Positions 1-64,000 of a DNA stretch of 64,000 nt are shown piece by piece. The DNA lies in the IMG/VR virus record IMGVR_UViG_3300045988_099631, positions 32,001-96,000 of that record; one strand, 5' to 3'. Position numbers and translations under genes: made by a program. The notes beneath the pieces were generated by a model, which made no database searches, was not told where the DNA came from, and saw only the letters and a program-made list of their open reading frames with translations. Each line of letters starts with the position of its first letter. Within the stretch, counting starts at the first letter, position 1. Source of the stretch: a virus.

Positions 1-468
1 CGAAGACGGATTTCTGTAGCCCTTCGAGTCCTCCACGATTGTTTCTCCATCCTTCTCGTAAACGAAATCGGCGATATAAGACACCTTCCGTTCAAGAAGA
101 ATGCGCTTGTCCTTGATTCTCGCTCCATGCTTTCCGTATTGCTCGACGGTTTTATATTGCGCTGGAATCAGGAGGTATTCTTTCTGCCATTCAAGGTTCT
201 GAATAACTCCCTGTTTTTCCAAAAGCACGAGTTCATCGTACCGATCCGCCTCACGCTTGCTGTCGAAGGTCTTGCCTCCGCGAGTAACCTTCTTGTTTCG
301 CAGTTTTGGTGGCTTATCGGTTTTGCCCTTTTTCACAGCTACTTTCCGATTTTCGGCCTTGTCCGAGGACTGTATTGACGCCCTCCGCTGCATTTCTTGT
401 ATGATCTTTTGCTCCGCCTGCCGTCTGTATGGCTCCGGCAAGTCAGATAGGCTAATTCCCTTTCCCAT
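1..468 (-). CDS. DUF1064-type putative Holliday-junction resolvase/nuclease (C-terminal end runs off the window start)
   Basis: Hand translation from ATG at 468 (GAGGA about 8 nt upstream): MGKGISLSDLPEPYRRQAEQ...GKTFDSKREADRYDELVLLEKQGVIQNLEWQ...VSYIADFVYEKDGETIVEDSKG. This fits the FDSK.E..Y..L / ADF.Y / vED.KG pattern of DUF1064. The frame stays open to position 1. Confidence 0.6.
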   Translation of the reverse strand, partial: MGKGISLSDLPEPYRRQAEQKIIQEMQRRASIQSSDKAENRKVAVKKGKTDKPPKLRNKKVTRGGKTFDSKREADRYDELVLLEKQGVIQNLEWQKEYLLIPAQYKTVEQYGKHGARIKDKRILLERKVSYIADFVYEKDGETIVEDSKGYRNPSS

Positions 469-478
469 TGAAAAGTCC

Positions 479-1054
479 TCAAATTGTCAGCTCGTAGTCA
501 TCGCCATCAGCCGCTTCTCCGCCATCCGTTTCCTGTGGTTCTTCTCCCTGCATGGACTGACAAAGTTCCCAAAACGCATCTACGAAGCCGGTGTTGAATG
601 CCCGCATGAATTCTGTCCTGTCGTGCATATATCCTTTTGCCATCGCGTTTGCAAACGCAGTCCAGAGGCAGTCGATCATTTCTTCGCGGTATCCATCGCC
701 CTGAATGGCAATCTGTTCAACCCTCAGTTCAGCCCACGTTTTCTCCTCACCGGCGCTGTTTTTGTATTCTTTGCTTGACCATCTTCCGACGATTAAAACC
801 TGATCGCCCTTCCGAACGCGCTGCGCGATATTGGTTTGAGGAGATTCCCCTAATGCGAGGACGTTCATGAACTTTTTTTCCTCGTATGCTACGCCAAATG
901 TGACCTTTGGCATCGGGGGTTTGTTGTTTGAACCCTTTGTGTATTCGAGCTTTGCGTCCCGCGTAACCTTTCCCCAAATAAGCATGGTTTCGCATGACTG
1001 CCGCTTCGGGTCTTTTGGGTCCTGTGTGACCCCGCCGTTTATGATTGGCCTCAT
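479..1054 (-). CDS. SSB-like OB-fold protein with acidic C-terminal tail
   Basis: 191-aa ORF directly downstream of recT. It has an OB-like core (KGDQVLIVGRWSSKEY...AELRVEQIAI) and an acidic tail (DGDDYELTI). Confidence 0.45.
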   Translation of the reverse strand: MRPIINGGVTQDPKDPKRQSCETMLIWGKVTRDAKLEYTKGSNNKPPMPKVTFGVAYEEKKFMNVLALGESPQTNIAQRVRKGDQVLIVGRWSSKEYKNSAGEEKTWAELRVEQIAIQGDGYREEMIDCLWTAFANAMAKGYMHDRTEFMRAFNTGFVDAFWELCQSMQGEEPQETDGGEAADGDDYELTI

Positions 1055-2091
1055 TATTCACCACCGCCGAAAAAGCCATCGTCCGTGTAGGACGTTCCTA
1101 CTGCTTCCGGCTTGCTTTCGGTTGCTGCCTTTTTCCGCTTGACGGGTTCGGGAGCCTGTACCTCTTCCTGCTTGGCATCATTTCTTCGATCAAGTTCAGC
1201 GCTCACGGCAGTTTCATCGAAGAAGTCATCGTCCGATGCAGCAGTGATAGCAGGAGTTGTCGGAACCGCGCCAGTCACTTCTCCAGTTGACTTGTCAACG
1301 TTGATAATCGGCATATCGGGAATGATGCCTGATTCGGAATCATTGTCCATCGCATAACGAACTTCATTTGAGAGAGGCGCATAGCCAGAGTTCAAAAGGC
1401 TTCGTAGGACTGTTTTCTTGCACATTCTTTCCTGACCGCCGCCAACATCGTACCATGGCGTCGATTTGCGCATCTTTTCTTCCTCTTCCGCCGTCATTTC
1501 ACCAGCGATAAACTGGTCATATTTGTCACGTTTGAACGCCTGCGCGTATTTTTCTGCATGATTCAGGAGTTTTTCCATAGACCAGTATTCACTTCTGAAG
1601 AGTCCGTCCTTCAACTCGAAGTATGCGTAATAGCCGGTGATTTTTGCGCTTTCACGTTCTTCATCCGTGTCGTATACGTTGAAGTCAAACGACGGTTTCC
1701 CAGTTCTGCGGTCACGTCCCTTATATTCACCCTCGCGGATATCGATGCAATCGATATCGTTGTAGACCCCCGTAGAAAGAGCCAGTTGGAGCATGCCTTT
1801 ATAACCAAGGATAAAACTGCACGTCTGTCCATACGGCACAAGATAATATCCCATGCCAAGGGTCAGCCCCATACCTTCACCACGAAGTGCGGCTGCGACG
1901 ATTGTTCCTGGGTCACACATTTTAAGCTGTTCGGATGCGTTGACAGCGGAAATCAGCGTAGATGTGAATCTTGCAGCGACCTTATCGTCTTTCAGCGACT
2001 TCTGAATAAGTCCTTGCATCGCATTGGACGTGATGGCGTTTGAAAACGTCTGCGTCTTTGCAGGCGGCGTAAGTCTAGTTGTTGCGTTCAT
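1054..2091 (-). CDS. recT: RecT-family single-strand annealing recombinase
   Basis: 345 aa. Contains LGMGYYLVPYGQTCSFILGYKGMLQLA and other RecT core motifs. Sits next to a YqaJ-type exonuclease. Confidence 0.85.
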   Translation of the reverse strand: MNATTRLTPPAKTQTFSNAITSNAMQGLIQKSLKDDKVAARFTSTLISAVNASEQLKMCDPGTIVAAALRGEGMGLTLGMGYYLVPYGQTCSFILGYKGMLQLALSTGVYNDIDCIDIREGEYKGRDRRTGKPSFDFNVYDTDEERESAKITGYYAYFELKDGLFRSEYWSMEKLLNHAEKYAQAFKRDKYDQFIAGEMTAEEEEKMRKSTPWYDVGGGQERMCKKTVLRSLLNSGYAPLSNEVRYAMDNDSESGIIPDMPIINVDKSTGEVTGAVPTTPAITAASDDDFFDETAVSAELDRRNDAKQEEVQAPEPVKRKKAATESKPEAVGTSYTDDGFFGGGE

Positions 2092-2112
2092 ATTTCACAT
2101 TCCTTTCGTATA

Positions 2113-3069
2113 TCAGTCTCCGAATTTTGGTACACGGCAGAACCGGATGCCGTTAGCGTTCAGCCAGTCCCGAAGTTTGATTTTCTGTTCATTGGTAACG
2201 TACACTCTGAAATCGAGCACAGAAACCGGTTCCGCTTGCGCGTTTTCCATCCCCTCGACGTGGGAAAGATTTGACGAATTCAGCATTTCTTCCGCCCGGC
2301 GCGCAGTTTCTTCTTCGATTCTCCGTTGTGCGTCCCTTTCGGCCTGCTCGCGCTGTGCCTTTTCCGCAGCAGCTTCGTGCGCCGCAATCGCCTCACGTCT
2401 TGCGCGTTCGGCTGCTTCTTCGGCAGCTCTGCGTGCTTCCCGCTCCTTCTTCAGCCTATTCAGTTCTCCGCCGCGCCGCATGGCCGCTCCAAGGTCAAGC
2501 GTTTTCTGATATTCCAGAAAGATTTCACTCTCAAACTCTCCGCCAGCTTCTGTGATGGTTGCAACGTTCTCTGCAATGGTGCTCACAGTTTGCTGGATGT
2601 CCGCTTTTGCCGTTTCCATGTCATAAGTGACATTCATCCAGCGCGGGTTTTCAATCCGTTCAAATTGAAGCCACGCTTGCTGATTGAGCGATTCAAAGAA
2701 TGCTTTGAGTTCTTCCCGCTTCTCTGTTTTCCGTTTTTCATCAAAAGCCTTGACCTGTACGTCAATGTTCTTCGCAGCCTCGTCGCACATACCGGACAGT
2801 TCTTTCATTTTCGCCTCGAAGTCGTTGTACGGCTCCAGATAGCGTTTCTTGATTGCGATTCGCTGTTCTGATATGGTCTTTGACAGTTTTGAAATTTTGG
2901 CTTTATCAGCCTTTGCCGCTCCAATTTCGTCTTCGGTGACGACCATGCTCTTGTAAGATGCAAGATTCTCGGTCAGCCATGTTTTCACTTCCTCGAAGTT
3001 GAATGCGATACTCTGTGGAAGTGCTTTGTCGAGGTCGGTTATCATCCTGATTTCCGTTGTTTCCATCAA
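2113..3069 (-). CDS. DUF1351-like phage protein (coiled coil)
   Basis: 318 aa. The N-terminus (LPQSIAFNFEEVKTWL...YKSMVVTEDEIGAAKADKAKISKL) and an E/R/A-rich coiled coil are typical of DUF1351 proteins found beside RecT. Confidence 0.55.
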   Translation of the reverse strand: MMETTEIRMITDLDKALPQSIAFNFEEVKTWLTENLASYKSMVVTEDEIGAAKADKAKISKLSKTISEQRIAIKKRYLEPYNDFEAKMKELSGMCDEAAKNIDVQVKAFDEKRKTEKREELKAFFESLNQQAWLQFERIENPRWMNVTYDMETAKADIQQTVSTIAENVATITEAGGEFESEIFLEYQKTLDLGAAMRRGGELNRLKKEREARRAAEEAAERARREAIAAHEAAAEKAQREQAERDAQRRIEEETARRAEEMLNSSNLSHVEGMENAQAEPVSVLDFRVYVTNEQKIKLRDWLNANGIRFCRVPKFGD

Positions 3070-3317
3070 GCGTTCACCTCCGGCATGTCGTATTCCGTAA
3101 TGCGCTTCAATGGGAAGTAATCAGGATTGACGGCAATTCGCGGCACATTCACCGCCACGACTATTGCTCTGTTCTTTCCCTTTCCAGCCGGCACAAGCAC
3201 ACGATCTCCAACGTTCAGTGCCATGTCTGTTTCATAGCTGTACCCGCGTCCGACGTATGCTTTCGCACTTTCTCTGTAAAATTTGACTTCAACGATCAAT
3301 GTGTTCCTTCCTTTCAT
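3066..3317 (-). CDS. hypothetical protein
   Basis: Start trimmed to the ATG at 3317, which forms an ATGA overlap with the exonuclease stop. 83 aa. Confidence 0.4.
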   Translation of the reverse strand: MKGRNTLIVEVKFYRESAKAYVGRGYSYETDMALNVGDRVLVPAGKGKNRAIVVAVNVPRIAVNPDYFPLKRITEYDMPEVNA

Positions 3318-3961
3318 ATTCTCAAAGTCATCGGCGGCATCTGCCGCTTTTGGATGTACCCCCAGAACGTATCTGCTTTGTCCAGCAGCCATGCGAGGTC
3401 TTCTTCGCACTCTGCCCGTTCGATTCGGCGTGTTCGTATTGACCAGTCACCACGGATGTCCTGAAGCGCGGCAAACAGATCAACAAAATCCCATCCAGTA
3501 GCCAATAGCTGCCATTGCGTTTGGGCGAGGTAGTAAATCGGCACATTTCCGTCCGCCCACTTTTCGTAGTCAACTTTCTTCATGGTCTGACCGGTTTTGA
3601 TTTCAAGGATGCCGTGCCGACCGTTTTCGTCGGTAAGTTCTCCGTCAAGGGTCGCCGTCAGCCAGGGCCGCTCACTCTGAGCCAGAATGTCGTATGGGAA
3701 GTGCTCAACCTGCATTTGCGGATTCATGGCTACATACAACTCCCGAAGCGCTGGCTCCATCCGAACGCCGCGTTCAACCGCAGCATTCGCGGATATGTCC
3801 TTTTGCTTTTTTTGCCCCGTTTTTATTTTCCAGAGTTCCACTGGCGACATCCAAGGAGATAGCCCGCATACTGCCGCAGCATCCGAGCCGCCGATTCCGA
3901 GTTCCTGCCGGCCTTCCAGCCAGCTTTCCCGGTCTTCAAAATGTTTCCGGATTAGGCTCAT
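3314..3961 (-). CDS. YqaJ-type viral recombinase exonuclease
   Basis: 215 aa. GIGGSDAAAVCGLSPWMSPVELW plus a PD-(D/E)xK-like core (DGELTDENGRHGILEIKT). Paired with recT. Confidence 0.8.
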   Translation of the reverse strand: MSLIRKHFEDRESWLEGRQELGIGGSDAAAVCGLSPWMSPVELWKIKTGQKKQKDISANAAVERGVRMEPALRELYVAMNPQMQVEHFPYDILAQSERPWLTATLDGELTDENGRHGILEIKTGQTMKKVDYEKWADGNVPIYYLAQTQWQLLATGWDFVDLFAALQDIRGDWSIRTRRIERAECEEDLAWLLDKADTFWGYIQKRQMPPMTLRI

Positions 3962-4179
3962 GGCTTCACCGCCTGATTCATGTCTTCCCAGGGAATATGC
4001 GCCCTCATGGAAATCATCTGTAATTCTCCGAGCGTAAACTGTCGAGGGTCGTTTATCTTTTTGCGTGCAGTTGGTACAGATCTACCAATCATTTCCGCGA
4101 CCTTCGATACAGGCGCATATCCTCTTATCAAACGAGTGACCCTTATGAAGTCAGGCTCTTTCTTCTTCAAGCGTGGCAT
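3958..4179 (-). CDS. hypothetical small protein (possible HTH)
   Basis: 73-aa ORF overlapping its neighbours at start and stop. Confidence 0.4.
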   Translation of the reverse strand: MPRLKKKEPDFIRVTRLIRGYAPVSKVAEMIGRSVPTARKKINDPRQFTLGELQMISMRAHIPWEDMNQAVKP

Positions 4180-4307
4180 ATTTCCTCCTTGCGCTGCGTG
4201 TGCGCCAAAAACTCCTTATGGTGTTGAACTCCGGCGCATTCGGCGATGACTTCCGATGTCGTGAACGAGTCTTCTTTGTTTGGTGCCAAGAATACGAGAC
4301 TGTCCAT
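4170..4307 (-). CDS. hypothetical small protein (45 aa, below the ORF-track cutoff)
   Basis: Hand-found ORF MDSLVFLAPNKEDSFTTSEVIAECAGVQHHKEFL... with a GGTGGAG RBS. Its stop overlaps the next start. Confidence 0.35.
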
Positions 4308-4318
4308 ATGTCTCCACC

Positions 4319-4582
4319 TCACAGTTCGATCTTGAGAACCTTTGCAATAGCCTTCGCCACATTTTCAGACTCTCTGGCACCGGCCATAAACGCATCAATC
4401 GTTTGCCTTTTATAGCCGGTCAGTTTCCCCAAATCCTCGTTCGTCAGTTTCCGTATCCGCTTCTGCTTTACGATTTCCGCTTTGAAAAGTTCGTAAATAG
4501 TTACACCCCCTAAGAAATTCACATAAAATTCATGATTTTCTCGTAAAGTAGGCTTGACAAATGCGGGCAAAAAAATTATCAT
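4319..4582 (-). CDS. Cro-like XRE-family HTH regulator (true start probably near 4500)
   Basis: HTH segment RIRKLTNEDLGKLTGYKRQTIDAFMAG. Divergent from the cI-like gene. There is a GGGGGTG SD near 4505 but no clean ATG after it. Confidence 0.6.
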   Translation of the reverse strand: MIIFLPAFVKPTLRENHEFYVNFLGGVTIYELFKAEIVKQKRIRKLTNEDLGKLTGYKRQTIDAFMAGARESENVAKAIAKVLKIEL

Positions 4583-4660
4583 GCTAGTGTCAAATCACAT
4601 GAAACAGGTGCCGTCTTTTGGTTTCTCATCCCCAAAAGGCTTGGTTTTTTATTGCCTTTC

Positions 4661-4690
4661 TTGTCAACTTTGCTTTACAGGGCATACTAT
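4661..4690 (+). promoter_or_regulatory. sigma-A-like promoter for the cI-like gene (TTGTCA-18-TACTAT)
   Basis: Hexamers read at 4661-4666 and 4685-4690, abutting operator 1. Confidence 0.4.
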
Positions 4691-4714
4691 ATCACATGTT
4701 TTATGTGATTTCAA
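4686..4714 (-). promoter_or_regulatory. sigma-A-like promoter for the cro-like gene (TTGAAA-17-TATAGT)
   Basis: The reverse complement of 4709-4714 and 4686-4691 gives TTGAAA and TATAGT. The spacer is operator 1. Confidence 0.45.
4691..4709. promoter_or_regulatory. operator 1: perfect palindrome ATCACATgttttATGTGAT
   Basis: 7-bp inverted arms separated by 5 nt, lying in the cI/cro intergenic region. Confidence 0.7.
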
Positions 4715-4719
4715 GTAAT

Positions 4720-4738
4720 ATCACATGTTTTATGTGAT
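4720..4738. promoter_or_regulatory. operator 2: identical palindrome ATCACATgttttATGTGAT
   Basis: Exact second copy 29 bp from the first. A half-site AATCACATG also occurs near 4594. Confidence 0.7.
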
Positions 4739-4771
4739 TTTGTATGTCTGCACAAATCTGGAGGTATATTT

Positions 4772-5173
4772 ATGTCTAAAGAGCCAAATATCAAAAGCAG
4801 TTCAGAGGACGAGGTGCTTGAACGCATTCTTTTCCTAATCGGTGACAAGCACGGAGGGGCATTGGAGCTTCTGCGTGCAATCGACGTAAAAGCAAAAAAC
4901 GTGGTAACAGAGTGGAAAGCAGGAAGGTCGAAATCGTACATGAAATACCTTCCGAAGATTGCAGCTTTCTATGGCGTTTCAGCTGACTGGCTTTTGACAG
5001 GCAAGTCCTTTGTTTCTCCTGATGTGCAAAAAAATAGCCCCGGCACCACAAATGATGCCGAGGTTGACGAGCTTGTCTCTTTATTCAATCAGATGTCTGA
5101 ATCCAATCGTTCCAAATTTCTTGAGCTTGGTCGCACCTTTGTAGACGAGCAACGCAAAACCGAAGGAATCTGA
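4772..5173 (+). CDS. CI-like XRE-family repressor
   Basis: 133 aa. HTH segment (KSYMKYLPKIAAFYGVSADWLLTGK). GGAGGT RBS. Divergent from the cro-like gene. Confidence 0.7.
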   Translation: MSKEPNIKSSSEDEVLERILFLIGDKHGGALELLRAIDVKAKNVVTEWKAGRSKSYMKYLPKIAAFYGVSADWLLTGKSFVSPDVQKNSPGTTNDAEVDELVSLFNQMSESNRSKFLELGRTFVDEQRKTEGI

Positions 5174-5303
5174 AGAGTTCTTCTTTATTGTCAGTTTTCC
5201 GCAAGAGATTCTTGGATTCTTTGTCAAGATTGATTGTGTTCTGTACTTTTTTAATTCCATGGAGGTTATTTATTTGGGAAACAATATCAATGAGCGCGAT
5301 CAA
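5085..5303 (-). CDS. possible third member of a small-protein family, antisense to the 3' end of the cI-like gene (TTG start, no clear RBS)
   Basis: The C-terminal 40 aa (EELFRFLRFCVARLQRCDQAQEIWNDWI) align with the ORFs at 32500-32691 and 45053-45217. Confidence 0.3.
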   Translation of the reverse strand: MIALIDIVSQINNLHGIKKVQNTINLDKESKNLLRKTDNKEELFRFLRFCVARLQRCDQAQEIWNDWIQTSD

Positions 5304-5462
5304 GCAGTGCTGGACGCGCTTGATGAAAACATCAAGATTGCTCCAAGCATCGGAGTCTGTGCAGATACTTTTTATGCTTTAAAGCAGGAATTTCTTCGTG
5401 TCATGAAGGAACGTAATGATGCCTTGGAGAAATTGCAGGAGGCATCCCATCATGAAGTGTAA
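5259..5462 (+). CDS. hypothetical protein upstream of the integrase (excisionase role not supported)
   Basis: 67-aa ORF with a GGAGG RBS. It overlaps the integrase start. Confidence 0.35.
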   Translation: MEVIYLGNNINERDQAVLDALDENIKIAPSIGVCADTFYALKQEFLRVMKERNDALEKLQEASHHEV

Positions 5463-6582
5463 ATCCTGTGGCCGTGAAATTGAAGTCAACTCTATGTTCT
5501 GCAACTGGTGTGGAGAAAAACAGATAAAGGAACGGAAGAAAAAGGATGAAATAAAAATACCATCTCCAAGAAAGTTGGCAAGTGGGAACTACCGCATTTA
5601 CCTTGATGCAGAGAAGCAGAGTATCACCGAGCCAACAAAAGCGCTCTGCGTAGCAAGAGCAAAAGCGATTCGGGCTGGTTTCATTGAACAAAAGAAGCAC
5701 TCCACTCGACTGACAGTTGGGGACGCCATTGACAAGATGATTGCTGAACGTGGACCTTCACTTTCCCCTTCAACCCGCCGCAACTATATATCGTATAGGA
5801 AAAACCATTTTCTCAACTTTATGAGTCGAGACATCTCTGGCATTTCAAAGAGCGAGTGGCAGATAGCCATTGGTGAAGAATTGGAAGATTGCGCACCTAA
5901 AACCGTTTGTAATGTATGGGCACTTATTACTGCCACAATGAATTATCTGGATGTTGACGTGCCCACTGTGACTCTCCCGGCATTCAAAAAAGGTGGCCTT
6001 CCGACTCTCGATTTTGAGCAGATTTTGGTCTTTGTTAAGGCTATTCGTGGAAAGCCTATTGAACTTGGTGCCCTTTTAGCGTTGCATTCTTTGCGCCGTT
6101 CTGAAATTATGGCTATTACCCATGACGATTTTCATTTTGATATTAAAGGTTCCGAATATATTTCAGTTGCTGGAGCAATCGTTTATGATGAAAACGGGAA
6201 ACTCGTTCGCAAAGACACTAACAAATCTGAGAAATCTACACGCCCTGTTCCAGTCCTCATTCCAAGGCTTCTTGAAATCATTCCGGATAACGATCCAATA
6301 ATTGATTGCTACCCTAATACGCTTACTCGTAGGATCAATAGCGTTTGTGCAGAAAACACTCTGCCACAGGTTGGTGTTCATGGACTGCGTCGTTCTTTCT
6401 GTTCCCTTGCCTACCATCTCGGTTGGAGTGAGGAGCGCACCATGCGTGTCGGCGGCTGGAATGACATTAAAGTCGTTCATGAGTGTTACCTTCAAGAATC
6501 TGCAAAGGACAAGAATGCTGCGACCGACAAGATGCGACGATTTTATCTTGGTAACTTGATTGAAGACGACCCCAATAAATAG
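5452..6582 (+). CDS. int: tyrosine integrase 1 with N-terminal zinc ribbon
   Basis: AGGAGG RBS before MKCKSCGREIEVNSMFCNWCGEKQ. C-terminal catalytic region HSLRRS...HGLRRSF...GGWNDIKVVHECYL. Confidence 0.85.
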   Translation: MKCKSCGREIEVNSMFCNWCGEKQIKERKKKDEIKIPSPRKLASGNYRIYLDAEKQSITEPTKALCVARAKAIRAGFIEQKKHSTRLTVGDAIDKMIAERGPSLSPSTRRNYISYRKNHFLNFMSRDISGISKSEWQIAIGEELEDCAPKTVCNVWALITATMNYLDVDVPTVTLPAFKKGGLPTLDFEQILVFVKAIRGKPIELGALLALHSLRRSEIMAITHDDFHFDIKGSEYISVAGAIVYDENGKLVRKDTNKSEKSTRPVPVLIPRLLEIIPDNDPIIDCYPNTLTRRINSVCAENTLPQVGVHGLRRSFCSLAYHLGWSEERTMRVGGWNDIKVVHECYLQESAKDKNAATDKMRRFYLGNLIEDDPNK

Positions 6583-6601
6583 ATGCACGCAAAAAGCTGG
6601 C

Positions 6602-6852
6602 AAAATCGGCACAGATTTCTGCACGCTAATTTTTTTCTCATATATATATAACGATTTGCTATGTTGGTAGGGGGTTCGAATCCCGACACTCCGACCAAAT
6701 AAGGAAGCTCGTAATCTTCAATGATTACGGGCTTTTCTTTGTGTGCCAACGGTTTGCGGTCTTTTTCCTTGCAAGCAGTTTTTCATTTACTTGCATTGGT
6801 TTTTTAGTTCTGTAAGCGTTTTTTGCCTCAAAATCGGCACGAAAATCGGCAC
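6602..6852 (+). other. attP-like region: core flanked by three AAAATCGGCAC arm-type repeats (6602-6612, 6830-6840, 6842-6852)
   Basis: The same 11-mer lies on both sides of the tRNA-derived core, immediately 3' of int. Confidence 0.55.
6672..6697 (+). other. tRNA 3'-end fragment (T-loop, 3' T-stem, acceptor and ACCA) = att core
   Basis: The sequence is GGGTTCGAATCCCGACACTCCGACCA. The upstream sequence cannot form the rest of a tRNA. A stem-loop with a T-run follows at about 6710-6745. Confidence 0.6.
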
Positions 6853-6862
6853 GAAATTGAAC

Positions 6863-6893
6863 GCAAAAATGGGACTGCATTAGCAGTCCCATT
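6863..6893 (-). terminator. rho-independent terminator ending the long minus-strand arm
   Basis: AATGGGACTGC atta GCAGTCCCATT followed by TTTTTG on the minus strand. Confidence 0.6.
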
Positions 6894-6896
6894 CAC

Positions 6897-7112
6897 TTAT
6901 TCTGTAGGTGGAATCACCACATCGTAGTCCGTCAACGCCTCTTTCCGAACGTCTTCTTCGTCCTGAAAAACGCCCATTCCGACGAGCTGCCACATGAGGT
7001 CGTGTATTGCTTCTGTGCGAATCACCCGTTTCTTCTCTGCATAGTAGAATTTCGGGATTTCAAAATAGCTCTCGAAAAACGCTGTTACACGTTGAAGGTA
7101 ACTACATTCCAT
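6897..7112 (-). CDS. hypothetical protein
   Basis: 71-aa ORF, last gene of the minus arm. Confidence 0.4.
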   Translation of the reverse strand: MECSYLQRVTAFFESYFEIPKFYYAEKKRVIRTEAIHDLMWQLVGMGVFQDEEDVRKEALTDYDVVIPPTE

Positions 7113-7356
7113 CTATCTTCCCTCCACGAAGCGCGCAAATCAACGACCACTCGCCATCTGGGATGATCTGCATTGTTTTCCCGTATCCGCTGTGAACTTT
7201 GTTGTTGTCGATTGCATCCGGCATCAGAGGTTCGAATACAGTTTGATACTCTGCAAAATCCTCGTTCCACGTTTTCTCAAACGCTTCAAAAAAGAGTTCT
7301 CTCAGGCGTTTGAACTGTCGGCTTCGCTCAAATCCGTCCATTCCCTCCCATTTCAT
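7102..7356 (-). CDS. hypothetical protein
   Basis: 84-aa ORF whose start and stop overlap its neighbours. Confidence 0.4.
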   Translation of the reverse strand: MKWEGMDGFERSRQFKRLRELFFEAFEKTWNEDFAEYQTVFEPLMPDAIDNNKVHSGYGKTMQIIPDGEWSLICALRGGKIDGM

Positions 7357-7961
7357 TTTCCGCTGCTCCCGAAGCCATTGTCTCCGCGTTCTGTCTTTTC
7401 AAGAGATTCGACCTCAACCAGTTCAACACGCTCATATGGAATGATAATCAACTGCGCAATCTTGTCCCCTTCTGAAACGCAGTAAATCTCGTCGCTTGTG
7501 TTTACGAGCGTTACCATGATTTCGCCGGTATATCCCACGTCGATTGTTCCTGAGCATATGATTCCATGATTCCGAAGCAGGCCGCTCTTGGCTCTGATTG
7601 CGCCGAAGTACCCCTTCGGGATTTCGACATGGATGCCGGTGTGGAAAGTGCATCTTCCGCCGGCTGGAATATAATTTCCCTTCGACGCATATAAATCCAT
7701 GCCGGCATCGTCCTGATGCGCATACGTCGGGGTCTTCGCACTTGGTTCTTTCACATAGCGCACACGATTGTCCTCAAATTTTGCGGTTTCAAGAAATCTC
7801 GCCGCAAGCTGTTCTTGAATACCGTGCATGTCTTCGTGCTGCTGCATGAGCGCGCCCTGCAAGAATCCGCGCCAGTACGCGCATCCAGTTCCATTTTGGT
7901 TTGCTTCTGCATCAATTTGTTTCATTGCCGTTTCGACCACTGTTATTTTGTCTTTTTGCAT
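7353..7961 (-). CDS. dut: dUTPase with about 60-aa N-terminal extension
   Basis: DDAGMDLYA, GYTGEIMVTLVN and GDKIAQLIIIPY motifs. Start set at the TAATG overlap at 7961. Confidence 0.8.
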   Translation of the reverse strand: MQKDKITVVETAMKQIDAEANQNGTGCAYWRGFLQGALMQQHEDMHGIQEQLAARFLETAKFEDNRVRYVKEPSAKTPTYAHQDDAGMDLYASKGNYIPAGGRCTFHTGIHVEIPKGYFGAIRAKSGLLRNHGIICSGTIDVGYTGEIMVTLVNTSDEIYCVSEGDKIAQLIIIPYERVELVEVESLEKTERGDNGFGSSGK

Positions 7962-8299
7962 TAACGTTTTCCTTTCCCTGCATAGTTGAATTTCTTTATA
8001 TACGGATTCCGTTCCAAGAACGGGGTGAAATTCTTTCCGTATGCTTTTTTCAAGATACGGTCTATCTGTTCCTGCTTGTAATCTGCTTCCACGCGTCCAG
8101 TCCACGCATCCCCATATTCTTGATCGAGTTCCATAACGCGTCTGGCGATTTTTTCTTGCCGTTGTTCTCCAAACCCTTCTTCATAAAGCGCGATAGAAAA
8201 GAAGTCTGCCGCCTTTTGAAAACCGGTGTCAACACCAATGGTCAGTTCAGTTTGCCTTGCAATCGCAAGTTTCTGCGCGTATGTGAGTCCGTTTCCCAT
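7961..8299 (-). CDS. hypothetical protein
   Basis: ORF 7961-8320 trimmed to MGNGLTY. Confidence 0.4.
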   Translation of the reverse strand: MGNGLTYAQKLAIARQTELTIGVDTGFQKAADFFSIALYEEGFGEQRQEKIARRVMELDQEYGDAWTGRVEADYKQEQIDRILKKAYGKNFTPFLERNPYIKKFNYAGKGKR

Positions 8300-8505
8300 T
8301 ACAATCCCTCCGTATAGCATGAGCGGATTTTACTCCCATTCCAGAGTGAGAATTCCACGGTGTAGAATCTTCTCTTTGGATGAACAAAAATGACCTTTCC
8401 GTAGAGCGTCTTCTTTTCACTGTTGAACTGATTTATATTTCGTTCTGGGGCAAAGCTAACGACCTTTTTTACCGTTTGTCCTAACTGTACCATTTTTTCC
8501 TCCAT
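8299..8505 (-). CDS. hypothetical protein
   Basis: 68-aa ORF in the same-strand array. Confidence 0.35.
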   Translation of the reverse strand: MEEKMVQLGQTVKKVVSFAPERNINQFNSEKKTLYGKVIFVHPKRRFYTVEFSLWNGSKIRSCYTEGL

Positions 8506-8653
8506 CTTTCGGTTTATAAACCCGACCGTCTTTGTATGCCTTATAGCCGGCTTTTATCATGCTGCGGATAGTATCATCCGACGGGATGCAGAATTCATAA
8601 TCCGTCTCCATCATGCCTTTCCCGTCCAACGCTCTTACGATTTCAAACTTCAT
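8456..8653 (-). CDS. hypothetical protein
   Basis: ORF 8456-8677 trimmed to MKFEIVRAL. Confidence 0.35.
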   Translation of the reverse strand: MKFEIVRALDGKGMMETDYEFCIPSDDTIRSMIKAGYKAYKDGRVYKPKDGGKNGTVRTNGKKGR

Positions 8654-8894
8654 GATCTTCCCTCGCCCAGCGGTCATCTATGATCTTCCGCATGGTCGTT
8701 TGCCGGTAATCTTCCCGGATAAACGCAGCTATCGGCGCTTCGTCTGGCATGGCCTCGATTTTTTCAACGCACTCATTGTGAATGTACGTTGCAAAGCCGT
8801 CGTACCAGATATCGTCATCCGGATAGATTTCCGCGCCGCACCATGCACACATACCGGTTGCCGAAGTCTGTTGCTTGTCTTCAAACGCCATCAT
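8643..8894 (-). CDS. hypothetical Cys/His-containing protein
   Basis: Contains CAWCGAEIYPDD...IHNEC. Paralogous in pattern to the next ORF. Confidence 0.4.
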   Translation of the reverse strand: MMAFEDKQQTSATGMCAWCGAEIYPDDDIWYDGFATYIHNECVEKIEAMPDEAPIAAFIREDYRQTTMRKIIDDRWAREDHEV

Positions 8895-9138
8895 TTTTCA
8901 CCGAATCCTTTTCCTGCAGCGGATTTATGAGCGTCATATTTTCACGCATTTCATTCCTGAGTTTTGTATATCCCGGCATATTTGGTGTCTGTTCCTCTGC
9001 GCAAACTTGGTGTATGCAATACCCGCGTATGAAATAGCTGCCATCGTCGAAATAGAACGCTTCTTCGTCCAGTATTTCTTCTCCGCACAGTTGGCAGTGT
9101 GTGCTAAAAGCCTTGTCACGATATTCTTTTAACATCAT
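8881..9138 (-). CDS. hypothetical Cys/His-containing protein (paralogue of 8643-8894)
   Basis: Contains CQLCGEEILDEE...YCIHQVC. Confidence 0.4.
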   Translation of the reverse strand: MMLKEYRDKAFSTHCQLCGEEILDEEAFYFDDGSYFIRGYCIHQVCAEEQTPNMPGYTKLRNEMRENMTLINPLQEKDSVKNDGV

Positions 9139-9685
9139 TCTCTCCTTCCAGATTTCCGGCGCTCCCCATGCGAATCGACTGCAAGAGGGCCTGTACTTCC
9201 TGCGGTAATTTTGTCTGTTCGCGTTCTCTCTGCTGAACCATTCTAAACGACCGTTGGATATTTGATGCTACAACGCTTTGCAGAGAATCAGTATCCAGCA
9301 ATGCCCACTCACTAAGCTGTTGTGGGCTGCCAACAATACGCTGAAGCGTAGGACTCAGTTTGCTGAATTCCTCTTGCGCTCCATATATACCATTCCGGCA
9401 CGCAGCAGATATTTTGGCCCACGCCTCCATTTCGGAAAGGTCATCATCCTGCATCAGTTTTCTCATTTGTTCCTTGATTGTTCCGATATTTGGTGGAAAC
9501 TCTCGGTTGCTTGCTACGATGATAGATTTCACTGCCGCTGCAACAAGCCTTGGGTCATCATCTGTGAACATTGAAGCCCACAAGTTGAGCGTATCGGTTA
9601 CATCTGAATCCGATACATTCCGGTAGAAGTTTGGATAGGCCGTTCGTAGCACAGCAAGGATTTTTCTTGTTTCGTCTCTTGTCAT
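9116..9685 (-). CDS. G39P-like replicative helicase loader
   Basis: The N-terminus (ETRKILAVLRTAYPNFYRNV...LWASMFTDDDPRLVAAAVKSII...FPPNIGTI) fits the SPP1 G39P family pattern. It directly follows the replisome organizer. Confidence 0.55.
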   Translation of the reverse strand: MTRDETRKILAVLRTAYPNFYRNVSDSDVTDTLNLWASMFTDDDPRLVAAAVKSIIVASNREFPPNIGTIKEQMRKLMQDDDLSEMEAWAKISAACRNGIYGAQEEFSKLSPTLQRIVGSPQQLSEWALLDTDSLQSVVASNIQRSFRMVQQREREQTKLPQEVQALLQSIRMGSAGNLEGENDVKRIS

Positions 9686-10575
9686 ATGTCCTCCCGTAAA
9701 AATGGATTGCTGCTGGACGCTTCGCGTGTGGATTGCGTTGCCGGTTGTGCTTTTCGGTCAAGCCATTCCCACACTATTCCTTGATAATTCGACGCCATGG
9801 TGCGTTCAATAACATCATTGACTGCCTGTGCTCCGTACTGGGCTACCTTCTTTTTCACCACCGTCATCAAAGACTGTAAGCCACGAGGGGTGTAGAATTC
9901 TTTGCGCTCGGTTTTGTATTCAAGCCAATTCTGCATTTGTACTTGAACCAGCGAAGGCAGCTTAGACATAGCCGCGCTGATCTCATCGGAAACTGGCTGC
10001 GTTTTTCCTCCCCTTTCCCCCGTACCCCCTTTTCCTTCTTTTTCTTTATTACTAGAAGTAGAACTAGAATTAGAAATAGAATTAGAAATAGAATAAGAGG
10101 GTAGATGTGCTGTAGATGTTCCTGTAGATTCTACATCTGACTTTGCATTATCGCTTGTATCTTCTGATTTCAGTTTCTTTGACAGCCGCCATTTTGCTTG
10201 GCTAATTCTTTTTTGTTCTCGGATTTTTGCCAGTTTATCTTCATTCTGATACATCATCCAATTCGACAGGAGGTATATATCGTCAATGATTTCAACCATG
10301 CCCTCATTGATGAAGAATTTCATACAGAGATCCAATTCTTCCGGTGTTCGATCAATCATGACCGCTATATCGCTGATTGACTGAAACGGAATTTCCCTTG
10401 AATTTATGAGGAATCCGGAGTGATTGCATTTGCCGGCGAAGTCCAGCAACTCAAACCACACAGCCGTCAGTTTATCGCGGAAGCTCTCGCCACCGATTTT
10501 GGCTTTTTTGATTTTCTTGAAGCTCTCACCGTCAAACATTCCGACTTTGAGCTTAATCCATTGAACGTTATCCAT
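9682..10575 (-). CDS. phage replisome organizer (SPP1 G38P-like)
   Basis: WIKLKVGMFDGESFKKIKK...KLTAVWFELLDFAGKCNHSGFL, which is the Phage_rep_org_N pattern. It has a low-complexity S/N/T linker and a C-terminal DnaD-like region. Confidence 0.75.
   Translation of the reverse strand: MDNVQWIKLKVGMFDGESFKKIKKAKIGGESFRDKLTAVWFELLDFAGKCNHSGFLINSREIPFQSISDIAVMIDRTPEELDLCMKFFINEGMVEIIDDIYLLSNWMMYQNEDKLAKIREQKRISQAKWRLSKKLKSEDTSDNAKSDVESTGTSTAHLPSYSISNSISNSSSTSSNKEKEGKGGTGERGGKTQPVSDEISAAMSKLPSLVQVQMQNWLEYKTERKEFYTPRGLQSLMTVVKKKVAQYGAQAVNDVIERTMASNYQGIVWEWLDRKAQPATQSTREASSSNPFLREDI
10022..10140. repeat. origin-like iteron block inside the replisome-organizer gene (copy A)
   Basis: Three GTAGAT boxes at 10101, 10112 and 10124, next to AGAAATAGAATTAGAAATAGAA and a pyrimidine tract. 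The 45-nt core 10091-10135 matches 35807-35851 at 42/45 by my alignment. Confidence 0.6.
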
Positions 10576-10771
10576 AGGTTCGAACTTCCGGCGCAACAAA
10601 TGTGGGCTTTGCCAACACCCAATATCCTTTTCTAGCTGCGATGTCCATGATGCCCCCAAGTTCTTCCTCAGTTAGCATTCCCAAGTCAATCATCGGCGCT
10701 TCTGGATCAGCAAAATTCCCCAAACTTTCATCGGCAAAAATTCTTGTTTCAAACTTCAAAGTCATTTGCAA
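10568..10771 (-). CDS. hypothetical protein
   Basis: 67-aa ORF between ssb and the organizer. Confidence 0.4.
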   Translation of the reverse strand: MQMTLKFETRIFADESLGNFADPEAPMIDLGMLTEEELGGIMDIAARKGYWVLAKPTFVAPEVRTYG

Positions 10772-10777
10772 CCTCCA

Positions 10778-11203
10778 TCAAAATGGCAGATCATCTGCAT
10801 TCTCATCCAGCATCGTGAATCCTTCCGGAACATCAGATGCCGGTGCCGGTACTGTATGGATTGGTTTCGACGTTCCGTCTGCCTGCTTGCTCCCACAGAA
10901 ATAGACTCGTTCAGCTACAATTTCTGCGTTGCGGCGCTTATTACCATCTTTGTCCGTCCAGTTACGGATTTGAAGCTTACCATCAACCACAGCCATGCTT
11001 CCTTTGTCAAGATACTTTCCGACAAACTCTGCCGTCTGATTCCATGCGTTCACATCGAGGAAGTCTGTTTCACGCTCTTGTCCTTGAGTTGCATAGTCGC
11101 GTTCAACAGCAAGCGTAAAACTTGCCACAGACTTTCCGCTCTGTGTCACACGCATTTCTGGCTTCTTTACGATTCTTCCTTGTACAGTGATTCTGTTTAA
11201 CAT
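10778..11203 (-). CDS. ssb: single-stranded DNA-binding protein
   Basis: MLNRITVQGRIVKKPEMRVTQSGKSVASFTLAV...VDGKLQIRNWTDKDGNKRRNAEIV, ending in DDLPF. RBS AGGAGAG. Confidence 0.85.
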   Translation of the reverse strand: MLNRITVQGRIVKKPEMRVTQSGKSVASFTLAVERDYATQGQERETDFLDVNAWNQTAEFVGKYLDKGSMAVVDGKLQIRNWTDKDGNKRRNAEIVAERVYFCGSKQADGTSKPIHTVPAPASDVPEGFTMLDENADDLPF

Positions 11204-11312
11204 TTTCCACTCTCCTATTTCATTTAGATGCGTGCGTCGCGCCCACAGACGCCACACACGCCGTTTGTACGTTCTTTGTGTGTATTTTCACATTCTGGCG
11301 TGAAAATGTCCT

Positions 11313-11522
11313 CTAAGCCGCTCCAAGCGCTTCAAGAACGGTAAGCGCGCAAAGCACAGTTCCCACAAGAACCGCACACACGCCAATCAGGATGTTTCCA
11401 AAGCGCTCCTTTGCTGTCTGCCCAAAGCGCGAAAGCTGAATGAATAGCGTACCACCTGCGATGCTTGCGATTGCGGAAAGTGCTGCAAACAGCAAGTACG
11501 TTTTTCCGTTCATCTGACGCAT
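11313..11522 (-). CDS. small membrane protein
   Basis: 69 aa with two hydrophobic helices. Confidence 0.4.
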   Translation of the reverse strand: MRQMNGKTYLLFAALSAIASIAGGTLFIQLSRFGQTAKERFGNILIGVCAVLVGTVLCALTVLEALGAA

Positions 11523-11719
11523 TTCATCCCCTTTCGGATAAGTTCACGCTGTCTTTTTGTGAATGACTTCGTTGGGGACAGCGACTTTCTGTCGTTTGCG
11601 CTCATTGCCTTGTACATGTTGTTTTCGTCTTGATAGGCCAAATATGCTTTGCACCATCCATGACATCCAATTTCGCGTTTTTCGCACCCTTTACACGGTG
11701 CTTGAATGACTGCGGCCAT
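11510..11719 (-). CDS. hypothetical Cys-rich protein
   Basis: Internal start MAAVIQAPCKGCEKREIGCHGWC with a GGAGGA RBS. The upstream part of the track ORF overlaps the hydrolase gene. Confidence 0.4.
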   Translation of the reverse strand: MAAVIQAPCKGCEKREIGCHGWCKAYLAYQDENNMYKAMSANDRKSLSPTKSFTKRQRELIRKGMKCVR

Positions 11720-11733
11720 ATTTCTACGTCCTC

Positions 11734-12405
11734 CTATCTGCAAAAGTATATCCCGTCCTGATATGCTACAATTTCTGTTCCTTGAATGTTCTCTGACTGA
11801 AACACCACGTCTTCTGGGAGTAGCCGTTCTCCAAGCAGCACACGTTCCGCGCATTTGTACGCCCGCTCTACTGCTTCTTTTTCGCTTGGGTTTGACGCAC
11901 GCTCGTCCCAAATGACGCCAGTCCAGTAGAACGTGTTGTATTGCCTTTTCTGGGTCAGCACCGCTTCCATTGTGTCTGGATACCATTCGCATCGCATCCG
12001 ATTGAGGATAACATTTCCGACCATGATGCGGGTTTCGTCGCTGCAGTCATTCCCGCCAGCCTCGGCGTAAATTGCCCGTGCAAGCAGTTCAAGACATTGC
12101 GGGTCATCTACAATAAATCCGCCGGCTCCGCCGATGCCGTCTTTTGTGTGGGGTGGGTTGCAGAATTGTGAATAGTCAGGTTCTGTTTCGGTATCAGGTT
12201 CCTGCTGTTCCTCTTGTGTCGGCGGTGCAGTGTCCTCTGGGTTTTCCAGATCATTCAGGTTTTCTTGTGCAGTAATAGGCATTTCAGTGTTAATTTTTGA
12301 TTCTGCTTTGTTGGCAAGCGCTTGCTCGATATCGCGCTGAAAAATCATCATTGTGATTGATGTGAGGACGAGGATCACGCAGACACAGAAAAGGAATTTT
12401 CTCAT
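11734..12405 (-). CDS. SleB-like cell-wall hydrolase with N-terminal TM helix
   Basis: LLARAIYAEAGGNDCSDETRIMVGNVILNRM...VLTQKRQY, which is the Hydrolase_2 pattern. Confidence 0.7.
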   Translation of the reverse strand: MRKFLFCVCVILVLTSITMMIFQRDIEQALANKAESKINTEMPITAQENLNDLENPEDTAPPTQEEQQEPDTETEPDYSQFCNPPHTKDGIGGAGGFIVDDPQCLELLARAIYAEAGGNDCSDETRIMVGNVILNRMRCEWYPDTMEAVLTQKRQYNTFYWTGVIWDERASNPSEKEAVERAYKCAERVLLGERLLPEDVVFQSENIQGTEIVAYQDGIYFCR

Positions 12406-12812
12406 GCTACCGGTCCTCCTTCTCTAGCTTCTGCATCAAGAAGCTTTTGCTTCGCTCTGTAATATTGGCTATTTTGAACGGACAGCCCCGGATGCGCTGC
12501 GTAGTACGCTCGTTTCTTGGCTTTGATTTCTTCCGCGTGTTCAGCGTAATAACGACGATTATATTCGCGTCTGTCCCGATTTCTTTCACGTTCCGCGCGG
12601 CGTTCATCAGCTTTTCCGTCGTACCATCCAATGTGTTTGTAGCTTGCTTTGTAGCAGCTTTGGCAGCAATAGTAAGTGACTGCTTCTTTCTTGCCATCTC
12701 GTTCGATCATTCTCAGAAACGGAGAACCCGCGCTTGTAACAACCATCTGTCCGCACGTCCCGCACGGGCGAAGCAATGTCAATCTTCGGTCAGTCTGTCT
12801 TCTTACACTCAT
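12402..12812 (-). CDS. hypothetical zinc-ribbon / basic coiled-coil protein
   Basis: Trimmed to MSVRRQ. Contains CGTCGQ...CCQSC and then an R/E/K-rich tail. Confidence 0.4.
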   Translation of the reverse strand: MSVRRQTDRRLTLLRPCGTCGQMVVTSAGSPFLRMIERDGKKEAVTYYCCQSCYKASYKHIGWYDGKADERRAERERNRDRREYNRRYYAEHAEEIKAKKRAYYAAHPGLSVQNSQYYRAKQKLLDAEAREGGPVA

Positions 12813-13278
12813 ACCGCTGTACCAACCGCTCAAGGTAGAACTGTGCTTTTTTGAGGTCTTCCACCGGCTTTCCCTTGAACGGATGCCGCCAGATGTACTT
12901 GACTGTCTGCCACGCCAATACCGCAGATACCGGGTCGGACCATCCTTCAACCATCGCGTTCAGAGCGTCGATACACTCAATAGAGCCTTGATTGTAATGC
13001 TGGGGATGATCTACGGCATTTTCGGCCGGTTTTTCGTCAGCATCCTGATTCATGAATGCGTTGACCTGCGCCATTGGCTTTTTAGCTGGTGCAGGGAGGA
13101 CCATTTCCTGATTCCAGCATTTCTCACAGAGTTCTGCACTTGCTGTATTTGCATTACACAGGTCAAGCGGGACAGGAAGAATATCTATATAGGCGTGTGG
13201 GCAATAACGTATTCCACCGTAGCAGCTTTTGTTTTCCGCGCCCGGTTCCATTTTCAGCACAAATTCTCTCTGTGTCAT
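12790..13278 (-). CDS. DUF3310-family protein
   Basis: HPQHYNQGSIECIDALNAMV...WQTVKYIWRHPFKGKPVEDLKKAQFYLERL. Confidence 0.65.
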   Translation of the reverse strand: MTQREFVLKMEPGAENKSCYGGIRYCPHAYIDILPVPLDLCNANTASAELCEKCWNQEMVLPAPAKKPMAQVNAFMNQDADEKPAENAVDHPQHYNQGSIECIDALNAMVEGWSDPVSAVLAWQTVKYIWRHPFKGKPVEDLKKAQFYLERLVQRYECKKTD

Positions 13279-13457
13279 TTCTTCACGACCTCCGTCCCGT
13301 AATATCTGCACCCGCAGTCAACTGCTCCGCTGAAGAACTGGCTTGCCGCGTTGAAACAGGTGAATTTATCCCATGAGTCACATCCCATGCAGGTTTTCCG
13401 GTCGATTTCCGGTTCCTCTCGCGCGGTTAATGGCGTTGTTCCTTTTCGTTCTGACAT
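13275..13457 (-). CDS. hypothetical Cys-rich protein
   Basis: 60-aa ORF with an ATGA-type overlap to the next gene. Confidence 0.35.
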   Translation of the reverse strand: MSERKGTTPLTAREEPEIDRKTCMGCDSWDKFTCFNAASQFFSGAVDCGCRYYGTEVVKK

Positions 13458-13588
13458 TTCTTATCGTCCTCTCGTTCAAAATATTTGCATCCACAGTTGA
13501 CGAAATCCGCACAATGGGGGCTGTCTCCGTTGCAGCATACCCAGTTAAACGGCTCCCACCACTTGCATCCTTTGCATGTATCGCTCAT
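13439..13588 (-). CDS. hypothetical Cys-rich protein (49 aa, below the track cutoff)
   Basis: Hand-found MSDTCKGCKWWEPFNWVCCNGDSPHCADFVNCGCKYF. ATGA overlap with the upstream gene. Confidence 0.35.
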
Positions 13589-13806
13589 TGTGTCTTATCC
13601 TTGACGAAGTAACGCTTGTATCGTGTTGGGTCTCCAAAACGGTCTGTGGCCGTTTCCCATATATCTTCAACCTCATAGCCGAATTTGTTTTTCAAGTCCC
13701 AAATGCGTGCTCCAAGTCGCGTGTTGCCCAGTTCTCTGGTTGCTTCCATCTGCGTGATGGAGCCGTGTTCCCTACAATACGCAACGATTCTTTCGCAATC
13801 TGTCAT
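13585..13806 (-). CDS. winged-helix DNA-binding protein
   Basis: Trimmed to MTDCERIVAYCREHGSITQMEATRELGNTRLGARIWDLK. RBS AAAGGAG. Confidence 0.5.
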   Translation of the reverse strand: MTDCERIVAYCREHGSITQMEATRELGNTRLGARIWDLKNKFGYEVEDIWETATDRFGDPTRYKRYFVKDKTQ

Positions 13807-13819
13807 GCTGATCTCCTTT

Positions 13820-14008
13820 CTAAGCGTCCGCCCAATTTCGGCAGAGCATTGCAAGCGAAACGTAGCTAATAGCTTCACTCCCAACCTCTACCCAAAACTT
13901 TCCGTACATGCTGACAATGCTGATTTCATAGACTTTCAAATGCTTTAGCCCATGGTATCCGGTCTTCCCCGTGTACCGCATCCGGACTTTGCTCGTTTTA
14001 TCGTTCAT
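13820..14008 (-). CDS. hypothetical protein, first gene after a 29-mer promoter element
   Basis: 62-aa ORF with a GGAGGGTG RBS. Confidence 0.4.
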   Translation of the reverse strand: MNDKTSKVRMRYTGKTGYHGLKHLKVYEISIVSMYGKFWVEVGSEAISYVSLAMLCRNWADA

Positions 14009-14029
14009 CGCTTCACCCTCCTATTCCTA

Positions 14030-14074
14030 ATTTTAGTCGTGGCTGCAAATGTTTTTTCCCATTCTTATGTCAAC
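14030..14074 (-). promoter_or_regulatory. class-A promoter: conserved 29-mer (14046-14074) plus TAAAAT 32 nt downstream of its TTGACA
   Basis: The minus strand reads GTTGACATAAGAATGGGAAAAAACATTTG. It is identical to the copies at 29941-29969 and 50305-50333. Confidence 0.55.
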
Positions 14075-14087
14075 CGTCAGGGGGGTA

Positions 14088-14116
14088 CAAAAAAAGAGGG
14101 TGTTTATCGCACCCTC
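14088..14116 (-). terminator. rho-independent terminator after the helicase-methylase gene
   Basis: GAGGGTG cgataaa CACCCTC followed by T7 on the minus strand. Confidence 0.65.
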
Positions 14117-14178
14117 AAACAACACTATGCTGTTATGAATTGAAATCAACCAGCGTGATTTGCAGCCTTATACTCAGT

Positions 14179-17100
14179 TCAGATTACATCGAACAGGCAC
14201 AGATTGTCGTTCTGCTGAGACTCGTCAAACTCCTTCAGGTAGCCGACCGCATCGCGGAAGTAGTCATTATTGAGTTCAATGGTGTAGCCATGTCTGCCGG
14301 CCTTGATGGCTTCCAGCGCAACCGTTCCAAGTCCACCAAACGGGTCAAGCACCAAATCCCCCGGATTACTGTACCGGTTGATAAGCCTGTCAACGATGTC
14401 CAGCTGGAGGGGACAATTTTTCACAACGCACCCTTCTGCTGTATAGCTGGCATCGTCAGCAACACGAATGCTCCACGTTTCAGCGGTTCCTGCATCATCC
14501 ACAGATTTCACGCGCTTCCATGCGCCATCGTCAAGAATGCTGCCGAAATGATGTGTGCCGTTCCTCCAGCTTAAAACCCATAGCTGTTTCTGATTGACTT
14601 CGCGGCCAGCAATGGTATGCTTCCCCGCACGTTTCCCTGCAAATACCGAGGGGATAACGCCCAACGCACGCTGCGCAACCATGGCCATTCCAAGCATCAA
14701 GGCTCTCGAAACGGAGCACGCCATCGTTGCATTTCCAGCCTTGCTGCCGTCTCCGGACAGGTATCCATCAAGAAGCGATTTTGCCAACTCTGGATTCAGG
14801 CAAATTCCCTCAATAGGAACTTGCTTGTTTTCTGCTCTACGTCCGCATTTACGCAGGATTCCTTTCATGTTTTCTGACATTGCGCTGGAACGCAATCTGT
14901 ATTGGATGGCATCTCGTACCGCGCAGGAGCCAAAATATCCTTGTGCCATTTCCTCAAACATAGCCGATTTGGCTTTTCCGACGCTGATAAACCAGTCTCC
15001 ATATGTCCCAACATGTCCATCTGCAAGGTAACGGCCAACAATCCACCATTCTTGAGCGGTTAGATTGCTATCCTCGCAGGCAGGAAGTTTCAGGTTGACC
15101 CATCCGCCAGCTGTATCTTTTGCCTCGGTCCATTCTGGTTCTGTCTTAGGCATATAGTCCTTGCTGCGGATGTAATTATTCTTTCTCGTCCAGAGTTTGT
15201 GATTGGGTGTGGTAATCAGATTTGCCACGCCTTGAGCCTTGGTCTGAACAACAGGGTTCACACCGGTGCAGCGCTTTGCGATAACCGGTTTCCAGTTTCC
15301 CGTATGGGTCAGTACCATATCTCCAATTGAAATATCTTCAATTGGCTTATATCCATCCCTGGTCAATACGAGGCTCCCCTTTGCCAAACAAACATGGTTC
15401 TCTTTTCTGCGCTGGCTCTGCGTTGTATTGAGCGTCCGCATTCGGTTGATATCGTCCCATACCTGATCTGTCCAGCTTCCGGGCGCAACTACCATGAACG
15501 TGGCTGGCAGATGCCCGTCCTTGTCAAGCTCTTTCGCCAGTTTTACATGCTCGTCATAGCTGTAAACGGAATCACGGCTGTATTTCCTATAAATTGCTTG
15601 CAACTTTCCCGTGTCGGTATGCAGCAGTTCGTCTTTCGTAATCAGCCGATTTCCGGAACTGCGCCAGAACCCGTGTGCGTCGATCTGCCATTGAGCGCGT
15701 GTGTATTCGTCCTTCGTCTTGGATACGCGCTCATCCGCATATGCTTTGGAGCGGTCGGTTGGAAGCTTCCGGAATAGCAAGATGTACTCCGGGCAGCCGA
15801 CGCCCATTTTTGTCCCGTCCTTGCACTGCTCAGACCATCCGAGCCGGTACGTCTGGTTGTTCTCTCGAACGACGTCCGTAACGACCGTAATCATGCCGAA
15901 ATATGCAAATCCATGCTCCATATAGTGCTTAATGCACATAGCATGAAATGGTTCCATCGTCGGCATACCAGTCCCTGTCGCATTGCCGAAAAGAACACGG
16001 TCTTTCACATGGCAGCAGAATACACGTCCTGGTTTCAGAATTCTTAGAAGGTTCGGCGTCAGATAGTCCATCTGCTCAAAGAACTTTTCCGTATCCTCGT
16101 TGTGTCCGAAATCGTTATAGCTCGGCGTATATTCGTAATGATTGGAAAACGGGATGGACGTAACGATCAGATCTGTGCTGTTGTCTGCCATTTTCGCCGT
16201 TTCCTCGCAGCAGTCGTTGTTGACCGCGATCCAGTTCTTTCCTCTGATCTCCATTCTCTCAACTCCTATGCTTCTGGCCATTTCCTGCTTCATGCGGTCG
16301 CCGGAAAGGCCGTATTTTTTTACGATTTCCCGCATCTGCTCCTGCATATAGTCATGCTGCTTCCATTTTTTCTGCAAAACGTCCCAAATCGGGATCTCTG
16401 CCTCCGTATAGATGATGTCCACAATGACCTTCTCCGTCTGCAAGAAGCGGTAGCAGCGGTGGATCGCCTGAATGAAGTCGTTGAATTCATAGTCAATCCC
16501 GACGAAGATCATTCTGTGGCAATGCCTCTGGAAATTGCAGCCCTGACCAGAAAGCTCTTTCTTCGTAGCGAAGATTCGGATTTTTCCGTCGGAGAAATCA
16601 ATGACGCGCCGTTCGCGCTCGTCATAGTCCATTGTTCCGTAGATCTCTACGGCCTCTGGTATCGCGCGGTGTATCTCATGTCGTTCCGCTTCGAGGTCAT
16701 GCCAGAGGATAAAGCTTGCCTCCGGATCGCTGTCAACGATCTCCTTCGCCATCTGTACGCGTGCAGTAATTGTCTCGCGCTTTTCCCGCGATGCCTCCTG
16801 AAGGTTCGTGGCAGAATCGTTCATCATCTTCACTTGACCATCCCGGTCCGTGATCTTTCCGAATTCGTCGTGAACAACATGCGTTCTAACTTCGAGTCCA
16901 GGAAGTTCATATCCCTCGTCAGAATATCCGAGGTCTGACGGTTTTCCAAGGAACAGCGCCCACGAGCTGACCCACAGCCAGAATTCTTCTTCACGGTGGG
17001 GATAAAGGGTCAGGTTGTTGGCCTTTGTGCTGTCCCGCTTGAAGAACCGTGTAAGGGCCTGTCCGGTGTCCATGACTTCGAGATATCCTGCATAGTGAAT

Positions 17101-17655
17101 GATCTCCTTATACCTGTTCGGAGCCGGTGTGGCCGTTGCGACCATCTTATATTTGACACCCTTGAACTTCTGAAGGAACGTCTGATAGGTCTTGCTTCCG
17201 AATGAGCGAAGTACCGATGCTTCGTCAAGGCTCGTCGCCGCGAAGTACGCCGGGTCGATATCCCCGTCCCGGACACGCTCATAGTTGGTAAGCATGATCT
17301 CCGCTCCGGCGTTCTCGCGTACCTCCTGCATCGTCCGTACATAAACCGGTTCTTCGTATCCCAGAATATTCACGGCGTCCCGTTTGAACTCCTGCCGCAC
17401 GCCGAGTGGCAGCACAATCAACGCTGGCCTTCCTTCATGTTTCGCGGCATGATGGCAGAACTCCAGTTCCTGTACAGTTTTACCTAATCCGAAACTCTCG
17501 AAGAGAGCTCTTCTGCCGCCGCGCAGCGCCCAACGTACCGCATCCCTCTGATGCGGCTTCAGCGCCAGATTGATATCTTCCTCTGGAACGGAAAAGCCGC
17601 TCACCGGAGCCGTCTCGATTTTTGATTTCAGAAATTCCAAGTATTTGCTGTTCAT
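14179..17655 (-). CDS. SNF2-type helicase / N6- or N4-DNA methyltransferase fusion, interrupted by an intein
   Basis: Helicase motifs GLGKT and SLDEAS. Methylase motif IV-like DLIVTSIPFS and motif I DPFGGLGT. 1158 aa including a 325-aa insertion. Confidence 0.8.
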   Translation of the reverse strand: MNSKYLEFLKSKIETAPVSGFSVPEEDINLALKPHQRDAVRWALRGGRRALFESFGLGKTVQELEFCHHAAKHEGRPALIVLPLGVRQEFKRDAVNILGYEEPVYVRTMQEVRENAGAEIMLTNYERVRDGDIDPAYFAATSLDEASVLRSFGSKTYQTFLQKFKGVKYKMVATATPAPNRYKEIIHYAGYLEVMDTGQALTRFFKRDSTKANNLTLYPHREEEFWLWVSSWALFLGKPSDLGYSDEGYELPGLEVRTHVVHDEFGKITDRDGQVKMMNDSATNLQEASREKRETITARVQMAKEIVDSDPEASFILWHDLEAERHEIHRAIPEAVEIYGTMDYDERERRVIDFSDGKIRIFATKKELSGQGCNFQRHCHRMIFVGIDYEFNDFIQAIHRCYRFLQTEKVIVDIIYTEAEIPIWDVLQKKWKQHDYMQEQMREIVKKYGLSGDRMKQEMARSIGVERMEIRGKNWIAVNNDCCEETAKMADNSTDLIVTSIPFSNHYEYTPSYNDFGHNEDTEKFFEQMDYLTPNLLRILKPGRVFCCHVKDRVLFGNATGTGMPTMEPFHAMCIKHYMEHGFAYFGMITVVTDVVRENNQTYRLGWSEQCKDGTKMGVGCPEYILLFRKLPTDRSKAYADERVSKTKDEYTRAQWQIDAHGFWRSSGNRLITKDELLHTDTGKLQAIYRKYSRDSVYSYDEHVKLAKELDKDGHLPATFMVVAPGSWTDQVWDDINRMRTLNTTQSQRRKENHVCLAKGSLVLTRDGYKPIEDISIGDMVLTHTGNWKPVIAKRCTGVNPVVQTKAQGVANLITTPNHKLWTRKNNYIRSKDYMPKTEPEWTEAKDTAGGWVNLKLPACEDSNLTAQEWWIVGRYLADGHVGTYGDWFISVGKAKSAMFEEMAQGYFGSCAVRDAIQYRLRSSAMSENMKGILRKCGRRAENKQVPIEGICLNPELAKSLLDGYLSGDGSKAGNATMACSVSRALMLGMAMVAQRALGVIPSVFAGKRAGKHTIAGREVNQKQLWVLSWRNGTHHFGSILDDGAWKRVKSVDDAGTAETWSIRVADDASYTAEGCVVKNCPLQLDIVDRLINRYSNPGDLVLDPFGGLGTVALEAIKAGRHGYTIELNNDYFRDAVGYLKEFDESQQNDNLCLFDVI
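14416..15390 (-). other. intein (325 aa) with LAGLIDADG homing-endonuclease domain
   Basis: Starts with CLAKGSLVLTRDG (block A). Also has TPNHKLWT (block B), WWIVGRYLADGHV and LLDGYLSGDGS (two LAGLIDADG motifs). Ends in GCVVKN followed by Cys+1. Removing it joins ENHV to CPLQLDIVDRLI just upstream of DPFGGLGT. Confidence 0.8.
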
Positions 17656-17663
17656 CTTATCTC

Positions 17664-18479
17664 CTATACAAACACAGTATCATTCAAGACCTGCGCATTG
17701 TCCGTGATTTTAACTTTCATATCGTCCGTAAGCGTGATAATGACTTCTGCCTTGGACGCTCCAAACGGAAGGAATCCCGATCTATACTCTTTACAGACCA
17801 TCCGTTTTCCGTCTTCCATTGTGAACTTATCCCCGCTTGAATCCTTGTACACGCAGTCTGGATTGCACGTTGCGAGTTTTGCGTATCTTCCGATAAATGT
17901 CGGGGACATCTCTGCATACTTCGGGTACTCTCTCACGAAGCGTTCATATTCCAATGGAAACAGTCTTTTGAATTGGTGCAGGAAATTCGGTACGGTTTCA
18001 TCCGCATATCTCGTGATAATATCTCCGCACATATTTCGTGGGTTATAGCCAAGTACGTTGTCCAAATTGTCCGGTGTCAGCATTGGTCTGTCCACTAGTA
18101 AATGTTGATTTGTGAATATCGCCGTTGCTGCGTTCAGTCGTCTTCCGTCCAATTTGAGGTCAACGTAAGGAAGATTCAGATACGCCATATCTCCAATGCG
18201 AATTACATACCAATAGGATGGGTATCTGAGTTTACGATATTCTGGCGAATGCTGCACTGCGTCTGTCACAGTGTCATAGCGTTTGCTCTGTTTTGTGCCT
18301 CCATCCACTTTTTCAACTCTGCCAAGTTCGCACCTGCGGTTAAACGGTATTGTAACGTTCAGGCATTTCCCCTCGTGGTATGCGGAGCATTCCTGCGCGT
18401 GATCGCAGCAAATGTATTCTGCCCGAAGCCGGTTATTTCGTTTTCCTTCTCCGTATAAAGCAACGTTTATGAGCGGCAT
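17664..18479 (-). CDS. hypothetical protein
   Basis: 271-aa ORF with a Cys-rich N-terminus. Confidence 0.5.
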   Translation of the reverse strand: MPLINVALYGEGKRNNRLRAEYICCDHAQECSAYHEGKCLNVTIPFNRRCELGRVEKVDGGTKQSKRYDTVTDAVQHSPEYRKLRYPSYWYVIRIGDMAYLNLPYVDLKLDGRRLNAATAIFTNQHLLVDRPMLTPDNLDNVLGYNPRNMCGDIITRYADETVPNFLHQFKRLFPLEYERFVREYPKYAEMSPTFIGRYAKLATCNPDCVYKDSSGDKFTMEDGKRMVCKEYRSGFLPFGASKAEVIITLTDDMKVKITDNAQVLNDTVFV

Positions 18480-18737
18480 TTATTGTCCTCCTTTCCCAAA
18501 AGAGCAGAACCCATCTTCCGGCATATTAAGGCCGGTCGCGTCACGAAAGCCGCACCTAACATATGTCCCACACCACGAAATTTCTGCCCAGCGGCCATCA
18601 CAGTCCCTGCAGCGTGTAACCTGTACTGCGTCCACTGCCGGCAGTCGGCTGATCTCAGCAAATGCCGCAGCATAGTCTCCGGATGTCCGGCGCACGATTT
18701 CGAGCGCGTCTTCCTTGTAAATCAGCTGCTTGTCCAT
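18480..18737 (-). CDS. small protein of the P-x-VDA / Cys-cluster paralogue family
   Basis: LPAVDAVQVTRCRDCDGRW... Confidence 0.5.
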   Translation of the reverse strand: MDKQLIYKEDALEIVRRTSGDYAAAFAEISRLPAVDAVQVTRCRDCDGRWAEISWCGTYVRCGFRDATGLNMPEDGFCSFGKGGQ

Positions 18738-19177
18738 CAGGTCTCACCATCCTTGATTTCAGCCAGCCAGAATTCACGTTTGCATTCTTCACAGCTAATT
18801 GACGGATATCTACAGCCGCCCGTTTTCGTTTTTCTTTTTGCGGAAACGATAAGAGCTGGGCAAATATCAATAAACCCATCTGGGTCAGAGATTACTTCTG
18901 GGAACAGCTTGAGCAATTCACTCTGTCTCGTTCTGGCCGGGTGCTCTTTTGCCCACTTCTCGACCGCAGCAACACATTCCTCTGCGTTGTTGGTGAGATC
19001 GTTCATATGGCATCCGCGTCCAATATCGTCAAGTGGACAGCCTACACACGGTCTTCCCGTAATGTTGTGCTTAGAGTCAAAAGAATCGCACATTCTCGCA
19101 TATGCTTTGAAATACGCAACAGCATCCATTTTCCATCCTCCTACATCCAGACCATATCGCATTTGTTGTCCACGCAA
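18737..19177 (-). CDS. hypothetical Cys-rich protein (start possibly 19129)
   Basis: 146-aa ORF. Confidence 0.4.
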   Translation of the reverse strand: MRGQQMRYGLDVGGWKMDAVAYFKAYARMCDSFDSKHNITGRPCVGCPLDDIGRGCHMNDLTNNAEECVAAVEKWAKEHPARTRQSELLKLFPEVISDPDGFIDICPALIVSAKRKTKTGGCRYPSISCEECKREFWLAEIKDGET

Positions 19178-19575
19178 TCCTGCAGGATTGCCTTGAAGTC
19201 TCGGAACATTGCGCAGTCGCTCCGGCCGGCATAGCCGTAGCAGATGTTGTCATCGTAGTCCCCGATGACCTTCAGAATTTCCTTGCAGGCTCCGTACCGG
19301 ATTTTCCCATCACAGGCTCTTTCAAGCAGGAAATTCACAACTTTCACCGGAAGGTCTTTTTCACGGACCATCCTGATTGCTTCCGTGTCCCAATCTTTCC
19401 AAAACTTCTCTTCCACTTCCGGTTGCATGATGATCGGCGCGTTACAAAGCTTCTCGTAGTGACTGTAAAACGGCTCTCCCATGAGTTGAGCCACCTTCCG
19501 CCGCAGATTCATGAATCCGCCGCATCCAAGGTCGATTTCCCGACCGGTTTTCTTGCATTTAATCGTTACGCCCAT
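19141..19575 (-). CDS. hypothetical protein
   Basis: ORF 19141-19620 trimmed to MGVTIKCKK. Confidence 0.4.
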   Translation of the reverse strand: MGVTIKCKKTGREIDLGCGGFMNLRRKVAQLMGEPFYSHYEKLCNAPIIMQPEVEEKFWKDWDTEAIRMVREKDLPVKVVNFLLERACDGKIRYGACKEILKVIGDYDDNICYGYAGRSDCAMFRDFKAILQDCVDNKCDMVWM

Positions 19576-19840
19576 TTTCTTCCCATCCTTCTCCATTTCC
19601 GCTGATTTCAACTGTTCCATCCGCGTTTACAAAAGTGTTGCTGGCGTTCCATGTCACATGGCATGAACCGCAGTATGCTGTTATAATCCCAATTCCTTCT
19701 TCTTCCGCCCGCCTTCCACGCTTCGCCATTTTCCCATTTTTCAAAATCGGGTATTCGCGCGCATATGTATAAAAGCTGGAAAGAGTCATCCGTCCGCCGC
19801 AGTGCGGGCATTTATTTGCCAAGACCCATTCACCGTTCAT
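19559..19840 (-). CDS. hypothetical zinc-ribbon protein
   Basis: CPHCGGRM...CGSCH. Confidence 0.4.
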   Translation of the reverse strand: MNGEWVLANKCPHCGGRMTLSSFYTYAREYPILKNGKMAKRGRRAEEEGIGIITAYCGSCHVTWNASNTFVNADGTVEISGNGEGWEENGRND

Positions 19841-20189
19841 CGCTTACCTCCTTTGGCTTCCCGTAGTTGCAGAACCCGTCTGGCACTGGATCATCTAGGC
19901 CGTGCCTGTTCGTGCAGTACGGGTCATTCTCGTTGTTCTGACGGAAATCTTTACAGTTTTTGCAACGCGTTACCACGACAGCATCCACCGTTGGAGCATT
20001 CTCCAAGATACCCCGTAACCCGTGATAAAACTGCTTTGCACGGGAGAACAGTTCCATGCAGTGGATATAGACGGACAAATCATCATCTATGCTCATGTGT
20101 TTCTTCAATTCTGGGATTGTCGAGCGGTACATTTTCTCCATGATTTCTCGCTGTTCTTTGATAATCGCATCAGCGTCGGTCAATCGCAT
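19830..20189 (-). CDS. P-x-VDA / Cys-cluster family protein
   Basis: MRLTDADAIIKE...APTVDAVVVTRCKNCKDF. RBS AAAGGAGG. Confidence 0.5.
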   Translation of the reverse strand: MRLTDADAIIKEQREIMEKMYRSTIPELKKHMSIDDDLSVYIHCMELFSRAKQFYHGLRGILENAPTVDAVVVTRCKNCKDFRQNNENDPYCTNRHGLDDPVPDGFCNYGKPKEVSDER

Positions 20190-20233
20190 TTGTTGTCCTC
20201 CTTTCATGCTTCCGCGTGCGAAACGCAAGCCTT

Positions 20234-20530
20234 TCATACTATCCGTTTCGCGCAATACGGGCAAAACTTATATTCTGCCGCTTCGATGCAATCCATAAAT
20301 GCACCGCAGGCTGTGCAGCATCCTTCAATGATCTGCGTGGTTTCCGCTTCCAATGCAAGATGGTCAACCCTCCGTTCTCCGTACTTGCAGTTCTTGCGCC
20401 GCGTCACGACCACGGCATCAACGGTGGGTGCGTAATCAAGCACGTCGTTGACACGCTCGAAATCTTCTTCCGTATCAAACATATCTCGGGTGTATGTCCG
20501 CTTCGCATCGTCCGCATCAATCAGGCGCAT
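20234..20530 (-). CDS. P-x-VDA / Cys-cluster family protein
   Basis: MRLIDADDAKR...APTVDAVVVTRRKNCKYG...CCTACG...CPYCAKR. Confidence 0.5.
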   Translation of the reverse strand: MRLIDADDAKRTYTRDMFDTEEDFERVNDVLDYAPTVDAVVVTRRKNCKYGERRVDHLALEAETTQIIEGCCTACGAFMDCIEAAEYKFCPYCAKRIV

Positions 20531-20681
20531 TTCCGTCACCTCCACCATCTGACTTCTTGGTGCTGCTGGAATGGATCATCGTGAATATCGAAAAAAGCGC
20601 GATCCACCAATGACCAAATCGTTCAGCCAGCCAGCACCAGGCCATAATATTGATGATGTTGTAAGTGATGCAAGCTATCAT
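20523..20681 (-). CDS. small membrane protein (52 aa, below the track cutoff)
   Basis: Hand-found MIACITYNIINIMAWCWLAERFGHWWIALFSIFTMI... RBS GGAGGATGGAGGG. ATGA overlap with the upstream reading frame. Confidence 0.4.
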
Positions 20682-20992
20682 TCGTTCCCTCCATCCTCCA
20701 TTTTCGCACCGCAGCTGGGGCAGTATTTCGGCAGCAAATCCGGGTTATCCGTGCCGTCGTCGATGCAGTATCCGCATTGAGAGCAATACCACACATCAAG
20801 CACAATCTCGCCGTCTGCGTATCCGTCTCCCTCACCTTCCTACTGCCCCTGTACCACCTCCGCAACGTTGGCGGCGGGCTGACGCAGCAGGAGCGTTTTC
20901 ACCCGCTGAGGTGTCCAGTTCGGATTTTCCGCGTTGCAGGATTCAAAGTCTTCCAGCGCCTCGGTTCTGCTGATAAATTCTTCAGTCATCAT
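20678..20992 (-). pseudogene. P-x-V / zinc-ribbon family gene interrupted by one in-frame TAG (codon 51, at 20840-20842): pseudogene or read-through
   Basis: MMTEEFISRTEALEDFES...QPAANVAEVVQGQ, then TAG, then EGEGDGYADGEIVLDVWYCSQCGYC...YCPSCGAKMEDGGNE. The final TGA overlaps the next ATG. Confidence 0.55.
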
Positions 20993-21284
20993 GCAATCTC
21001 CTCATTTTTGCTCCGCAATCCTCACAGTAAGATGCACGGTAGTCATCCCATTCGTGTTCTTCACCGCAATTTGAGCAGATCTGCATGCCGTCTTCTTCCA
21101 TCCATGTGCCGTACACAACCGGTGCTGCATCAACAGCAGGGATGGCTTCTATTGCCTCCATTGCGAGGTCGATTGCGCCACTGTGATAGCCAAGCACAGA
21201 TCCTTTTTCGGTTGAAAACCGACGAATCGCGTCCAGTGCTTCTGAGCGACGGATATATTCTTCAGTCACAGCGTTTCCCATCAT
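20982..21284 (-). CDS. P-x-VDA / zinc-ribbon family protein
   Basis: EEYIRRSEALDAIRR...IPAVDAAPVVYGTW...CSNCGEE...CEDCGAKM. Confidence 0.5.
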   Translation of the reverse strand: MMGNAVTEEYIRRSEALDAIRRFSTEKGSVLGYHSGAIDLAMEAIEAIPAVDAAPVVYGTWMEEDGMQICSNCGEEHEWDDYRASYCEDCGAKMRRLHDD

Positions 21285-21528
21285 CGAACTCCTTCCAAGC
21301 GTGATACAGTGCCCATGCCAGTGGGTCACGGATGAACGGCAGCTTTTTCGCTTCCGCGTATTTCTTATCGAGAATGCTCATGGCCTTCTTCCACGCGCGA
21401 TCTCCAACGTGCAGCTCTGTTGGAAAGTAGACTCCCTCAAGTCTGTTGATTTTTGCGGCAGTCAGTATCAATATTCCGTTCTCGTCAAGAAGGTCTAGCA
21501 GATCCTGATTTTTGATGTAATACACCAT
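21262..21528 (-). CDS. hypothetical protein
   Basis: Trimmed to MVYYIKNQDLL with an AGGGGGA RBS. Confidence 0.4.
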   Translation of the reverse strand: MVYYIKNQDLLDLLDENGILILTAAKINRLEGVYFPTELHVGDRAWKKAMSILDKKYAEAKKLPFIRDPLAWALYHAWKEFDDGKRCD

Positions 21529-21629
21529 TTCAAAGTTTCCCCCTCTGGCACGCCGAACATCTCTATGATTTTTTTCATGACCTTCCATCCATTTCCTGCA
21601 GCGCTCGCGCCGCTTCGCGGCTGATATAA

Positions 21630-21830
21630 TCAGTCATAATCCATATACTCCCTTCCGATTCTGTTTTGCATTTCATACGGCAATGCAAGAAGCGGTGTGC
21701 ATCTACTCAGGATTTCCGCTCTCAAGAGCTGCTCCGCCTGCCTCTTGGTCAGCTGCGGCTCTCGCTTCTTCGGCGGCAGCTCACCTTTTGCCGCCGCAAT
21801 AGCGGTCGGGTTGTGCTTATGTTGCCCCAT
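21630..21830 (-). CDS. hypothetical protein
   Basis: Trimmed to MGQHKHNPTAI. Confidence 0.35.
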   Translation of the reverse strand: MGQHKHNPTAIAAAKGELPPKKREPQLTKRQAEQLLRAEILSRCTPLLALPYEMQNRIGREYMDYD

Positions 21831-22050
21831 CGTCCCGCACCTCCACGCCAGCCTCGTCCAGCAGGTCAGAAAGATCGGTGTCCACGCTGCTGCCAATAAA
21901 CTCGCCATTTTCGTCGTAGTGGTTGTACTCCGTGGTCGGCCGGGATTCTATCCCTGCAAACTCTTTTAAAAGCCTCAGATATTCGTCGTTATCGAAGAGC
22001 TGAGCCTGATAGAGTTGTCTCAACTGCGCTTCGGTTATGTGCTTAGCCAT
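21817..22050 (-). CDS. hypothetical protein
   Basis: 77-aa ORF. Confidence 0.4.
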   Translation of the reverse strand: MAKHITEAQLRQLYQAQLFDNDEYLRLLKEFAGIESRPTTEYNHYDENGEFIGSSVDTDLSDLLDEAGVEVRDDGAT

Positions 22051-22195
22051 CCTTCTTGCCCTCCTTTATCCACGTTGGCTTGTTCTCCGTCGATGTTGCC
22101 AGTGTATACGTTTTCTGGGCTGGGCACTCACTGCAAGCCCCAGCGCAGCACTTCCAGTCTCCACCGCAAGGGCGAATCTCCATAGTTCCCGTCAT
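22046..22195 (-). CDS. hypothetical Cys-rich protein (49 aa, below the track cutoff)
   Basis: Hand-found MTGTMEIRPCGGDWKCCAGACSECPAQ. ATGA overlap with the HNH stop. Confidence 0.35.
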
Positions 22196-22545
22196 GCCTT
22201 GTCCTCCATCTCAAAGTAAAACGTGATCGGTTTCTCTTGCTCAATGACATTCCCATAAACGACCCCTACTTTGTAGATGTAGTTTTCTCGGAGCTTTCTG
22301 GGAATTTCCGCGATATAGCGCCGGAACGTTTCCAGAGAATTTGCCCGCTTGTAGTTGTTGCACATTCGGCATGACGGCATAAGGTTGGAAATATCGTCCG
22401 TCCCTGCGTCTTCGGCGTTCCATGCACGTTGCGGCTTGAAATGATCGACTTGCATATCCTTGATGTCGATAGCCCGTCCACAATAGGCACAGTGGCCGTC
22501 ATACTTCGCATAGACCGCTTCCCGTTTTTTCTTACTGAAACTCAT
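22192..22545 (-). CDS. HNH endonuclease
   Basis: CAYCGRAIDIKDMQVDHFKPQ...MPSCRMCNNYK. Confidence 0.8.
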   Translation of the reverse strand: MSFSKKKREAVYAKYDGHCAYCGRAIDIKDMQVDHFKPQRAWNAEDAGTDDISNLMPSCRMCNNYKRANSLETFRRYIAEIPRKLRENYIYKVGVVYGNVIEQEKPITFYFEMEDKA

Positions 22546-22847
22546 ACTCCGTCCACTCCTTCAAAATACCGTGTCCGTTCTTCCTGCGTAGGCCAGTCTG
22601 GGTCGAAGCCACGCTTGCGGCGGTTCCGTTTCCATCCACTGTAAATCTTCGCATCGCGCCCGTCGATGCTGTACCCAACGCCGCGTTCTGCCCGGTTGTG
22701 AACCAGAAGTGGTCGCGGATAATTCGGATTTCGTGCCCTCAGAACCTCGTACTCGCCGACAGGTTCTTCGAGTTTCCAGCCACTTTGCTTCAAGTATGCT
22801 CTGAGGTCGGACAGCATCCCGTGTTTGACCGTCAATCTGTTCTTCAT
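22542..22847 (-). CDS. hypothetical protein
   Basis: 101-aa ORF. Confidence 0.45.
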   Translation of the reverse strand: MKNRLTVKHGMLSDLRAYLKQSGWKLEEPVGEYEVLRARNPNYPRPLLVHNRAERGVGYSIDGRDAKIYSGWKRNRRKRGFDPDWPTQEERTRYFEGVDGV

Positions 22848-22850
22848 CTG

Positions 22851-23333
22851 CTACTCCATTTCCTGCAAAGCCTTCTCGGCTTCGGCGCGGGTCAGAAACA
22901 CCGTCTTACCGATATTACTGATTCGCTCATAATCTCCGCCGTCTTCGCCTTCCAATGCCAAATAAATTGCAACCTCCATAACGTGCAGAGGAATTACAGG
23001 GGCTGATTCTGCAGCATAAAGAACATCACCCACTTTGCACGGCAGCACGACCACGCGCCCGTCCTTGTCGGCCTCGGCAAGCTCGCGGAGGCGGTCAAAC
23101 CCGCCGCACAACTCGGCAATGTCCTCGTAGGCTTTCAGCCGTCCGTACAGATCGCGGGCCATCTTGCGGAAAATATCCTTGCCAAAGCCGTTGCTCGTTG
23201 GGCCGTTGATCAGAACGTTGAGCGTGCTGTCCCGGCTCTGCTTCCAGTCGATTTCCTTGCCGCCGATCGCGGCGTGCAGAAATCGGTCAGTGTCCTGGTC
23301 AATGTTGAGATTGGGTCTTGTCAGTCGTTCCAT
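22851..23333 (-). CDS. hypothetical protein
   Basis: 160-aa ORF. Confidence 0.45.
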   Translation of the reverse strand: MERLTRPNLNIDQDTDRFLHAAIGGKEIDWKQSRDSTLNVLINGPTSNGFGKDIFRKMARDLYGRLKAYEDIAELCGGFDRLRELAEADKDGRVVVLPCKVGDVLYAAESAPVIPLHVMEVAIYLALEGEDGGDYERISNIGKTVFLTRAEAEKALQEME

Positions 23334-23878
23334 AGTTCTTCCTCCACATACCGCCAGCTCTGCGGCGGGCGGGTGATTGGCTTGGGTTTTGCCTTGAGCG
23401 CTACCTCTACCTCATTTGGCACAGCGTAAAATTCCCGCAGTTCGCGCGGGGTGTCGTAAATCTTGAGATTGGAGATGTGCCAGCCGAAGCCGGTGGCAGC
23501 TCCGAGATACTGGTGCAGCTCCGCAGGCTCTAGGCAGGTTGGCCGCGCAGCATCCGACGGTATCCTTCCCGCGCCGTTAATGTTGATGATCTGATCGCAC
23601 AGAAATTCCCCGATAACCTTTTGCCGCTTATCCCATAAGCCAGTGGTCGGCGCTTTTTCCGTCTTTATGAAAACCGGCTTGCCGTGATACGTTTCTCCAT
23701 AATTCTCATCGCCGTCTTTCATAATGGTGAGTAGCTTTTCCTCCGGTTTTGTGCAGTAGATATAGCACTTAAACGGCGTATCCATCTTCGGGCGCGTCTT
23801 GCGCACCTCGATCGTTTTCTCTCCGCTTATGATCTTCTCGCACCACCTTGGTCTGATGCTGATTAAAACAGCTATCAT
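23321..23878 (-). CDS. ASCH-domain protein
   Basis: MIAVLISIRPRWCEKIISGEKTIEVRKTRPK. Confidence 0.65.
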   Translation of the reverse strand: MIAVLISIRPRWCEKIISGEKTIEVRKTRPKMDTPFKCYIYCTKPEEKLLTIMKDGDENYGETYHGKPVFIKTEKAPTTGLWDKRQKVIGEFLCDQIININGAGRIPSDAARPTCLEPAELHQYLGAATGFGWHISNLKIYDTPRELREFYAVPNEVEVALKAKPKPITRPPQSWRYVEEELWND

Positions 23879-24258
23879 GCCTTGTCTCCTTTCTCCGGTG
23901 CTCCCGGCAGCGGCATCCAGTGAGTAATCAAGTTCTGCGGTGCCTCCCAGTTATTGCACGTTCATCCGTCGCTTGGAAAGTATCTGGCCATATCTACAAT
24001 CGAGCCGCCCGCGTCCCGAAAAGCAACGAGATATTTGCTGAGACGGTCTATTGGCAGCCTGTCCTCCACGCTGATCCACTGCGGCACCTTCTCCCGCAGC
24101 GCCGCGTTCTCGGCGGTCAGGCGCTCGATCATGGTGATAGCTTCATCCGCCAGCCGCTCCGTGCAACGCACATACTTCATTTGTGGGCAAAGCCCGCAAC
24201 CCTTCTCTATATGCGTCGCGCAGATACGCAGTACCTGTATAATTTCCTCGTCTGTCAT
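23875..24258 (-). pseudogene. DUF551-like gene interrupted by one in-frame TGA (23962-23964): pseudogene or read-through
   Basis: MTDEEIIQVLRIC...QWISVEDRLP...ARYFPSDG, then TGA, then TCNNWEAPQNLITHWMPLPGAPEKGDKA. The THWMPLP motif lies after the stop. The final TGA overlaps the ASCH ATG. Confidence 0.55.
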
Positions 24259-24605
24259 AGCGCGTTCTCCAATCCTTTCCACTCAAATTTCGGGTGCGAT
24301 AAGCAGTTTGAGCAAGGGCAAACTCTGTATTGATAACAGTCATCGCAGGTGTTCTCGGTACACCGAGCATCGAAACAATACGAATCATTTTTGCAGATCT
24401 CACACAGTTTTCTGGAATTTGCAGCTTCGAGCAAAGCATTCCTTTCCTTTTCCAGCCGCTCAATCAGATCTGCGGCACCAACCATCATGTCGCCCATACA
24501 ATCCTCGCTATCCTCGCTGTCAAACAATGGGCATTCCGCACAAGTTTGTGCGTCTGTTCTGCGGGAGCATATCCGCAGAGCCCGTATAATTTCCCTGTCT
24601 GTCAT
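24255..24605 (-). CDS. hypothetical Cys-rich protein (N-terminus paralogous to 23875-24258)
   Basis: MTDREIIRALRICS... Confidence 0.45.
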   Translation of the reverse strand: MTDREIIRALRICSRRTDAQTCAECPLFDSEDSEDCMGDMMVGAADLIERLEKERNALLEAANSRKLCEICKNDSYCFDARCTENTCDDCYQYRVCPCSNCLSHPKFEWKGLENAL

Positions 24606-25471
24606 ATATCCTCCATTCCTTCAAAAACCATTTGCCCCGGCAAAACGCCGTCCTCCATCCACCAGTGCATCACTTCCTTACCTGTTTGCCAGTCGCAAGG
24701 CAAGCCTCTCTTTTGCCGTTCCGCAAGCATCCTGTCAAACGCCCGGACATACGCCGCTTTGATCTTTGGGTAACGCGCAAACTGCACCTTCCGGTGCTTG
24801 CCTGCCATCGGGCAGCCGATACAACCCACGCGTTCAAAACCGCAGGCGTAAAGTGGATTCATCGAGATCTTTTCTGCCGTGCAGTAATCCCAGATGTCAG
24901 CATCCTGCCAGTCAATGATTGGGTTTACCGTCCGCGTCCCCTTGAGCTGGCAGTTTTCCATCATCATTCGGTTCTCGTCGTTGTCATTCATAAGCGTCAG
25001 CCGCTTGTCCTTGCTCTTATGCAGCGCTTCCATAACGCCGCGAGATTTCCGCTTTTGCGATTCGGCCCAGCGAACGCCGGTCGCAATCCACCTCCCGCGG
25101 CCGCTGGTCTCTTTGAGCGCCGCGCAGCAGTAGCGCGCCAGGCGTGTCGGCGGCATGAGTTTGCGCGGGATTAGGTTCCACATCGTCACGTTTCCGCCGT
25201 CCGGCGTCCGGTGCGTATCGATTGTGCATTTTACGCCAGCCAGCTCCAAGCGGCGGAAGGTGTCCCGCACATGCCAGACAGTCTCCGGCGCGTCCGCCGT
25301 GGTCAGCGAGTGCAAAACCTCATACTGGATACCGGCTTTTCCCGCCAGATGCAAAAGCACGTCCGAGTCCTTGCCGCCCGAGTAGGTAATCACAAGCGGC
25401 TGCTTGTACAGGCGCAAGCTCATCTCCGAGGCCATTTTCAGCCGCTCAATCGCGGTTTGTTCTAAGTCCAT
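24602..25471 (-). CDS. PAPS-reductase-family (PP-loop) protein
   Basis: VITYSGGKDSDVLLHL PP-loop and a C-terminal Cys cluster CGFERVGCIGCP. Confidence 0.8.
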   Translation of the reverse strand: MDLEQTAIERLKMASEMSLRLYKQPLVITYSGGKDSDVLLHLAGKAGIQYEVLHSLTTADAPETVWHVRDTFRRLELAGVKCTIDTHRTPDGGNVTMWNLIPRKLMPPTRLARYCCAALKETSGRGRWIATGVRWAESQKRKSRGVMEALHKSKDKRLTLMNDNDENRMMMENCQLKGTRTVNPIIDWQDADIWDYCTAEKISMNPLYACGFERVGCIGCPMAGKHRKVQFARYPKIKAAYVRAFDRMLAERQKRGLPCDWQTGKEVMHWWMEDGVLPGQMVFEGMEDI

Positions 25472-25486
25472 CAGTATCCCTCCAAT

Positions 25487-25741
25487 TCAATCCGTATCAT
25501 TGCGCTTCCGGAAACAGATCTGCTTCCCAAACGCGAAAATGTCGGCTTCGGCCACTTCATCCGACCGGCAGAATGGCAGTCCGAGTTCGTATGCTTTTAT
25601 CGTTACGAAGAAAGCGCACTCCCGGCAATCTGCCCCAGGTACTTGCTTCAGCAATTCTGGAACCCTGTAGATCTCGACATCCCGGAGTTTTCCATCGATC
25701 ATTAGTTTCTGCGTTTCATAGCGCTTTTTTATTCCATTCAT
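25487..25741 (-). CDS. hypothetical protein
   Basis: Trimmed to MNGIKKRY (ATGA overlap). Confidence 0.4.
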   Translation of the reverse strand: MNGIKKRYETQKLMIDGKLRDVEIYRVPELLKQVPGADCRECAFFVTIKAYELGLPFCRSDEVAEADIFAFGKQICFRKRNDTD

Positions 25742-26157
25742 GTTCCCTCTCCGATTGAAAGCTGGTTCTGCCGGTAGCATTGGAATAGTGTCTCCCCTTT
25801 GTCGTTGAGCATGTACGGCAGGAAGATTTCATCCATCTGCACCATCTCGGATTCCAGAATCGCCATCTGCGCAGCTACCCAGTCCTTCACGATGCGCCAA
25901 GCGACACGCTCGGCCTGATCGCGGTCGCATTTGACCTTCTGTTTCGTGAGCACAGCCCACACCGCATCAACGTTTGCCGGGAGACGGATTCCGCGCGGGC
26001 CATTCGGTGTATCAATCAGGAAGGACAGTGCTGTGATATGCCCGTCATTGTCGTAATCCTGCATGATTTTCTTCGCACCGTGCTTGACGAGCTGCCCCTG
26101 AATCTCACCAAGCGTCGCAAACACATCGACCTTCGTCGTGTAATTCATGATGGGCAT
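25738..26157 (-). CDS. hypothetical protein
   Basis: 139-aa ORF. Confidence 0.45.
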   Translation of the reverse strand: MPIMNYTTKVDVFATLGEIQGQLVKHGAKKIMQDYDNDGHITALSFLIDTPNGPRGIRLPANVDAVWAVLTKQKVKCDRDQAERVAWRIVKDWVAAQMAILESEMVQMDEIFLPYMLNDKGETLFQCYRQNQLSIGEGT

Positions 26158-26160
26158 GGT

Positions 26161-26613
26161 TTAATCCTCCCCGGCCGCAATCGGAAGTGGCATCCAGTGG
26201 GTGACATAATATCCGTTGAGTGGAGCATCTTCGATGCTCAGAAGAGCATTGGCAAGGACTTCACTTGCTTCGTCTCTTCCGATGTGCCATATCTTTTGTT
26301 CGGTGTCAAAAACTGCGGGCGAAACGAACTTCCTGTCATACGGTTCATCTGTGAATGGATTACTTACTGACTCCATGACAGTAACAGTGCAGCTCACCCA
26401 CCCATATGCAGCTTTAGCCTTCGGAAGGTTGTCTTTGACACTGATCCACGCCTGCATGTGGTCCAGCAGATTGTTATATGCCGTTGTCAAGGCACCTAAC
26501 GATTTTTCTAGTTCCGCATTATTAGCCGCAAGCGTCTCAATTTCATTGGCTGCAGCTACTGCCAGCGAGCCGCCATGCCGCCTAAGTTCCTGCAAAATCT
26601 CTTGTTGCTTCAT
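26161..26613 (-). CDS. DUF551-domain protein
   Basis: WISVKDNLPKA...YYVTHWMPLP. Confidence 0.6.
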   Translation of the reverse strand: MKQQEILQELRRHGGSLAVAAANEIETLAANNAELEKSLGALTTAYNNLLDHMQAWISVKDNLPKAKAAYGWVSCTVTVMESVSNPFTDEPYDRKFVSPAVFDTEQKIWHIGRDEASEVLANALLSIEDAPLNGYYVTHWMPLPIAAGED

Positions 26614-26616
26614 ATT

Positions 26617-27129
26617 TCAGTTCCCCTCCGAATAGTACTTCGGCATTTCCGCCCACGCGATTACGCCGTCCCAATCTCCGCGTCCCTCCAATCCAAACGA
26701 ATGGTTTCCCCAATCGTCGGTATCGGCGCAGCACACGTCTTTGTCCACTCCCCACGCGGTTGCGACTAGGATTTCCTGTCCATCATCAGGCATAGGGCAG
26801 TCGAACATATACTCCGGGATTTCAAAATCCGAATAGCCATGCTCGGAAAATTCAGCTTTTTCCGCATCCGTCAGTGGGCGTTCGTTGAGTTTATGCCACA
26901 ATACCGGCTCGACAAGCTCTCCCATTGTTCTGCCTTCCAGCCTCACAGCGTACTGTAGTGCCTTGTGCTTGATTTGAGACAGAAGCAGTTGAATCTGAAG
27001 GTTCATGAACCACTTTCGATTCCAAATTCTCCCGTTCCAATAGATGTTTTCTTGCAGCACCAAATCGTCCAGTGATCGAATGCAATCGCCTTTCATATAT
27101 TTGGGTTTACTCATTTCCTTTTCTCCCAT
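26617..27129 (-). CDS. hypothetical protein
   Basis: 170-aa ORF. Confidence 0.45.
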   Translation of the reverse strand: MGEKEMSKPKYMKGDCIRSLDDLVLQENIYWNGRIWNRKWFMNLQIQLLLSQIKHKALQYAVRLEGRTMGELVEPVLWHKLNERPLTDAEKAEFSEHGYSDFEIPEYMFDCPMPDDGQEILVATAWGVDKDVCCADTDDWGNHSFGLEGRGDWDGVIAWAEMPKYYSEGN

Positions 27130-27374
27130 TCCAATCCGCCGAACATAGTCGTTTGCTCCATGTCCGGTTCCTTTTTCTGCGCCGCCCTCCGTTTTTCAAC
27201 CGGCCTGTACTCCCGTTCTGGGTCAAGAACGTCTATCGAGCAAAATTCGAAGTGTGGGCAGCGGTTCAGCCGCGTTATCTGACGGTCAGTTCGAATTTCG
27301 TCTTTTGGCTCGCACCAAATCATGTCATCACCTTGAAGATAAGCATTTACGCAGTAGCGGCAGTATTGCTTCAT
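27111..27374 (-). CDS. hypothetical Cys-containing protein
   Basis: Trimmed to MKQYCRYCVNAY. Confidence 0.4.
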   Translation of the reverse strand: MKQYCRYCVNAYLQGDDMIWCEPKDEIRTDRQITRLNRCPHFEFCSIDVLDPEREYRPVEKRRAAQKKEPDMEQTTMFGGLEWEKRK

Positions 27375-27379
27375 GATGA

Positions 27380-27556
27380 ATCCCCTCACTTGAAAATGAC
27401 CATTGCGGAGAAGAATTGTGACCATCCGTATCCAGTTTTTGTAGCGCAGTGCTGATATTTGATTTCGACTTCCTCATTGTTGTAGCCCTCAAGCACTGCA
27501 TTTAACTCCCTTGTAAGTTCCCTCTCATCGCTTGCAGTAAAAATTTCAACTTTCAT
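27380..27556 (-). CDS. small protein (58 aa, below the track cutoff), Cse60-like pattern
   Basis: Hand-found MKVEIFTASDERELTRELNAVLEGYNNEEVEIKYQHC. ATGA overlap with the upstream gene. Confidence 0.4.
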
Positions 27557-28032
27557 TTCTTCTCCTTTTTGTTCAGCAGGTAGTCGGCGCGAAGCGCCCG
27601 CGCAAATCCGTTGTCCGGTGCCTTCCCGTTATGGCTTGGTGTTTTGTCAAGTGCCTTTCTACACAATGCCAAACATCGCTCACAGACTGCATAACCTGTG
27701 ACTGGTGGGTTCTTCCCGCACTTTTTGCATAGCGTCACGCCGTCCATAAGAACTTTGGGGGTAGTGCCGTTCCGCCACTTATGTTCGTTCGACGCCCGCC
27801 GTGATTTCATGGCGCATTCGCCGCACGTCCGGTATTCAGGTCGTGGAGGACGCTTCCCGCATTTTGTGCATAGACCTTCAGCAGCTCGACGTTTCGCGCG
27901 CTTCGAAACATACTCAGTTTGGTGTGCTATCCACTGTTTTTTCCTTGGGTATGTTTTCTTCACATAGTCATTGATGCAATCTGGATACGGGCAGTTAAAG
28001 CAGTCATTCTTCTTGCATTCCATGTTGTTCAA
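27553..28032 (-). CDS. hypothetical multi-CxxC zinc-ribbon protein
   Basis: 159 aa with at least 5 CxxC pairs. Confidence 0.45.
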   Translation of the reverse strand: MNNMECKKNDCFNCPYPDCINDYVKKTYPRKKQWIAHQTEYVSKRAKRRAAEGLCTKCGKRPPRPEYRTCGECAMKSRRASNEHKWRNGTTPKVLMDGVTLCKKCGKNPPVTGYAVCERCLALCRKALDKTPSHNGKAPDNGFARALRADYLLNKKEKK

Positions 28033-28432
28033 CCCTTGGTATCACAGTTTGGCCCTTCCATAATGGGATGCCAATCGGTTCTTTACTCCATACAGGGAAT
28101 CGCATGACGGTAAGGCCTCTGCTAAGTTGTTCTGGAACCACACACAAATGTGCCTGAATTTCGAGCCGTACTGTACCGTCTTCATTTTTGGACGTAGATA
28201 CCCAGTCATTTGGAATGTCCCTATTCAGTTCAAATTCACACGTCGCTCCGGTCATGCGTCCGTTGAACGAAGTCGCATCGGTGTTGAACTTTGAAAAGAC
28301 AAGCGCCATGAATCGGGAAGCAGCATAGCGCTGCGGAAGAATATCGCGGCAGTTTTGAACATCTGACCATGCGAAGATTCCAGTTTTGTCTGCAAATGCT
28401 ATCCTGTTCATTTCGTCGTTCCTCCATCCCAC
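28004..28432 (-). CDS. hypothetical protein
   Basis: 142-aa ORF. Confidence 0.4.
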   Translation of the reverse strand: MGWRNDEMNRIAFADKTGIFAWSDVQNCRDILPQRYAASRFMALVFSKFNTDATSFNGRMTGATCEFELNRDIPNDWVSTSKNEDGTVRLEIQAHLCVVPEQLSRGLTVMRFPVWSKEPIGIPLWKGQTVIPRVEQHGMQEE

Positions 28433-28722
28433 AGGAGTGGTTTCCCTTCAGCGTCTACCATTACGCAAGCGCCACCGTAAATGCTCCGAATCAGATACAT
28501 CACGTTTGTTTCAGTATCGACATACACGATAAGAGCGGAATTATCGTCTTTGATGACCCGTTGAAATCGTTGCTGACTGTGCTCCGCTACGGTTTCTGTT
28601 TTGGTGGCATTCTTATCACATTCACCTGCCACCGCAAACGCAACCGAGACCACTAGCATTGCTATAATCAATATCACAAGCAGAGCGACTGTCCTTGTGT
28701 AAATCTTCTCACTGATTTTCAT
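28408..28722 (-). CDS. membrane-anchored protein
   Basis: N-terminal TM helix VALLVILIIAMLVVSVAFAVA. Confidence 0.4.
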   Translation of the reverse strand: MKISEKIYTRTVALLVILIIAMLVVSVAFAVAGECDKNATKTETVAEHSQQRFQRVIKDDNSALIVYVDTETNVMYLIRSIYGGACVMVDAEGKPLLWDGGTTK

Positions 28723-29150
28723 GCGGATTCCTCATGATCGTAGATCGTGCCGCACCGATGAAGTTCATTCTGGTCGTCCACCGTAAGATTCGTGGCGTAC
28801 CGTCTGTCTTTGCAGTTCCGGACTGCAAATGAGGCATCTGCTGTGGTAAACTCAACGGAGTACAGCTGTGGAACGCCTTCGACGCTCAAGATGTCACCCT
28901 CGAAGATTTTCTCGCCATTTCTGTCAACAAGCCCGATGTACTGTCCGACCGTTTCCGGAATGACCTCCACAGCTTTATTGAACGGCTCCCCATTGTCGAT
29001 GAAGAATTTCCCTTCACACGCGCGCCCTGTGTCATTCGCGCGGCCAATCAGATAGCCATATACCCACTCACCATTGTTTACTGACTTGCCTCTGAACGTA
29101 ATTTCTCGCAACTGTTTTTCCTCCCATTGTCGTTTCAAACTTCTACGCAT
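28719..29150 (-). CDS. YopX-family protein
   Basis: FRGKSVNNGEWVYGYL...ETVGQYIGLVDRNGEKIFEGDIL. Confidence 0.7.
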   Translation of the reverse strand: MRRSLKRQWEEKQLREITFRGKSVNNGEWVYGYLIGRANDTGRACEGKFFIDNGEPFNKAVEVIPETVGQYIGLVDRNGEKIFEGDILSVEGVPQLYSVEFTTADASFAVRNCKDRRYATNLTVDDQNELHRCGTIYDHEESA

Positions 29151-29506
29151 TCGTTCTCACGAATGTTGACCCGATGCCCGTTGACCTGAATCACATATCC
29201 GATTTGCTTGATGCCCGCATACCCGGCATACCGTTCCGCACGATACAGCGCCCCAACTTCCGGCCGAAACTCCGGGAACAGGTCAATCTTCTTTGTGATT
29301 TGAATGTCGCAATCCGTGTGCGGCAGCGCCCCTGGCCTTTTGATTTCATTGCTTGACGGCAGCTGGCCGTGACATCCATGCGCTACTCGCCACTTCGCTG
29401 CACACTCGCAGGAACAGAACTTATGTTGGTATCCTTTCGGCCTGTATCTTTGCTTCCGCCGCACTTTCTTCCCGCACCAGTCGCAGTTAAAAAATTCCCA
29501 TGCCAT
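29135..29506 (-). CDS. hypothetical zinc-binding protein
   Basis: CDWCGKK...CSCEC. Confidence 0.4.
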   Translation of the reverse strand: MAWEFFNCDWCGKKVRRKQRYRPKGYQHKFCSCECAAKWRVAHGCHGQLPSSNEIKRPGALPHTDCDIQITKKIDLFPEFRPEVGALYRAERYAGYAGIKQIGYVIQVNGHRVNIRENECVEV

Positions 29507-29509
29507 ATC

Positions 29510-29899
29510 TCACCGCCGCCTTTCCTTTGAGAAAATCTCAAATGATGTCAGCGAATCCCCTGCCTTGATCTGCCCTTTGCAGAATATCCGCAGATACCCG
29601 CACGGCAGACAGTCTATCGACCACGCCGGCAGCGCCATCTTCCGATAATCACACGGTCCCATCCACTCTCCATGTCCGCCATGTCCTTCCAAGTCCAACG
29701 TCTCCGATACTCCAGACAGCCTCACGACCGGCTCAGGTCCCACACATCCTACAAAGTCCATCCGCCCCCATGTTTCACGGCTCAAACTGTCCTCCATTGG
29801 AATGATGACCAGACTATCAAACGCAGGTTCTTTACTGTCAAAACGTTCCCGTTCCGGAACTTTCTCGAAATCTTCCTTGCGCATTTTTCGAATGTCCAT
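29510..29899 (-). CDS. hypothetical protein, first gene after a 29-mer promoter element
   Basis: Start moved to MDIRKMRK (RBS GAGGGGG), because the predicted -10 lies downstream of the track start at 29935. Confidence 0.4.
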   Translation of the reverse strand: MDIRKMRKEDFEKVPERERFDSKEPAFDSLVIIPMEDSLSRETWGRMDFVGCVGPEPVVRLSGVSETLDLEGHGGHGEWMGPCDYRKMALPAWSIDCLPCGYLRIFCKGQIKAGDSLTSFEIFSKERRR

Positions 29900-29924
29900 T
29901 GCTTTATCGCCCCCTCTATTTTTC

Positions 29925-29969
29925 ATCATACTCATGCCAACAAATGTTTTTTCCCATTCTTATGTCAAC
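29925..29969 (-). promoter_or_regulatory. class-A promoter: conserved 29-mer (29941-29969) plus TATGAT 32 nt downstream of its TTGACA
   Basis: The 29-mer is identical to the copies at 14046-14074 and 50305-50333. Confidence 0.55.
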
Positions 29970-31013
29970 TCACCCATGTACGCACACCATCCCGGCGCAC
30001 GCCTCCCATCAGCCGATGCACACTTGATTCATACCTATGCAATATGTGCCCCATGTCCGTAGGACACCCGATATGTTGCCGTAAGGCAACCGCGCAAATT
30101 TTATTTTTGGGGTATGCCCCATATCCGTTCCAAAATTTTAACTCAGGTTTGGGAAATACCCCCTCCCCCATGTCTATTCAGTCAAAAAGAAAGCGCCGAC
30201 CATAGCCGACGTCGCAAAAGCATATTCAGGCGTATATGGAATCCAGTTTATCCAACCGGTCGCACCATTCCACACTTGCATCATGAATGCGGCGATCATC
30301 CATTCAACCACTACGTCCGTTTTTGGTGTCGTTTCGCGGAACATGGTCAGAGGGGGAAGTGCTTAGTGCGTTCTCCGATTTTGGGTGCGTCCTGGTCTTG
30401 TAAAATGGGGGGTGTTCTTTCATTCTGACGTGATTCTTTCATTTTTGGGCGTATGTCGTTTACATTATGCCCTATAAAGTAAACGACATACCATCATTTT
30501 TGCAAGATTTCCGTCAGAATCATGCAGAAGTCCGAACTTTTTCCGGATTTTTGCATGACACGCCCAGTTTGCTGCGGCTTGCCGTTGGTGTGCAATGGGG
30601 CGCGGTTGGAAATTTTGCCGCTTGTTTCCGCCTGAACAGAGCGGAGCCGGGAACACTTTCCCCGCGCGGCTGTTGTGGTGTGCTGTAAGTAGCTGTTGGC
30701 TGGTGTTCGCTTGGGTTGCGGCGCGTTGCCTTCTAGTTGGCAGGGCTGGGCGGCAGGGGCTGGCGGTGAGTTGAACGTTGGTGCGCGGGTATAAAGAATA
30801 TAGTGTAATACTCGCCCGCGCAATCAACACACGCGCACGCACGCGACGCGCACGCATACGCGCATACGCGCGCGATATAATATGGAGTGACTGCGGGAGT
30901 GTGTGCGGGGCGTGTAGGGGCTGCGCTGGGCTGTTGGGTCGGTGTTGGGGCGGTGTTGGGGCTTGTGGTGGCGCTGGTGGTCGGCTAGGGGCTGCGGGGG
31001 CCTTGGCGGGCGG

Positions 31014-31736
31014 TTAAGCCTGCGCAAGGTAGCGGGCGCGTATCTTATCGATTCGGCGTTGAACGGCGCTTTTGCTCATGCCAAGGGCGGCGGCAATGGT
31101 GCGGACGGTGTGCCCGTCGGCAAGTGCTCGGATGATTGCGCGGTCGGTGCTGTCAGTGGCTGCGGCCTCGATGGCGGCGCGGATAATGGCGGCATCTTCG
31201 GGGCTGCTGCTGACGGGGGCGGCTGTGACGCTTGGCAGGTAGTCGAGCGGTGTTTGTGTGCAGTCGTCGCCGTCCGCGTCGGCGGCGCTGGTGAGTTGGC
31301 AGCAGTTGGACGCGTGCCGGTACTCGGCGCGGCTGATGACGTGCGTTGCCTGGGTGCAGGCTGCAAAGAGTATGTGCGTAAGGGTGTGCGGCTCGTCGCT
31401 TTGCTCGTTGCGCGTGAGGGCAGGCGCGACGCGGGGCCATGCCTCGGCTGCGACGGTCTGCGCGTCGTCCGGGGTGCGTATCCATTCTGTATCGATTCCG
31501 CGTCCGGTGGCCTCGGCGCGGTGCTTGACGGTCCACGCCATGCGGATCAGCGCGGTATACTGTTCCTCGCCGCTCATGTTGTCCCACACGCGGCGGGCTG
31601 CTGTGGCGGCTTTGGCGGTTCTGTGCGCCTCTTTCAGGCAGATGGCAAACTGGGCGCGGCTGCGGGTCTCGGGGTACTCTGCGACGGTGGCGCGGTACAG
31701 GCTCCATGCCTGCCGCATGATCTGGGCTTTACTCAT
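31014..31736 (-). CDS. sigma-70 region-4-like HTH protein (candidate phage sigma or transcription factor)
   Basis: The C-terminus (DRAIIRALADGHTVRTIAAALGMSKSAVQRRIDKIRARYL) resembles sigma region 4.2. RBS AAAGGAG. Lies in the GC-rich island. Confidence 0.45.
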   Translation of the reverse strand: MSKAQIMRQAWSLYRATVAEYPETRSRAQFAICLKEAHRTAKAATAARRVWDNMSGEEQYTALIRMAWTVKHRAEATGRGIDTEWIRTPDDAQTVAAEAWPRVAPALTRNEQSDEPHTLTHILFAACTQATHVISRAEYRHASNCCQLTSAADADGDDCTQTPLDYLPSVTAAPVSSSPEDAAIIRAAIEAAATDSTDRAIIRALADGHTVRTIAAALGMSKSAVQRRIDKIRARYLAQA

Positions 31737-31833
31737 GTTGAAGATCTCCTTTATTCGTTTTACTTGATGGGGCGGGGCCGCTTTGGTGCCGGGTGCGGCT
31801 CTGCTAGGGTGTCCGGGGCGGGGGGCTGTGCCC

Positions 31834-32013
31834 TCAGAAGCTCGGCTGTAGCTTGATCTCCCAACGGCCGCAAATGTCGCCTGCGGCGTTTTTCTCGGCC
31901 TTTTTCAGGGCCTTTTCGATTGCTGCCGCTTTGTTGGGTGCGCTCACGGTAAATGCTTGGTGCTTGCCGCCATTATCCACGCAGCGGAAAGCGAACTTGT
32001 AGTTGCTGCTCAT
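31834..32013 (-). CDS. hypothetical protein (59 aa)
   Basis: Trimmed to MSSNYKFAFRCVDNGG with a GGAGGTGAG RBS. Confidence 0.4.
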   Translation of the reverse strand: MSSNYKFAFRCVDNGGKHQAFTVSAPNKAAAIEKALKKAEKNAAGDICGRWEIKLQPSF

Positions 32014-32240
32014 GCTCTCACCTCCCCGGCAACGGTGAACTCTCCGGCCCATGCGCGGATGATTGATCCGGCCTCGGTCACGGCGGTGATCCAGCCGCTG
32101 ACGTTCGCGGCCTTGCGGCAGCGGATGACCTGCCCGCGTCCGGCGTTGTAGTCGATTCGCAGGCCCTCGGCGGCTGCGGCGCGGATCTCGGCGGGCGTGT
32201 GCCACTGCGGGCGATCCGTGGGACTAATGTTGATCTTCAT
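32010..32240 (-). CDS. hypothetical protein (76 aa)
   Basis: Trimmed to MKINISPTDRPQW with an AAAGGAGCC RBS. Confidence 0.4.
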   Translation of the reverse strand: MKINISPTDRPQWHTPAEIRAAAAEGLRIDYNAGRGQVIRCRKAANVSGWITAVTEAGSIIRAWAGEFTVAGEVRA

Positions 32241-32254
32241 GTTGTAGGCTCCTT

Positions 32255-32485
32255 TCAGTTCTCGGTGAAGTACCGGCGCAAGGTGGAATCTTCCGGGCTT
32301 TCTGAATCCAGCCACGCATTAAACGCGCTGGGGTTGCGCTTTTCGAGTTCGTCCATGATCCAGCCGCGCGTGATCGCGGTTTCCGGTGATGTGCTGAGAA
32401 ATTCCGTTGTTTCCCACGCTTTTAAAAGTTGTTCATTCGTCAGTTTGGCGATGATTGCCGGAGCTGGTGCGGTTTCGTGTTTCAC
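32255..32485 (-). CDS. hypothetical protein (GTG start)
   Basis: Has the same AAAGGAGCCTACA leader as the previous gene. Confidence 0.35.
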   Translation of the reverse strand: MKHETAPAPAIIAKLTNEQLLKAWETTEFLSTSPETAITRGWIMDELEKRNPSAFNAWLDSESPEDSTLRRYFTEN

Positions 32486-32499
32486 GGTGTAGGCTCCTT

Positions 32500-32691
32500 T
32501 CAGGTTGTCCCGGCGGCGTGTGCCGCCATGTAAGCCGCTTCCGCGCGTCTTGCGTCCAGCCATGCGGCCCAGATGGTCGCGGTGTCCTGCCCGATCTTCA
32601 AGCGCACGGCGCAGAATTCCAAGAAGCGATTAAACAGCTCCTTGTCTTTCACCTGCTGGTACAGTTTCAAAAATTCCGTTGTCTGGTTCAT
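32500..32691 (-). CDS. small protein, F-x-RF-x-x-FC...IW-x-x-W family member 1
   Basis: ELFNRFLEFCAVRLKIGQDTATIWAAWL. Confidence 0.5.
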   Translation of the reverse strand: MNQTTEFLKLYQQVKDKELFNRFLEFCAVRLKIGQDTATIWAAWLDARRAEAAYMAAHAAGTT

Positions 32692-32727
32692 GCTCTTTTA
32701 TCTCCCTTCGGTTTGTTCTTGCTTCCC

Positions 32728-33093
32728 TTAGATGATATACATTTTTTGATCAATCGTGATCGTTACGGCTTCCTGCTGCATTTCGGCTTTGATCTGCTGG
32801 GCCAGCGTCAGCACGTCCGGCAGGCGATCCCGGAGCTGTTCGGCGGTGCAGGCGGCGTAAACGATCGTCACGGCCTCGCGGACCAGTCCGGCGTTATCGC
32901 TCACCCAATAGCCAGTGCTTTGCTGGGCGGTTGCGCCGCCGAACCAGCCGCAAAACTCGCGGGCGACGCGTTCAACCTGCGCGGCGTTGTCGGTGGCGTG
33001 GTTGATGTCCTGCGTGCCGGGGACGTAGAGCGCGACGCGCTGCGGGAGCGTGATCTGGGCGGCGTTGCTGATGATGTTGTTGATCTCTTCCAT
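32728..33093 (-). CDS. hypothetical protein, first gene of the minus arm
   Basis: 121-aa ORF. Confidence 0.45.
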   Translation of the reverse strand: MEEINNIISNAAQITLPQRVALYVPGTQDINHATDNAAQVERVAREFCGWFGGATAQQSTGYWVSDNAGLVREAVTIVYAACTAEQLRDRLPDVLTLAQQIKAEMQQEAVTITIDQKMYII

Positions 33094-33160
33094 TGTTGTA
33101 TCCTTTCCGGCCTTCGGCCTATGCCCTGCGGGGCGTTCGTTGTTTCATTTGATGGCTTTA

Positions 33161-33246
33161 TTATATATAGTTATTACATATATTTCAATAGGCATATTGT
33201 CTAAATATTAACTAGATTTTTGTGTAAATTATATAGTTATTACATA
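33161..33246. repeat. two direct copies of TTATATAGTTATTACATA in the AT-rich divergent control region
   Basis: Copies at about 33162-33180 and 33229-33246. TAGATTT recurs three times nearby. Confidence 0.5.
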
Positions 33247-33324
33247 GATTTATGCTGGATAGATATTACCTATATAATGTATAGTTGCGCTATAGATTTT
33301 TTTATGCTATATTACATATAGCGC

Positions 33325-33352
33325 GGGACAAAACGCCGCGCGGCGGTAGATT
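33325..33352 (+). promoter_or_regulatory. class-B promoter 1 (GGGACA-16-TAGATT)
   Basis: GCGGGACAAA...CGGTAGATT, 31 nt before the ATG at 33383. Confidence 0.5.
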
Positions 33353-33382
33353 AAAAAATAGAACGGCATGGAGGGTTTGAAA

Positions 33383-34000
33383 ATGGCGAAAACATCAGCC
33401 GCGCAAATTAAAGCGGCGCAAAAATGGCAAGCGGCAAATGTGGATAGATTATCTTTAGTAGTTCCCAAGGGGCAGCGGGACGAGATCAAAACGGCAGCGG
33501 CGGTGGCTGGTGAATCCGTCAACGCCTATATCATCGCGGCCATTCGGGCGCGGATGGGAAACGCGGACGGCGGCGCGGCTCCTGCGGCCGAGATCGTCCA
33601 GGCGGCGCAGCCGGTAGCAGAGGCGCAGCCGGGGCAGGTGCTCGACGGGGCCGCGCTGGAGTCGGCCAAGGTGGCAGCGGCGGCAGCCGGGGAGGATTTG
33701 CCCGCATTTGTGGCGCGGGCCGTCCGGCAGGCGGCGGACGCGGACGCGCGGGAGCGCCTGCTTGCGGTAGCGTGTAAAAATGCAAGTTTGCCGTCGTCAG
33801 CAGACGCAAGCGCGGCGGCTGAATCTTGCGAGACTTCCGCGTGTGATGTCGTGGACTGGGCCGCACGCACGGACCACCTGCGCGCGCTGCGAGAATCCGC
33901 CCGCGCGTCCGCTGGAATTCCAAGCCCTGAACAGACGGCTCCCGGAAATTCTGGGGACTTACCGCCTGAACAGGCAGGGTCGAAAACTCCGGGAGACTGA
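33383..34000 (+). CDS. ribbon-helix-helix (Arc/CopG-like) DNA-binding protein
   Basis: DRLSLVVPKGQRDEIKTAAAVAGESVNAYIIAAIRARM. Start set at MAKTS, after a GGAGGG RBS. Confidence 0.55.
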   Translation: MAKTSAAQIKAAQKWQAANVDRLSLVVPKGQRDEIKTAAAVAGESVNAYIIAAIRARMGNADGGAAPAAEIVQAAQPVAEAQPGQVLDGAALESAKVAAAAAGEDLPAFVARAVRQAADADARERLLAVACKNASLPSSADASAAAESCETSACDVVDWAARTDHLRALRESARASAGIPSPEQTAPGNSGDLPPEQAGSKTPGD

Positions 34001-34090
34001 CGGCCTGAACAGGGACGCCGGAAAACTCTGGGGCTGATGGACGGACACCGAAAAAACTGAACAGAGTGCCCGGAAAACTTCGGGGTATAG
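33925..34090. repeat. four degenerate direct repeats CTGAACAG-N-CCGGAAA-N-GGGG (three at a 39-nt period)
   Basis: Units start at 33927, 33966, 34005 and 34057. They straddle the stop codon at 34000. Confidence 0.5.
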
Positions 34091-34157
34091 CAGCGCTTAG
34101 CGAAAGCCGGGCGCTGCTTTTTCTTTTGCGTTCTCCGAAAATTTTTTGCCGATGGCC

Positions 34158-34184
34158 GGGACAAATTGAAAAATCGCGTAGATA
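34158..34184 (+). promoter_or_regulatory. class-B promoter 2 (GGGACA-15-TAGATA)
   Basis: Motif read upstream of the ATG at 34239. Confidence 0.5.
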
Positions 34185-34238
34185 TAAAGACAGAAAAAGC
34201 CGCGCACGAAGCGCGGCCAATGAAAAGGAGCGAACGAA

Positions 34239-34583
34239 ATGATTATTGATTTGATTCTCGACCGAGTAAACGGCAAGCCCTACGTCCCCGCCGACTTCTA
34301 CCGTAGCGTTGCGGAGTATGGGACGGTCTTCCCGGAGATCGTCTTCCCCATCACGGCGGTGCTCGACGGCGGCGCAGAAGCCGACGTGCGGCGCGTCCTC
34401 TGCGAGTATATCAAGAAAAACGACTACAACCCGGAACTGTGCGGTTACGTCCGCAGCGTGAAGTGGCTGGAGCCTGACGCGCTGCCGTTGAATCCGATCT
34501 GCGTTGACTGCAAACGACGCGGCGCGACCTGCGACGGTACGACTTGCCAATCGTGGACGGGCTGTGTTTACCGCAAAATATGA
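34239..34583 (+). CDS. hypothetical protein
   Basis: 114-aa ORF with an AAAGGAG RBS. Confidence 0.5.
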   Translation: MIIDLILDRVNGKPYVPADFYRSVAEYGTVFPEIVFPITAVLDGGAEADVRRVLCEYIKKNDYNPELCGYVRSVKWLEPDALPLNPICVDCKRRGATCDGTTCQSWTGCVYRKI

Positions 34584-34845
34584 TACGCCCGGCGGCGCGG
34601 TTGTGATTCACTTCCGCGCCTTTTTTATGCGCATAATTATTCACTGCTTTCGATGAACCAAGCAAACCAGAAGAACCGAGAAAACCAGAAAAACCAAAAC
34701 CAAGGGAACAAACAAACGGAGCGAAACCGAGAAAACCAAAAAAATCAGGAATCGGGAGAAAACCAACAAAACCAGCAGATCACCGAAACCAGCTAAACCG
34801 AGAAAACTAGAGATTTCAGAAATTGAAAAATTTTCGCAAAAAGCT

Positions 34846-34873
34846 GGGACAAATCCGAAATACATGGTAGAAT
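34846..34873 (+). promoter_or_regulatory. class-B promoter 3 (GGGACA-16-TAGAAT)
   Basis: Motif read upstream of the ATG at 34928. Confidence 0.5.
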
Positions 34874-34927
34874 ATAAAATAGAACATCAGATGAAGCAAA
34901 ACAAACAGATTATGGAGGTATAACAAA

Positions 34928-35167
34928 ATGAAACTAGCTGGAGAGTGGACAGTTCGCGGAGCTTTGCGCCATGATGGCCTGTTTACACTCAATGGTCCAG
35001 ATGATAGTCAGCTCTATCTGCCCGTTGGGGCGGAGGGCTGGAAGGATGGATGCAACGCCTTCAATCTTTCCACGCAGGAATTTGAGTTGATTCCTGCACA
35101 CGCGGATGTTTTTGAGGTTGACATCCTGCGTAGCCGCGCAAATTGGGAGACCGCCGATGCCGACTGA
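34928..35167 (+). CDS. hypothetical protein
   Basis: 79-aa ORF with a GGAGG RBS. Confidence 0.45.
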   Translation: MKLAGEWTVRGALRHDGLFTLNGPDDSQLYLPVGAEGWKDGCNAFNLSTQEFELIPAHADVFEVDILRSRANWETADAD

Positions 35168-35261
35168 CGTCCGGCGCCGCGCCAACAATAAGTGGGACGC
35201 CGCCATCGCTTGGGCAGTTGAAACAGCCGAAAGTTTTTTGAAATAAGCGCACACAATTACA

Positions 35262-35289
35262 GCGCCGGAAGAAATTCCGGCGTTTTTTC
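35262..35289 (+). terminator. rho-independent terminator
   Basis: GCGCCGGAA gaaa TTCCGGCG followed by TTTTTTC. Confidence 0.6.
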
Positions 35290-35301
35290 TTTATCCAGTG
35301 C

Positions 35302-35328
35302 GGGACAAACGCCGATTTCCGGTAGAAG
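35302..35328 (+). promoter_or_regulatory. class-B promoter 4 (GGGACA-15-TAGAAG)
   Basis: Motif read upstream of the ATG at 35367. Confidence 0.5.
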
Positions 35329-35366
35329 TAAAGATAGAAAGATAAAACAAACGGAGGTACTTACTC

Positions 35367-35705
35367 ATGACAAACGCAGCAATCATTCTGGATGAATCCG
35401 TTCGGTTAATGAACGATGGCATTCTTAAAGGCACGGGCCGATTCCTCGACGTGGTAAACGAGGACGGAAGCACCAAAAAACTCGAAATCCCCGAAGAAAT
35501 CCACACGTTCAACGCTTGGAAGCAGCGTGGCTTCATCGTCCGCAAGGGTGAACACGCCGTCGCGTCTTTCCCGATTTGGAAGTATGTCACCCGTAAGAAT
35601 ACCACTGACGAGCCGCTGGAGGCCGCAGAAGCGGCGAACGGGTTCTGCCGGATGAAACTATCCCATTTCTTCACTGCGCGGCAAGTGGAGTCTCTGAGGG
35701 CGTGA
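35367..35705 (+). CDS. ArdC-N / DUF1738-like small protein (possible ssDNA-binding anti-restriction fold)
   Basis: IHTFNAWKQRGFIVRKGEHAVASFPIW and SHFFTARQVESL resemble the ArdC N-domain motifs (F.QW...G..VRKGEKG and vFN..Qve.L). Confidence 0.4.
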   Translation: MTNAAIILDESVRLMNDGILKGTGRFLDVVNEDGSTKKLEIPEEIHTFNAWKQRGFIVRKGEHAVASFPIWKYVTRKNTTDEPLEAAEAANGFCRMKLSHFFTARQVESLRA

Positions 35706-35724
35706 GAACACAAAAGGGGATTCT

Positions 35725-35860
35725 TCCCCTTTTCCTTTCCCCCATACCCCCTTTCTATTACCCTTTCTTTCCTTAAATATTCTTAGATACAGAAATAAGA
35801 TAATAAGAATAAGAGGGTAGATGTGTTGTAGACGTTCGTGTAGATTCTACAGTGGAGTCT
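35725..35860. repeat. origin-like iteron block, copy B (intergenic)
   Basis: The core 35807-35851 matches 10091-10135 at 42/45. The flanks share a pyrimidine tract and AGAAATAAGA-type AT-rich repeats. Confidence 0.6.
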
Positions 35861-35960
35861 ACAGCAAACAGTGAATATACATCCGCGCATATACAAAAAG
35901 CCGCCCCATTTGGGACGGCTTGCTTTTTACCTTTGTGGCACATATTTTATGTGATTTTCT

Positions 35961-35987
35961 GGGACAAATCCGTTTTTCCGGTAGAAG
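35961..35987 (+). promoter_or_regulatory. class-B promoter 5 (GGGACA-15-TAGAAG)
   Basis: Motif read upstream of the ATG at 36027. Confidence 0.5.
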
Positions 35988-36026
35988 TATAAGTGTAAAG
36001 AAAAAGCAAAAAACGGAGGCGCAAAA

Positions 36027-36140
36027 ATGAAACACTATTACAAATCCAGCGGCTTTCAGATGTTCCTCACGGGCGCAGCCATCGCAGTCATGTTCATCAT
36101 TATCCTGTGCGCGGACTCGCTCATCGAGTTCATTCTGTGA
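36027..36140 (+). CDS. small membrane protein (37 aa, below the track cutoff)
   Basis: Hand-found MKHYYKSSGFQMFLTGAAIAVMFIIILCADSLIEFIL with a GGAGG RBS. Confidence 0.4.
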   Translation: MKHYYKSSGFQMFLTGAAIAVMFIIILCADSLIEFIL

Positions 36141-36153
36141 GGGGGGCGGCATC

Positions 36154-36507
36154 ATGCAATTCATTGCAAACAACGACGCAAAAAACGTCTTCGGCTGTTT
36201 TGAAAACGTCGAGCAGCACGCCCTTGCATTTTCCGAAGAAGCCGCTGCGAAACTGTTTGATTCAGGCATGAAGATCTTCCGGGGCGATGCAAGCACATTG
36301 AACGCCCTAAAGATCTGTTTCACTGGTAGCTTGACGATCTGCATATACCGTGAAATTGCGGACATTGACAACGGCGTTTTTCGCGTCCGTATCTGGGGCC
36401 GACCGAACGGCTACGACGAAAAAACCATGAGCAGGCAAGCGCTCAAAAAAATGGTGCTTTTCAAAATTTCGCAGGAATTTGCAGAGCCTGCCGAGCAGAT
36501 CGCATAG
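36154..36507 (+). CDS. hypothetical protein
   Basis: 117-aa ORF. Confidence 0.45.
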   Translation: MQFIANNDAKNVFGCFENVEQHALAFSEEAAAKLFDSGMKIFRGDASTLNALKICFTGSLTICIYREIADIDNGVFRVRIWGRPNGYDEKTMSRQALKKMVLFKISQEFAEPAEQIA

Positions 36508-36519
36508 GGAGGAATCACC

Positions 36520-36678
36520 ATGAACCAGTACCGCAAAACCTTTGAATTTTTCAGCACAGAACAGCAAGCCGCCGCATTTGTGGCGGCTCGCAAAAAGCAA
36601 CGCCGCAAGGCGCACATGACGCCGTGGCAGTCCGCCGACGGCAGAGAAAACAAGTTCATCGTCTGGTATTACATTTGA
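36520..36678 (+). CDS. hypothetical protein (52 aa, below the track cutoff)
   Basis: Hand-found MNQYRKTFEFFSTEQQAAAFVAARKKQRRKAH... with a GGGAGG RBS. Confidence 0.35.
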   Translation: MNQYRKTFEFFSTEQQAAAFVAARKKQRRKAHMTPWQSADGRENKFIVWYYI

Positions 36679-36692
36679 GGGAGGAAAAAACC

Positions 36693-36959
36693 ATGACCGT
36701 TTTCGTAGCCGTTCACCATTGGGATACGCCAGACAATGAGGGCGTGGAGATTCTGGGCGTTTTTGAAAAGATCGAGAAAGCCCGCGCGCAGATTGTGGCC
36801 GGAGCCGGAGCCATCCGCGCGGAGTACGACGAAGATTTCTGGGACGAGGATATGTCGTGGGACGAACCCATGAGCATTCACCTCGGGCGGTGTGGACGCG
36901 ACTATCTGGAACAGGCCACGGTCTACAGTTGGGAAATCTCCGAGCAGGAAGTTGAATAA
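36693..36959 (+). CDS. hypothetical protein
   Basis: Trimmed to MTVFVAVHHWDTPDNEG with a GAGGGAGG RBS. Confidence 0.45.
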   Translation: MTVFVAVHHWDTPDNEGVEILGVFEKIEKARAQIVAGAGAIRAEYDEDFWDEDMSWDEPMSIHLGRCGRDYLEQATVYSWEISEQEVE

Positions 36960-36975
36960 AAAATACCGGCGCAGC

Positions 36976-37003
36976 GGGACAAATGCCACTGCGCCGGTAG
37001 ATA
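36976..37003 (+). promoter_or_regulatory. class-B promoter 6 (GGGACA-16-TAGATA)
   Basis: Followed by the conserved leader GTAGAGAAAACCAAGAAAAACAGGAGGTTCCCAA. Confidence 0.5.
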
Positions 37004-37045
37004 TATAGGTGTAGAGAAAACCAAGAAAAACAGGAGGTTCCCAAA

Positions 37046-37411
37046 ATGAAAACCGCTGGATACTGGCCTTGCAGAAACGAGATCATCGCCGCGCACCTGT
37101 CCACCCCGCACAAATACGAGCCGTTCACGGAGCTTTTCGACATGGACCAGCTCGACGCCATCCGCGACAAATACGGCGTGGACCTTTACCGCGAGTGCTA
37201 CGCCGACGCGCTGCACGAAGTCATGGAAGCCGCCAACATCACAACATATCTCCGCGCCCTGGGCGTTGAGTGCAAGCCGATCTTCACCCCGGACGACTGC
37301 CACGCGAATTTTATCGCCGTATTTTCCCTCGGCAACACGACCGCCCAACGTATCAACGAGATTGCCAGCAGAGCCGATCTTTGCGTTCTGTTCCAATGTC
37401 CAGTCCACTAA
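37046..37411 (+). CDS. hypothetical protein
   Basis: 121-aa ORF. Confidence 0.5.
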   Translation: MKTAGYWPCRNEIIAAHLSTPHKYEPFTELFDMDQLDAIRDKYGVDLYRECYADALHEVMEAANITTYLRALGVECKPIFTPDDCHANFIAVFSLGNTTAQRINEIASRADLCVLFQCPVH

Positions 37412-37437
37412 CAAAAAACACAAAAATGAATGCAAGT

Positions 37438-37465
37438 GGGACAAAACGCACTTTCCCTGTAGCAA
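37438..37465 (+). promoter_or_regulatory. class-B promoter 7 (GGGACA-16-TAGCAA)
   Basis: Followed by a leader nearly identical to that of promoter 6. Confidence 0.5.
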
Positions 37466-37507
37466 TAAAGGTGTAAAGAAAACCAAGAAAACAGGAGGTT
37501 CCCAATC

Positions 37508-38170
37508 ATGACGCAGTTTGAAATCTATCAGAAAATCGCCGACGCCGTGAACGCAGCATCCGGTTCCAAGAATCCCAAAATGACTATCGTAACCGAAAGT
37601 GAGTTCGGCGGTGTGTACTTTTTGCACATCAACGCACATTCCGCAGATATCAAGCCTTATGCGCAGTACAAAGACGCGCTGACGATCTACTTCAAAAAGC
37701 GCGGCGGCCGCTCAGTCTATGGAATGCGCGTCTATGGTACAAAGCCCGTGGCAATCTTCTCCGGGTGGCAAGAGACAACATGGGAGCAGCCCAGAAGCTT
37801 CCTTTGCTTTGACAAGAATATGTTCTACGGTCTGGTTGATGGATTCCCGCAGGAGCAGAAGATTGCCGAGGAATCCGAGCGCGTTCACCTGTCCGAGATT
37901 CAGCAGAAGGGTAAGGTCTACAAGGTCGTCAGCATGAACCCGGATGACCCGCAGCATCGTATGATTGTCGAAACGTTTGAAACTGCCGAACACTTAAAAA
38001 AAGCATTTGAGACTTCCGGCGAGTTCCGCAGCGTATCGTGCCGGGCAGAATTGCAGGGTGCGCCGAATCTCAAGAACTTCTGCGGGCCGATGTACGATGG
38101 GGAGGACGATCAGGGCCGCGCCGTCATCCGCTACGAAACGCAGGAGGTCTACGACATTCTCAGCGCCTGA
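37508..38170 (+). CDS. hypothetical protein
   Basis: 220-aa ORF. Confidence 0.5.
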   Translation: MTQFEIYQKIADAVNAASGSKNPKMTIVTESEFGGVYFLHINAHSADIKPYAQYKDALTIYFKKRGGRSVYGMRVYGTKPVAIFSGWQETTWEQPRSFLCFDKNMFYGLVDGFPQEQKIAEESERVHLSEIQQKGKVYKVVSMNPDDPQHRMIVETFETAEHLKKAFETSGEFRSVSCRAELQGAPNLKNFCGPMYDGEDDQGRAVIRYETQEVYDILSA

Positions 38171-38183
38171 TTTTAAAAATGGC

Positions 38184-38211
38184 GGGACAATCCCGCCTTT
38201 TCCCGTAGATA
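38184..38211 (+). promoter_or_regulatory. class-B promoter 8 (GGGACA-16-TAGATA)
   Basis: Motif read upstream of the ATG at 38243. Confidence 0.5.
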
Positions 38212-38242
38212 TAAAACCAGAACAGAAACCGGAGGTGCAACC

Positions 38243-38449
38243 ATGAAATACAGCAAAAAAACGGAACGTAAGCTTCTGGAAATTGCCATGCAGCATATGC
38301 CGCCCGTTGCAGATCGTGGAGACTTGAAAACGCGCAACTCAGACAGCGAGGACTTTCTCAATGTTGCTGTTTGGGGACTTCGGGACGCCCTGATGGAAGC
38401 ATACGAACTCGGCAAGGATGAGAAGGGAGAAAACCGCCATGAAAGATGA
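38243..38449 (+). CDS. hypothetical protein
   Basis: 68-aa ORF. Confidence 0.45.
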   Translation: MKYSKKTERKLLEIAMQHMPPVADRGDLKTRNSDSEDFLNVAVWGLRDALMEAYELGKDEKGENRHER

Positions 38450-38648
38450 CTACAGACTCGGCTTTGGGTATCTCGGAAATGGGCTGACGGTATGGAACAG
38501 GGCGAAAGAGGTAAATCACGACTATCAGACGGTCGCCCACATATCCTCTAGCGGAGAAATCACCTACTACAAACAGGATCTTCCGCAGTGTGTCCGGGCG
38601 CACATAGAACAAGTTGCACAAGAAGAACGTGACCATAGAAGACTTTGA
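38439..38648 (+). CDS. hypothetical protein
   Basis: Trimmed to MKDDYRLGFGYLGNG. Confidence 0.4.
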   Translation: MKDDYRLGFGYLGNGLTVWNRAKEVNHDYQTVAHISSSGEITYYKQDLPQCVRAHIEQVAQEERDHRRL

Positions 38649-38682
38649 ATCGCACGATTTTAGATAGGAAGGGAGAAAAACC

Positions 38683-39879
38683 ATGTATTACATCATCAAC
38701 CGAGAAACCGAGAAGCTGGAGCTTCATTTTGATAAATCCGAATACCAGGCGCTTTCTGACGATCAAAAATCCACCATCAAAAGCAACTTCCTCTTTTCAA
38801 GATACGGCGGCTGTTGGGTCAGCCGCGCAAAAATCCCGAACCTCTGGCGCGCAGAACAGGTTGCAAAGAGCCTTGGTGCGGAGAATCAGGGAAAGACGGG
38901 TGAGCTTCTTTCCTTCGAGGAAAAAATGGAGCGCAAAGCAGCCCGCGCGGAAGAACGAGCCGAGCGCATGGACGCGCGCGCCGATGCAGCAGAGCAGCGC
39001 GGCGAACAGCTGCAAAAGCCCATCAACGCCAGGCGCGGCGATATTGCGTTCTTCACCCAGCCCAACATCAACACATCCTCCGGGCGTACCTTCACGCGCC
39101 AGCGTGAAAGAATGTTTGCCGCCTTTGAGCGCGGCATGGACGAGTTCAAGAAATCGGAATACTACGCCGAACGTGCCGAAGCCGCCCGCAGAACAGCAGA
39201 TGCTGCGAAAAAACCGAGCAAGGATTTCTGTTATCGCAGAGTGCAGGACGCAGAAAAGAACATCCGCGCCCAGAATAAAAACATGGACAACTATCGCAAA
39301 TATCTTTCCAAACTCGACGCAGGCGATACGCTCAAACGCTACGACGGAACAGAAATCACACGCGACGAAGTTCTGCAATGGATGGAAAACAGCGCCGAGC
39401 GCATCGAATCCGAAATCTCAAGGGCTTGCTATTATCAGTCCTGCATCGACGAGCATGGCGGCGTGCAGTTCAGCAAAGAGAACATCAAGCCGGGCTATGT
39501 CGTGAAGATCAAGCATTACAACGACTGCACCGTGCTGCGAACTGGCCCGAAGAACTTCACCTATCGAACGCCGAACGGATTCGACTTGACTGCCGCATAC
39601 GCCGAAATTCTGGAAATCGTCAAAGCAGAGGAAACGACAAAGCCGACTCACCCATTCAAGGTTGGAGAAACATTTGAAATCGGCGCATATGTTGATGGAC
39701 ATCGCGTCAAACAGGTATGGGAAATTGTCAAATCGACCGCAACGACCGTCACGCTGAAAAACCAAACGACAGGCGAGAACATCCGAAGAACACCGAAAAT
39801 CCGCTGGACGTGTGAGGGAGACAAGTGGGCGCTCTGCATCGGTGACTACATCGATAGCATGTTCTATCGTTCCATTTGA
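38683..39879 (+). CDS. DUF3560-like protein
   Basis: 398 aa. The central ERKAARAEERAERMDARADAAEQRGEQL...FFTQPNINTSSGR...ERGMDEFKKSEYYAERAEAARRTA resembles DUF3560 proteins of plasmids and ICEs (recalled from memory). Confidence 0.4.
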   Translation: MYYIINRETEKLELHFDKSEYQALSDDQKSTIKSNFLFSRYGGCWVSRAKIPNLWRAEQVAKSLGAENQGKTGELLSFEEKMERKAARAEERAERMDARADAAEQRGEQLQKPINARRGDIAFFTQPNINTSSGRTFTRQRERMFAAFERGMDEFKKSEYYAERAEAARRTADAAKKPSKDFCYRRVQDAEKNIRAQNKNMDNYRKYLSKLDAGDTLKRYDGTEITRDEVLQWMENSAERIESEISRACYYQSCIDEHGGVQFSKENIKPGYVVKIKHYNDCTVLRTGPKNFTYRTPNGFDLTAAYAEILEIVKAEETTKPTHPFKVGETFEIGAYVDGHRVKQVWEIVKSTATTVTLKNQTTGENIRRTPKIRWTCEGDKWALCIGDYIDSMFYRSI

Positions 39880-39898
39880 CAAAAAGTTTGCCGGAGGC

Positions 39899-39926
39899 GG
39901 GACAAAGTTCCCGCTTCCGGTAGATA
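39899..39926 (+). promoter_or_regulatory. class-B promoter 9 (GGGACA-16-TAGATA)
   Basis: Motif read upstream of the ATG at 39971. Confidence 0.5.
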
Positions 39927-39970
39927 CAAAAGCAGAACAGAAAAACCAAGAAAACTGGGAGGTACATAAA

Positions 39971-40558
39971 ATGGGCTGGACTTGGCAGTGTGCGAAATTC
40001 TACGATAGAAAGGGCAACATTGACCGCAAAGCAGAGTGCGACGATCTGTACACATGGATTGAAGAAAACGGAGACAAATGCCGCGTTTTGAAGTCCGCAA
40101 TGGTGGGCGCGACGTGGTATGGCGCTTGTGAGAGAACCAGACCTGGCCAGAATCCATACGTTTTCGCTGGCGTGTGCCTGACGAGCGTAGACAGCCGCGA
40201 ATACTGCAACTTTGGTTACAAGGACATGGATGAATCCATGGGGCCTTGCGAACGGAAATGCCCGATTTCCATTCTGAATCTGCTTTCTCCGCGCGATGAC
40301 GAATGGGCGTTGGAATGGCGAGAGGATTGCCGGAACAATGCGGTGCAAAAGGCTGCTGATAGGAAAAAACCGAACAGTCTGCAAAATCTCCCGCTTGGTG
40401 CGAAAATCACAGTTCAGAAGCGTGGTCAAAACATCGTGCTTGAAAAAGGAAGAATCAGCAACCGCAAGAATCCGGTATGGATTTCGCGGGCTGAGAATCT
40501 GTACTATCCGCTTTCCCACATCAAGCGGTACGGTTATGAACTCTGCAATCCCGCCTAA
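39971..40558 (+). CDS. hypothetical protein
   Basis: Trimmed to MGWTWQCAKFYDRKG with a GGGAGG RBS. Confidence 0.5.
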   Translation: MGWTWQCAKFYDRKGNIDRKAECDDLYTWIEENGDKCRVLKSAMVGATWYGACERTRPGQNPYVFAGVCLTSVDSREYCNFGYKDMDESMGPCERKCPISILNLLSPRDDEWALEWREDCRNNAVQKAADRKKPNSLQNLPLGAKITVQKRGQNIVLEKGRISNRKNPVWISRAENLYYPLSHIKRYGYELCNPA

Positions 40559-40624
40559 ATTTCCGAGTCATGTAGAAATTTCAGAATCCACATGTTAGAA
40601 TGGGATGAGATTGGAGGGATGCCG

Positions 40625-40855
40625 ATGTTCTACAAACCCGGCGAGTACCGGATAAACCAAGAAAACGAATTTATTTCCGCCTCGACTGGATTGCCGCTGA
40701 AACCAGGCAATCTGGCGGCGCTGGAAGCTTTCTGTGACGCGAATGATATTTCCCCTATCGAAACCTACGGGAAGGAAATCGTTTCACAGAACCGCGAAGT
40801 AGTCGTTGTGAACGGTGTGAAGAAACTGTACAAGTCTGCCGTCGTGCGGATTTGA
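40625..40855 (+). CDS. hypothetical protein
   Basis: Trimmed to MFYKPGEYRI with a GGAGGG RBS. Confidence 0.4.
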   Translation: MFYKPGEYRINQENEFISASTGLPLKPGNLAALEAFCDANDISPIETYGKEIVSQNREVVVVNGVKKLYKSAVVRI

Positions 40856-40879
40856 ATCAACTTCGTGAGGTCACGAAAT

Positions 40880-41015
40880 AGATTGCAAGCAGGTCGCAAG
40901 TTGGTCGCAACACTCCATTCAACTATGGGAAAATAGCACGCGAAACGCACGAAAACCGCACGCAAGTTGTAAGCAAGTTATACGCAAGTTGTAAGCAAGT
41001 TATACGCAAGTTACC
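40880..41015. repeat. GCAAGTT iteron array (five contiguous 11-nt units at 40961-41015, plus looser copies at 40880-40915)
   Basis: CGCAAGTTGTA AGCAAGTTATA CGCAAGTTGTA AGCAAGTTATA CGCAAGTTACC. The 22-nt unit is repeated exactly. Confidence 0.7.
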
Positions 41016-41091
41016 ATTTCCGCGAGGCCACGAAAATGGTTGAAAACCAAGAAAACCAGAGCCATCCACGTTCGGACGGTTCTGGTTTTCA

Positions 41092-41119
41092 TTGACACAT
41101 TCAGTTTTTGCGGTATAAT
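41092..41119 (+). promoter_or_regulatory. consensus sigma-A promoter (TTGACA-16-TATAAT) for an antisense RNA
   Basis: Hexamers at 41092-41097 and 41114-41119. There is no ORF downstream on the plus strand. Confidence 0.55.
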
Positions 41120-41125
41120 GAAGGA

Positions 41126-41370
41126 AAAGGGGCGCTGCCACAAGCGGTCAGCCAAGGATGCCTATGGGATTTGACCTAACCTTTATGCTGATGGCGGTCA
41201 TTTCTTTTTGCAGATCTGAACAATCAAACCCGCAAATGCGATGAGTACGGTGGAGAACGAGAAGATCTCAGTCCATGTAGCCATGCGCAACACCTCCTTT
41301 ATAGGAAGTGCCGACCGTCTGCCACCTCCATGCAGCGCCCCGCCCACCGGAAGGTGGGCTTTTTTATTTT
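41126..41370 (+). ncRNA. candidate type I antitoxin RNA (antisense to the toxin ORF)
   Basis: Runs from the consensus promoter to the terminator GCCCACC ggaa GGTGGGC plus T-run (41342-41370). It fully overlaps the minus-strand toxin ORF. Confidence 0.45.
41198..41284 (-). CDS. candidate type I toxin, 28-aa hydrophobic peptide (holin-like-toxin / Fst-like class)
   Basis: MATWTEIFSFSTVLIAFAGLIVQICKKK. RBS AAAGGAGGTG. Own promoter TTGACA-17-TAAAAT on the minus strand at 41366-41394. Confidence 0.5.
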   Translation of the reverse strand: MATWTEIFSFSTVLIAFAGLIVQICKKK

Positions 41371-41420
41371 AACGGTACAATAACATAATGTCAACAAACC
41401 AAGAAAATTTAAGGGCAGGC

Positions 41421-41447
41421 GGGACAAATGCAGATTTTGCGTAGAAG
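41421..41447 (+). promoter_or_regulatory. class-B promoter 10 (GGGACA-15-TAGAAG)
   Basis: Motif read upstream of the ATG at 41490. Confidence 0.5.
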
Positions 41448-41489
41448 AAAAGGTAGAAGCAAACACACAAAATTTAAGGAGGAATTTCT

Positions 41490-42257
41490 ATGAAAAAGAT
41501 TGTTTGCGTACTCGTTTCTTTTGTTCTCGCATTGTCTATGGCTGCTTGTACAGTCAAATCCAAGCCATCTGCCACGCCGCAAGAAGAAAAAGCGCCCCTT
41601 CCAGCACAGGCCGAATCAGACAACAGTCAAAAAGTGAGCGATGAATTGGCCAGTAAGATTGAAATAACGGATTCCTTGTTGGATGAAGCATTGGAAAGTG
41701 TAGACCACAATCACTATTATAACGAAAGAACCGGTGAATACGAATTCAGCGTTCATATTTTTGGTTCCACAGAAATGGCATCTTTAGGAACCCTTCAAAA
41801 TGTGTGCGACGCTCTTGACGGTTCCTCTGCTTCTACGCACGAGTTTCTGGGAATCGACGTTGTAGGGCGCATTTACGATTCTGACGTAGTGGTGTATGAG
41901 TCCAGAAATGGAATTGGAAAATTCATGGTCGATGGAGCTGCTTCAAGTGCGCTATCATCTTCCGGTGCTACGATGGGAGAGCGTAACGCTCTGGAAAGTG
42001 CAAAGTCATACTTGAAGTATTCCGCGTTCTCCTATTCAGGGCTGATCGACCAACTCGAATACGAGGGGTATTCAACGTCAGAAGCAACTTACGCGGTCGA
42101 TCATTGCGGAGCCGACTGGAATGAACAAGCTGTGCTTTCTGCCGCTTCGTATCTCAAATATTCTTCTTTCTCAAAACAAGGGTTAATTGAACAACTGGAA
42201 TACGAAGGATTCACGCATGATCAGGCCGTGTACGGCGTTGAACATAATGGTTACTAA
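41490..42257 (+). CDS. Ltp-family surface lipoprotein (superinfection exclusion)
   Basis: Signal peptide with lipobox (LALSMAAC). Two C-terminal Ltp repeats (AKSYLKYSAFSYSGLIDQLEYEGYSTSEATYAV and ASYLKYSSFSKQGLIEQLEYEGFTHDQAVYGV). Confidence 0.75.
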   Translation: MKKIVCVLVSFVLALSMAACTVKSKPSATPQEEKAPLPAQAESDNSQKVSDELASKIEITDSLLDEALESVDHNHYYNERTGEYEFSVHIFGSTEMASLGTLQNVCDALDGSSASTHEFLGIDVVGRIYDSDVVVYESRNGIGKFMVDGAASSALSSSGATMGERNALESAKSYLKYSAFSYSGLIDQLEYEGYSTSEATYAVDHCGADWNEQAVLSAASYLKYSSFSKQGLIEQLEYEGFTHDQAVYGVEHNGY

Positions 42258-42269
42258 ACATGAAAGAGA

Positions 42270-42297
42270 GCCGCCCATACGGGCGGCTTTTTCTTTT
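42270..42297 (+). terminator. rho-independent terminator
   Basis: GCCGCCC atac GGGCGGC followed by TTTTTCTTTT. Confidence 0.65.
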
Positions 42298-42386
42298 GTA
42301 CGCTATATGTAATTTTCGACGTTTTGCGACACGTTTCGACCGCACATGTGTGCTATTGTGGAAATAGAGTAAATATTAAGCATTCC

Positions 42387-42413
42387 AGGACAAATTCGGT
42401 AGGCGCGTAGGGG
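42387..42413 (+). promoter_or_regulatory. degenerate class-B-like motif (AGGACA-15-TAGGGG) with no plus-strand gene downstream
   Basis: Faces the 3' end of the minus-strand HIRAN gene. Confidence 0.2.
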
Positions 42414-42427
42414 AAAATGTAGGGGCA

Positions 42428-43768
42428 TTATTTTAAAAAAGCGTATAGGATTTCAGCGTGGATATTCTCCCGCCTAACCTTTGCGTGAATTGAACTAGGC
42501 TGTATTTCCACTATTTCAGCATGATATGTCATGCCTGCGTCCATCTTCGGTGCGTAGACAGCCGCCCAATCTCCAGAAATATGACCAACTGGGAATCCAC
42601 AGGAGTTTTTCACTAATATTGCATTTTTGTCGTATTTGTTTTCGGGTTCTCGTTCAAGAATAAGCGAGTCACCGACAGTGAGATTTTTCAAGGTGTCTTT
42701 ACTGGCGCAGAATTTCATTCCTACAATACTCACAGTTTCCACAACCAGTTTCGCCTTTTCATTTCCTTCCCATCCGGCTATTTGTCCAGAGTATTTAGAT
42801 TGGATTGTATAGTACATATCGCTGTCCAGAGGTAGCACCGTTAGCTCCGGGTGATTTTTTTGCAATAACATAACCTTTTTGCGGCTTTCGTTTCCCCAAT
42901 AGCCTTTTACTTCTACAATAACGCTATTCGGCAAGAAAAAATCCGGTGTATAGCATAGTCCTTCCCCAAGATCAAACATTTCTCGTTCATATTCGTATGG
43001 AATATGTTTTGACCTCAAGAGCCTAGCAATATTAGCTTCCCACGAACTGCGCAGCGCTTGATCGAGGTCTATCCGAAAGCCTATGTTATATTTCTGAGAT
43101 TTATAGTCATCATAGCTTGTAGTTACAATCCGGATTTTACCGCGTTCATCTATGACCTCGATGCACGGAACCCCATTCCTGTGTAGAATTTCTTCTACAG
43201 GCTTGTTGTGATTACTATGCTGCACAAACCATCGTGCGAAGCAATCATCCTCTTTTCGGAGAGTATATGACCAATCAGGTGTATTTGGAACCTGAGCAAT
43301 TTCTACATTTTCTCCGCAGTATTTCTTACAAATAGCAGTCACCGTCTGTACATAGTTGCTTGGAAAACATATGTAGTTATATGTTTTCGTCAAATCACAG
43401 ATATAAGGTATTGAATCTATACTTTCCCAAGTGCGGTCCCCCCATAATTTTCTTTTTACGGATACAGAAAATTCATCATGTTCGTGCAGGTAGTTACGGA
43501 AAATGTCTCTATACTCGGCAAAAAACCAATCATCGTTTTCGTTGCGACGACGTATATCGACATACCGAATAATCGATATTCCGTCTTCGCTTCGTATGAC
43601 ATTTAGAAACCTAGCGTTATTTCTATGGAGCAAATCAAGATATCTTGCAAGCAATTCGTTTGGAACTTGGTCTGTATGTTCCCATATAAAATACTGCTCA
43701 GTTTTTACACCATATTCAGATTCAATGCACTGCGCCAGCATTTCTCCAACGTGCGTTTCCTTTTCCAT
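42428..43768 (-). CDS. PD-(D/E)xK nuclease plus C-terminal HIRAN-domain protein (candidate defence moron)
   Basis: SWEANIARLL...IPYEYE...YTPDFFLPNSVIVEVKGYW, which is a D...E-x-K nuclease core. The C-terminus (IVGMKF...LTVGDSLILEREPENKYDKNAILVKN...PVGHISGDWAAVYAPKMDAG) is a HIRAN pattern. Opposite strand and visibly AT-richer than its neighbours. Confidence 0.6.
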   Translation of the reverse strand: MEKETHVGEMLAQCIESEYGVKTEQYFIWEHTDQVPNELLARYLDLLHRNNARFLNVIRSEDGISIIRYVDIRRRNENDDWFFAEYRDIFRNYLHEHDEFSVSVKRKLWGDRTWESIDSIPYICDLTKTYNYICFPSNYVQTVTAICKKYCGENVEIAQVPNTPDWSYTLRKEDDCFARWFVQHSNHNKPVEEILHRNGVPCIEVIDERGKIRIVTTSYDDYKSQKYNIGFRIDLDQALRSSWEANIARLLRSKHIPYEYEREMFDLGEGLCYTPDFFLPNSVIVEVKGYWGNESRKKVMLLQKNHPELTVLPLDSDMYYTIQSKYSGQIAGWEGNEKAKLVVETVSIVGMKFCASKDTLKNLTVGDSLILEREPENKYDKNAILVKNSCGFPVGHISGDWAAVYAPKMDAGMTYHAEIVEIQPSSIHAKVRRENIHAEILYAFLK

Positions 43769-43835
43769 AAAATTTCCTCCGTTCAATGTTCAAACAATTT
43801 TTATCAGCGATAGAATTCGTTCGTATTCTTCGAGC

Positions 43836-43863
43836 GGGACAAATCACATATTTCGTGTAGATA
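43836..43863 (+). promoter_or_regulatory. class-B promoter 12 (GGGACA-16-TAGATA)
   Basis: Followed by a second, sigma-A-like promoter TTGACA-17-TATCAT at 43895-43923. Confidence 0.5.
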
Positions 43864-43946
43864 GAAAAATAGAGAGATTTTCTTGAATCGTGTATTGACA
43901 TTATCGTGCAATCGTGTTATCATGTTTGCGTAAGGAGGTGTGATAA

Positions 43947-44090
43947 GTGGCAGAAAAAAATATCGGCATCAAGGTTGACGCAGAACTGTACAAGAAGATC
44001 AAAATCAAGATTGCGCAAGAGGGAATCACTCTAAAAGAATACATTCTGAAATTGATTCAAAAAGACCTTGAACTCGAATCCGATAAATAA
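43947..44090 (+). CDS. small ribbon-helix-helix protein (47 aa, GTG start, below the track cutoff)
   Basis: Hand-found VAEKNIGIKVDAELYKKIKIKIAQEGITLKEYILKLIQKDL. RBS AAGGAGGTG. Confidence 0.5.
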   Translation: MAEKNIGIKVDAELYKKIKIKIAQEGITLKEYILKLIQKDLELESDK

Positions 44091-44264
44091 AAACACCCCC
44101 TTCTCTGCGGCTAGTTTGCCGACCGGCGCAAAGAAGGGAGCTGCCCGAAAATACCCGCATGACATGGGGATACTTTACGGTTTTTTCATTATACCGTGAT
44201 TACATTCCCCTGTCAATCCAAATTTGATAGGGGGATTTTTATATTTCCCGGAAAGGATTACACG

Positions 44265-45038
44265 ATGAAGCTGCAAGTTACCACGAACAACGGCATTGAG
44301 GTTTTAGACAGCCGAGAAGTCGCACAGGCTATCGAAATCCGGCACGCGGATTTGCTTGAAAAAATCAACACCTACAGCGATTTTTTAGCCAACGGAAAAT
44401 TCCGTTCGCTGGATTTCTTTGTTCCGAGCGACTATGTTGACGCTCAAGGGAAAACTCGCCCGCGATACCTTCTCACGCGCAAGGGCTGCGACATGGTAGC
44501 GAACAAGATGACCGGTGAAAAAGGTGTTCTGTTCACTGCGGCATACGTCACAGCGTTTGAGGAAATGCAGAAGCGCTTGAAAACGTCACCCTCCCCTGCC
44601 GAGCAGTTACTTGCGCAAGCACAGCTTATGGTAGATCAGGAGCGCCGCATCGCCGCTCTTGAAACCGGCCAGACGCAGATGCGCGACACAATGAGCACGG
44701 CGTTCTCCGCACTCGCTTCCCCTACTGTCAGCCGCGACCATTGGCAGGATGAAACGCGACAGAAAATCCGCCGGGTCTGTTTTGAAAACGGCCTGAATTA
44801 TCAGCAGTTTACCGCACAGACCTATGACGAGCTGGAAGCGGATGCGCGTGTAAAGCTCGAAACCCGCGTGAATAATCAGCGGGAGCGGATGAAAGCAGGC
44901 GGTGCGAAGTCCGCCGAAATTCAGGCGGTAAACAAGCTGACCGTTATTGCAGCAGACCCGAAACTTCGTGCAATCTACTCTGCAATCATTCAGCGCCATT
45001 CGGCGCAGTTCTTAACCGAAAGATTTTCTAACATGTGA
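44265..45038 (+). CDS. Rha-family phage regulatory protein / antirepressor
   Basis: IEVLDSREVAQAIEIRHADLLEKI...RPRYLLTRKGCDMVANKMTGEKG...AYVTAFEEM. Confidence 0.7.
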   Translation: MKLQVTTNNGIEVLDSREVAQAIEIRHADLLEKINTYSDFLANGKFRSLDFFVPSDYVDAQGKTRPRYLLTRKGCDMVANKMTGEKGVLFTAAYVTAFEEMQKRLKTSPSPAEQLLAQAQLMVDQERRIAALETGQTQMRDTMSTAFSALASPTVSRDHWQDETRQKIRRVCFENGLNYQQFTAQTYDELEADARVKLETRVNNQRERMKAGGAKSAEIQAVNKLTVIAADPKLRAIYSAIIQRHSAQFLTERFSNM

Positions 45039-45052
45039 GAGGAGAAAATACC

Positions 45053-45217
45053 ATGGAAAACGAATTCAGAAAACTTCTTAGTGAAGTCGATGACATGGAC
45101 GAATTTGTCCGGTTTATGATGTTCTGTTTCAAACGGCTGAATCTCGGCGAAGATGTGCCGGAGATTTGGGCAGCGTGGTGCAGCGAGAAGAATCAAGCAG
45201 TCTTTCCGAGAAGCTGA
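45053..45217 (+). CDS. small protein, F-x-RF-x-x-FC...IW-x-x-W family member 2
   Basis: DEFVRFMMFCFKRLNLGEDVPEIWAAWC. Confidence 0.5.
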   Translation: MENEFRKLLSEVDDMDEFVRFMMFCFKRLNLGEDVPEIWAAWCSEKNQAVFPRS

Positions 45218-45367
45218 ACGAAGAAGTAGATTCTCGGTGGATTCACAAACATCAATCATCAGAAAAATTCAGGGGGAAAATCGAAATGACAAAGAAACAG
45301 CCCACAAGCCCCTGCCTTTAGGCATGGGGTAAAGGGCTGCAAGTCTACTTATTGTTGGAGATGAAAC

Positions 45368-46471
45368 ATGGAATATTCCTACAAATTTAGGCTGTGCCCA
45401 AATGCGGCTCAGAGAAACTTAATACAGCGCACTTTCGGCTGTGCTCGATTTGTGTATAACCACTTTCTTTCTGAACGCATTGCGCAGTATCGAGAAACTG
45501 GGAAATCTCCTACACGATTTCAGCAGGATAAGGAACTCACTGTACTCAAGCAGAAACTCGGATGGCTGCAAGAGCCAGATAAATGCGCCTTGCAAAATGC
45601 TGTGAGGAATTTAGACGCCGCATATAAGAACTTTTTTCGCCGAGTAAAGAACGGTGAGAAGCCCGGTTTTCCAAAGTTCAAAAGCAAGCGCAACCACAGA
45701 CAGAGCTATAAGTCAAATGGTAGCATCAGAGTTTTTGACAATGCAGTTCAACTGCCGAAACTGGGAAAAGTCAAATGCCGTATCAGTCGAAAGGTTGAGG
45801 GTAGAATCCTCTCTGCCACAGTATCACAGAATCCAAGCGGCAAATATTTCGTATCACTCTGCTGCACTGACGTTGAAATCGAGCCATTGCCGAAGACCGG
45901 TGCTGTGATCGGCGTTGATATGGGACTGAAAGCGTTCGCAATCACGTCCGAAGGGATGGAATACCAGAACCAGCGCTATTTAGCCAAGAACCAGAAGAAA
46001 CTTGCCAGATTGCAACGGCAACTCTCCCGAAAATCAAAGGGGAGTAACCGGCGCGAAAAAGCGAGGATTCAGGTGGCACGGCTGCATGAGCATATCACAA
46101 ACCAGCGCAGCGACATGATGCACAAGCTGTCAACACAGCTCATTCGTGAGAATGATGTGATCTGCATCGAAGACTTAGAACCGAAGAACATGGTCAAGAA
46201 CCATAATCTAGCGAAGTCTATCAACGACGCAGCGTGGGGCGAGTTCAGGCGGCAGCTGGAGTACAAGGCCGCGTGGTACGGGAAGAAAGTCATACAGATT
46301 GACCGGTTCTTCCCTTCTAGCCAGTTATGTTCCTGCTGCGGGTATCGGAATACCGATACGAAGAATCTGGCCGTGCGTGAATGGACGTGCCCTGAATGTG
46401 GGATACACCATGACCGGGATGTAAATGCCGCAAAGAACATTTTGAGTGAGGGCTTGCGCCTGTTGGCCTAG
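45368..46471 (+). CDS. tnpB: TnpB RNA-guided endonuclease (OrfB_IS605 plus zinc ribbon)
   Basis: N-terminus [13 protein letters not shown]. RuvC residues in [14 protein letters not shown] and [11 protein letters not shown]. Zinc finger CSCCGY...CPECG. Confidence 0.85.
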
Positions 46472-46596
46472 TCTAAACATACGGTAGGGCGGGACACGCC
46501 CGAACCTATACGCTCGTGGAGACTATGTAAGACGCAACTACGGCGCGGCAGTCGGCGAAACGAGAATCCCCCGGATTTAGCCGTGGGGAGTGTCAC
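46330..46596 (+). ncRNA. expected omega/reRNA of TnpB (3' end of tnpB to the right end); the extent is a guess
   Basis: By analogy with known TnpB systems. The structured GC-rich tail 46472-46596 ends at the inferred right end. Confidence 0.35.
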
Positions 46597-46618
46597 AAAC
46601 ACAGATATTCGGTAGATA
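46592..46618 (+). promoter_or_regulatory. class-B promoter 13 with its -35 replaced by the IS right end (GTCACA-15-TAGATA)
   Basis: Joining the left flank ...ATGAC to AAACACAG... would restore GACAAA-N-CGGTAGATA. Confidence 0.35.
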
Positions 46619-46668
46619 GCAAACTGTAGAAATACGCATAAATAGAAAGAGAAAGGACGTAAAATTCA

Positions 46669-46905
46669 ATGAAAAGCAAAAAATCAACCGATCTGGTCTA
46701 TGTGCCGGAACTCACCCCAGAAGATGTTTTCAGCCACTTGGTATGTCACCACGCAGACGTTGTGCGCGCCAGAAACGCGCAGCGGGCGTACAAACGGTAT
46801 TTGGAGCGCAAGCGTCGCTGTGTTGCTTCCATCGTGATTATCGTATCCTCGCTTGCCGCAGCCGCTACGCTACTCATCACAAGCGGTGTGCTTGCGATGG
46901 TTTGA
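46669..46905 (+). CDS. membrane-anchored hypothetical protein
   Basis: 78 aa with a C-terminal TM helix. Confidence 0.45.
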   Translation: MKSKKSTDLVYVPELTPEDVFSHLVCHHADVVRARNAQRAYKRYLERKRRCVASIVIIVSSLAAAATLLITSGVLAMV

Positions 46906-46919
46906 ATGGAGGTGCGCGC

Positions 46920-47087
46920 GTGTACAAGTTGTATGACAGCTATCCGGACTCCCCTGCCCTTGTCGGTACGTTTGACAGCGTTGACGAGGCGCGGGAGGCC
47001 GCGAAGAAAATGGATGAGGCAACTGGCGGAAAATTCTTTCCGAGGCTCGTCAAAGATGGAAAGGTCATTCAAGATTGGGGGTACTAA
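46920..47087 (+). CDS. hypothetical protein (GTG start)
   Basis: VYKLYDSYPDSPALVGTFDSVDEAREAAKKMD with a GGAGGTG RBS. Confidence 0.35.
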   Translation: MYKLYDSYPDSPALVGTFDSVDEAREAAKKMDEATGGKFFPRLVKDGKVIQDWGY

Positions 47088-47090
47088 AAC

Positions 47091-47336
47091 ATGACATACG
47101 CAACGCTTTTGACCATCGCTTCTCTGCTTGAGAAGGAGAAAAACATCCGGGAAAAGGAATGCGAGCTCCTGCGTGAGAAATTGAATTCTGCGCGTGACAC
47201 AGCGGACTTTTCTCCGGAAGATAGCGAACTTTCTCGTGAAGTAGAGTTTACCAGAGCCTTATACGAAAAGTCCAGAGAAGGGCTTCTCAAACATGAACGC
47301 GCTTGTGAAGACTTCTTTGAGCATGATTTCCGGTAA
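47091..47336 (+). CDS. hypothetical coiled-coil protein
   Basis: 81-aa ORF. Confidence 0.45.
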   Translation: MTYATLLTIASLLEKEKNIREKECELLREKLNSARDTADFSPEDSELSREVEFTRALYEKSREGLLKHERACEDFFEHDFR

Positions 47337-47353
47337 GAAATTCATTTGGAAGT

Positions 47354-47380
47354 GGGACAAATCCATTTTTTCGGTAGAAA
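47354..47380 (+). promoter_or_regulatory. class-B promoter 14 (GGGACA-15-TAGAAA)
   Basis: Motif read upstream of the ATG at 47422. Confidence 0.5.
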
Positions 47381-47421
47381 CATAGGTGTAAGACAAAACA
47401 CCATACAGGAGGCCAAAAACA

Positions 47422-47601
47422 ATGAAGAAAGTCAAGGAATTATGGAACGAGTTCGGCGATGTGCCGATGAACCCAGAAACACAGTGCATCGAGGAAGCAT
47501 GGCACGGGTTCCCGGCCGGAACAAATCGGGAGGAAATTTGGCACTGGTTCGAGGAAACGTTCGACGTTCGCGTCGCTGATCTGATGTACGGAGGTATCTG
47601 A
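47422..47601 (+). CDS. hypothetical protein (59 aa, below the track cutoff)
   Basis: Hand-found MKKVKELWNEFGDVPMNPETQCIEEAWHGF with an AGGAGG RBS. Confidence 0.4.
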   Translation: MKKVKELWNEFGDVPMNPETQCIEEAWHGFPAGTNREEIWHWFEETFDVRVADLMYGGI

Positions 47602-47602
47602 A

Positions 47603-48193
47603 ATGGGACAGCGTTCACAGATCTATGTCCGCGCGTCCGGGCAGCTCATCGTCGCAAACTACTATCAATGGAACTATGCCGAGCGAATGATTTCGCGTGC
47701 TAGATACGGTATTGAGTACATCGATTCGGTCAAGGACTACAGCAACTGGATTTTTCTCCGCGACGTGAACGTCGAACATTTGCGCCGCATCCTGGACGTA
47801 AACTTCGACCTCAAGGACTACCAGATTTCGATCAAGATCATCGAAGAATGGAAGGACGTTTTTCCAGACAAGCCTTTCAATGATGTTGTGTTTGACTGGC
47901 AGGACAACAACGACGGCCAGCTGTTCATCGACTTCACGAAAGACGGAAAGATTTCTTATGCGTTCCGGAAAACGGAAGACATGACGTGCGAAAGCCCGAT
48001 GTCTGCTGCCGAATACATGGAATGGGATCGTCGGAACTGGCTGGATTGCGAGTCCATGACGAAGGCTGAGAAAGCCACCTGCCGCCGCAACATTGCAGCT
48101 ATCGATAAGATGGCAAGACTTATGACCGCAGAGGAATTGAAAGAGTTCGTCCATCATGACTACGGGTACAAATCCGTTCAGGAGGCAGACTGA
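47603..48193 (+). CDS. hypothetical protein
   Basis: 196-aa ORF. Confidence 0.5.
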   Translation: MGQRSQIYVRASGQLIVANYYQWNYAERMISRARYGIEYIDSVKDYSNWIFLRDVNVEHLRRILDVNFDLKDYQISIKIIEEWKDVFPDKPFNDVVFDWQDNNDGQLFIDFTKDGKISYAFRKTEDMTCESPMSAAEYMEWDRRNWLDCESMTKAEKATCRRNIAAIDKMARLMTAEELKEFVHHDYGYKSVQEAD

Positions 48194-48194
48194 C

Positions 48195-48467
48195 ATGACC
48201 TTTAGAGATTTCTGTACAGGCTTCCGCGATTACTGGCCGAACTTCGTTGCAAAGCACTGGAACTTCTCACAGTGCAGAAACGGATACAGTGCCGGGTACA
48301 CGCCGAAATATCCAGAAAAGACAGCAGCGGATTTCGACGTATTTTATAACACTTGCGACGGCTCATGGACACTCTACGCCGAAACAGCGTGCGTCCCGAT
48401 TATAAGAAGGTTTGAATCCTTCGACAAACTTGCGAAGCAGGCTTGTGAACCCGCAAAATGCCCGTAA
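48195..48467 (+). CDS. hypothetical protein
   Basis: Trimmed to MTFRDFCTGF. Confidence 0.4.
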   Translation: MTFRDFCTGFRDYWPNFVAKHWNFSQCRNGYSAGYTPKYPEKTAADFDVFYNTCDGSWTLYAETACVPIIRRFESFDKLAKQACEPAKCP

Positions 48468-48504
48468 GTTCCCGCAAGATACCCGCAAAAAGCGTAGATT
48501 TTCC

Positions 48505-48531
48505 GGGACAAAACCAGAATCCCGGTAGAAC
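48505..48531 (+). promoter_or_regulatory. class-B promoter 15 (GGGACA-15-TAGAAC)
   Basis: Motif read upstream of the ATG at 48584. Confidence 0.5.
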
Positions 48532-48583
48532 AGTAAATGTAAGCAATCACACAAACAACAATTATTTTATGGAGGTAAAAACA

Positions 48584-49297
48584 ATGGCAAAGGCAACTAA
48601 GGAAGCACAGGAGACCAAGGCGATCAGACGGTACATCAAGCTCACGTTCATTGAGCCGGTGCTGGGCACCTGGCCGAGTAACGAGAATGTGGCGCGTGAC
48701 TTCATCGCGTCCAAGTCTCCGGACGCAAACACAATCGAAGATGAGGTCGCAGCGATTGGTGCGGAAGCTGTGGCTGATAAGGCAATGACGGTATTCCCCC
48801 GTGTCGATGGCAAGCCCGTATTCTGGGATTACCAGATTAAAGGATTTTTCAAAGACACTTGCAGCGCCCTCGCCCGTGCCAAGTACACAAAGTCCAGCGG
48901 CCTGAAAGCATTCAAGAAGGTCATCGACGGTATGATCTTCCCCTTCCCCCGCGCAATTTCCATCAACGTCAACGGAGAAATCGGCGAATGCCAGCGGCCG
49001 CTCCGTGCGCAGACTGCGCAGGGTGAGCGTGTGAGCCTCGCAAACTCCGAGGAAATCCCGGCTGGAAGCACGATTCAGTTCGGCGTAACACTCGCAGACC
49101 CGGCGCACGAAGCACTGCTGATGGAGTGGCTGGACAATGGGTTCTTCCGTGGTCTCGGTCAGTGGCGTAACTCTGGCAAGGGCCGATTCGTCTACAAGAT
49201 GCTCGACGAGGAAGGCAACAACCTCGGCGGCACAGCAGAGAAATTCGGTTACATGATGCAGGAGGCGAACTTCTTCCCGGAGGAAAAGGCGGGCTGA
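48584..49297 (+). CDS. hypothetical protein with a RAMP-like glycine-rich loop
   Basis: 237 aa. Has an N-terminal beta-like YIKLTFIEPVLGT and a C-terminal FFRGLGQWRNSGKGRF. Family not recognised. Confidence 0.5.
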   Translation: MAKATKEAQETKAIRRYIKLTFIEPVLGTWPSNENVARDFIASKSPDANTIEDEVAAIGAEAVADKAMTVFPRVDGKPVFWDYQIKGFFKDTCSALARAKYTKSSGLKAFKKVIDGMIFPFPRAISINVNGEIGECQRPLRAQTAQGERVSLANSEEIPAGSTIQFGVTLADPAHEALLMEWLDNGFFRGLGQWRNSGKGRFVYKMLDEEGNNLGGTAEKFGYMMQEANFFPEEKAG

Positions 49298-49339
49298 TAG
49301 GCCCGCCGAACGGGGCGATGGAAACGCGTCGAGCGGCAT

Positions 49340-50300
49340 GGCCTAGATTGGCATCGCAAAGGAGCAGCAATGCTCAGCAATGCTCAGCACAGCAAAGGAA
49401 AAGCGGAGTGAGGCAGCGCCGGGCGGAGTGGGGCCAGGCATAGCAGCGGAGAGGTGGAGCGCCGCACAGTCAAGAACTGCATAGGGCAGGCTGAGTTCTG
49501 TTTTGGAACCAGAAGAACAGCAGAGGCTTTGCGGGGCGATGCGTATCTCGGCAACGCAATGGCTTAGTGGGGTGTCGCAATGCGCAGCGGAGGCGAGGCA
49601 AAGTACGGTCTAGCAAGGTATAGCAAAGGAATGGCAAAGTAAAGAGTCGCCGCGCACAGAAACGCAAGGGCGATGTGGGGGTTAGCGACGGGAAGCAAAG
49701 GACTTGCTCAGCCTCGCACTGCCCGGCAATGGAACAGCAAAGAAATGCGCTGGTTAGCAACGGAAACGCGAAGCGCTGTCTTGCGTTGAAATGGCGTTGA
49801 AATGGCGATGGAATTGCACGGATTCGCATGGCACAGCAATGGAAGTGTACCGACCAGATAATCATAGCGACGGTGAGGATAAGAACGGCTTAGAAACGCA
49901 TCGGAAGTGTATCGCGCAGTCAAGCAGAGCGGCGGATTAGTTGAGCAACGGGTAGCCATGGAACAGCGGATCGGAGTTTAGTAGAGCTATGGAAAGGCAA
50001 GGTGAGGTCTGGCCAGGGAATGCAATGGCAAAGCGCGGTGACGGCATAGCGTGGTTTTGATTAGCAACGGCTGGGCGGCGATACGGATTGAGTCGTTACG
50101 CGGTGAAACGGCATGGCAAGGAATGGAAGTGTTTGGAGTTGTGCAGCATTGGAGTGGTGCAGGTTGGCTACGTCTAGCAGTGAAATGCAAAGGAAAAGCA
50201 ATGTTCTGAGGGGCCGTGAAAAGGATATGCGTTGCGAATCAAAGCGGAGCAAAGCAAAGGATATGCGCAGCGCGGAAATGCGTGGCAAAGCAAAGGAGAG
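49340..50300 (+). repeat. ORF-free purine-rich tract with 14 same-strand copies of GCAA[A/T/C]GG
   Basis: Copies counted by eye at 49356, 49392, 49556, 49623, 49695, 49726, 49757, 49836, 49945, 50022, 50064, 50187, 50254 and 50290. AGCGG occurs 6 times. Confidence 0.7.
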
Positions 50301-50304
50301 GCAG

Positions 50305-50349
50305 GTTGACATAAGAATGGGAAAAAACATTTGCCCCTTGGAGTATAAT
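50305..50349 (+). promoter_or_regulatory. class-A promoter: conserved 29-mer (50305-50333) plus TATAAT 32 nt downstream of its TTGACA
   Basis: GTTGACATAAGAATGGGAAAAAACATTTG, then TATAAT at 50344-50349, an AAGGAGG RBS and the ATG at 50373. Confidence 0.55.
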
Positions 50350-50372
50350 GAAAAATGTAAGGAGGATTTCAT

Positions 50373-51461
50373 ATGGGATTTCCAAGCGCCTATGAAAAAT
50401 TCCGGTCAGCAATGATTGCATACGAAGAAAACCTTCGAGCGATAGGCCGTTCTGAAACAACAATTCAAAACGAAGAGTTTGTGTTCAAAATGTTTTCCGA
50501 TTTCATGCTGGAAAACAAATTGTGGGACAGACGCGAAGAAAGCTTCACGGACATTCAAGCATGGCGAGATCAGCTGCGTAGGGATGGCAAGAAACCAACT
50601 ACAATCAGGCAATACCTGACGGTTCTTTCCGCACTCTACAATTTCGCTTCATCTGACGAATTGGGGGAAAACCGATGGTATGACAGAAATCCAGTTTCAA
50701 AACTCCTGATGCCAGACACAAGGAAATTGGAGAAACGCCCGTATGATCAGCTTCTGACCGACGAACAGGTTTTGCTGCTATGGAGGAATAATCCACCGAA
50801 AGGACTCAAGCGTCCATATCTCTGGCCGAGAAACTACGCCATTGTTATTTTGCTTCTGACAACAGAAATCAGAAACAGTGAACTTCTGGTGCTCACGCCG
50901 AACGACTTGGATTGGGAAAACTCGGAGCTGACCGTTGAGCACGGAAAGGGAGACAAGTTCCGCCCAGTTGACTTCCCTATTCTTGCGCAGACAGCCGTTC
51001 GTATGTACTTAAATAGCGGAATCCGGCCTGAGACCGCTGGAAATAGCGGCCCACTTTTCGGGACAGAAGCAACCTTCGAGTTTAAGGGTGACAATAAGGG
51101 TGAGGAATGGCACGCAGGGACTCGGCAATGGCTGTCAGACGTCGTTCGGAGGCATGTAAAGGCTGTCACTGGTGTAGACATGATTCGTTCCCACGATCTG
51201 CGGCATGTCGGAGCAAGGCTCGATCTGAACAGTGGAATGACTTTTGAGGAACTGCAAGCAAAGCTTGGACATGAGTCAGTTTCAACTACGCAGATCTATT
51301 CAGGCAAGCTGACAAGCCGCAAGAACAGACGCATGACCAAGGCGGTACAAGAAGAAAAAGAACGTCAGGCGCAGAGAAATATAGACCGTTTGGAGGCAGC
51401 GGGAGATAATTTTTTCGGAAATCTCCGGTTGAAACAGATTCCCCAGCCGGAGATAGCCTAA
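50373..51461 (+). CDS. tyrosine recombinase / integrase 2 (XerC/D-like)
   Basis: SAM-like N-domain. Catalytic RNSEL...HGKGDKFR...HDLRHVGA...LGHESVSTTQIYSG. Confidence 0.8.
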   Translation: MGFPSAYEKFRSAMIAYEENLRAIGRSETTIQNEEFVFKMFSDFMLENKLWDRREESFTDIQAWRDQLRRDGKKPTTIRQYLTVLSALYNFASSDELGENRWYDRNPVSKLLMPDTRKLEKRPYDQLLTDEQVLLLWRNNPPKGLKRPYLWPRNYAIVILLLTTEIRNSELLVLTPNDLDWENSELTVEHGKGDKFRPVDFPILAQTAVRMYLNSGIRPETAGNSGPLFGTEATFEFKGDNKGEEWHAGTRQWLSDVVRRHVKAVTGVDMIRSHDLRHVGARLDLNSGMTFEELQAKLGHESVSTTQIYSGKLTSRKNRRMTKAVQEEKERQAQRNIDRLEAAGDNFFGNLRLKQIPQPEIA

Positions 51462-51558
51462 ACAAGACCAAGAAAACTACAGATTCCAGCAGTGGGAAGG
51501 TCAGCAAGAAAAACCAAGAAAATTAAAACCATCCGGGTTTCTTTCAAGCCCGGTGCAT

Positions 51559-51625
51559 GGTGGAACAATGGCGCACTGATTGGTTCATAGTCCACTCGGT
51601 ATCGGTTCAAATCCGATTTCCACCA
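51559..51625 (+). pseudogene. aberrant 67-nt tRNA-like element (perfect acceptor and T-arm, CAT in a loop-like context, D-arm region about 6 nt short)
   Basis: GGTGGAA...ATCGG TTCAAAT CCGAT TTCCACC A. I could not fold a canonical D-arm or anticodon stem. Confidence 0.35.
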
Positions 51626-51775
51626 CAATGCCGCAGTTTTTTCGATTTTTCTGCGGCACGGCATATGGCCTCCTTTCTAATGAAGAAAAGCGTCACCCAT
51701 GTAAGCGCAGGCGCTCGCCGGAACATATTAGAGATTCCGGTGCTCCAAGCTGGGAAGCTTGGCTGTGGGAAACAT

Positions 51776-51849
51776 GTGCGTGTAGTTTAATGGCAGAACC
51801 TCAGACTTCCAATCTGATGGTGGGAGTTCGATTCTCCTCACGCACTCCA
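51776..51849 (+). tRNA. tRNA-Gly (anticodon TCC), CCA encoded
   Basis: Hand fold: acceptor GTGCGTG/CACGCAC, anticodon arm TCAGA-CTTCCAA-TCTGA, T-arm GGGAG-TTCGATT-CTCCT. Confidence 0.8.
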
Positions 51850-52215
51850 CATGGGTGTTGCGGCGGGCTCAGGGAAAGTTTTGAATTTCCAAAGGCTTTG
51901 GTGAAACGATATATCCGGCCATCCGCTCAATCTGTAGGTAGTGCAAGTACGACAGATTGCGAATTTAATTAGCTGGCTCCGGCTTAATGTTTGAAAAAAC
52001 GGATGCGACCGATGCACCGGCGCAGGGTTGAAAAGTTCCGTGGTCAATCCCCTCTTGGCTTCCAGACGGTTCGCTGTGAGGCGTGAAAGATGGAAGAAAA
52101 ACTGGTGTGGCGACGCAGACCAACGGCGCAATGCCGCGTCTAGGCGTTGAGTAATGGCGGCTCTGGGACCAAGAGTGGATGACTGTGAAAAATGGGTGGG
52201 AAGTGAGTAAAAACG

Positions 52216-52473
52216 ATGGACGAAAACAATACTGCGTACTGCATCAGGTGCGGTAAGACGACAGATTATTCGATAAAACTTCAGCGCGTGAGAGTGAATG
52301 TTTGTGGGGTGCGTTTCAGCTATATTGAGAATAGACCATGTTGTATAAGTTGCGGAGAAGAAGTCTACGTTCCAAAACTTGAAGACCGAAATTCTGCTGC
52401 TAGGAAGTTTGCGTTCAACCAATCGCTGGAAAAGATCAGAAACAAATTTGATTCAAACGGAGGTAAAACATGA
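52216..52473 (+). CDS. YgiT/MqsA-type zinc-ribbon protein
   Basis: CIRCGKT...VRFSYIENRPCCISCGEEVY. Confidence 0.45.
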   Translation: MDENNTAYCIRCGKTTDYSIKLQRVRVNVCGVRFSYIENRPCCISCGEEVYVPKLEDRNSAARKFAFNQSLEKIRNKFDSNGGKT

Positions 52474-52793
52474 GTCTTGAGATTCGTTACTTAACCAACG
52501 GCACAAAAAACGTCTACGTTGTTGTAGACAGTGCATCGCGCCCGGTTTCTGTCAACTACTACGAAACGCGGGATGAGATTCCGGTTCAGATTCGGCACTA
52601 TGCTCCCGAAGGAAAACCGATGTTCGTCGGTCCTGACGGAGCGCGGCTCTTTTTCGCAATGAAGGTGCTGTATCCAGAGCTGATGTGCGAATACTGCGGA
52701 AAGCCCGGATATTCAGGTGCTGTTTGCATATTTGAATCGTGCGTCGAGCCGTGGAAAACGTGCAAGTACAGGTACACGGGGGCAGGAGCATGA
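52470..52793 (+). CDS. hypothetical protein
   Basis: 107-aa ORF with an ATGA overlap. Confidence 0.45.
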   Translation: MSLEIRYLTNGTKNVYVVVDSASRPVSVNYYETRDEIPVQIRHYAPEGKPMFVGPDGARLFFAMKVLYPELMCEYCGKPGYSGAVCIFESCVEPWKTCKYRYTGAGA

Positions 52794-53113
52794 ACGATAT
52801 CAGGTCGGTTGATTTCAGCGACGCGCAGCTTAAATCGCTCCTGTTTGAGGTGTACAGTGCAGGCTTTGAAGCCGGATATTCCCGATGTACAGACATACGC
52901 ACTGGTTTCAACACATGGTATCATGATGTAATTCAGAAAGACAATCTGCCGATCTACGCGGTACTTGACAGTACCGACAAGGACGTGCGGGATGCAATCG
53001 ATAGCGTCTGCTGTATCAAAACGATCTTGTATTCAGGCCACTATGAACACATCCGGCCGCAGTTTGAATATGCGGTCAAAGTATTAAAAGATTTCATCGC
53101 TGAAAGGTGTTGA
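52790..53113 (+). CDS. hypothetical protein
   Basis: Trimmed to MNDIRSVDFSD (ATGA overlap). Confidence 0.45.
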   Translation: MNDIRSVDFSDAQLKSLLFEVYSAGFEAGYSRCTDIRTGFNTWYHDVIQKDNLPIYAVLDSTDKDVRDAIDSVCCIKTILYSGHYEHIRPQFEYAVKVLKDFIAERC

Positions 53114-53729
53114 GATACCATCTGAGTTTGGCTAGTTCGCACAAGCGTTCCGCTGTGTAGAAAATCGGAACCCATGAAAGTCCTCGTTGCGCTGATACGC
53201 CAAACACAACAGCGCGGGCAAAAATCGTTGGTGAATATCGCGCGTAACACGCAACGTTGACTGCTGTTCAATAATTCGGGAAACAGACAAAGAGCAGGCT
53301 TGGTTAAAGGCTCATGGTGCGGTGACGAAACCAATTCCGCGCAATATAGGGTGGCGGTCATCCTTGGAGGTGCAGCGGGGTCCGAGTCCCCAAACGGTCA
53401 GGTTCGACTCCTGATCGTGCAAGGTGCAAAACCTCCAGCCTATGTGGCAGATGAATTCGAGCGGCCTCGGAGCCTGTCTTGAAAACAGTGCGCGGTGAAA
53501 GCCGTGGGGTTCGGCACCTCCATCTGCCGCCAGTTGCTGGGTCGCTCCCAGCTGATGTGGGCGGTTCCCGTCTCACCCCACAAAGAATGAAAATGCTCGC
53601 TGAAAACTGCACGGTAGGTGGATCGAGGTTCAAAAGAACGTAGAGCCCACAACGTAATGGTTCTGTTGAGGATGCCCGTGATGTGACAATCTAAGCGAGA
53701 AGACGGCCAAAAAGGAAAGGAGAACGCTG
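53114..53729 (+). ncRNA. ORF-free segment of about 615 nt with many local helices and a T-loop hairpin: candidate large structured RNA
   Basis: TGGAGGT...ACCTCCA closes a junction that contains GGGGtccgagtCCCC and TCAGG-TTCGACT-CCTGA. No ORF of 60 aa or more has an RBS here. Confidence 0.3.
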
Positions 53730-53987
53730 GTGTTTGACTACAATCCAAGTAAAAAGAAAGCCGCAGAAGAACTGGACAAATACGACTTCACAAAGCTCCT
53801 GAAACAGTGCTGCAAAATCGGATGGCGCGACCCGCTTTCGATTGGACTAAAGGGAATTGTCGGGAGGTTTCCAGAACTTGAAGACTCGGTGAGGCAGATA
53901 GGCCCAGACGACCTCGTTCACTATCTTATGGCAAAATACCCTGTCTTTTTCAGGCCAAAGGTATCGGTGGAGATGTATTTTCTTTAG
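53730..53987 (+). CDS. hypothetical protein (GTG start)
   Basis: 85-aa ORF with an AAAGGAGAA RBS. Confidence 0.4.
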   Translation: MFDYNPSKKKAAEELDKYDFTKLLKQCCKIGWRDPLSIGLKGIVGRFPELEDSVRQIGPDDLVHYLMAKYPVFFRPKVSVEMYFL

Positions 53988-53997
53988 AATTGTATAC

Positions 53998-54155
53998 GGA
54001 TGCGTGGCCGAGTGGAAAGGCAGCAAGGGTATGCGGTGCAGGAAAGCGCGACACACTCAAACCTATTGGGGTTGAAGAAGCCACCTCGGACGGGAACAAA
54101 GCTCGTCGCATACTGCCTGCACCATGCTGGGTTCAAATCCCAGCCGCATCCACCA
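53998..54155 (+). ncRNA. 158-nt tRNA-like gene: class-II-type D-arm, canonical T-arm, acceptor and CCA, but about 85 extra nt in the middle
   Basis: GGATGCG TG GCCGAGTGGAAAGGC ... GCTGGG TTCAAAT CCCAGC CGCATCC A CCA. The internal helix GGTGCAGG/CCTGCACC encloses the insertion. No standard anticodon arm was found. Confidence 0.4.
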
Positions 54156-54407
54156 TGCCCGCCAACATACGAGGTGGTTACTCGTTAAATCGTAGTTGGA
54201 ATGAAACCTCCGCATCTGGCAGCGGTGTCGTCGGGTTGATATAGCCGATAGCGAAGTTTGGGAGTAAACAAGCGAAATGGGAACTCCCCACTCAGAAGGA
54301 ATCATCAAATCATGCTTTAAGCGGAAATGCCGCTTACTTGACCGGAGCCTGCTCTGGTCAAGGTTTCAGGTTGGTTCGGCGGGACGCCGCTGCATGAGCC
54401 TGCATAC

Positions 54408-54484
54408 AGGGGTATCGCCAAGCGGTCTAAGGCATGGGACTTTGACTCCCATATTCGCAGGTTCAAATCCTGCTACCCCTGCCA
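54408..54484 (+). tRNA. tRNA-Gln (anticodon TTG), CCA encoded
   Basis: Hand fold: acceptor AGGGGTA/TACCCCT, anticodon arm TGGGA-CTTTGAC-TCCCA, T-arm GCAGG-TTCAAAT-CCTGC. Confidence 0.8.
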
Positions 54485-54754
54485 TAGCCGCCCGTTGGGG
54501 TTCTCCGCGCGACTACATTTAACATGGGGAAAAATACGGCTATCCATTCATGCACGCAATAGCGTGATCGTGAAGTGTAGCGGCCCCGGCTAAAGGCGCT
54601 GACCCACAGCGTCCAAGGAGAACGAGGCAAAAATGCAGCTATAGGGGCCAGAAAGCGGGATAGTCGCCACGCTGCAATATATGATGGTGCTATAATAAAT
54701 ATTCTTATCATGTAATTTTAACAATGTATTTGTAGCTTATAATAGGAGGACGGC

Positions 54755-54976
54755 ATGGAGGAACTTACTTTTAAGGTGTGCGATCACTGCCACGGGAAGA
54801 TGTTGCCGCAGACGACGAGCCAAACATTTCGATTTAACGGAAAAGAAATAGAAATTAAAGGTATCCAAGGTTACAGATGTGAAAGCTGCGGAAATGAAGT
54901 CTATGAAGCAAAAGAAATCCGAATGATTGATAAAATCATTCGGGCCATGAATGATAAACCGGCTGTGACATCTTAA
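54755..54976 (+). CDS. YgiT/MqsA-type zinc-ribbon protein
   Basis: CDHCHGKM...FRFNGKEIEIKGIQGYRCESCGNEVY. Confidence 0.5.
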   Translation: MEELTFKVCDHCHGKMLPQTTSQTFRFNGKEIEIKGIQGYRCESCGNEVYEAKEIRMIDKIIRAMNDKPAVTS

Positions 54977-55465
54977 ATCTGGATGAAACAGCAGACTATC
55001 TGCGTGTTAGTAATACGAAGCTGTAGACGATGAACGCCTGGTAATACAGGACGGCTCAGCCGATAATGAATGAGTAAGATAGCGTCTACGGAAATAGGAG
55101 CTGTAGTAAACGGAGTGAAATTAGCAGCCATCATATCCCCCGCGCTTGATGCGTGGGGTGCCGAAACCAATGTGTGCTTCGGCCTAAAAGGTAAAGGTCA
55201 AGCGGATATAGACCTTCGTAGAGACGGCACAAGTCTATTTTGGAACGTCCCGTTCAGCTTGCCGGGAAAGACTCACTAGTGGTCGAACCGGATGAATCCG
55301 CACTTGTTCGTAATGCTTGGGGCGAACCGAAATCCGCCAAGCTAGGCAGCACCTTTGAGGACGCTTTCAGGACTGCTGATAAACAAGCGCCGGTGTGCAA
55401 TCACCTGATTTGCCGTTGGTTTGCGCGCAAAACCTCACGTCCGGTACGTTAAGCCGGTCATAGAT

Positions 55466-55540
55466 GGGCCGTTAGCTCAACGGTAGAGCAAGCCGCTCAT
55501 AACGGCTCGGTCGTAGGTTCGACACCTACACGGCCCACCA
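55466..55540 (+). tRNA. tRNA-Met/Ile2-type (anticodon CAT), CCA encoded
   Basis: Hand fold: acceptor GGGCCGT/ACGGCCC, D-arm GCTC-AACGGTA-GAGC, anticodon arm AGCCG-CTCATAA-CGGCT, T-arm GTAGG-TTCGACA-CCTAC. Confidence 0.85.
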
Positions 55541-55567
55541 TTCATTCTTGAGAAAGGAGGATTACAC

Positions 55568-55843
55568 ATGAACAAGGAAGAACTCGTTCAGGCAGTTTCC
55601 AGCATTACCAATATGCCGAAGAACGCCAGCCTTGAAGCTGTCGATGCTGTTTTTGAAGCGATTGAAGAATCTCTTATTTCGCACGAAGATGTCACTATCG
55701 CAGGCTTCGGTAAGTTTGTTGCGAAGTACCAGAAGGCCAGAGATGCGCGGAATCCGAAGACCGGTGAAAACATCAAGGTTCCAGCCCGTTTTTCGGTCAA
55801 ATTCTCGCCGAGCAGCATTCTGAAAAACGCAGTTGCAAAGTAA
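55568..55843 (+). CDS. HU/IHF-family DNA-binding protein
   Basis: MNKEELVQAV...FGKFVAKYQKARDARNPKTGENIKVPARFSVKFSPS. Confidence 0.85.
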   Translation: MNKEELVQAVSSITNMPKNASLEAVDAVFEAIEESLISHEDVTIAGFGKFVAKYQKARDARNPKTGENIKVPARFSVKFSPSSILKNAVAK

Positions 55844-55899
55844 TTCATGGGGCTTCACAGCCCCTATACATATAAAAAATACAGAAAGGATATACTTCT

Positions 55900-56445
55900 A
55901 TGCAGGATATAAGAATCCATCGGGGCGACATTTTCTGGGTTCGTCAGGACTATGCTGCTGTCGGTTCAGAAACGAGAAAGAATCGCCCAGCAATCATTGT
56001 CAGCAACGATAAGAACAATACATATTCCGAAACTGTAGAAATAGTTTATCTTACAACTGCCGAGAAAAAGCCGATGCCTACACACGTTTCCATTGAAACG
56101 ATGGGCAAGCAATCTACTGCGCTTTGTGAGGCTGTCTACACAGTTGACAAGGAACGTTTGGAAAACTATTTTTGCACGCTGACAGCTGACGAAATGAAAC
56201 TTGTTGACCAGGCTGTTCTTGTCTCCCTAGGGCTTACCGCCACTCCGACCTGCATCGTAGGTGTATCCCAATCGTTGGAATCAGAAAAGGTACGCGTTCC
56301 GCTCAACGAGCCATTCGGATTAGAAGACGCATATCGTGTGATTCAGAAGGAACGCGATACGTTGCTTGCACAGAAAGAAATCTATGAGAAGATCTGCGCC
56401 GCTACGCTGCCGTGTTGGCCGAAGGAGGGTGAGTTGGGCGTATGA
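55900..56445 (+). CDS. MazF/PemK-family toxin domain with about 65-aa C-terminal extension
   Basis: RGDIFWV...GSETRKNRPAIIVSND...PTHVSI...ALCEAVYTVDKERL. No upstream antitoxin-like ORF. Confidence 0.7.
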   Translation: MQDIRIHRGDIFWVRQDYAAVGSETRKNRPAIIVSNDKNNTYSETVEIVYLTTAEKKPMPTHVSIETMGKQSTALCEAVYTVDKERLENYFCTLTADEMKLVDQAVLVSLGLTATPTCIVGVSQSLESEKVRVPLNEPFGLEDAYRVIQKERDTLLAQKEIYEKICAATLPCWPKEGELGV

Positions 56446-57542
56446 TTTATCTCGATCATGCTGCTACTTCGCCCCCACTTCAATGCGCAAAGATCGCCTT
56501 CAATGCAGCATCAACGGCAGCGTGGGGGAATCCAAACTCTTTACATTCTTTTGGGCAAAGTGCCAGAAATGCGTTGGAAGCTTCCCGTGAAGCTGTAGCG
56601 CAGTGCTTAAAGTGCGACTCAGATCAAGTGTTCTTCGTTTCCTCTGCAACAGAAGCTTGCAGGATTGCAATCACGAGAATGACGGAAGCATGTAAAAAAA
56701 TCTATGTAACGAAAATAGAACATGCAGCCGTAACCAGCATAACAGACCGCAAGGTATATAGTGACCGCCGGGATGGTAATCGTGGTTTCGTGCATATTCA
56801 CACCAACAACGAAACCGGTGAAATCTATGATTTGAGAAGTGCCTTTTCAGGGTATGATTTGACGTTCTCCGACTGTACCGCAGCCATGGGGAAGCAAAAA
56901 ATCAACTTCCGTGAAAGCGGAATAGACTTCATTTGCGGAGGTGGTCACAAGTTTGGTGCTCCGATTGGAATCGGCGTGTTGATCGCGCGAAATCCGGAAG
57001 CAATCACAACGAATTTTCATTTTGGAACGCCTTCTGCTCCACTCGCAGCCGCATTTGCAGAAGCGTTAGTGTTCAGGACAGACCATATAGAAGAGTTCAA
57101 AAATGCAGCAGCCACCTTGCATGACCGCCTGATTGATGGTATCATGAACGAAGTACCGGACGCACAGCTTAATGGGCTGCTTTACAAGGGAAATGAAATC
57201 ATGCAATCTCCGTACATTGCAAACGTTTCCTTCCCGAACATCGAGAACCACGCACTTGTCCTGCGTCTTGCGGCTGACGGATTGATGGTTTCATCCGGTG
57301 CGGCGTGTTCTAGCGGAGATAACGCCCCGTCCCGTGTGCTTCTCGCTTCCGGATATTCTGAGGAACGCGCACGTTCGGCCATCCGGTTCAGTTTCGATTA
57401 CAAACTCGACCCGAATGCAAATGATATGGGCTATAACTGCGGGCTGAACCTCGAACGATATATCAAAATCGTTGATGACGCAGTAAAAATCGTGGCACGG
57501 AATGTGCGGGAAATGCGGGAAATCGTATCATGCAGAGGCTAA
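56442..57542 (+). CDS. class-V aminotransferase / cysteine desulfurase (NifS/IscS/DndA-like)
   Basis: IYLDHAATSPP, GGHKFGAPIGIGVL (PLP lysine) and SSGAACSSG (catalytic Cys). ATGA overlap with the MazF-like gene. Confidence 0.8.
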   Translation: MIYLDHAATSPPLQCAKIAFNAASTAAWGNPNSLHSFGQSARNALEASREAVAQCLKCDSDQVFFVSSATEACRIAITRMTEACKKIYVTKIEHAAVTSITDRKVYSDRRDGNRGFVHIHTNNETGEIYDLRSAFSGYDLTFSDCTAAMGKQKINFRESGIDFICGGGHKFGAPIGIGVLIARNPEAITTNFHFGTPSAPLAAAFAEALVFRTDHIEEFKNAAATLHDRLIDGIMNEVPDAQLNGLLYKGNEIMQSPYIANVSFPNIENHALVLRLAADGLMVSSGAACSSGDNAPSRVLLASGYSEERARSAIRFSFDYKLDPNANDMGYNCGLNLERYIKIVDDAVKIVARNVREMREIVSCRG

Positions 57543-57555
57543 AATAGGAGGAGCT

Positions 57556-57837
57556 ATGAGAACAGAAGCAGAATACGCAGAGATTGAAAAACTTGCCGGC
57601 AAAGAAACCGTAGAAGCATTAAAAGAGAGTGATGCGGAACGTGACGAAAAACTCAAAGAGATTCGCAGTTTGAAAGAAACTCTTCTCCAAATGAACGCAG
57701 CAGATGTTGGCAACGCTTTTAAGCAGGTTCTTGCAGATGACTTGAACATTAGTCGTGATATAAGGCCACAATCTGATGCCGAACTGGACGCGCTCTGTGC
57801 AATTACAAAAATTCAGCTTCTTGAGCTTGAAACGTAA
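57556..57837 (+). CDS. hypothetical coiled-coil protein
   Basis: Trimmed to MRTEAEYAEIEK with a GGAGGAG RBS. Confidence 0.4.
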   Translation: MRTEAEYAEIEKLAGKETVEALKESDAERDEKLKEIRSLKETLLQMNAADVGNAFKQVLADDLNISRDIRPQSDAELDALCAITKIQLLELET

Positions 57838-57856
57838 AAATATTTTTCATCTGCGC

Positions 57857-57883
57857 GGGACAAAACTGATTTCCCGGTAGAAT
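57857..57883 (+). promoter_or_regulatory. class-B promoter 16 (GGGACA-15-TAGAAT)
   Basis: Motif read upstream of the ATG at 57935. Confidence 0.5.
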
Positions 57884-57934
57884 CATAACTGTAAGCCCTC
57901 ACGGGCACATCAAAAATTATAGGAGGCAAACACA

Positions 57935-58279
57935 ATGGCAATGGATATTCAGGATATGGTGGCTGCAATGGCAGCGAAGAATGAGGCATTCCGTGGGACC
58001 GAGATGGTTCCTGAGAAGGTCGAGGTATACAGCAAACTCAAGGAACACGCGGCAGCGATTTCCAAGGCAATGCGTACCCCGTGGCACGCGGATAATTTGG
58101 GACTGCGTGAGCAGAACACGTTCGTCTACGTTGACTTCCCGCTTCCAGTCAGTATTCTCAATGACAGCATCCGCAATCGCATTTCAGAAATGTACAAGCT
58201 GGCAGATATGGTGACGCTCGCCGATGTCAACTGTCGGCTGCGCATGACATTCACTGTCGCAAATGTTTGGAAGGAATGA
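57935..58279 (+). CDS. hypothetical protein
   Basis: 114-aa ORF with an AGGAGG RBS. Confidence 0.45.
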   Translation: MAMDIQDMVAAMAAKNEAFRGTEMVPEKVEVYSKLKEHAAAISKAMRTPWHADNLGLREQNTFVYVDFPLPVSILNDSIRNRISEMYKLADMVTLADVNCRLRMTFTVANVWKE

Positions 58280-58285
58280 GTGCGC

Positions 58286-58465
58286 ATGGAAGGTAAACTC
58301 CGCACGAACGTAATCAACAAGCGCTATACATTCCATGTGATGTACCGGGAAAAAGATGCTGAGTTCATTACTGTCGAGGCAGAAAGCGTAGATGCAGCAG
58401 CGTTAAAGCTTCCAGAAGACAGATTCTGTTCCGTACTGATGTCAGAGGAAGACTGCGCAGGCTGA
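58286..58465 (+). CDS. hypothetical protein
   Basis: Trimmed to MEGKLRTNV. Confidence 0.4.
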   Translation: MEGKLRTNVINKRYTFHVMYREKDAEFITVEAESVDAAALKLPEDRFCSVLMSEEDCAG

Positions 58466-58486
58466 GTTTTTTTGGGAGGGATTGCG

Positions 58487-58786
58487 ATGAGGAAAATTTT
58501 CGTTGGGAAGCCAAACGGACAGATTCTGGCAAGAGGAAGAGGAACCCCAATGACACCAACGTATGCTGTCGCTAGGGAGCTTTGTCAGCTATGCGGAGGA
58601 AACAGCATCGGCCCAATTCACACAACGCCAAACACACTCCGGTGGCTTGAAGAAAATCATGGTTTGTTTGGTATATTATGCGGCCCAGACTGGGATCACC
58701 AAAAAGAAATCGTCTACATGGGATACAGAATAATCTTCGATTCCGTTGAAGATGGTGTCATGTATTTTGATGACGAACACGACTAA
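58487..58786 (+). CDS. hypothetical protein
   Basis: Trimmed to MRKIFVGKPNG with a GGGAGGG RBS. Confidence 0.4.
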   Translation: MRKIFVGKPNGQILARGRGTPMTPTYAVARELCQLCGGNSIGPIHTTPNTLRWLEENHGLFGILCGPDWDHQKEIVYMGYRIIFDSVEDGVMYFDDEHD

Positions 58787-58794
58787 TATGCAAA

Positions 58795-58831
58795 GAACCG
58801 AGGGAGTCAATTATCCCTCGGTTCTCTTTTG
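58795..58831. terminator. bidirectional terminator at the convergence of the plus and minus arms
   Basis: GAACCGAGGGA gtcaattat CCCTCGGTTC with T-rich flanks on both strands. Confidence 0.6.
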
Positions 58832-58832
58832 C

Positions 58833-59762
58833 TCAGAAACAGAACGCAAAGCTCACGCCGTACAGTCCTGTGATTTCACCGCCGTTTGCAGATCCGGAAG
58901 ACCCTACAAAGCCAAAGCCACCCGCACCTGCAAAGTTTAGTGACCGCTCCCACCATATTGTTGCGGTTCCGTTCTTTGTCTTCACTCTATTTGCGGTGGT
59001 GTAATAGCTGTACTTTGTCCCCTCGCCTGCAGCGGAAACGACTCGGCTGCCAAAAATCTCAATTTCCGAGAGCAGAAACAGTTTATCCGCCGAAGTTGCA
59101 ATAGAATATGATGTTGCCGCGCTCTTTTTGCTGACCTCCCGGACACCGTTTTTAACGCTCTGGGGCATAAGTGCCAGAATGGACGGCAGATATTCTGTTC
59201 GCATTTTACTGCTCTGCCAGCCGCCAACAACTGTTTCTGTATCATTCATGCCGTAACCCGTATCATAGCAGTCATGTAACTGGAACGTCAGCGGAGCTTT
59301 TCCAGAACCATCAGCGTAATCATCATGGCTCTTACCGATGATGTCCACCTGATAATTTGTGCCCCCGATAAGCATTGGCAAACTGTCCCCAACAGACCAT
59401 GTACTTGGAACCTGCCCAGATTGGCAAGCCGAAATGACTTGTCCCCATGTATTGTTGGAAAAAACCGCGTCTGGTGCGAAAGAAATTTGGAGAGATTGTG
59501 TTCCAACTTCGATTTCTTTTGATATGCTAGAATCACCTTTTACAACTGTGATTGTCCATTGGCCCGGTTCATAGACTGTCAGTGTGCAATTCCCACCAGT
59601 GTCTGCTGTTCCAGAAACCGTTGTTGTTCCCTTTGTTGCCGTGACGGTCGCACCTGCGCTCGTTTCCACTGCAATTTGATATACTCCGCCAGATGAGTCT
59701 GGTATTTCGATGGCCTTTCCGCCGACCGAAACTACCTTCCCTCCAACTGTCAATAATCTCAT
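58833..59762 (-). CDS. tail-associated / receptor-binding candidate (Ig-like N-terminus, DUF6273-like C-terminus)
   Basis: 309 aa. The FLLSEIEIFG...WWERS pattern. Follows the tail fibre gene. Confidence 0.45.
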   Translation of the reverse strand: MRLLTVGGKVVSVGGKAIEIPDSSGGVYQIAVETSAGATVTATKGTTTVSGTADTGGNCTLTVYEPGQWTITVVKGDSSISKEIEVGTQSLQISFAPDAVFSNNTWGQVISACQSGQVPSTWSVGDSLPMLIGGTNYQVDIIGKSHDDYADGSGKAPLTFQLHDCYDTGYGMNDTETVVGGWQSSKMRTEYLPSILALMPQSVKNGVREVSKKSAATSYSIATSADKLFLLSEIEIFGSRVVSAAGEGTKYSYYTTANRVKTKNGTATIWWERSLNFAGAGGFGFVGSSGSANGGEITGLYGVSFAFCF

Positions 59763-59779
59763 GGTTATTCATTCCTCCA

Positions 59780-61564
59780 TCAATTTGATGCCGCCCATAC
59801 ACCATTGACGACTTTCAACGTTTTTCCATTGTCTGATGCGGTAACTGGGACAGCCGGCATATAGTCCGTCCCTGGAATCGCCGCAGCAAGTGCGGTCGGT
59901 TTTCCATCTGCGTCAATAGCTGTCACTTTCAGCAAAGACCCAGCTGTCATTGCTGACTGAATGTTGATATAACTACCTGCTACTGTGTCATTTACGCTCA
60001 AGAAGTTTTCGTTGCCTGACAACGTATATCGTGTACCCCAGTAGCCCTCTGCGCTGCCTTCCGAGTCAATATGGACGTAATAAATCATTAATTCTTCCGG
60101 TGTGTTACCCTGTGTCATCTTTGTTAGAGCGAAATCGACATACCCAAACGCTTCATCAAAATCTGCAAGTGGAAGAAGCACGATTTCTGTATTGGATGCC
60201 CCAAAGAGTTTCACTCTCGCGTAACACGAGTGCCCAGCCTTGTAAGCGGCAAGGATTTCGTCATACGTCTTTGTGTGTGTGACACTCTCATCATAGGTAT
60301 TCTCAGAATGAATGCCACAGCCGACAAAGAATGGTGTAGGAAGTTCTGTATCCGATGGCAATGCGCCAACATCGGACGCAGTGAGTTCGACATCTCCGGT
60401 TTTACCATTAACACTTGTAACAGCACCGGAAGTTCCGCCACCGCCACTTCCCGGTGATGTATAGAGTTTTCCGTTCTCATCAACACCGACGCTTTGTGTC
60501 ATGCTGTCTGTCTTAGAAACAGGTTTAACGCCTCCTAAAGTGGTGCTATTTGCAACAGGCAGTGTATATGGGTCAGGTGTATTGCTCAAATCATTATACG
60601 AACCGCTAAAGTTCGACGTGCCAGCCCCGATATTCGTCCGGGCTTGTTCCTTCTGATTAGCAGTAAGATTCTGGATTGTTATCTTGACCGCATTTGTAAC
60701 CACTGCACCGGTTGCTCCGTCAACGGATTTTACTGGGTATGGCGGCGCATTTTCCGTACCATACAAGCTCAACTCAGATGATGTCTTGTTCCCTTCAAGT
60801 GTAACACCATTTATCTGCGGTCTGTTTTCTAGTCCGTTATAATCCGTCGTGCCACCTCCGCCACCAGAATACTCAACCAGAGTTCCTTCTAGGGTCGTAG
60901 CAGCTTGAACATTTCCACTCCCGTCACCTTCCAGAATACCATCGACCATGATTTTCTGCTGCTTCTCTGCAAGCTGAGTCGGGGTTGCATAGGACTTAGA
61001 CAGGTCAACAGCACCCGTCTCCCCATCAACAGAGGTAACAGGCGCGCTTTGAAGATAATCTGCTCCGGGAACAGCGGCTGTTACACCGCCGTTCCCGTCC
61101 CCTTTCAGAAGCCCAGCTACTTCAATCGCGTCTTGTTTTCCAGAAAGTTCATCAGCAGAAATTGCGCCGATGTTGTTTCTTGCCTGCGATTGTTGTGCCG
61201 CACTCAGTATTTGTGCGACATAGAGAACGGCGTTTTCGGCACTGCCGCCTCCGCCGCCAGACGATGGGCTACCGCCAAGAATGCTCAATGAACCATTTCC
61301 ACAAATGACAGCGTTTGTCATGCTGGAACCAAACACAAACACAGTGACCTGGCTTCCAACAGCGGCATTTGCCATGCTTGATACATACGGGAGCGCAATT
61401 TCCCCATCGAACGGACGTTGCACCGTGATTTTTCCATCCAGCGCCGGTTTCGTAACTTGAGCGCGGAAGTACCACACATTGGAACGTGTCAGTTCTTCAA
61501 TTTTAGGTTTGAAATATTCCCATAGTCTGTCCGCAAACCGTTTCATTTCCTGATTTTCGTCCAT
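59780..61564 (-). CDS. tail fibre protein
   Basis: 594 aa. Repeated Q(A/S)RxNIGA and VTSV(D/N)G.TGAV motifs and Gly-rich linkers. Confidence 0.65.
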   Translation of the reverse strand: MDENQEMKRFADRLWEYFKPKIEELTRSNVWYFRAQVTKPALDGKITVQRPFDGEIALPYVSSMANAAVGSQVTVFVFGSSMTNAVICGNGSLSILGGSPSSGGGGGSAENAVLYVAQILSAAQQSQARNNIGAISADELSGKQDAIEVAGLLKGDGNGGVTAAVPGADYLQSAPVTSVDGETGAVDLSKSYATPTQLAEKQQKIMVDGILEGDGSGNVQAATTLEGTLVEYSGGGGGTTDYNGLENRPQINGVTLEGNKTSSELSLYGTENAPPYPVKSVDGATGAVVTNAVKITIQNLTANQKEQARTNIGAGTSNFSGSYNDLSNTPDPYTLPVANSTTLGGVKPVSKTDSMTQSVGVDENGKLYTSPGSGGGGTSGAVTSVNGKTGDVELTASDVGALPSDTELPTPFFVGCGIHSENTYDESVTHTKTYDEILAAYKAGHSCYARVKLFGASNTEIVLLPLADFDEAFGYVDFALTKMTQGNTPEELMIYYVHIDSEGSAEGYWGTRYTLSGNENFLSVNDTVAGSYINIQSAMTAGSLLKVTAIDADGKPTALAAAIPGTDYMPAVPVTASDNGKTLKVVNGVWAASN

Positions 61565-61582
61565 TGTGTGTTCCCTCCGCTA

Positions 61583-63100
61583 TCACAGTTTCCTGACGTA
61601 TTTTTTGCTGACGTATCCTTCTTTTCCACTGGCTGTTCGCACATAGTACCAGTTCTTCGTCTGATACCCATACCATGTGACCAGTTCACCAAAATTGAGT
61701 ACGAATCGGATTTCGCTGCTAGTAGTAGCGGCAGCGCGAAGGTTCAGTCCATTCGCCATGACTTTCAGTTTGACACCTTTCGATGCTGTTTTGTCCGTTT
61801 CTATCCAGGCTTCCGACTTTATCGGCTTCGTCTGCGCGTAATAGTTTCCGTATTGCCGCTTGCTCAAGTAGTTTCCGCTTCCGCCCTTCAACCAGATTGC
61901 AACGAATCCACGCAGTTTGTTCGGACGCGCCCACACCTTTGTAGGTGTTACATAACTGCTGGAAGCACCACCATCAAGATTGATTGCGAAATCGTACTTC
62001 TCATTGACGAACTTATTTGCAACAACGTCCATGGGGACTTGCTTTTCAGTGACAATAATCCCAAGGGTCTTCCCGCGCAGTCCCATCGCCGTCCGGTACT
62101 TGTTGCCCTCCAGCCCTCTGGGGACGCTAAAATCCTTCGTGCCGTTTTGAACCATAGCAGGATAGCCACCAACTGCATCTGGTGATGTGACGGCTCCACG
62201 CGGTTCCTGAATGGGTGTTTTGTAATCCTTGAAGCCAATGAACGGTTGCCACCCCTGATATTCCATGGTTCCCTTGTGCTTGACGCCAGAGGCCGGCGTG
62301 TATTTTCCGTAATTGAACAGCTCGGCGTTGATAACGATGTCTGGATACCGGCCATTCCATTGTGCGCGAATTGCTACGCTGCCAGTCGTCTCGCCTCTTG
62401 CGTCGCTCATTTTGACGTGTTCGATGCAGTCAATGCAGGAGAATGGGATTTCTGCAAAAATGCCGCCTTGGAACTCTGCGTAGGTCACAGACGTAGATTT
62501 CGGTTTTGACGATGGTGTCACGCTCTGTGGAGTGTTTGTGACGAGTTCCCATTTGGGCCTTCCAACGCCGCCGATAGCCGAAGAATTGCGGAAATACCAC
62601 TTCTTGAATACTCCACCGCCATTCGCAATCACAACATTGCTTCCAGCTCCTGTGTTTCCTTCAATGGTATAGATTTTCGCGCTATCCACCTTGTACACAA
62701 GTCCGGTATGTGTCATGTTTCCGGGCTTCCCGAAGAAGAGCTGGTCGCATTCCTGGACATCTGCAATGGATACGGTCTGTCCGGCAGTTTTGTAATAGTT
62801 GTACGATTCCGTACAACCAGCACCATAGCCGCCCTTTGGCTGACACGTCAGCTTCATGCCAAGGTCGAATCCAAATGCCGTGATGAAGCACCAGTCAACG
62901 AACATATCGCACCATGGAAGCCCCTGCTTGGGGGACTGATAAGTCCCCCATTTCGCATGATCGCGGGCGTACTTTGTGTAGTTGTTTCGGCCGACGTTTG
63001 CAGTTTTGCTGTCGAGCTGTGCATTCGTTGCTTTTTCCAAATACCCTTCTTCAGCCTCTGCTACGGAGATAAGTTTCTTTTGTGCATCCTGAATCGTCAT
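61583..63100 (-). CDS. multidomain endolysin: CHAP/NlpC-like, phosphodiester-glycosidase (NAGPA)-like and SH3b domains
   Basis: LPWCDMFVDWCF...HTGLVY (CHAP), AINLDGGASSS (NAGPA), LNLRAAATTSSE...WYYVRTASGKEGYVSKKYV (SH3b). RBS GGAAGGAGG. Confidence 0.75.
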   Translation of the reverse strand: MTIQDAQKKLISVAEAEEGYLEKATNAQLDSKTANVGRNNYTKYARDHAKWGTYQSPKQGLPWCDMFVDWCFITAFGFDLGMKLTCQPKGGYGAGCTESYNYYKTAGQTVSIADVQECDQLFFGKPGNMTHTGLVYKVDSAKIYTIEGNTGAGSNVVIANGGGVFKKWYFRNSSAIGGVGRPKWELVTNTPQSVTPSSKPKSTSVTYAEFQGGIFAEIPFSCIDCIEHVKMSDARGETTGSVAIRAQWNGRYPDIVINAELFNYGKYTPASGVKHKGTMEYQGWQPFIGFKDYKTPIQEPRGAVTSPDAVGGYPAMVQNGTKDFSVPRGLEGNKYRTAMGLRGKTLGIIVTEKQVPMDVVANKFVNEKYDFAINLDGGASSSYVTPTKVWARPNKLRGFVAIWLKGGSGNYLSKRQYGNYYAQTKPIKSEAWIETDKTASKGVKLKVMANGLNLRAAATTSSEIRFVLNFGELVTWYGYQTKNWYYVRTASGKEGYVSKKYVRKL

Positions 63101-63133
63101 TTTAACGTTCCTCCTTCCATACGGATGCAATGA

Positions 63134-63355
63134 TTATTCTTGGTCATCGTGTGTTGGCTTGTTCTTGTCTTCGCCCTTTGCGCTTTGGTATCCAAAGTAG
63201 AACGTGAGTACCATAACGATGATAGAATAGAAATCTTTCGGTTCCACTCCGCCCTTGAGCGCCATCACGACGAATGCTGTGGTAAGCAAGATTGTAACGA
63301 GAGATTTGACCTTGAATAAGTTTTCGACGACAGTTTGCCACCAGTTGTTGTTCAT
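63134..63355 (-). CDS. holin-like membrane protein
   Basis: 73 aa, two TM helices and a charged C-terminus. Immediately upstream of the endolysin. Confidence 0.55.
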   Translation of the reverse strand: MNNNWWQTVVENLFKVKSLVTILLTTAFVVMALKGGVEPKDFYSIIVMVLTFYFGYQSAKGEDKNKPTHDDQE

Positions 63356-63369
63356 AATAGTTTCCTTTC

Positions 63370-63636
63370 TCAGTCTTTAAGAACTGACTCAATAATTCGT
63401 GCCGTTGCGTCGAGGCCGTACTTGTCGGCCAGTTCCCGGACGAATTTTAATGCGTACTTGCTCCGGTTTTCGTTCTTTGCTTTCCAGAAGTAGAACGCAG
63501 TAGCACCACCGCATTCTACAATCCAACCACAAAGAACAGTTGCAGCAGCTGTTTTGTCTTCAACAGCCAAAAAGATGATTATGAAGACACCCAGCATCAG
63601 GTATGAGAAAATTAAGATTTTTTTGCTCCACTCCAT
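63370..63636 (-). CDS. membrane protein (possible holin/antiholin)
   Basis: 88 aa with 2-3 TM helices. Confidence 0.45.
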   Translation of the reverse strand: MEWSKKILIFSYLMLGVFIIIFLAVEDKTAAATVLCGWIVECGGATAFYFWKAKNENRSKYALKFVRELADKYGLDATARIIESVLKD

Positions 63637-63637
63637 G

Positions 63638-63943
63638 TCACGTCACCACTTCCCACTCGTCCACTTCCTTCTTGATCTTGTCGATGAATGAATTTCCCTT
63701 CAAGGCTTTATAGGCTTTGTACGAATACTCGAAGTTTTCGGCTTCATACTGCCGGATTTTCTGTGCATCCTTGTTCTTATAATAGGTGTGCAGCATATCC
63801 GCACGAAGCTGACACTTCATCCCGGCTTTGACTGCGCTATCTCCCATGACCCACTCTCGGATTGGCCGGACAAGAATCACCAGTACAGTGCCAATCGTAG
63901 TAATACCACCGAAGACGGTCACGATGTCTTTGAAAATATCCAT
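63638..63943 (-). CDS. membrane-anchored protein
   Basis: 101 aa with an N-terminal TM helix. Confidence 0.4.
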   Translation of the reverse strand: MDIFKDIVTVFGGITTIGTVLVILVRPIREWVMGDSAVKAGMKCQLRADMLHTYYKNKDAQKIRQYEAENFEYSYKAYKALKGNSFIDKIKKEVDEWEVVT

Positions 63944-64000
63944 TGTTTTTCTCCAATCGTTTTGTCTGTATAGGCAAAGAGAAAGAGGACAGTGAACGTA

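Follow-up and report, generated by a model that had tools for sequence, protein, structure and literature searches.

In Bacillus phage SPP1, G38P, the organizer protein, binds two sites with similar affinity, oriL, which is part of gene 38, and oriR, which occupies a long intergenic region adjacent to moron genes; theta replication begins at oriL, and G38P bound at oriR has been proposed to stall the replication fork and so bring about the change to concatemer synthesis (PMC6316719, PMC5737612, PMC3485210). In the SPP1 record, repeats with a period of 11 nt lie in gene 38 and precede AT-rich repeats of the AACAATGAT type, and oriL and oriR share a 48-nt stretch at 87.5% identity, the second copy lying near position 4900. 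In phage lambda, ori-lambda likewise lies in the linker-coding part of an initiator gene, gene O, where iterons are followed by an AT-rich region, and lambdoid phages exchange the iteron type together with the DNA-binding part of the initiator. Two separated clusters of one initiator's binding repeats on a single replicon are found in the satellite phage P4 (ori and crr) and in the plasmid R6K, with its distant origins.

The present study concerns a 64,000-nt stretch of DNA (the window) from an uncultured human-gut phage. The window carries a block of short repeats inside a replisome-organizer gene (copy A) and a partly homologous block in a gap between genes elsewhere (copy B), and this layout is a further example of the arrangement known from SPP1. 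The reading that best accounts for our observations, to which we assign a probability of about 0.62, is that copy A is the replication origin of the phage and copy B an old duplicate of the same module, likely bound by the organizer as an optional second site.

Results

The window comprises bases 32001–96000 of a 112,491-nt virus record with a GC content of 49%. The two ends of the record share a 55-nt overlap, which indicates a circular assembly of about 112.4 kb. Gene orientation flips at about 30 kb in the window, and the turning point of the cumulative GC skew coincides with this switch, away from both copies; the skew tracks gene orientation and is neutral on either copy as an origin. Near the organizer gene the phage encodes the recombination proteins and integrase listed in Table 1, and a DUF1351 protein and a second SSB are also encoded. 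A search of the whole 112-kb genome for DnaB-type helicases gave no PF03796 match; the same search returned matches in 14 of 14 control genomes, above the family cut-off in 11. Rfam placed no RNA family at copy A or copy B, its only hits being three tRNAs elsewhere, and an annotated phage collection held no DNA match to either copy except an SSB fragment.

Table 1. Positions in the window of copies A and B and of the genes and signals around them
Feature	Position	Strand	Remarks
RecT gene	1054–2091		
YqaJ exonuclease gene	3314–3961		
Tyrosine integrase gene	5416–6582		
G39P-type helicase-loader gene	9116–9685	-	PF11417 Inhibitor_G39P, E = 3.4e-17
Replisome-organizer gene	9682–10575	-	297 aa from MDNVQ; PF09681, E = 3.7e-20; phrog_4880 'replisome organizer'
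Copy A, C-rich polypyrimidine box CCTTTCCCCCGTACCCCCTTT	10012–10032	+	Minus strand codes KGGTGERG
Copy A, AT-rich tract	10033–10089	+	77% A+T; candidate DNA-unwinding element
Copy A, TAGAAT/TAGAAA repeats	10053–10098		TRF array, period 6/12
Copy A, iteron core	10090–10135	+	AATAAGAGG, three direct GTAGAT boxes, one inverted box
Copy A, GTAGAT boxes	10101, 10112, 10124		Spacing 11 and 12 nt
Copy A, palindrome GTAGATTCTAC	10124–10134		Holds the third box; includes the inverted box
SSB gene	10778–11257		Just upstream of organizer gene
Gene preceding copy B	35367–35705	+	
Hairpin AAAAGGGG-ATTCTT-CCCCTTTT	35712–35733	+	Terminator-like; left edge of copy B, just past the stop of the preceding gene
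Copy B, C-rich box CCTTTCCCCCATACCCCCTTT	35734–35754	+	20/21 to copy A; non-coding
Copy B, AT-rich tract	35755–35805	+	76% A+T; diverged from copy A
Copy B, minus-strand ORF	35773–35943	-	Old organizer frame (VESTRTSTTHLPSYS)
Copy B, iteron core	35806–35862	+	AATAAGAGG, three boxes, palindrome GTAGATTCTAC, extra inverted box
Copy B, boxes GTAGAT, GTAGAC, GTAGAT	35817, 35828, 35840		
Copy B, extra inverted box GTCTAC	35857–35862		
Closing hairpin of copy B cassette	35898–35928		Strong, terminator-like; 10-bp stem, 7 G-C pairs
Promoter-type repeat	35960–36026		Own to phage (repeat families D3, D5); after closing hairpin
Gene following copy B	36027–36140	+	37 aa

The organizer scores 72.6 bits against PF09681 (Phage_rep_org_N; cut-off 23.3) and is the sole PF09681 gene in the genome. 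The start of the adjoining loader gene overlaps the organizer stop by 4 nt. Both assignments agree with the first-pass annotation, which had placed copy A in low-complexity, linker-coding DNA of the organizer gene and a G39P-like loader next to it. No solved structure was found by sequence for either protein. An AlphaFold model of the organizer (19 relatives), with a mean pLDDT of 60 and values below 50 in the linker, consists of a winged-helix-like N-domain, a basic helix (aa 112–138), a disordered segment (aa 139–194), and a helical C-domain. In a fold search with this model the top matches were all winged-helix regulators, weak ones, none reaching E <= 0.001. The boxes, the AT-rich repeats, and the C-rich box of copy A all encode residues within the disordered linker.

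Repeats in linker-coding DNA may simply reflect a repetitive, Ser/Thr-rich protein segment, in which case the real origin would lie elsewhere. The linker is indeed of low complexity (STGTSTAHLPSYSISNSISNSSS), and the number of repeat units in the AT-rich tract differs among relatives. However, a peptide-driven period would be a multiple of three, whereas the 11- and 12-nt spacing of the boxes puts the third in a different frame from the first two; thus, the boxes are a feature of the DNA and not a peptide repeat. Moreover, the linker peptides of relatives with different box types are wholly different while the DNA layout is kept, and the same DNA is retained in copy B, where it is non-coding. 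Third codon positions are also best conserved here: compared with the relative L177, third-position identity peaks at 0.75–0.83 over the boxes and AT-rich repeats, where amino-acid identity is 0.5–0.67, against 0.14–0.67 for third positions elsewhere. Given the use of two frames and the third-position conservation, we reject a peptide-driven source for the boxes, and a protein-repeat reading of copy A as a whole is very improbable. The AT-rich tract of copy A falls in the lowest 0.1% of the genome's 50-nt GC windows, that of copy B in the lowest 0.2%; the two are the fourth and fifth lowest-GC spots genome-wide.

A repeat search aligned the 46-nt core of copy A with 35806–35851 in direct orientation, as repeat family D8, with 43 of 46 positions identical (93%) and a distance of 25,716 nt between the two. 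This agrees with the first-pass annotation, which had reported the pair one nucleotide shorter at 42/45 (10091–10135 and 35807–35851), and with the self-comparison by blastn, in which each block, run against the whole 112,491-nt genome, found its partner as the sole match (E = 8e-14 for the core and 0.001 for the C-rich box); a third copy in the genome is thereby ruled out. The looser flanking homology that had also been noted is real but uneven. The C-rich boxes, CCTTTCCCCC[G/A]TACCCCCTTT, are collinear with the cores and identical at 20 of 21 positions, whereas the AT-rich middle retains 32 identical positions over 57 nt in copy A and 51 nt in copy B, with indels. On the assumption that the whole block drifts at the rate of the middle, the conservation of core plus C-rich box (63/67 versus 32/57) has a binomial P of 5e-12; gene conversion could be an alternative source of the high core identity, and repeat slippage of the rapid divergence of the middle. 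The homology ends at the edges of the module, and the flanking domain-coding DNA of the organizer gene has no counterpart at copy B. Judged by these alignments, copy B is an old duplicate of the putative origin module only, with C-rich box, AT-rich tract, and iterons in the same order and orientation.

Copy B lies among small accessory genes, in the non-coding gap between the gene ending at 35705 and the gene beginning at 36027, and on the other arm from copy A, since gene orientation switches at about 30 kb; its intergenic placement on the opposite arm had been correctly described. It is bracketed by terminator-like hairpins, and the stem of the left one is maintained in relatives despite altered loop and stem bases. 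Copy B lies about 100 nt upstream of the promoter-type repeat, a position from which the organizer or another protein could control the adjoining accessory genes. However, the closing hairpin stands between copy B and that promoter, the other hairpin separates it from the upstream gene, and relatives without copy B retain the same promoter and downstream gene. We reject a role as an operator and consider it highly improbable.

Fifteen related contigs from IMG/VR fall into three groups. Group 1 (the window, L001–L007, and L011) has GTAGAT boxes; group 2 (L008–L010 and L015) and group 3 (L012–L014, about 60% protein identity) have GTAACG boxes. The layout is common to all three and consists of a C-rich box, which is conserved throughout, AGAAT-type repeats, AATAAGAGG, three direct boxes at 11–12 nt, and a final palindromic box. 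All relatives examined have it, including those whose proteins are only about 25% identical. The same plan is seen with GTAGAT boxes in L177 (50% identity), with five GT[AC]ACG boxes in L178, and with GTAACG boxes in L179; L181 has GGTAGACC boxes, three direct and one inverted. In 14 proviruses about 40 kb long, whose organizers are about 25% identical, purine-rich GAAGAA/TAGAA repeats follow a cluster of three or four boxes (GTCACG or GTAACG), and in each this cluster is the only one genome-wide and lies within the organizer gene.

Changes in the box sequence go along with changes in a short part of the protein. The organizers of groups 1 and 2 are nearly identical over residues 1–112 although their boxes differ, and the alignment columns that distinguish GTAGAT-type proteins from the GTAACG type, 26 in total, all fall within aa 113–173. 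GTAGA boxes accompany a basic helix of the form REQKRIxQAKWR or AKQAKWR (group 1, L177, and L181), and GT[AC]ACG boxes accompany TRLRVxK[HY]R, RQANYR, or RQAKFR (groups 2 and 3, L178, and L179). Hence the QAKWR motif pairs with GTAGA boxes in three lineages, and H, Y, or F at the position of its tryptophan pairs with GT[AC]ACG. In the 40-kb proviruses, too, box type pairs with the sequence of the basic helix. Because groups 1 and 2 share residues 1–112 but not their boxes, box specificity, if the organizer binds the boxes, most likely resides in the basic helix at aa 113–134, after the winged-helix domain. Mere physical linkage could also produce such an association, the helix-coding DNA and the boxes lying within about 100 nt of each other.

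Copy B is present at the same site in at least six records of the clade (the genome of the window, G006, G009, G010, contig 118335, and L129). In three whole relative records it is in direct orientation at a distance of 17.6–23.9 kb from copy A; in the window the distance is 25.7 kb. Further carriers came from an IMG/VR search with the exact 14-mer AGAATAAGAGGGTA; among the matches listed, most were due to chance. The boxes are absent from the same site in five relatives, namely G007 and G008 in group 1, G002 and G005 in group 2, and G003 in group 3, four of which are at least 97% complete; these carry another terminator-bearing segment of 100–266 nt at the site. Copy B is thus dispensable in nature. 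Furthermore, no second cluster was found in the 15 more distant genomes with a single cluster (the 14 proviruses and the complete G013/L177).

These absences bear on whether copy B is a functionless, drifting relic, a piece of linker DNA that illegitimate recombination placed in an intergenic slot. Copy B is missing, with no visible compensation, from roughly half of the close relatives, complete genomes included; the former organizer frame can still be read on its minus strand; and the slot holds different inserts in different relatives, in the manner of a hot spot for cargo. In contrast, several features are not those of a drifting relic. The core and C-rich box are far better preserved than the middle, and the copy is restricted to the origin module. 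Changes among the compared B copies, and between these and copy A, affect spacers or the sixth box position and leave GTAGA intact throughout, and the single deletion, in G010, removes exactly one unit cleanly. Since the B copies all stem from a single narrow clade, their mutual similarity is no independent evidence. A further point against a relic is that a distant relative, G014, has an unrelated second cluster with matching boxes. Weighing both sides, we regard the relic reading as unlikely, and copy B has probably remained functional as a second, optional module to which the organizer binds.

G014, the contig of L181, encodes an organizer 52% identical to that of the window and has boxes of the form GTAGACC (GGTAGACC) in two clusters only. 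The first (15717–15760) lies in the organizer gene; the second (23746–23801) lies 8 kb away, in a gap upstream of a serine-recombinase gene, and comprises five boxes, two of them direct and three inverted, flanked on either side by AT-rich DNA. The two clusters have no flank homology, and shuffled genomes yield clusters of this kind in 0–1% of trials. The second cluster therefore looks like an independent recurrence of a second site. In addition, the complete group 2 genome G001 has, at the site of copy B, an insert with TCTCTA repeats and a 37-nt palindrome containing two inverted GTAAC boxes. A search of IMG/VR with this palindrome returned G001 itself only. The insert hints at a second site that matches the phage's own box type, with only two boxes and an estimated chance of a random match of about 4%.

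Discussion

Copy A is very probably an organizer-bound replication origin, because its layout recurs in relatives and its box sequence changes with the basic helix of the organizer. We infer that initiation would proceed as follows. The organizer would bind the three direct GTAGAT boxes and the inverted box, which lie about one helical turn apart; the neighboring AT-rich repeat tract would then melt; and the G39P-type loader would recruit the host helicase, allowing the origin to fire. The helicase would have to be that of the host, as the phage encodes none of the DnaB type.

For copy B, our proposal is that it is still bound by the organizer and serves, optionally, as a second site comparable to SPP1 oriR. 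It might act as a secondary origin, or the bound protein might form a barrier that stalls forks and leads to recombination-dependent concatemer synthesis, a switch that the RecT protein, YqaJ exonuclease, and SSBs would serve. A role as a second origin has close to even odds. It is possible, with distinctly lower probability, that the organizer binds copy B but no replication starts there, so that copy B only blocks forks or pairs (handcuffs) with copy A to time or limit replication from it. The same role is given to oriR in the current SPP1 model (PMC3485210, PMC6316719). Copy B has an additional inverted box, and direct and inverted boxes occur together at the second site of G014, features compatible with a block that is tight or bidirectional; the recombination genes are present as well. 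However, copy B retains an AT-rich tract and a C-rich box in the order of copy A, which a mere binding site would not need, and the barrier role is only a model even for SPP1. Considered separately, a barrier or switch as the sole function is a possible minority reading, a complete lack of function is somewhat less probable still, and copy control by pairing seems improbable.

This phage and SPP1 share several features. Both have one origin, a putative one in the present phage, in the organizer gene, between the parts that encode the DNA-binding and C-terminal regions; in both, read in gene sense, iterons spaced at about 11 nt are followed by an AT-rich tract of short repeats; and in both, a second, partly homologous copy occupies non-coding DNA amid accessory genes, with transcription signals on either side. 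In each phage the loader gene overlaps the organizer gene by 4 nt, and genes for a RecT-type recombinase, an exonuclease, and an SSB are close by. The resemblance proposed in the first-pass annotation therefore stands at the level of layout, and less so at other levels. "G38P-like" suits the organizer in name and architecture but not in sequence: a BLASTP comparison with G38P gives E = 0.1, so that similarity is not detectable, and G38P matches only PF09524, at its C-terminus, whereas the organizer described here matches only PF09681, at its N-terminus. Organizers with both domains occur in L181 and in the 40-kb proviruses. Likewise, the replication module is SPP1-like in its G39P-type loader but has no counterpart of the helicase G40P that SPP1 encodes, and the proposed two-origin design, with which the layout of copies A and B agrees, is not a fixed trait of the group, the second site being confined to some members of the clade. 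The box sequences of the two phages are unrelated, and the genome described here is 2.5 times larger and encodes integrases.

Other systems share individual features. As in lambda, the putative origin lies within the linker-coding part of an initiator gene, and the boxes change with a DNA-binding part of the protein, here the basic helix; lambda differs in having an initiator from another protein family, a single origin, and a P protein that delivers DnaB in place of a G39P-type loader. P4 and R6K resemble this phage in carrying two separated clusters of the same repeats on one replicon, but their initiators, P4 alpha and R6K pi, are unrelated to this organizer, and crr is required in cis in P4, unlike copy B, which is dispensable in nature. 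The 40-kb prophages of low-GC Gram-positive bacteria (IMG/VR G016–G031) have the same PF09681 N-domain and the same in-gene module; they differ in their low identity to this organizer, in their PF09524 C-domain, and in having the in-gene cluster only (14 genomes checked).

A more speculative reading, which we consider unlikely as a whole, is that copy B is an optional, swappable cassette that sets the switch from circle-to-circle replication to concatemer synthesis and that the helix at aa 113–134 alone reads the boxes, with position 129 (W versus H, Y, or F) discriminating between box types. If this is true, then helix and boxes would form a portable specificity unit exchanged between phages, and the variants with and without copy B would be a ready-made test of the SPP1 oriR barrier model.

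Collectively, these analyses identify a candidate origin, open to testing, in a family of human-gut phages that are uncultured and have genomes of about 110 kb. They leave unchanged the known principle of an origin within the initiator gene with an optional second copy, and what they add is a set of natural variants with and without the second site together with a predicted specificity helix. An SPP1-style second site recurs where the initiators show no detectable G38P homology, once as an old duplication in this clade and once more in G014, where it looks independent. The natural absence of copy B shows that the second site is dispensable, and the coordinated change of helix and boxes suggests that specificity is determined by a short segment of the organizer.

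Repeats and accessory genes

Two further tandem arrays, a dispersed element and two genes of composite or mobile-element type were catalogued in the window, together with loci from related phages (see the table). The perfect array at 40960-41013 resolves into an 11-nt sub-period, GCAAGTTRTAA, present in 4.7 copies; it is iteron-like in appearance and bears no relation to the GTAGAT boxes. A different protein might bind here, for instance if the array were an operator, a partition site or a further origin. In a repeat search of the window, two of the three copies of the 29-nt element proved identical to each other. The element begins with a perfect -35 hexamer and may be a common early promoter or operator heading transcription units. 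The 1158-aa fusion protein carries its intein-like Hint domain at approximately aa 755-799 and its methylase domain at the C terminus, and the TnpB-type gene lies on the plus arm, with accessory genes around it.

Features of the window and of related phages
Feature	Position	Strand	Description
22-nt tandem array	40960-41013		ACGCAAGTTGTAAGCAAGTTAT, perfect, 2.4 copies, non-coding stretch
39-nt tandem repeat	33942-34037		2.6 copies, 72% matches
29-nt element	14046-14074	-	TTGACATAAGAATGGGAAAAAACATTTG (repeat families D6, I1, I3)
29-nt element	29941-29969	-	As above
29-nt element	50305-50333	+	As above
Fusion protein gene	14179-17655	-	SNF2-type helicase, Hint, N6/N4 DNA-methylase domains
TnpB/IS605 OrfB-type gene	45368-46471	+	HTH_OrfB_IS605, OrfB_IS605, Cas12f1-like TNB domains
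Site of copy B in relative G001	G001:C1:7200-7520 (L025)		IMGVR_UViG_3300045988_120248, insert of ~175 nt in the exact slot
SPP1 G38P	35578-36348		X97918.2 (L301)

Organizers and boxes in relatives

The GTAACG-type phage G001 carries an insert that differs from copy B, the intergenic copy of the origin-like module; it contains TCTCTA repeats and the palindrome TGTAACAATGTTCGCACAATGTGCAAACATTGTTACG, which includes two inverted boxes of G001's own type, and has no other occurrence in IMG/VR. Replisome organizers take their name from SPP1 G38P. When G38P was compared with Pfam PF09681 (Phage_rep_org_N) and PF09524, it gave no match to the former, its sole match being to PF09524 at the C terminus, and SPP1 G39P scored 19.6 bits against its own family, PF11417, under the 22-bit cut-off.

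Among IMG/VR proviruses of ~40 kb and 32-37% GC that encode PF09681 organizers (L185-L244), the type of basic helix in the organizer is paired with the type of box in its gene: helix KIREQNRLRKQKQR accompanies GTCACG boxes, while helices KIRxQTRERVRKHR and NEKNRLRQQRYR accompany GTAACG boxes. This matching suggests that helix and iterons have been swapped as a unit across the PF09681 organizer family.

Follow-up and report, generated by a model that had tools for sequence, protein, structure and literature searches.

The window analysed here, a 64,000-nucleotide stretch of a viral genome, carries the 29-mer GTTGACATAAGAATGGGAAAAAACATTTG in three exact copies, at 14046-14074 (-), 29941-29969 (-) and 50305-50333 (+), which raises the question of whether these repeats act in transcription or in recombination, and what reads them. 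The initial annotation had described identical copies with unrelated flanks, and an exact search, shuffled sequences and a flank comparison bore this out. No match with three or fewer mismatches was obtained in any of 100 shuffles, and the sequences upstream of the three copies were mutually unrelated. The window held no degenerate copies with 1-9 mismatches, and the next-best matches had 10-11 mismatches (n = 8 vs. about 1.7 expected from shuffles), none of them at an operon start.

As that annotation had also stated, the spacing was the same at all three copies, with 32 nt between TTGACA and a TAnnAT hexamer (the 29-mer plus 10 nt), followed by a purine-rich RBS and an ATG. The features at the three sites were as follows.

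14046-14074, minus strand: element copy 1, exact match, with the distal box TTGACATAAGAATG at 14060-14073 and the proximal box AAAAAACATTTG at 14046-14057
14030-14035, minus strand: -10 hexamer of copy 1, TAAAAT, 10 nt after the element, then RBS AGGAGGG and ATG at 14008
14089-14116, minus strand: intrinsic terminator at the end of the copy-2 operon, immediately preceding copy 1, GAGGGTG-cgataaa-CACCCTC plus T7
29941-29969, minus strand: element copy 2, exact match, with the proximal box at 29941-29952
29925-29930, minus strand: -10 hexamer of copy 2, TATGAT, with ATG at 29899
50305-50333, plus strand: element copy 3, exact match, with the proximal box at 50322-50333
50344-50349, plus strand: -10 hexamer of copy 3, TATAAT, then RBS AAGGAGG and ATG at 50373

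The terminator ahead of copy 1, which the initial annotation had mentioned, was confirmed (-16.2 kcal/mol, folding z = -3.09), and the leaders at the element sites were unstructured, with folding z-scores near 0. Rfam covariance models gave no match at the element sites; only three tRNAs reached the gathering score in the window.

The position 17 bp upstream of the hexamer, where a -35 would normally lie, was occupied by GAAAAA inside the 29-mer, with two of six matches to the -35 sequence, and TTGACA was 32 bp away instead of 16-18 bp. The hexamers had the A at position 2 and the T at position 6 of a sigma-A-type -10, and copies 1-3 carried GAC, GAG and GAG in place of the TGn of an extended -10. 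The earlier judgement that this is not a standard sigma-A promoter was thus upheld. By inspection, the 29-mer did not fit a sigma-54 promoter (TGGCAC-N5-TTGCW) either: the GG-to-G spacing was off by one, and copy 2 had GT rather than GC after TTT. Other than at the three sites, the short core CATTTG-N10-TAnnAT showed no enrichment in the window (8 matches with at most one mismatch vs. 4.6 expected). A CRISPR repeat, or a mimic of a solitary repeat unit, was rejected, as neither element variant had an exact match in 185,579 species-representative genomes.

The arrangement was kept in related gut phages, where element, N10 and TAnnnT persisted down to about 72-80% protein identity. Its invariant part was AAAAAACATTTG-N10-TAnnnT with a variable N10 sequence, and T1, A2 and T6 of the hexamer were retained at every family site. 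The proportions of variable columns at copy 3 and copy 2, respectively, were 64% and 36% in the upstream 200 nt, 7% and 17% in the element, 30% and 40% in the N10 spacer, 0% and 0% in the -10 hexamer, and 0% and 3% in the leader. This pattern, in which element, 10-nt gap and TAnnnT are kept while flank and N10 vary, supports the original suggestion of an activator- or alternative-sigma-dependent promoter class. The 5' part, TTGACATAA..ATG, was auxiliary, being absent at some family sites and displaced by 1 nt at others: L116 and the integrase-side site of L020 had lost the 5' half, 120248 and the L020 group carried it with an offset of +1 nt, and in the short forms of L080 and L026 it sat 11 nt closer. 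TTGACA was accordingly dispensable at some family sites, and the part of the element that matters most would be the 3' half. A fourth site was found in relatives, in the same orientation ahead of a Rha (antirepressor) gene; this site and the L020 sites carried a TGn extended -10 (TGT or TGG), so some family sites might function with the host holoenzyme alone.

The copy 1 homologue in relatives read GTTTACATAA(G/T)(A/C)ATGTAAAAAAACATTTG, the copy 2 element was conserved in more than 20 relatives, with the TA variant, and at copy 3 the homology of distant relatives to the window starts at 50301 or 50322. The GG/TA state was concerted across element copies within genomes. The 29/29 identity would be the product of purifying selection on the boxes and of gene conversion that recently homogenised the copies of this lineage. 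It should not be read as evidence that each base is needed.

The same comparison bears on recombination. Copies 1 and 2 are identical direct repeats, copy 3 is inverted relative to both, and, as first noted, it adjoins a tyrosine recombinase gene (Xer-like). The 29-mers had consequently been considered as sites for this recombinase, inverting 29.9-50.3 kb or deleting 14.0-29.9 kb. This role is unsupported because all close relatives, at more than 50 loci, share the gene order of the window across each of the copies, and we regard it as hardly credible. No inversion of 29.9-50.3 kb with junctions within the 29-mers was seen among the relatives' loci, and their deletions terminated at window position 14416, where there is no 29-mer. 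The element lacks the dyad, or inverted-repeat core, of a tyrosine recombinase core site, and its conservation reaches the -10 at fixed spacing. In the L020 group the same recombinase gene is preceded by a site without the 5' half, and the functional integrase and attP lie at about 5.4-6.9 kb, away from the elements.

We therefore favor, with a probability of roughly two-thirds, a reading of the 29-mer as the upstream recognition region of a phage-specific promoter class without a -35 hexamer, in which a phage factor would stand in for the -35. In the best reading of the sequence, these promoters lack a -35, belong to the delayed-early or middle class and require a factor bound at about -51 to -23, numbered from a putative start about 7 nt after the hexamer. 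The sigma-A-type -10 TAnnnT would then occupy -12 to -7, preceded by the variable 10-nt spacer, by the invariant proximal box at about -34 to -23, the usual place of the -35 hexamer, and by the A/T-rich, auxiliary distal box (T)TGACATAAnnATG at about -50 to -37. A box at fixed spacing to a host-type -10, as in class II or MotA-type promoters, was found across paralogous and orthologous sites. Host RNA polymerase would read the -10, and a DNA-binding protein of the phage, bound to the proximal box or to both boxes, would replace the -35 contact by class II or sigma-appropriation-type activation; a phage sigma factor in that role is less likely. With only three to four sites per genome, the regulon statistics are thin.

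The element promoters would head delayed-early or middle operons. The operon behind copy 2 spans 29.9 kb to 14.18 kb (YopX, DUF6440, PAPS reductase-like, DUF551 and a 1158-aa SNF2 helicase/N6-N4 methyltransferase), so that its promoter would serve DNA modification genes and a helicase. That of copy 1 extends from 14.0 kb down to about 6.9 kb (HTH_39, DUF3310, Hydrolase_2, SSB, Phage_rep_org_N and dUTPase) and would supply SSB, the replisome organiser and dUTPase. The copy-3 operon, from 50.4 kb to about 58.8 kb, encodes the Xer-like recombinase, tRNA-Gly/Gln/Met, an MqsA-like protein, an IHF/HU-like protein, PemK/MazF and a cysteine desulfurase-like protein; recombinase, tRNAs and IHF-like protein would depend on its promoter. 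The fourth site of the relatives would serve the genes for the Rha antirepressor and for Spo0A_C, the latter lying in the operon behind it.

The assignment to a separate class follows from the presence in the same phage of canonical TTGACA-17-TATAAT promoters and of a classical palindromic operator switch. Canonical sigma-A promoters were located in the window at 44216, 41092, 41394, 43895 and 33188, the last being relevant to the candidate factor discussed below.

33160-33188, minus strand: canonical sigma-A-type promoter TTGAAA-17-TATAAT, predicted to transcribe the operon whose last gene encodes the 240-aa HTH protein

The gene order of this operon was conserved in L250, L251 and L252. A TTGAAA-17-TATAGT promoter carried the palindromic operator ATCACATAAAACATGTGAT, present twice; the palindrome was confined to 4691-4738, apart from a weaker occurrence at 35937. 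Immediate-early genes would use the canonical promoters, at least one of them under the palindromic operator. The elements did not match ATCACATAAAACATGTGAT at three or fewer mismatches and are therefore not the operator of the phage's switch.

The elements might nevertheless be operators of another repressor, with host sigma-A holoenzyme alone using the -10 and the A/T-rich upstream DNA, and the repressor silencing the lytic operons during lysogeny or at a later stage of infection. The phage is temperate, as indicated by a prophage junction, the sites lie over the -35 region of lytic-type operons, and some family sites have the extended -10. The stoperators of mycobacteriophage L5 are likewise asymmetric and oriented with transcription, and the gp71 sites of that temperate phage, near-identical TTGACA-containing repeats over the -35 region, are the closest analogy. 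However, the L5 sites number about 30, each of 13 bp and many within operons, whereas here three to four sites of about 29 bp occur only at operon starts, each at fixed spacing to the -10. The conventional XRE/DicA-like repressor candidate at the switch region already has its palindromic operators, unaided promoters with no -35 and no TGn at copies 1-3 would be weak, and a strict 10-nt spacing is commoner for activator or sigma contacts than for repressor sites. We consider an operator function unlikely.

For the favored promoter class, the main candidate for the element-binding factor is a conserved HTH protein encoded upstream of copy 2.

31014-31736, minus strand: candidate trans-acting factor of 240 aa, with HTH hits in Pfam and PHROGs, an AlphaFold2 model and Foldseek matches

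The gene is the last of a short operon, about 1.05 kb upstream of copy 2; it was present, and syntenic with the element, in every relative with an element at the copy-2 position and was not detected in distant loci without the element. The protein comprises a helical N-domain, a disordered linker and a C-terminal HTH resembling sigma region 4 (sigma-4/KorA-like C-domain). Its reading helix showed no co-variation with the long and short box forms. HTH_39, Rha and the IHF-like protein are further candidates.

The 240-aa protein could alternatively be a sigma factor that recognises these sites itself, with AAAAAC(ATTT) as an ECF-like "AAC" -35, 15 nt from the -10, a distance that fits ECF geometry. 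Its gene lies in the early operon adjoining the first element site, weak Sigma70_r4_2 and Sigma70_ECF hits were obtained, and the top approximately 27 Foldseek matches of the full-length model were sigma-70-family proteins, mostly ECF (E 0.02-1, probability up to 0.99). When the N-domain was modelled alone (pLDDT 92), however, no significant sigma-2 match was found (best E-value 1.8), and sigma-2 fragments appeared only at ranks 16 and 31 with TM of about 0.3. Sigma70_r2 hit none of 20 family members, even at E <= 5, and the -10 at the element sites is of the housekeeping TAnnnT type rather than ECF-like. The sigma-like label in the initial annotation thus holds only for the C-terminal HTH, and with no detectable region 2 we judge this alternative distinctly unlikely.

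The Spo0A_C gene behind the fourth site brings in Spo0A as a possible regulator. A SpoIVB-like gene adjoins the prophage, which identifies the host as an endospore former, and the Spo0A_C domain of the relatives is well supported (Pfam 80.5 bits; 1LQ1 E 1e-21). In spoIIG, a -35-like hexamer lies at a non-canonical distance and is overlapped by 0A boxes. The elements might similarly be bound by host Spo0A~P or by the relatives' receiver-less Spo0A_C, with 0A boxes over the misplaced TTGACA, and the distal box GT[T/C/A][G/T]ACA does resemble the reverse complement of a 0A box, TTCGACA. Truncated spo0A genes are documented in gut phages (PMC10294663). The likeness to Spo0A-dependent promoters of the spoIIG type, and to the control of phi29 promoters by Spo0A, extends to the off-distance hexamer, the spore-forming host and the effector-domain gene in relatives, but the element has no canonical 0A boxes. 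The recognition helix of Spo0A_C is conserved, so canonical TGTCGAA would be expected, whereas the element matches at only 4-6 of 7 positions (best match TGTCAAC, 5/7). TGTCGAA was not enriched in the window (8 vs. 11.6 expected), with no copy at the element sites, and it is the proximal box, rather than the 0A-like distal one, that is conserved best within the element. Moreover, a TnpB element has displaced the gene in both the window and contig 063728, whose 29-mer elements nevertheless remain perfect.

45286-46594, plus strand: Spo0A_C gene remnant, consisting of the RBS plus ATGACAAAGA, the body being replaced by a TnpB/IS605-family element

Spo0A is consequently a very improbable reader of these sites.

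The promoter architecture has several counterparts, and the element is most likely a familiar kind of phage control signal rather than a recombination site. In T4 middle promoters (MotA box plus AsiA, "sigma appropriation"), as here, a host-type -10 TAnnnT without a -35 hexamer lies a fixed short distance from a conserved phage-specific box that takes up the -35 region, and the genes transcribed serve replication and nucleotide metabolism, coming after early genes with host promoters. Unlike the T4 box TTTGCTTTA, the box here is unrelated in sequence and accompanied by an extra distal box, the host is a Gram-positive spore former and the phage is temperate. No MotA or AsiA homologue was found in Pfam maps of window 0-61.5 kb. 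In class II activator promoters (the pho box of PhoB; lambda CII at PRE/PI/PaQ), the activator site replaces the -35, and the pho box is separated from the downstream -10 by 10 bp, which is the spacing found here. The CII sites of lambda include the integrase promoter. Unlike in these systems, no response regulator or CII homologue was identified here. Within the element, only a weak ACATwwG repeat was seen, with nothing clearly like the direct repeats of PhoB or CII sites. Phage sigma-dependent promoters (SPO1 gp28 middle; phage 7-11 sigma, PMC4331800) likewise form near-identical sets distinct from those of the host and are turned on by an early-operon protein, but the promoters here have a host sigma-A-type -10 and the candidate protein has no detectable sigma region 2.

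A more far-reaching proposal, which we put forward as doubtful, is that the 240-aa protein, with its new helical N-domain and sigma-4-like HTH, represents an undescribed activator type in temperate phages of gut spore formers that replaces the sigma-A -35 contact as a Gram-positive analogue of sigma appropriation, and that the copies, kept identical by gene conversion, are favoured crossover points when phages exchange modules.

Current concepts of phage transcription control are not challenged by these results, which illustrate clearly how dispersed promoter copies in a phage genome evolve in concert. The element can serve as bait for finding its cognate regulator and, if factor dependence is true, the pair would offer a compact and orthogonal promoter and factor for Clostridia genetics. 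As a defined and easily recognised motif, it can also help to annotate operons and temporal classes in this clade of uncultured human-gut phages, which have genomes of about 105-112 kb and are abundant, with hundreds of contigs.

An exact search for the 29-mer GTTGACATAAGAATGGGAAAAAACATTTG returned three sites in the window:

14046-14074, minus strand: copy 1, exact match
29941-29969, minus strand: copy 2, exact match
50305-50333, plus strand: copy 3, exact match

None of the 100 shuffled controls contained a match, and the flanks 5′ of the three copies had no mutual relation, which confirmed the initial annotation of three identical elements in unrelated surroundings. The window held no degenerate copies, the next-best matches having 10-11 mismatches; there were eight of these versus about 1.7 expected from the shuffles, none at an operon start. 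Reading all three sites likewise bore out the described layout, in which 10 nt (N10) separate the element from a TAAAAT, TATGAT, or TATAAT hexamer, itself located 32 nt 3′ of the TTGACA; next come an RBS rich in purines and the start codon ATG at 14008, 29899, or 50373. A good intrinsic terminator precedes copy 1, as had been stated. The operons behind the sites were as follows:

29.9 to 14.2 kb: copy-2 operon, with many small genes, YopX, a PAPS-reductase-like gene, and a SNF2 helicase/methyltransferase, stopping at the terminator
14.0 to 6.9 kb: copy-1 operon, with HTH_39 (13585-13884), SSB, replisome organiser, and dUTPase genes
rightward from 50.4 kb: copy-3 operon, with an Xer-like recombinase, three tRNAs, and MqsA-like, IHF/HU-like, MazF, and cysteine desulfurase-like genes

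The 1158-aa SNF2 helicase/methyltransferase (14179-17655) carries a weak Hint_2 (intein-like) match. The IHF/HU-type protein is encoded at 55568-55843, and the PAPS-reductase-like (24602-25471) and cysteine-desulfurase-like (56442-57542) products resemble DndC and DndA, which suggests a DNA modification pathway.

At all three sites, GAAAAA stands 17 bp before the hexamer and TGn is absent, in agreement with the earlier reading of a nonstandard promoter. Perfect or near-perfect canonical promoters are present in the same phage (44216, 41092, 41394, 43895, and 33188). In addition, the region 4583-4771 is a classical genetic switch. Its palindromic operator ATCACATAAAACATGTGAT is present in two identical copies, 29 bp apart (4691-4709 and 4720-4738), one of which lies in the spacer of TTGAAA-17-TATAGT, the promoter from which the YqaJ/RecT operon would be read. 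A DicA/XRE-like 133-aa gene (4772-5173) adjoins the region and diverges from this operon, and a weaker version of the operator occurs at 35937-35955. Ordinary promoters would therefore serve the host polymerase for the immediate-early and lysogeny genes, and the sequence supports the 29-mer sites as a separate promoter class lacking a -35. That the element might be the switch operator in split form was rejected, the two having just short words in common.

Sequences of relatives were taken from viral contigs with homologues of the genes behind copies 3 and 2, at 94% to 36% protein identity. The element, N10, and TAnnnT were found to persist in these related phages down to about 72-80% protein identity. 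In close relatives, the element is retained with TA in place of GG (GAATGTAAAAAAACATTTG), and in contig 120248 and the L020 group it is longer by 1 nt. At two sites, that of L116 and the integrase-side site of L020, the 5′ TTGACATAA is replaced and ATGnnnAAAAAACATTTG-N10-TAnnnT is retained, while the L080 and L026 groups have a short form in which the distance from ACATAA to C(A/G)TTT(G/T)-N10-TAnnnT is reduced by 11 nt. No comparable site was present in the distant MAG homologue L253. A short-pattern scan of viral contigs was swamped by chance matches, and a literature search for the motif returned coincidental primer matches only.

Variable columns among orthologues at copies 3 and 2
Upstream 200 nt: copy 3, 64%; copy 2, 36%
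Element: copy 3, 7%; copy 2, 17%
N10 spacer: copy 3, 30%; copy 2, 40%
-10 hexamer: copy 3, 0%; copy 2, 0%
Leader: copy 3, 0%; copy 2, 3%

This profile is the signature of a putative two-part promoter with a fixed gap. An absent -35 contact calls for an auxiliary factor at that place. Since the 29-mer sites have no -35, such a factor would be bound at about -51 to -23, in place of the missing contact. The distance from box to -10 is 10 bp in pho boxes, equal to that of the 29-mer sites, and close to it in T4 MotA boxes. The activator- or alternative-sigma-dependent promoter class proposed initially was thus supported and made more precise, based on conservation and the missing -35, with an inferred trans factor. 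Phage-specific, factor-dependent promoters are already known as a kind, which the 29-mer sites would join. By inspection, none of the sigma-54, sigma-H/E/F/G/K, sigma-B, IHF, or Bacteroidetes -33/-7 consensus sequences fitted with the right spacing. An RNA element was rejected because the sites had no Rfam match and the leaders are unstructured. A CRISPR-repeat mimic or a widespread prophage was likewise dismissed, with 0 matches in 185,579 genomes.

The candidate trans factor is a 240-aa protein encoded at 31014-31736 on the minus strand, about 1.05 kb upstream of copy 2, by the last gene of a short operon with a canonical promoter. Its gene order is kept in relatives, and the protein was found in all relatives with a long or short element at the copy-2 position, whereas it went undetected in distant loci that lack the element. 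In the AlphaFold2 model, a disordered linker joins a helical N-domain to a four-helix C-domain. The full-length fold search gave nearly exclusively sigma-70-family matches, mainly ECF (E 0.02-1), which would fit a sigma factor; the N-domain alone (pLDDT 92) gave no significant sigma-2 match, and a permissive Pfam scan found no Sigma70_r2 in any homologue. The sigma reading was rejected for want of a region 2 in both searches. Because profile searches also gave generic HTH similarity only, we term the protein an activator candidate, not a sigma factor. Its reading helix is alike in the long-form and short-form groups and did not co-vary with the form of the element.

A role of the 29-mers as recombination sites had also been considered, and copy 3 does adjoin a tyrosine recombinase gene (Xer-like, 50373-51461; NCBIfam matches all under the cut-off). 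This role was not borne out. When about 130 related loci were compared with the window by BLAST, none broke off at a 29-mer; all close relatives run collinear with it across copies 1, 2, and 3, deletions in relatives stop at 14416 and none at a 29-mer, and the element has no dyad core. Position 14416 is the common end of differing deletions or replacements (14416/18980 in 102837; 14416/26030 in 091430).

Returning to the promoter elements, a per-genome table indicated why the copies are identical. In the window lineage (window, 102837, SAYO22_402, and k141_178473), copies 1-3 share one sequence, with GG, and the fourth site, an extra element site, retains TA where it exists; the other lineage has TA at all sites and a copy 1 divergent in its 5′ half (TTTACA...). 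Because the same double change occurs at dispersed paralogous sites, these sequences indicate concerted evolution, with homogenisation by gene conversion; RecT and YqaJ are encoded by the phage. Homogenisation adds to selection, and 29/29 identity does not mean that every base is required. GG/TA as a genome-wide specificity code was ruled out by the TA fourth site in the GG genomes 102837 and SAYO22_402. In more distant relatives, homology to the window starts exactly at the element, and the sites therefore coincide with mosaic boundaries too.

In full-length relatives, a Rha-type antirepressor gene is preceded, at about 55 nt, by the fourth site (GTAGACATAACAATGTAAAAAAACATTTG-N10-TATGAT), which itself comes after a small RHH gene and then a hairpin. 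The window differs here, its own segment having a canonical TTGACA-17-TATCAT promoter. The segment 42428-44264 encodes HIRAN/endonuclease I and a 47-aa RHH protein, has perfect canonical promoters in divergent orientation, and stands in place of the relatives' segment with the RHH gene and the fourth site. The RHH genes of the window, 075216, and 102837 differ, and the layout before the Rha antirepressor is arc-ant-like.

Behind the fourth site, relatives encode a receiver-less Spo0A_C protein, a kind known in gut phages (PMC10294663). The gene is intact (119 aa) in the close relatives L001 and L248; in the window, a TnpB (IS605-family) element at 45286-46594 replaces the gene body, leaving the RBS and ATGACAAAGA. 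A link between Spo0A and the 29-mer sites was rejected because canonical 0A boxes, as predicted from the recognition helix, are absent from the sites and not enriched in the window, and the 29-mers are perfect in this phage though the gene body is gone. A TnpB guide or target relation was also discarded, since the 29-mer and the IS region showed no similarity. The relative 075216 carries the TnpB element elsewhere (L193 2789-4110), at 85% identity.

The window is part of a human-gut metagenome contig of 112 kb, L247 matching window 40373-61461 at 100% identity, and belongs to an abundant, uncultured phage clade (about 105-112 kb). No close relative was found among annotated phages and plasmids, and the nearest isolates are distant phages of Faecalibacterium, Dorea, and Clostridium. 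In contig k141_178473, phage DNA ends at the window equivalent of about 6.75-6.9 kb and is followed by SpoIVB-like peptidase S55, DegV, and TetR genes; the prophage junction on L254 is at 20.76-21.3 kb. The phage is therefore temperate, with attP adjoining the integrase gene 5452-6582. Of the window's two tyrosine recombinases, 50373-51461 (behind copy 3) and 5452-6582, the latter, beside the junction, is probably the true integrase. The SpoIVB-like peptidase beside the prophage points to an endospore former as host.

Directly upstream of copy 3 lies a gene-free tract of about 1 kb (49340-50300), G/A-rich (G 36%, T 16.5%) and poorly conserved in relatives. Of the 37 GCAAWGG motifs in the window, 11 fall within it, all in plus-strand orientation and in loose arrays (about 31-36 nt); the tract could serve as an origin, as a spacer, or as an array bound by a protein. 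The stretch that separates copy 2 from the 240-aa HTH gene (29970-31014, also about 1 kb) is likewise free of genes; it is unrelated in sequence to the first tract and contains a hairpin with 18-bp arms at 30451-30491. Finally, a tandem repeat at 40960-41013 (GCAAGTTATAA x 4.7; 22-nt unit x 2.4, 100% identity), between the canonical promoters 41092 (+) and 41394 (-), lies near the gene of the Ltp-like lipoprotein and may be an array to which a regulator binds.

Follow-up and report, generated by a model that had tools for sequence, protein, structure and literature searches.

A candidate ECF-type sigma factor and a repeated promoter-like motif in the accessory arm of a human-gut phage

The window, by which we mean the whole 64-kb stretch of an IMG/VR record that was analysed, comes from an uncultured human-gut phage and contains a leftward group of genes that includes an ECF-like sigma factor gene, and a divergent rightward arm. 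Along this arm recurs a motif with the consensus gcGGGACAAA-N11/12-cGGTAGAw, which is present in 14 strong and two decayed copies between 33325 and 57883. The features are listed below; site scores are those of a two-block weight matrix trained on sites from related phages.

31014..31736, minus strand: ECF-like sigma factor of 240 aa that is proposed to read the motif
31834..33093, minus strand: five small function-unassigned ORFs that apparently precede the sigma gene on one transcript
33160..33188, minus strand: near-consensus sigma-A-type promoter TTGAAA-17-TATAAT, predicted for the leftward sigma-gene operon
33325..58786, plus strand: proposed motif-controlled rightward arm, ~45 mostly small function-unassigned genes and three tRNAs; cassettes vary among relatives
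33325..33352, plus strand: candidate promoter copy 1 (GGGACAAA-N-CGGTAGATT), 5' of RHH/TacA-like gene 33383-34000; score 44.6
34158..34184, plus strand: candidate copy 2, 5' of 34239-34583; terminator 34090-34122 precedes
34846..34873, plus strand: candidate copy 3, 5' of 34928-35167; cassette junction, relatives' homology stopping 10-30 nt past the site
35302..35328, plus strand: candidate copy 4, 5' of ArdC-N-like gene 35367-35705; best score, 46.1; terminator 35261-35288 precedes
35961..35987, plus strand: candidate copy 5, 5' of four-gene unit 36027-36959; hairpin 35898-35928 precedes
36976..37003, plus strand: candidate copy 6, 5' of 37046-37411; within hairpin 36964-36999; conserved leader
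37438..37465, plus strand: candidate copy 7, GTAGC variant, 5' of 37508-38170; conserved leader
38184..38211, plus strand: candidate copy 8, 5' of DUF6900, small ORF and DUF3560 genes (38243-39879); -35 within hairpin 38181-38201, T-run after the hairpin
39899..39926, plus strand: candidate copy 9, 5' of 39971-40855; within hairpin 39887-39924
41421..41447, plus strand: candidate copy 10, 5' of Ltp lipoprotein gene 41490-42257
42387..42413, plus strand: decayed copy AGGACA...GCGTAGG, facing the 3' end of convergent HIRAN/endonuclease gene 42428-43768(-); score 16.1
43836..43863, plus strand: candidate copy 11, 5' of RHH 43947-44090, Rha 44265-45038 and TnpB 45368-46471; sigma-A-type promoter 43895-43923 lies between copy and gene
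46592..46618, plus strand: degenerate copy GTCACA...CGGTAGAT, directly 3' of TnpB and 5' of 46669-47336; score 20.7
47354..47380, plus strand: candidate copy 12, 5' of 47422-48467
48505..48531, plus strand: candidate copy 13, 5' of long unit 48584-57837
57857..57883, plus strand: candidate copy 14, 5' of 57935-58786, last unit of the arm

The initial annotation had described 14 strong and two degenerate copies, all intergenic and on the plus strand, with a GGGACA-N15/16 spacing and no reverse-orientation copy, and this description held up. Specifically, a search of the window for GGGACA-N14-17-TAGA returned 13 exact matches, all on the plus strand between 33325 and 57881, where shuffled sequence averaged 0.26 matches and never exceeded two; the remaining strong site, at 37438, carries TAGC in place of TAGA. 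With the weight matrix the strong sites scored 34-46 against a shuffled-sequence peak of 9.1, and the degenerate sites at 46592 (GTCACA...GGTAGA) and 42387 were also recovered. No minus-strand position in the window scored above ~10, and the best 40 positions listed (down to 9.7) are all on the plus strand. The spacer at the strong sites is 15 or 16 nt, and all 14 of these sites lie in intergenic DNA, which has a chance probability of ~2e-8 given the noncoding fraction of the arm (0.28). This indicates that the motif, together with its plus-strand and intergenic restriction, is real.

The sites had also been placed 30-65 nt upstream of start codons. From the T of TAGA this distance is 36-60 nt at the strong sites, with AGGAGG-type ribosome-binding sites at the start codons, the sole exception being 43836 at 89 nt, where the sigma-A-type promoter intervenes. 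The conserved leader that had been described is real at 36976 and 37438 and only partial at 39899 and 35961. Two further statements were partly true but overstated. A canonical hairpin and T-run terminator precedes only ~5 sites (those listed for copies 2, 4 and 5, along with 41342-41365 and 42268-42292) rather than most of them, the candidate promoter is itself embedded in a hairpin at three further sites (copies 6, 8 and 9), and the remaining sites have neither arrangement. Likewise, the proposed division of the arm into mono- or bicistronic units does not extend to several units of 3-4 genes, nor to the ~9 kb at 48584-57837, which lacks an internal motif and holds >15 genes, including those for a Phage_integrase-family recombinase, HU, MazF and a NifS-like protein, as well as the three tRNAs.

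The 31014-31736(-) product has a helical N-terminal part, sigma-2 at ~85-145, a disordered linker at 145-178 and a sigma-4 HTH at 179-239. It had been annotated as sigma-region-4-like, and profile comparison bears out the sigma fold and adds sigma-2 to it. Specifically, positions 96-239 of the family profile align with residues 45-186 of E. coli sigma-E (1or7_A, E = 1.1e-7), spanning sigma-2 and sigma-4, with further matches to AlgU, CnrH and SigW, and 30 of the 54 family members match Pfam Sigma70_ECF. On its own the 240-aa sequence reaches neither the Pfam cut-off for Sigma70_r4_2 (18.0 bits, cut-off 25.7) nor that for Sigma70_ECF (17.3, cut-off 21.1), and many generic HTH families score better than these. 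The best Foldseek matches of an AlphaFold2 model (mean pLDDT 74.6) are ECF sigmas in RNAP complexes in the PDB (probability 1.0) and phage proteins annotated as sigma factors in BFVD; the E-values are weak (~5e-3) and the global TM scores low, as is to be expected when a flexible linker connects two domains. These comparisons support a full ECF-type sigma factor that extends beyond region 4. Its gene adjoins the arm on the divergent strand, ~1.6 kb from the first candidate promoter, and the predicted promoter of its operon overlaps operator-like repeats. There is no motif upstream of the sigma gene, indicating that this sigma lacks the autoregulation usual for ECF sigmas, and no anti-sigma gene was recognised.

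The motif and close sigma homologues co-occur across this phage family. Dozens of related IMG/VR phage contigs of 60-120 kb carry 5 to 11 motif copies each, all of them on the same strand of the contig, and among 118 IMG/VR loci ~45 have at least two copies, and as many as 11, confined to a single strand, with five other multi-copy loci having one copy per strand. In a logo of 154 unique sites, positions -18..-11 are AT-rich, gC precedes GGGACAAA and ttCCGG precedes TAGA; 99% of sites have A at +9, a conserved AAArrTRnAA block lies 7-16 nt past TAGA, and the spacer is 15 nt long in 55%. When the regions preceding ORFs in the related loci were searched without bias for bipartite motifs, the pair GGGACA/GTAG ranked first, occurring in 110 of 1152 regions where shuffles gave at most 9, and no other multi-copy motif emerged, in these loci or in the window, as an alternative sigma target. 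A close sigma homologue is present in 22 of the 30 contigs with at least three copies, and in the other eight the motif stretch abuts the contig end. Among loci with at least about 7 kb recovered upstream of the sigma gene, those with a sigma at least 62% identical have 5-11 copies upstream of it on the opposite strand, and those with 40-47% homologues have none on that strand; a single match in one of the latter (L157) is on the sigma strand and is probably due to chance.

Variation in the -10 element follows sigma clade. Three dialects occur across the related loci, GTAGA, GTAGC (predominant in L149, L150 and L154) and GCAGA (predominant in L137, L139, L142 and L152), and the loci group in the same way by sigma clade; the clades differ in sigma-2, with an unchanging -35 element and sigma-4 recognition helix. 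The change is visible at orthologous promoters of window genes w34239, w35367 and w37508. The dialects are not strict, as L148 has seven TAGA and four TAGC sites with a TAGC-clade sigma, L137 retains two TAGA sites and the window carries one TAGC. The correlation is also confounded by phylogeny, with only two independent switches, and any other lineage-specific gene would correlate equally.

In regard to promoter class, even a lenient sigma-70 scan accepts only one of the 14 strong sites, and the motif lacks the T with which a sigma-A-type -10 element should end (-7). Perfect TTGACA/TATAAT promoters do occur in the arm at 41092(+), 44216(-) and 43895(+). This supports the earlier view that the repeats resemble ECF-type promoters more than TTGACA/TATAAT. 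ECF promoters have a 16-nt spacing, and the layout of the motif fits them, with the difference that its -35 reads GGGAC where a typical ECF -35 has AAC. In B. subtilis, the ECF -35 contains AAC and the -10 contains CGT(A/C), and sigma specificity can turn on a single base of the -10 (PMC5758882). The geometry also fits promoters of the phage 7-11 sigma, GTAAtg-16-aCTA, which start transcription 6-9 bp downstream (PMC8948821). Overall, the sequence comparisons support an ECF-like promoter class that is specific to the phage and makes up a regulon, as had been suggested, and co-occurrence, position, the concordance of -10 and sigma clade, and the sigma fold argue that the neighbouring ECF-type sigma most likely reads the 14 to 16 copies. 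A phage sigma with its own promoters is a well-defined regulatory circuit, not an unprecedented one. The SPO1 host-takeover module uses host sigma-A early promoters, so the parallel that had been drawn with it applies to layout and was otherwise overstated; the gene content here (Ltp, Rha, Phage_integrase-family recombinase, MazF, HU, tRNAs, TnpB) looks like the accessory arm of a temperate phage.

We consider it likely that control passes from host sigma-A to the phage ECF-like sigma, and from there to the motif promoters of a hyperplastic, moron-like cassette arm, with these promoters doubling as exchange junctions. In this cascade host RNA polymerase with its housekeeping sigma would start at 33188-33160(-) in the divergent control region and transcribe the leftward operon, whose sixth gene encodes the sigma. 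This sigma, and no other factor, would then join host core polymerase and read the motif, sigma-4 contacting the -35 gcGGGACAAA and sigma-2 the -10 cGGTAGA 15/16 nt on. The motif sites would thereby be transcription starts, with initiation probably in the A-rich AAArrTRnAA block ~9-12 nt past the T of TAGA, so that transcripts would carry 25-50 nt of 5' leader and strong AGGAGG ribosome sites. The outcome would be co-ordinated, orthogonal expression of a ~25-kb arm of small moron-like accessory genes, with RHH, ArdC-N-like, DUF6900, DUF3560, Ltp, Rha, HU and MazF products and tRNAs.

Reading of these promoters by a host sigma, either sigma-A through a phage-optimised variant or an alternative or ECF sigma, with the extra conserved bases due to common descent of duplicated cassettes, is unlikely. 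GACA is common to GGGACA and TTGACA, two sites read TAGAAT, one site passes the sigma-70 scan, and the upstream AT-rich tract is UP-like. However, the other 13 sites fail that scan, position -7 is not T, the commonest spacer is 15 nt, canonical sigma-A promoters are present elsewhere in the same phage and, within phage lineages, the -10 cores vary together. Moreover, GGG and the G of TAGA are invariant over 154 diverged sites despite differing flanks and genes, which points to selection rather than descent. We also regard it as improbable that the 240-aa protein is a DNA-binding activator (MotA-type/class II or RinA/ArpU/LtrC-like) that sits on GGGACAAA and brings host sigma-A polymerase to a weak TAGAnn -10, as this -10 core lacks the T at -7 needed by sigma-A, the family profile matches ECF sigmas across sigma-2 as well as sigma-4, the fold matches are sigmas within RNAP initiation complexes and PHROGs places the protein in no annotated activator family. 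What speaks for an activator is that the C-terminal HTH is the only confident single-sequence feature, that the -35 box is invariant where the -10 core tolerates variants, and that sigma-like late activator families exist in phages of Gram-positive bacteria (PMC3753634).

A phage factor encoded outside the window, such as another sigma or an RNA polymerase of the phage's own, would leave the 31014-31736 sigma with other targets. About 30-45 kb of the phage lies beyond the window, judging by relatives of 80-120 kb, and such a factor would suit both the missing autoregulation and the phylogenetic confounding of the dialects. It is nonetheless quite improbable, as Pfam gives no further sigma or RNAP-like gene within the 64-kb window, no second multi-copy motif offers other targets in the window or related loci, the sigma gene adjoins the arm in every relative, and a bipartite motif with a variable 15/16-nt spacer suits a multisubunit, sigma-dependent polymerase rather than a T7-like enzyme. 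Finally, it is very improbable that the motif is an RNA-level element, such as a processing or antitermination site cutting one long transcript, or purely a recombination site. Strand specificity and a place just 5' of ribosome sites would also suit an RNA element, ~20% of sites lie within stable hairpins and homology breakpoints cluster at the motif, but no conserved secondary structure was found over 97 sites (median z = -0.38), and two blocks separated by a weakly conserved spacer of variable length, with an AT tract further upstream, have the anatomy of a promoter. In addition, intrinsic terminators directly precede several sites, so that a new start is needed there.

Besides their probable role as promoters read by the phage sigma, the motif copies may serve as short homology junctions for cassette exchange between related phages, because each cassette begins with the same ~45-bp sequence. 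Homology between relatives tends to break at these promoters, with 37% of end-points lying within -50..+100 of the motif against 15% expected, an excess that is in part expected of intergenic DNA since it diverges faster. For example, homology between the window and relatives stops at 34884-34905, just past the candidate promoter at 34846-34873, and restarts at 35196-35300. The same flanks enclose different cassettes in different phages.

An exact-pattern scan of the 64-kb window for GGGACA-N14-17-TAGA, the repeat proposed as a promoter motif, gave 13 matches between 33325 and 57881, all of them on the + strand, relative to 0.26 on average and 2 at most in dinucleotide-preserving shuffles of the window. 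A 14th strong copy at 37438 has TAGC replacing TAGA, and in the window sites GGGACA is separated from TAGA by 15 or 16 nt. With a two-block weight matrix trained on sites from related phages, the window sites being excluded, the 14 strong sites score 34-46, and the two degenerate copies claimed in the initial annotation rank directly below them:

46592, + strand: degenerate motif copy, GTCACA...CGGTAGAT, weight-matrix score 20.7
42387, + strand: degenerate motif copy, AGGACA...GCGTAGG, weight-matrix score 16.1

The weight-matrix peak in five shuffled windows was 9.1, and the best 40 positions of the window, with scores down to 9.7, all lie on the + strand, which bears out the claimed strand restriction. 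The same is true for the claimed location between genes, as 14 of the 14 strong sites are intergenic, an outcome with a chance of ~2e-8 when computed with 28% of the rightward arm (~33.3-58.8 kb) being noncoding. The original observation is thus confirmed. The distance from the T of TAGA to a start codon with an AGGAGG-type ribosome site is 36-60 nt, with the exception of 89 nt at 43836.

Two details of the proposed layout required trimming. The statement that the copies mostly follow a hairpin terminator was overstated, as about five sites lie behind a canonical intrinsic terminator (hairpin plus T-run) and the others do not. These terminators are:

34090-34122: canonical intrinsic terminator ahead of a motif site
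35261-35288: canonical intrinsic terminator ahead of a motif site
35898-35928: canonical intrinsic terminator ahead of a motif site
41342-41365: canonical intrinsic terminator ahead of a motif site
42268-42292: canonical intrinsic terminator ahead of a motif site

In addition, three hairpins embed a promoter copy; all three stems take in the -35 element, and two of them extend to the -10 element too:

36964-36999: hairpin embedding a promoter copy, -26.6 kcal/mol
38181-38201: hairpin embedding a promoter copy, -13.5 kcal/mol
39887-39924: hairpin embedding a promoter copy, -28.8 kcal/mol

The hairpin at 38181-38201 is followed by a T-run and could terminate the upstream unit. The remaining motif sites lie 13-37 nt past the upstream stop codon without a terminator, so read-through is likely there. 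The second detail is the division into mono- or bicistronic units, which gives way to units of 1-4 genes in the first 15 kb and a motif-less stretch of ~9 kb at 48584-57837.

The window comes from a large phage. Its first part, 1-33.1 kb, is leftward and codes for RecT, SSBs, a replisome organiser, dUTPase, PAPS reductase, HNH and YopX proteins as well as for a SNF2-helicase/methylase fusion with a Hint (intein-type) domain; the latter is a 1158-aa protein at 14179-17655(-) that joins a SNF2-type helicase to an N6/N4 DNA methylase and is interrupted by the Hint domain around residues 755-800. The region at 58.8-64 kb is also leftward and codes for a CHAP/SH3 endolysin and tail-associated-looking proteins, from which the motif is absent. 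The rightward arm consists mostly of small genes without Pfam or PHROGs annotation, its recognisable proteins being RHH/TacA-like, ArdC-N-like, DUF6900, DUF3560, an Ltp lipoprotein, Rha, a lone TnpB, HU and MazF. The motif-less 48584-57837 stretch contains a Phage_integrase-family recombinase, tRNAs for Gly, Gln and Met, HU, MazF and a NifS-like gene. The three tRNAs, which were the only Rfam matches, lie in the motif-less unit below the promoter at 48505 with which their co-expression is predicted:

51776-51849, + strand: tRNA Gly-TCC
54408-54484, + strand: tRNA Gln-TTG
55466-55540, + strand: tRNA Met-CAT

The ORF-like stretches at 51628-51972 and 53990-54522 are probably non-coding.

The motif does not have the housekeeping arrangement of TTGACA-17(+/-1)-TATAAT with A at -11 and T at -7. 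A lenient sigma-70 scan passes 1 of the 14 sites (34846, with TAGAAT), and among 154 non-identical sites used for a motif logo 60% have A at -7 and only 17% have T, the base of sigma-A and sigma-70 promoters; a 15-nt spacer is the commonest (55%). Perfect or near-perfect TTGACA-N16/17-TATAAT promoters are nonetheless present within the arm:

41092, + strand: TTGACA/TATAAT-type promoter
44216, - strand: TTGACA/TATAAT-type promoter
43895, + strand: TTGACA/TATAAT-type promoter
41394, - strand: TTGACA/TATAAT-type promoter

The phage therefore uses canonical promoters where the host sigma is wanted. ECF promoters have a spacing of 16 nt, or about 16-17 nt. The motif resembles cellular ECF promoters in its GGAAC-type -35 (here GGGAC), behind which a homopolymeric tract follows, in its spacing of ~16 nt and in its short G/C-T-A -10 (CGTA in ECF promoters, GGTA in this phage), and its GGGAC-N15/16-GGTA geometry fits theirs; it differs from them in having GAC for AAC in the -35 and GGT for CGT in the -10. 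In B. subtilis, ECF promoters carry -35 AAC and -10 CGT(A/C), and sigma specificity is switched by individual bases of the -10 (PMC5758882).

An exact-pattern scan of IMG/VR identified 118 loci with the motif. About 45 of these have at least two copies (up to 11) on one strand only, and five other multi-copy loci have one copy per strand. The single-strand multi-copy loci are nearly all from 60-120 kb contigs of one metagenome collection, and single-copy loci of unrelated samples are expected chance matches. The logo of the 154 sites shows an A/T-rich, UP-element-like tract 11-18 nt upstream of GGGACA, a g/c and then a C directly 5' of GGGACAAA, ttCCGG 5' of TAGA, and a conserved w-n-n-A-A-A-r-r-T-R-n-A-A 3' of TAGA in which A at +9 is present in 99% of sites. 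This is the layout of a putative bipartite promoter with a conserved start region. When hexamer-gap-tetramer pairs were enumerated without bias in the DNA ahead of ORFs at related loci, GGGACA/GTAG ranked first, being present in 110 of 1152 upstream regions and in at most 9 in shuffles. A palindromic GGGA...TCCC operator was considered and rejected, with TCCC found in the spacer of only 6% of family sites. No match was obtained with megablast of 20 kb of the window against GenBank phages or in a plasmid search, the sole match in GTDB genomes was one MAG contig of a distant sigma clade, and a literature search with the motif string returned primer noise only.

The protein that had been proposed to read the motif is the 240-aa product of 31014-31736(-). 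As a single sequence it shows only a C-terminal HTH in Pfam, where many HTH families are matched; the matches to Sigma70_r4_2 (18.0 bits, cut-off 25.7) and Sigma70_ECF (17.3 bits, cut-off 21.1), both at residues 195-236, are weak, and a single-sequence PDB search gave nothing useful beyond generic HTH proteins. Since the single sequence is below the Pfam cut-offs, ECF membership draws on profile and fold evidence. A protein search found 291 homologues at E <= 0.001, the best 120 of the 291 being 84-99% identical to the window protein, and the family has 170 cluster representatives down to about 25-30% identity with no annotation beyond 'HTH'. When a profile built from 54 diverse full-length members was compared with PDB it matched E. 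coli sigma-E (1or7_A, E = 1.1e-7; also 6jbq_F), with profile positions 96-239 aligned to sigma-E residues 45-186, that is regions 2.2-2.4, the linker and all of sigma-4. AlgU, CnrH and SigW are matched over the same span. Taken individually, 30 of the 54 members match Pfam Sigma70_ECF and 26 match Sigma70_r4_2 (best E 4e-7 and 8e-9, respectively). In the AlphaFold2 model (mean pLDDT 74.6) a disordered linker (145-178) joins a helical domain at the N-terminus to an HTH domain at the C-terminus, and the best Foldseek matches of the model in PDB, with probability 1.0, are almost all ECF sigmas within RNAP initiation complexes, including M. tuberculosis SigH and SigL, E. coli sigma-E, CnrH and AlgU; the E value is only ~5e-3 and the global TM low, which two domains that are mobile would be expected to give. 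The best viral-model matches are phage proteins annotated as ECF-type sigma factors.

A sigma-2 domain (regions 2.1-2.4) is thus indicated by the profile and Foldseek matches, and the sigma-4 HTH by the family Pfam matches together with the sigma-E alignment through region 4.2. The protein is 240 aa in size and has no region 1 or region 3 match in Pfam, in keeping with the lack of sigma-1.1 and sigma-3 in ECF factors. When compared with sigma-70 regions 2 and 4 the family profile matches sigma-E across both, so the earlier 'region-4-like' description stands for sigma-4 but was too narrow, as sigma-2 is also present by profile and fold. From the profile, family Pfam and fold matches the 240-aa protein is predicted to be a divergent ECF-type sigma. 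Its sigma-2/sigma-4 architecture is shared with cellular ECF sigmas (group 4; E. coli sigma-E, B. subtilis sigma-W, X, M and V), from which it differs in having no autoregulatory promoter and no recognisable anti-sigma; its helical N-terminal part (~residues 1-85) lies outside the sigma-E sequence alignment. A protein search of GenBank phages returned one unannotated human-faeces contig as the sole relative of the sigma, at 45% identity.

We found sigma homologues at 63 IMG/VR loci. Where the sigma is at least 62% identical, among loci with at least about 7 kb of upstream DNA recovered, the opposite strand has 5-11 motif copies upstream, the arrangement of the window. In the 27 loci whose sigma homologue is 40-47% identical, the strand opposite sigma has zero motif copies, and a single sigma-strand match in one of them (L157) is probably due to chance. 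Conversely, 22 of the 30 contigs with at least three motif copies contain the sigma gene, and in the other 8 the motif stretch abuts the contig end, where the sigma gene would fall outside. The -10 core of the motif exists in variants, or dialects, with GTAGA in most loci, GTAGC in L149, L150 and L154 (L148 is mixed) and GCAGA in L137, L139, L142 and L152. These dialect groups coincide with sigma clades, a correlation that comprises only two independent switches, with leaky dialects, and that any lineage-specific gene would show equally. The dialect clades differ at many sigma-2 positions, including the segment aligned with the sigma-E 2.2-2.3 loop, and across clades there is essentially no variation in the sigma-4 recognition helix (MSKSAVQRRI) or in the -35 element GGGACAAA. 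The dialect switch is visible at the orthologous promoters of the 34239, 35367 and 37508 homologues; such a concerted promoter change within a genome is a prediction of co-evolution with a trans-acting reader. The dialects could be assigned to no single sigma-2 residue, as loop residues 108-121 vary in the TAGA clade too.

The distant sigma clade (L155-L181, L182 and L183, the last being MT835520.1) has 40-47% identity and shorter proteins without the first ~46 residues, and in all these loci, L182 and L183 included, the strand opposite sigma is free of GGGACA...TAGA sites. The divergent arm of these phages is GC-rich and tightly packed. No convincing cognate motif was found in this clade. GAACAG repeats are frequent in its loci, some of them intergenic beside hairpins; they were rejected as -35 elements, as for the most part they fall within genes or leave too little room before the start codon.

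Six small leftward genes, of which the sigma gene comes last, run from a divergent control region and are preceded by a host-type promoter:

33188-33160, - strand: sigma-A-type promoter of the sigma operon, TTGAAA-17-TATAAT

The control region (33094-33382) contains at least four copies of a 16-20 nt TATATAGTTATTACATA-like repeat, partly palindromic (CTATAT-TAC-ATATAG), which overlap this promoter. The repeats look like an operator array, whose repressor is possibly the RHH protein encoded at 33383-34000. The first GGGACA promoter is 137 bp from the sigma-operon promoter and runs in the opposite direction. Because no motif copy faces the sigma gene, sigma is without motif-mediated autoregulation. 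Noncoding DNA at 29.9-31 kb, the sigma gene and the gene that opens the plus arm (33383-34000) have a GC content of 58-59%, relative to ~49% in the rest, and the proteins of both genes are alanine-rich. This GC contrast of the regulatory core hints at a different origin or constraint.

The reading that we favour, and consider likely from the sequence comparisons and the structural model, is a cascade in which a phage ECF-like sigma acts on the motif promoters. Host sigma-A holoenzyme would transcribe the leftward early operon, the ECF-like sigma would accumulate and take the host core enzyme to the 14-16 rightward promoters, and transcripts would start 9-12 nt past the T of TAGA, inside the conserved A-rich block. 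The interpretation in the initial annotation, an ECF-like promoter regulon read by the 31014-31736 product, is in this respect supported in silico with its details trimmed.

Among the alternatives, reading of the motif by a host sigma would agree with the one site that passes the lenient sigma-70 scan, and with the rest failing that scan and T being scarce at -7 we regard it as unlikely. An activator function of the 240-aa protein in place of a sigma function, which would suit the HTH-only matches of the single sequence, is similarly improbable given the sigma-2 match of the family profile. Still less probable is another phage factor encoded outside the window. In the window, Pfam revealed no other sigma or RNAP-like gene among the scanned ORFs, which were, at 479-29899, all but a few of the ORF calls that have an RBS-like motif and a length of at least 50 aa, together with the ORFs of the sigma operon, those on the plus strand in most of the arm, and four ORFs at 58.8-64 kb other than 63134-63636. 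Finally, an RNA-level or purely recombinational role of the motif is very improbable. Secondary structure is not conserved over the motif region, where z < -2 in 21% of family sites, and with a median z of -0.38 an RNA processing site or hairpin element was rejected as the general function.

The proposed cascade of a phage ECF-like sigma onto its own promoters has known counterparts. Promoters of Salmonella phage 7-11 gp47 are bipartite (GTAAtg-16-aCTA) with starts 6-9 bp downstream (PMC8948821), a geometry to which GGGAC-N15/16-GGTA runs parallel. Like this phage, 7-11 with gp47 and phiEco32 with gp36 (tAATGTAtA) have a small divergent sigma-70-family protein (PMC12276001, PMC8948821), and common to them and to the cascade proposed here are a sigma made from a host-sigma promoter, redirection of core RNAP and a motif in 6-8 or more copies. 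However, the 7-11 and phiEco32 sigmas serve middle/late structural genes of lytic coliphage-type podoviruses, whereas the motif here is confined to the accessory arm of a large temperate-looking phage, and the consensus sequences are unrelated. No gp79-like cofactor of this phage's sigma was identified.

The arm had also been likened to the host-takeover module of SPO1, with which it shares many small genes, each or nearly each with its own strong promoter. The SPO1 module, part of the terminal redundancy of a phage that is strictly lytic, is transcribed from early promoters of the host sigma-A. In contrast, the promoters here are not of the sigma-A type and the arm has a moron-like, lysogeny-like gene content with a Phage_integrase-family recombinase, Ltp and Rha, so the analogy does not extend beyond layout.

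Comparison with relatives shows that the promoters are common and the genes behind them variable. Between the 34239 and 35367 homologues there are, depending on the phage, one, two or three unrelated cassettes, each with a motif copy, so cassettes are gained or lost while the flanks stay conserved. Relative to four relatives, homology of the window passes the promoter at 34846-34873, ends at 34884-34905 and resumes at 35196-35300, which is the next terminator plus promoter. When all related loci are pooled, the range from -50 to +100 nt of a motif takes in 37% of homology end-points relative to 15% expected, an enrichment to be read with intergenic DNA diverging faster anyway and the loci not being independent. 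From these junctions we infer that the promoters may have a role in cassette exchange. T4-type PeSLs are a promoter and terminator hairpin around small ORFans at cassette junctions (PMC2839356, PMC4122927). The motif is PeSL-like in that a repeated promoter (with terminator) flanks small genes and lies at junctions of variable small-gene cassettes that differ between close relatives. It differs in that PeSLs have a host sigma-70 early promoter and an obligatory stem-loop, whereas the motif is proposed to be read by a phage sigma and only about half of its sites have an adjacent or embedded hairpin. That the arm is a gene-capture platform, in which a private sigma/promoter pair expresses cassettes captured at a ~45-bp promoter junction, is a tentative and rather doubtful extension, with a logic like that of integrons or PeSLs but under a phage sigma. 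If true, an incoming cassette would be expressed at once, phage-timed and independently of the host, and the dialects would reflect ongoing sigma-promoter co-evolution by which related gut phages in one co-infected cell are insulated from the regulation of one another.

Phage-encoded sigmas with private promoter sets, such as SPO1 gp28/gp34 and T4 gp55, are already well known, and an ECF-type sigma annotation already exists for many phage proteins. The present case reveals no new transcription principle. Particular to this case are an unannotated sigma family that is abundant in the gut virome, a regulon made up of an accessory hyperplastic arm and not of those late structural genes that the window contains, natural -10 variants that track sigma clades, and promoters that mark cassette junctions. 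If confirmed, this would be a cognate sigma/promoter pair found from sequence alone in an abundant uncultured human-gut phage family, with a predicted regulon of ~45 accessory genes of predictable timing that includes anti-restriction and superinfection-exclusion candidates. The natural promoter variants, with the sigma variants they are paired with, would serve studies of ECF -10 specificity or supply orthogonal parts for expression. The arm would also be an example of repeated regulatory sequences serving as gene-cassette junctions in phages whose hosts are probably Gram-positive.

Several other features of the window deserve mention. The lone TnpB (45368-46471; IS605 OrfB / Cas12f-like TNB domains) lies inside the arm without an adjacent TnpA, and the degenerate motif at 46592 is 120 nt past its stop, where the right end/guide RNA is expected. 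A 630-nt intergenic region (40856-41489) has a perfect TTGACA-16-TATAAT at 41092(+), the terminator 41342-41365(+) and a convergent TTGACA-17-TAAAAT promoter at 41394(-), a layout suggestive of paired small RNAs or of a type I toxin-antitoxin module. At 43895-43923(+) a sigma-A-type promoter flanked by three ATCGTG repeats precedes a small RHH gene (43947-44090), and a perfect TTGACA-17-TATAAT at 44216-44188(-) faces the minus-strand HIRAN/endonuclease-I gene 42428-43768; 43836-44236 is thus a local switch nested in the sigma-controlled arm. Directly 3' of the sigma gene, 29936-31013 is a ~1.1 kb stretch without a convincing ORF, with a GC content of 59% relative to ~49% elsewhere and with 66-90% conservation in relatives. 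Its core at ~30054-30214 (80-97% conserved) contains a G-run (GGGGGAGGGGGG), an invariant AAAAATAAAATTTGCGCGGTTGCCTT(A/T)CGGCAAC and a second hairpin with compensatory changes (GTCC-TAC-GGAC, TTCC-TTC-GGAA, ACCC-TTC-GGGT), and a terminator-like hairpin lies 5' of this core, which has no Rfam match. The 29936-31013 stretch may encode a structured RNA, such as a leader of the 23-kb leftward operon or an element for its antitermination, or may be a replication origin.
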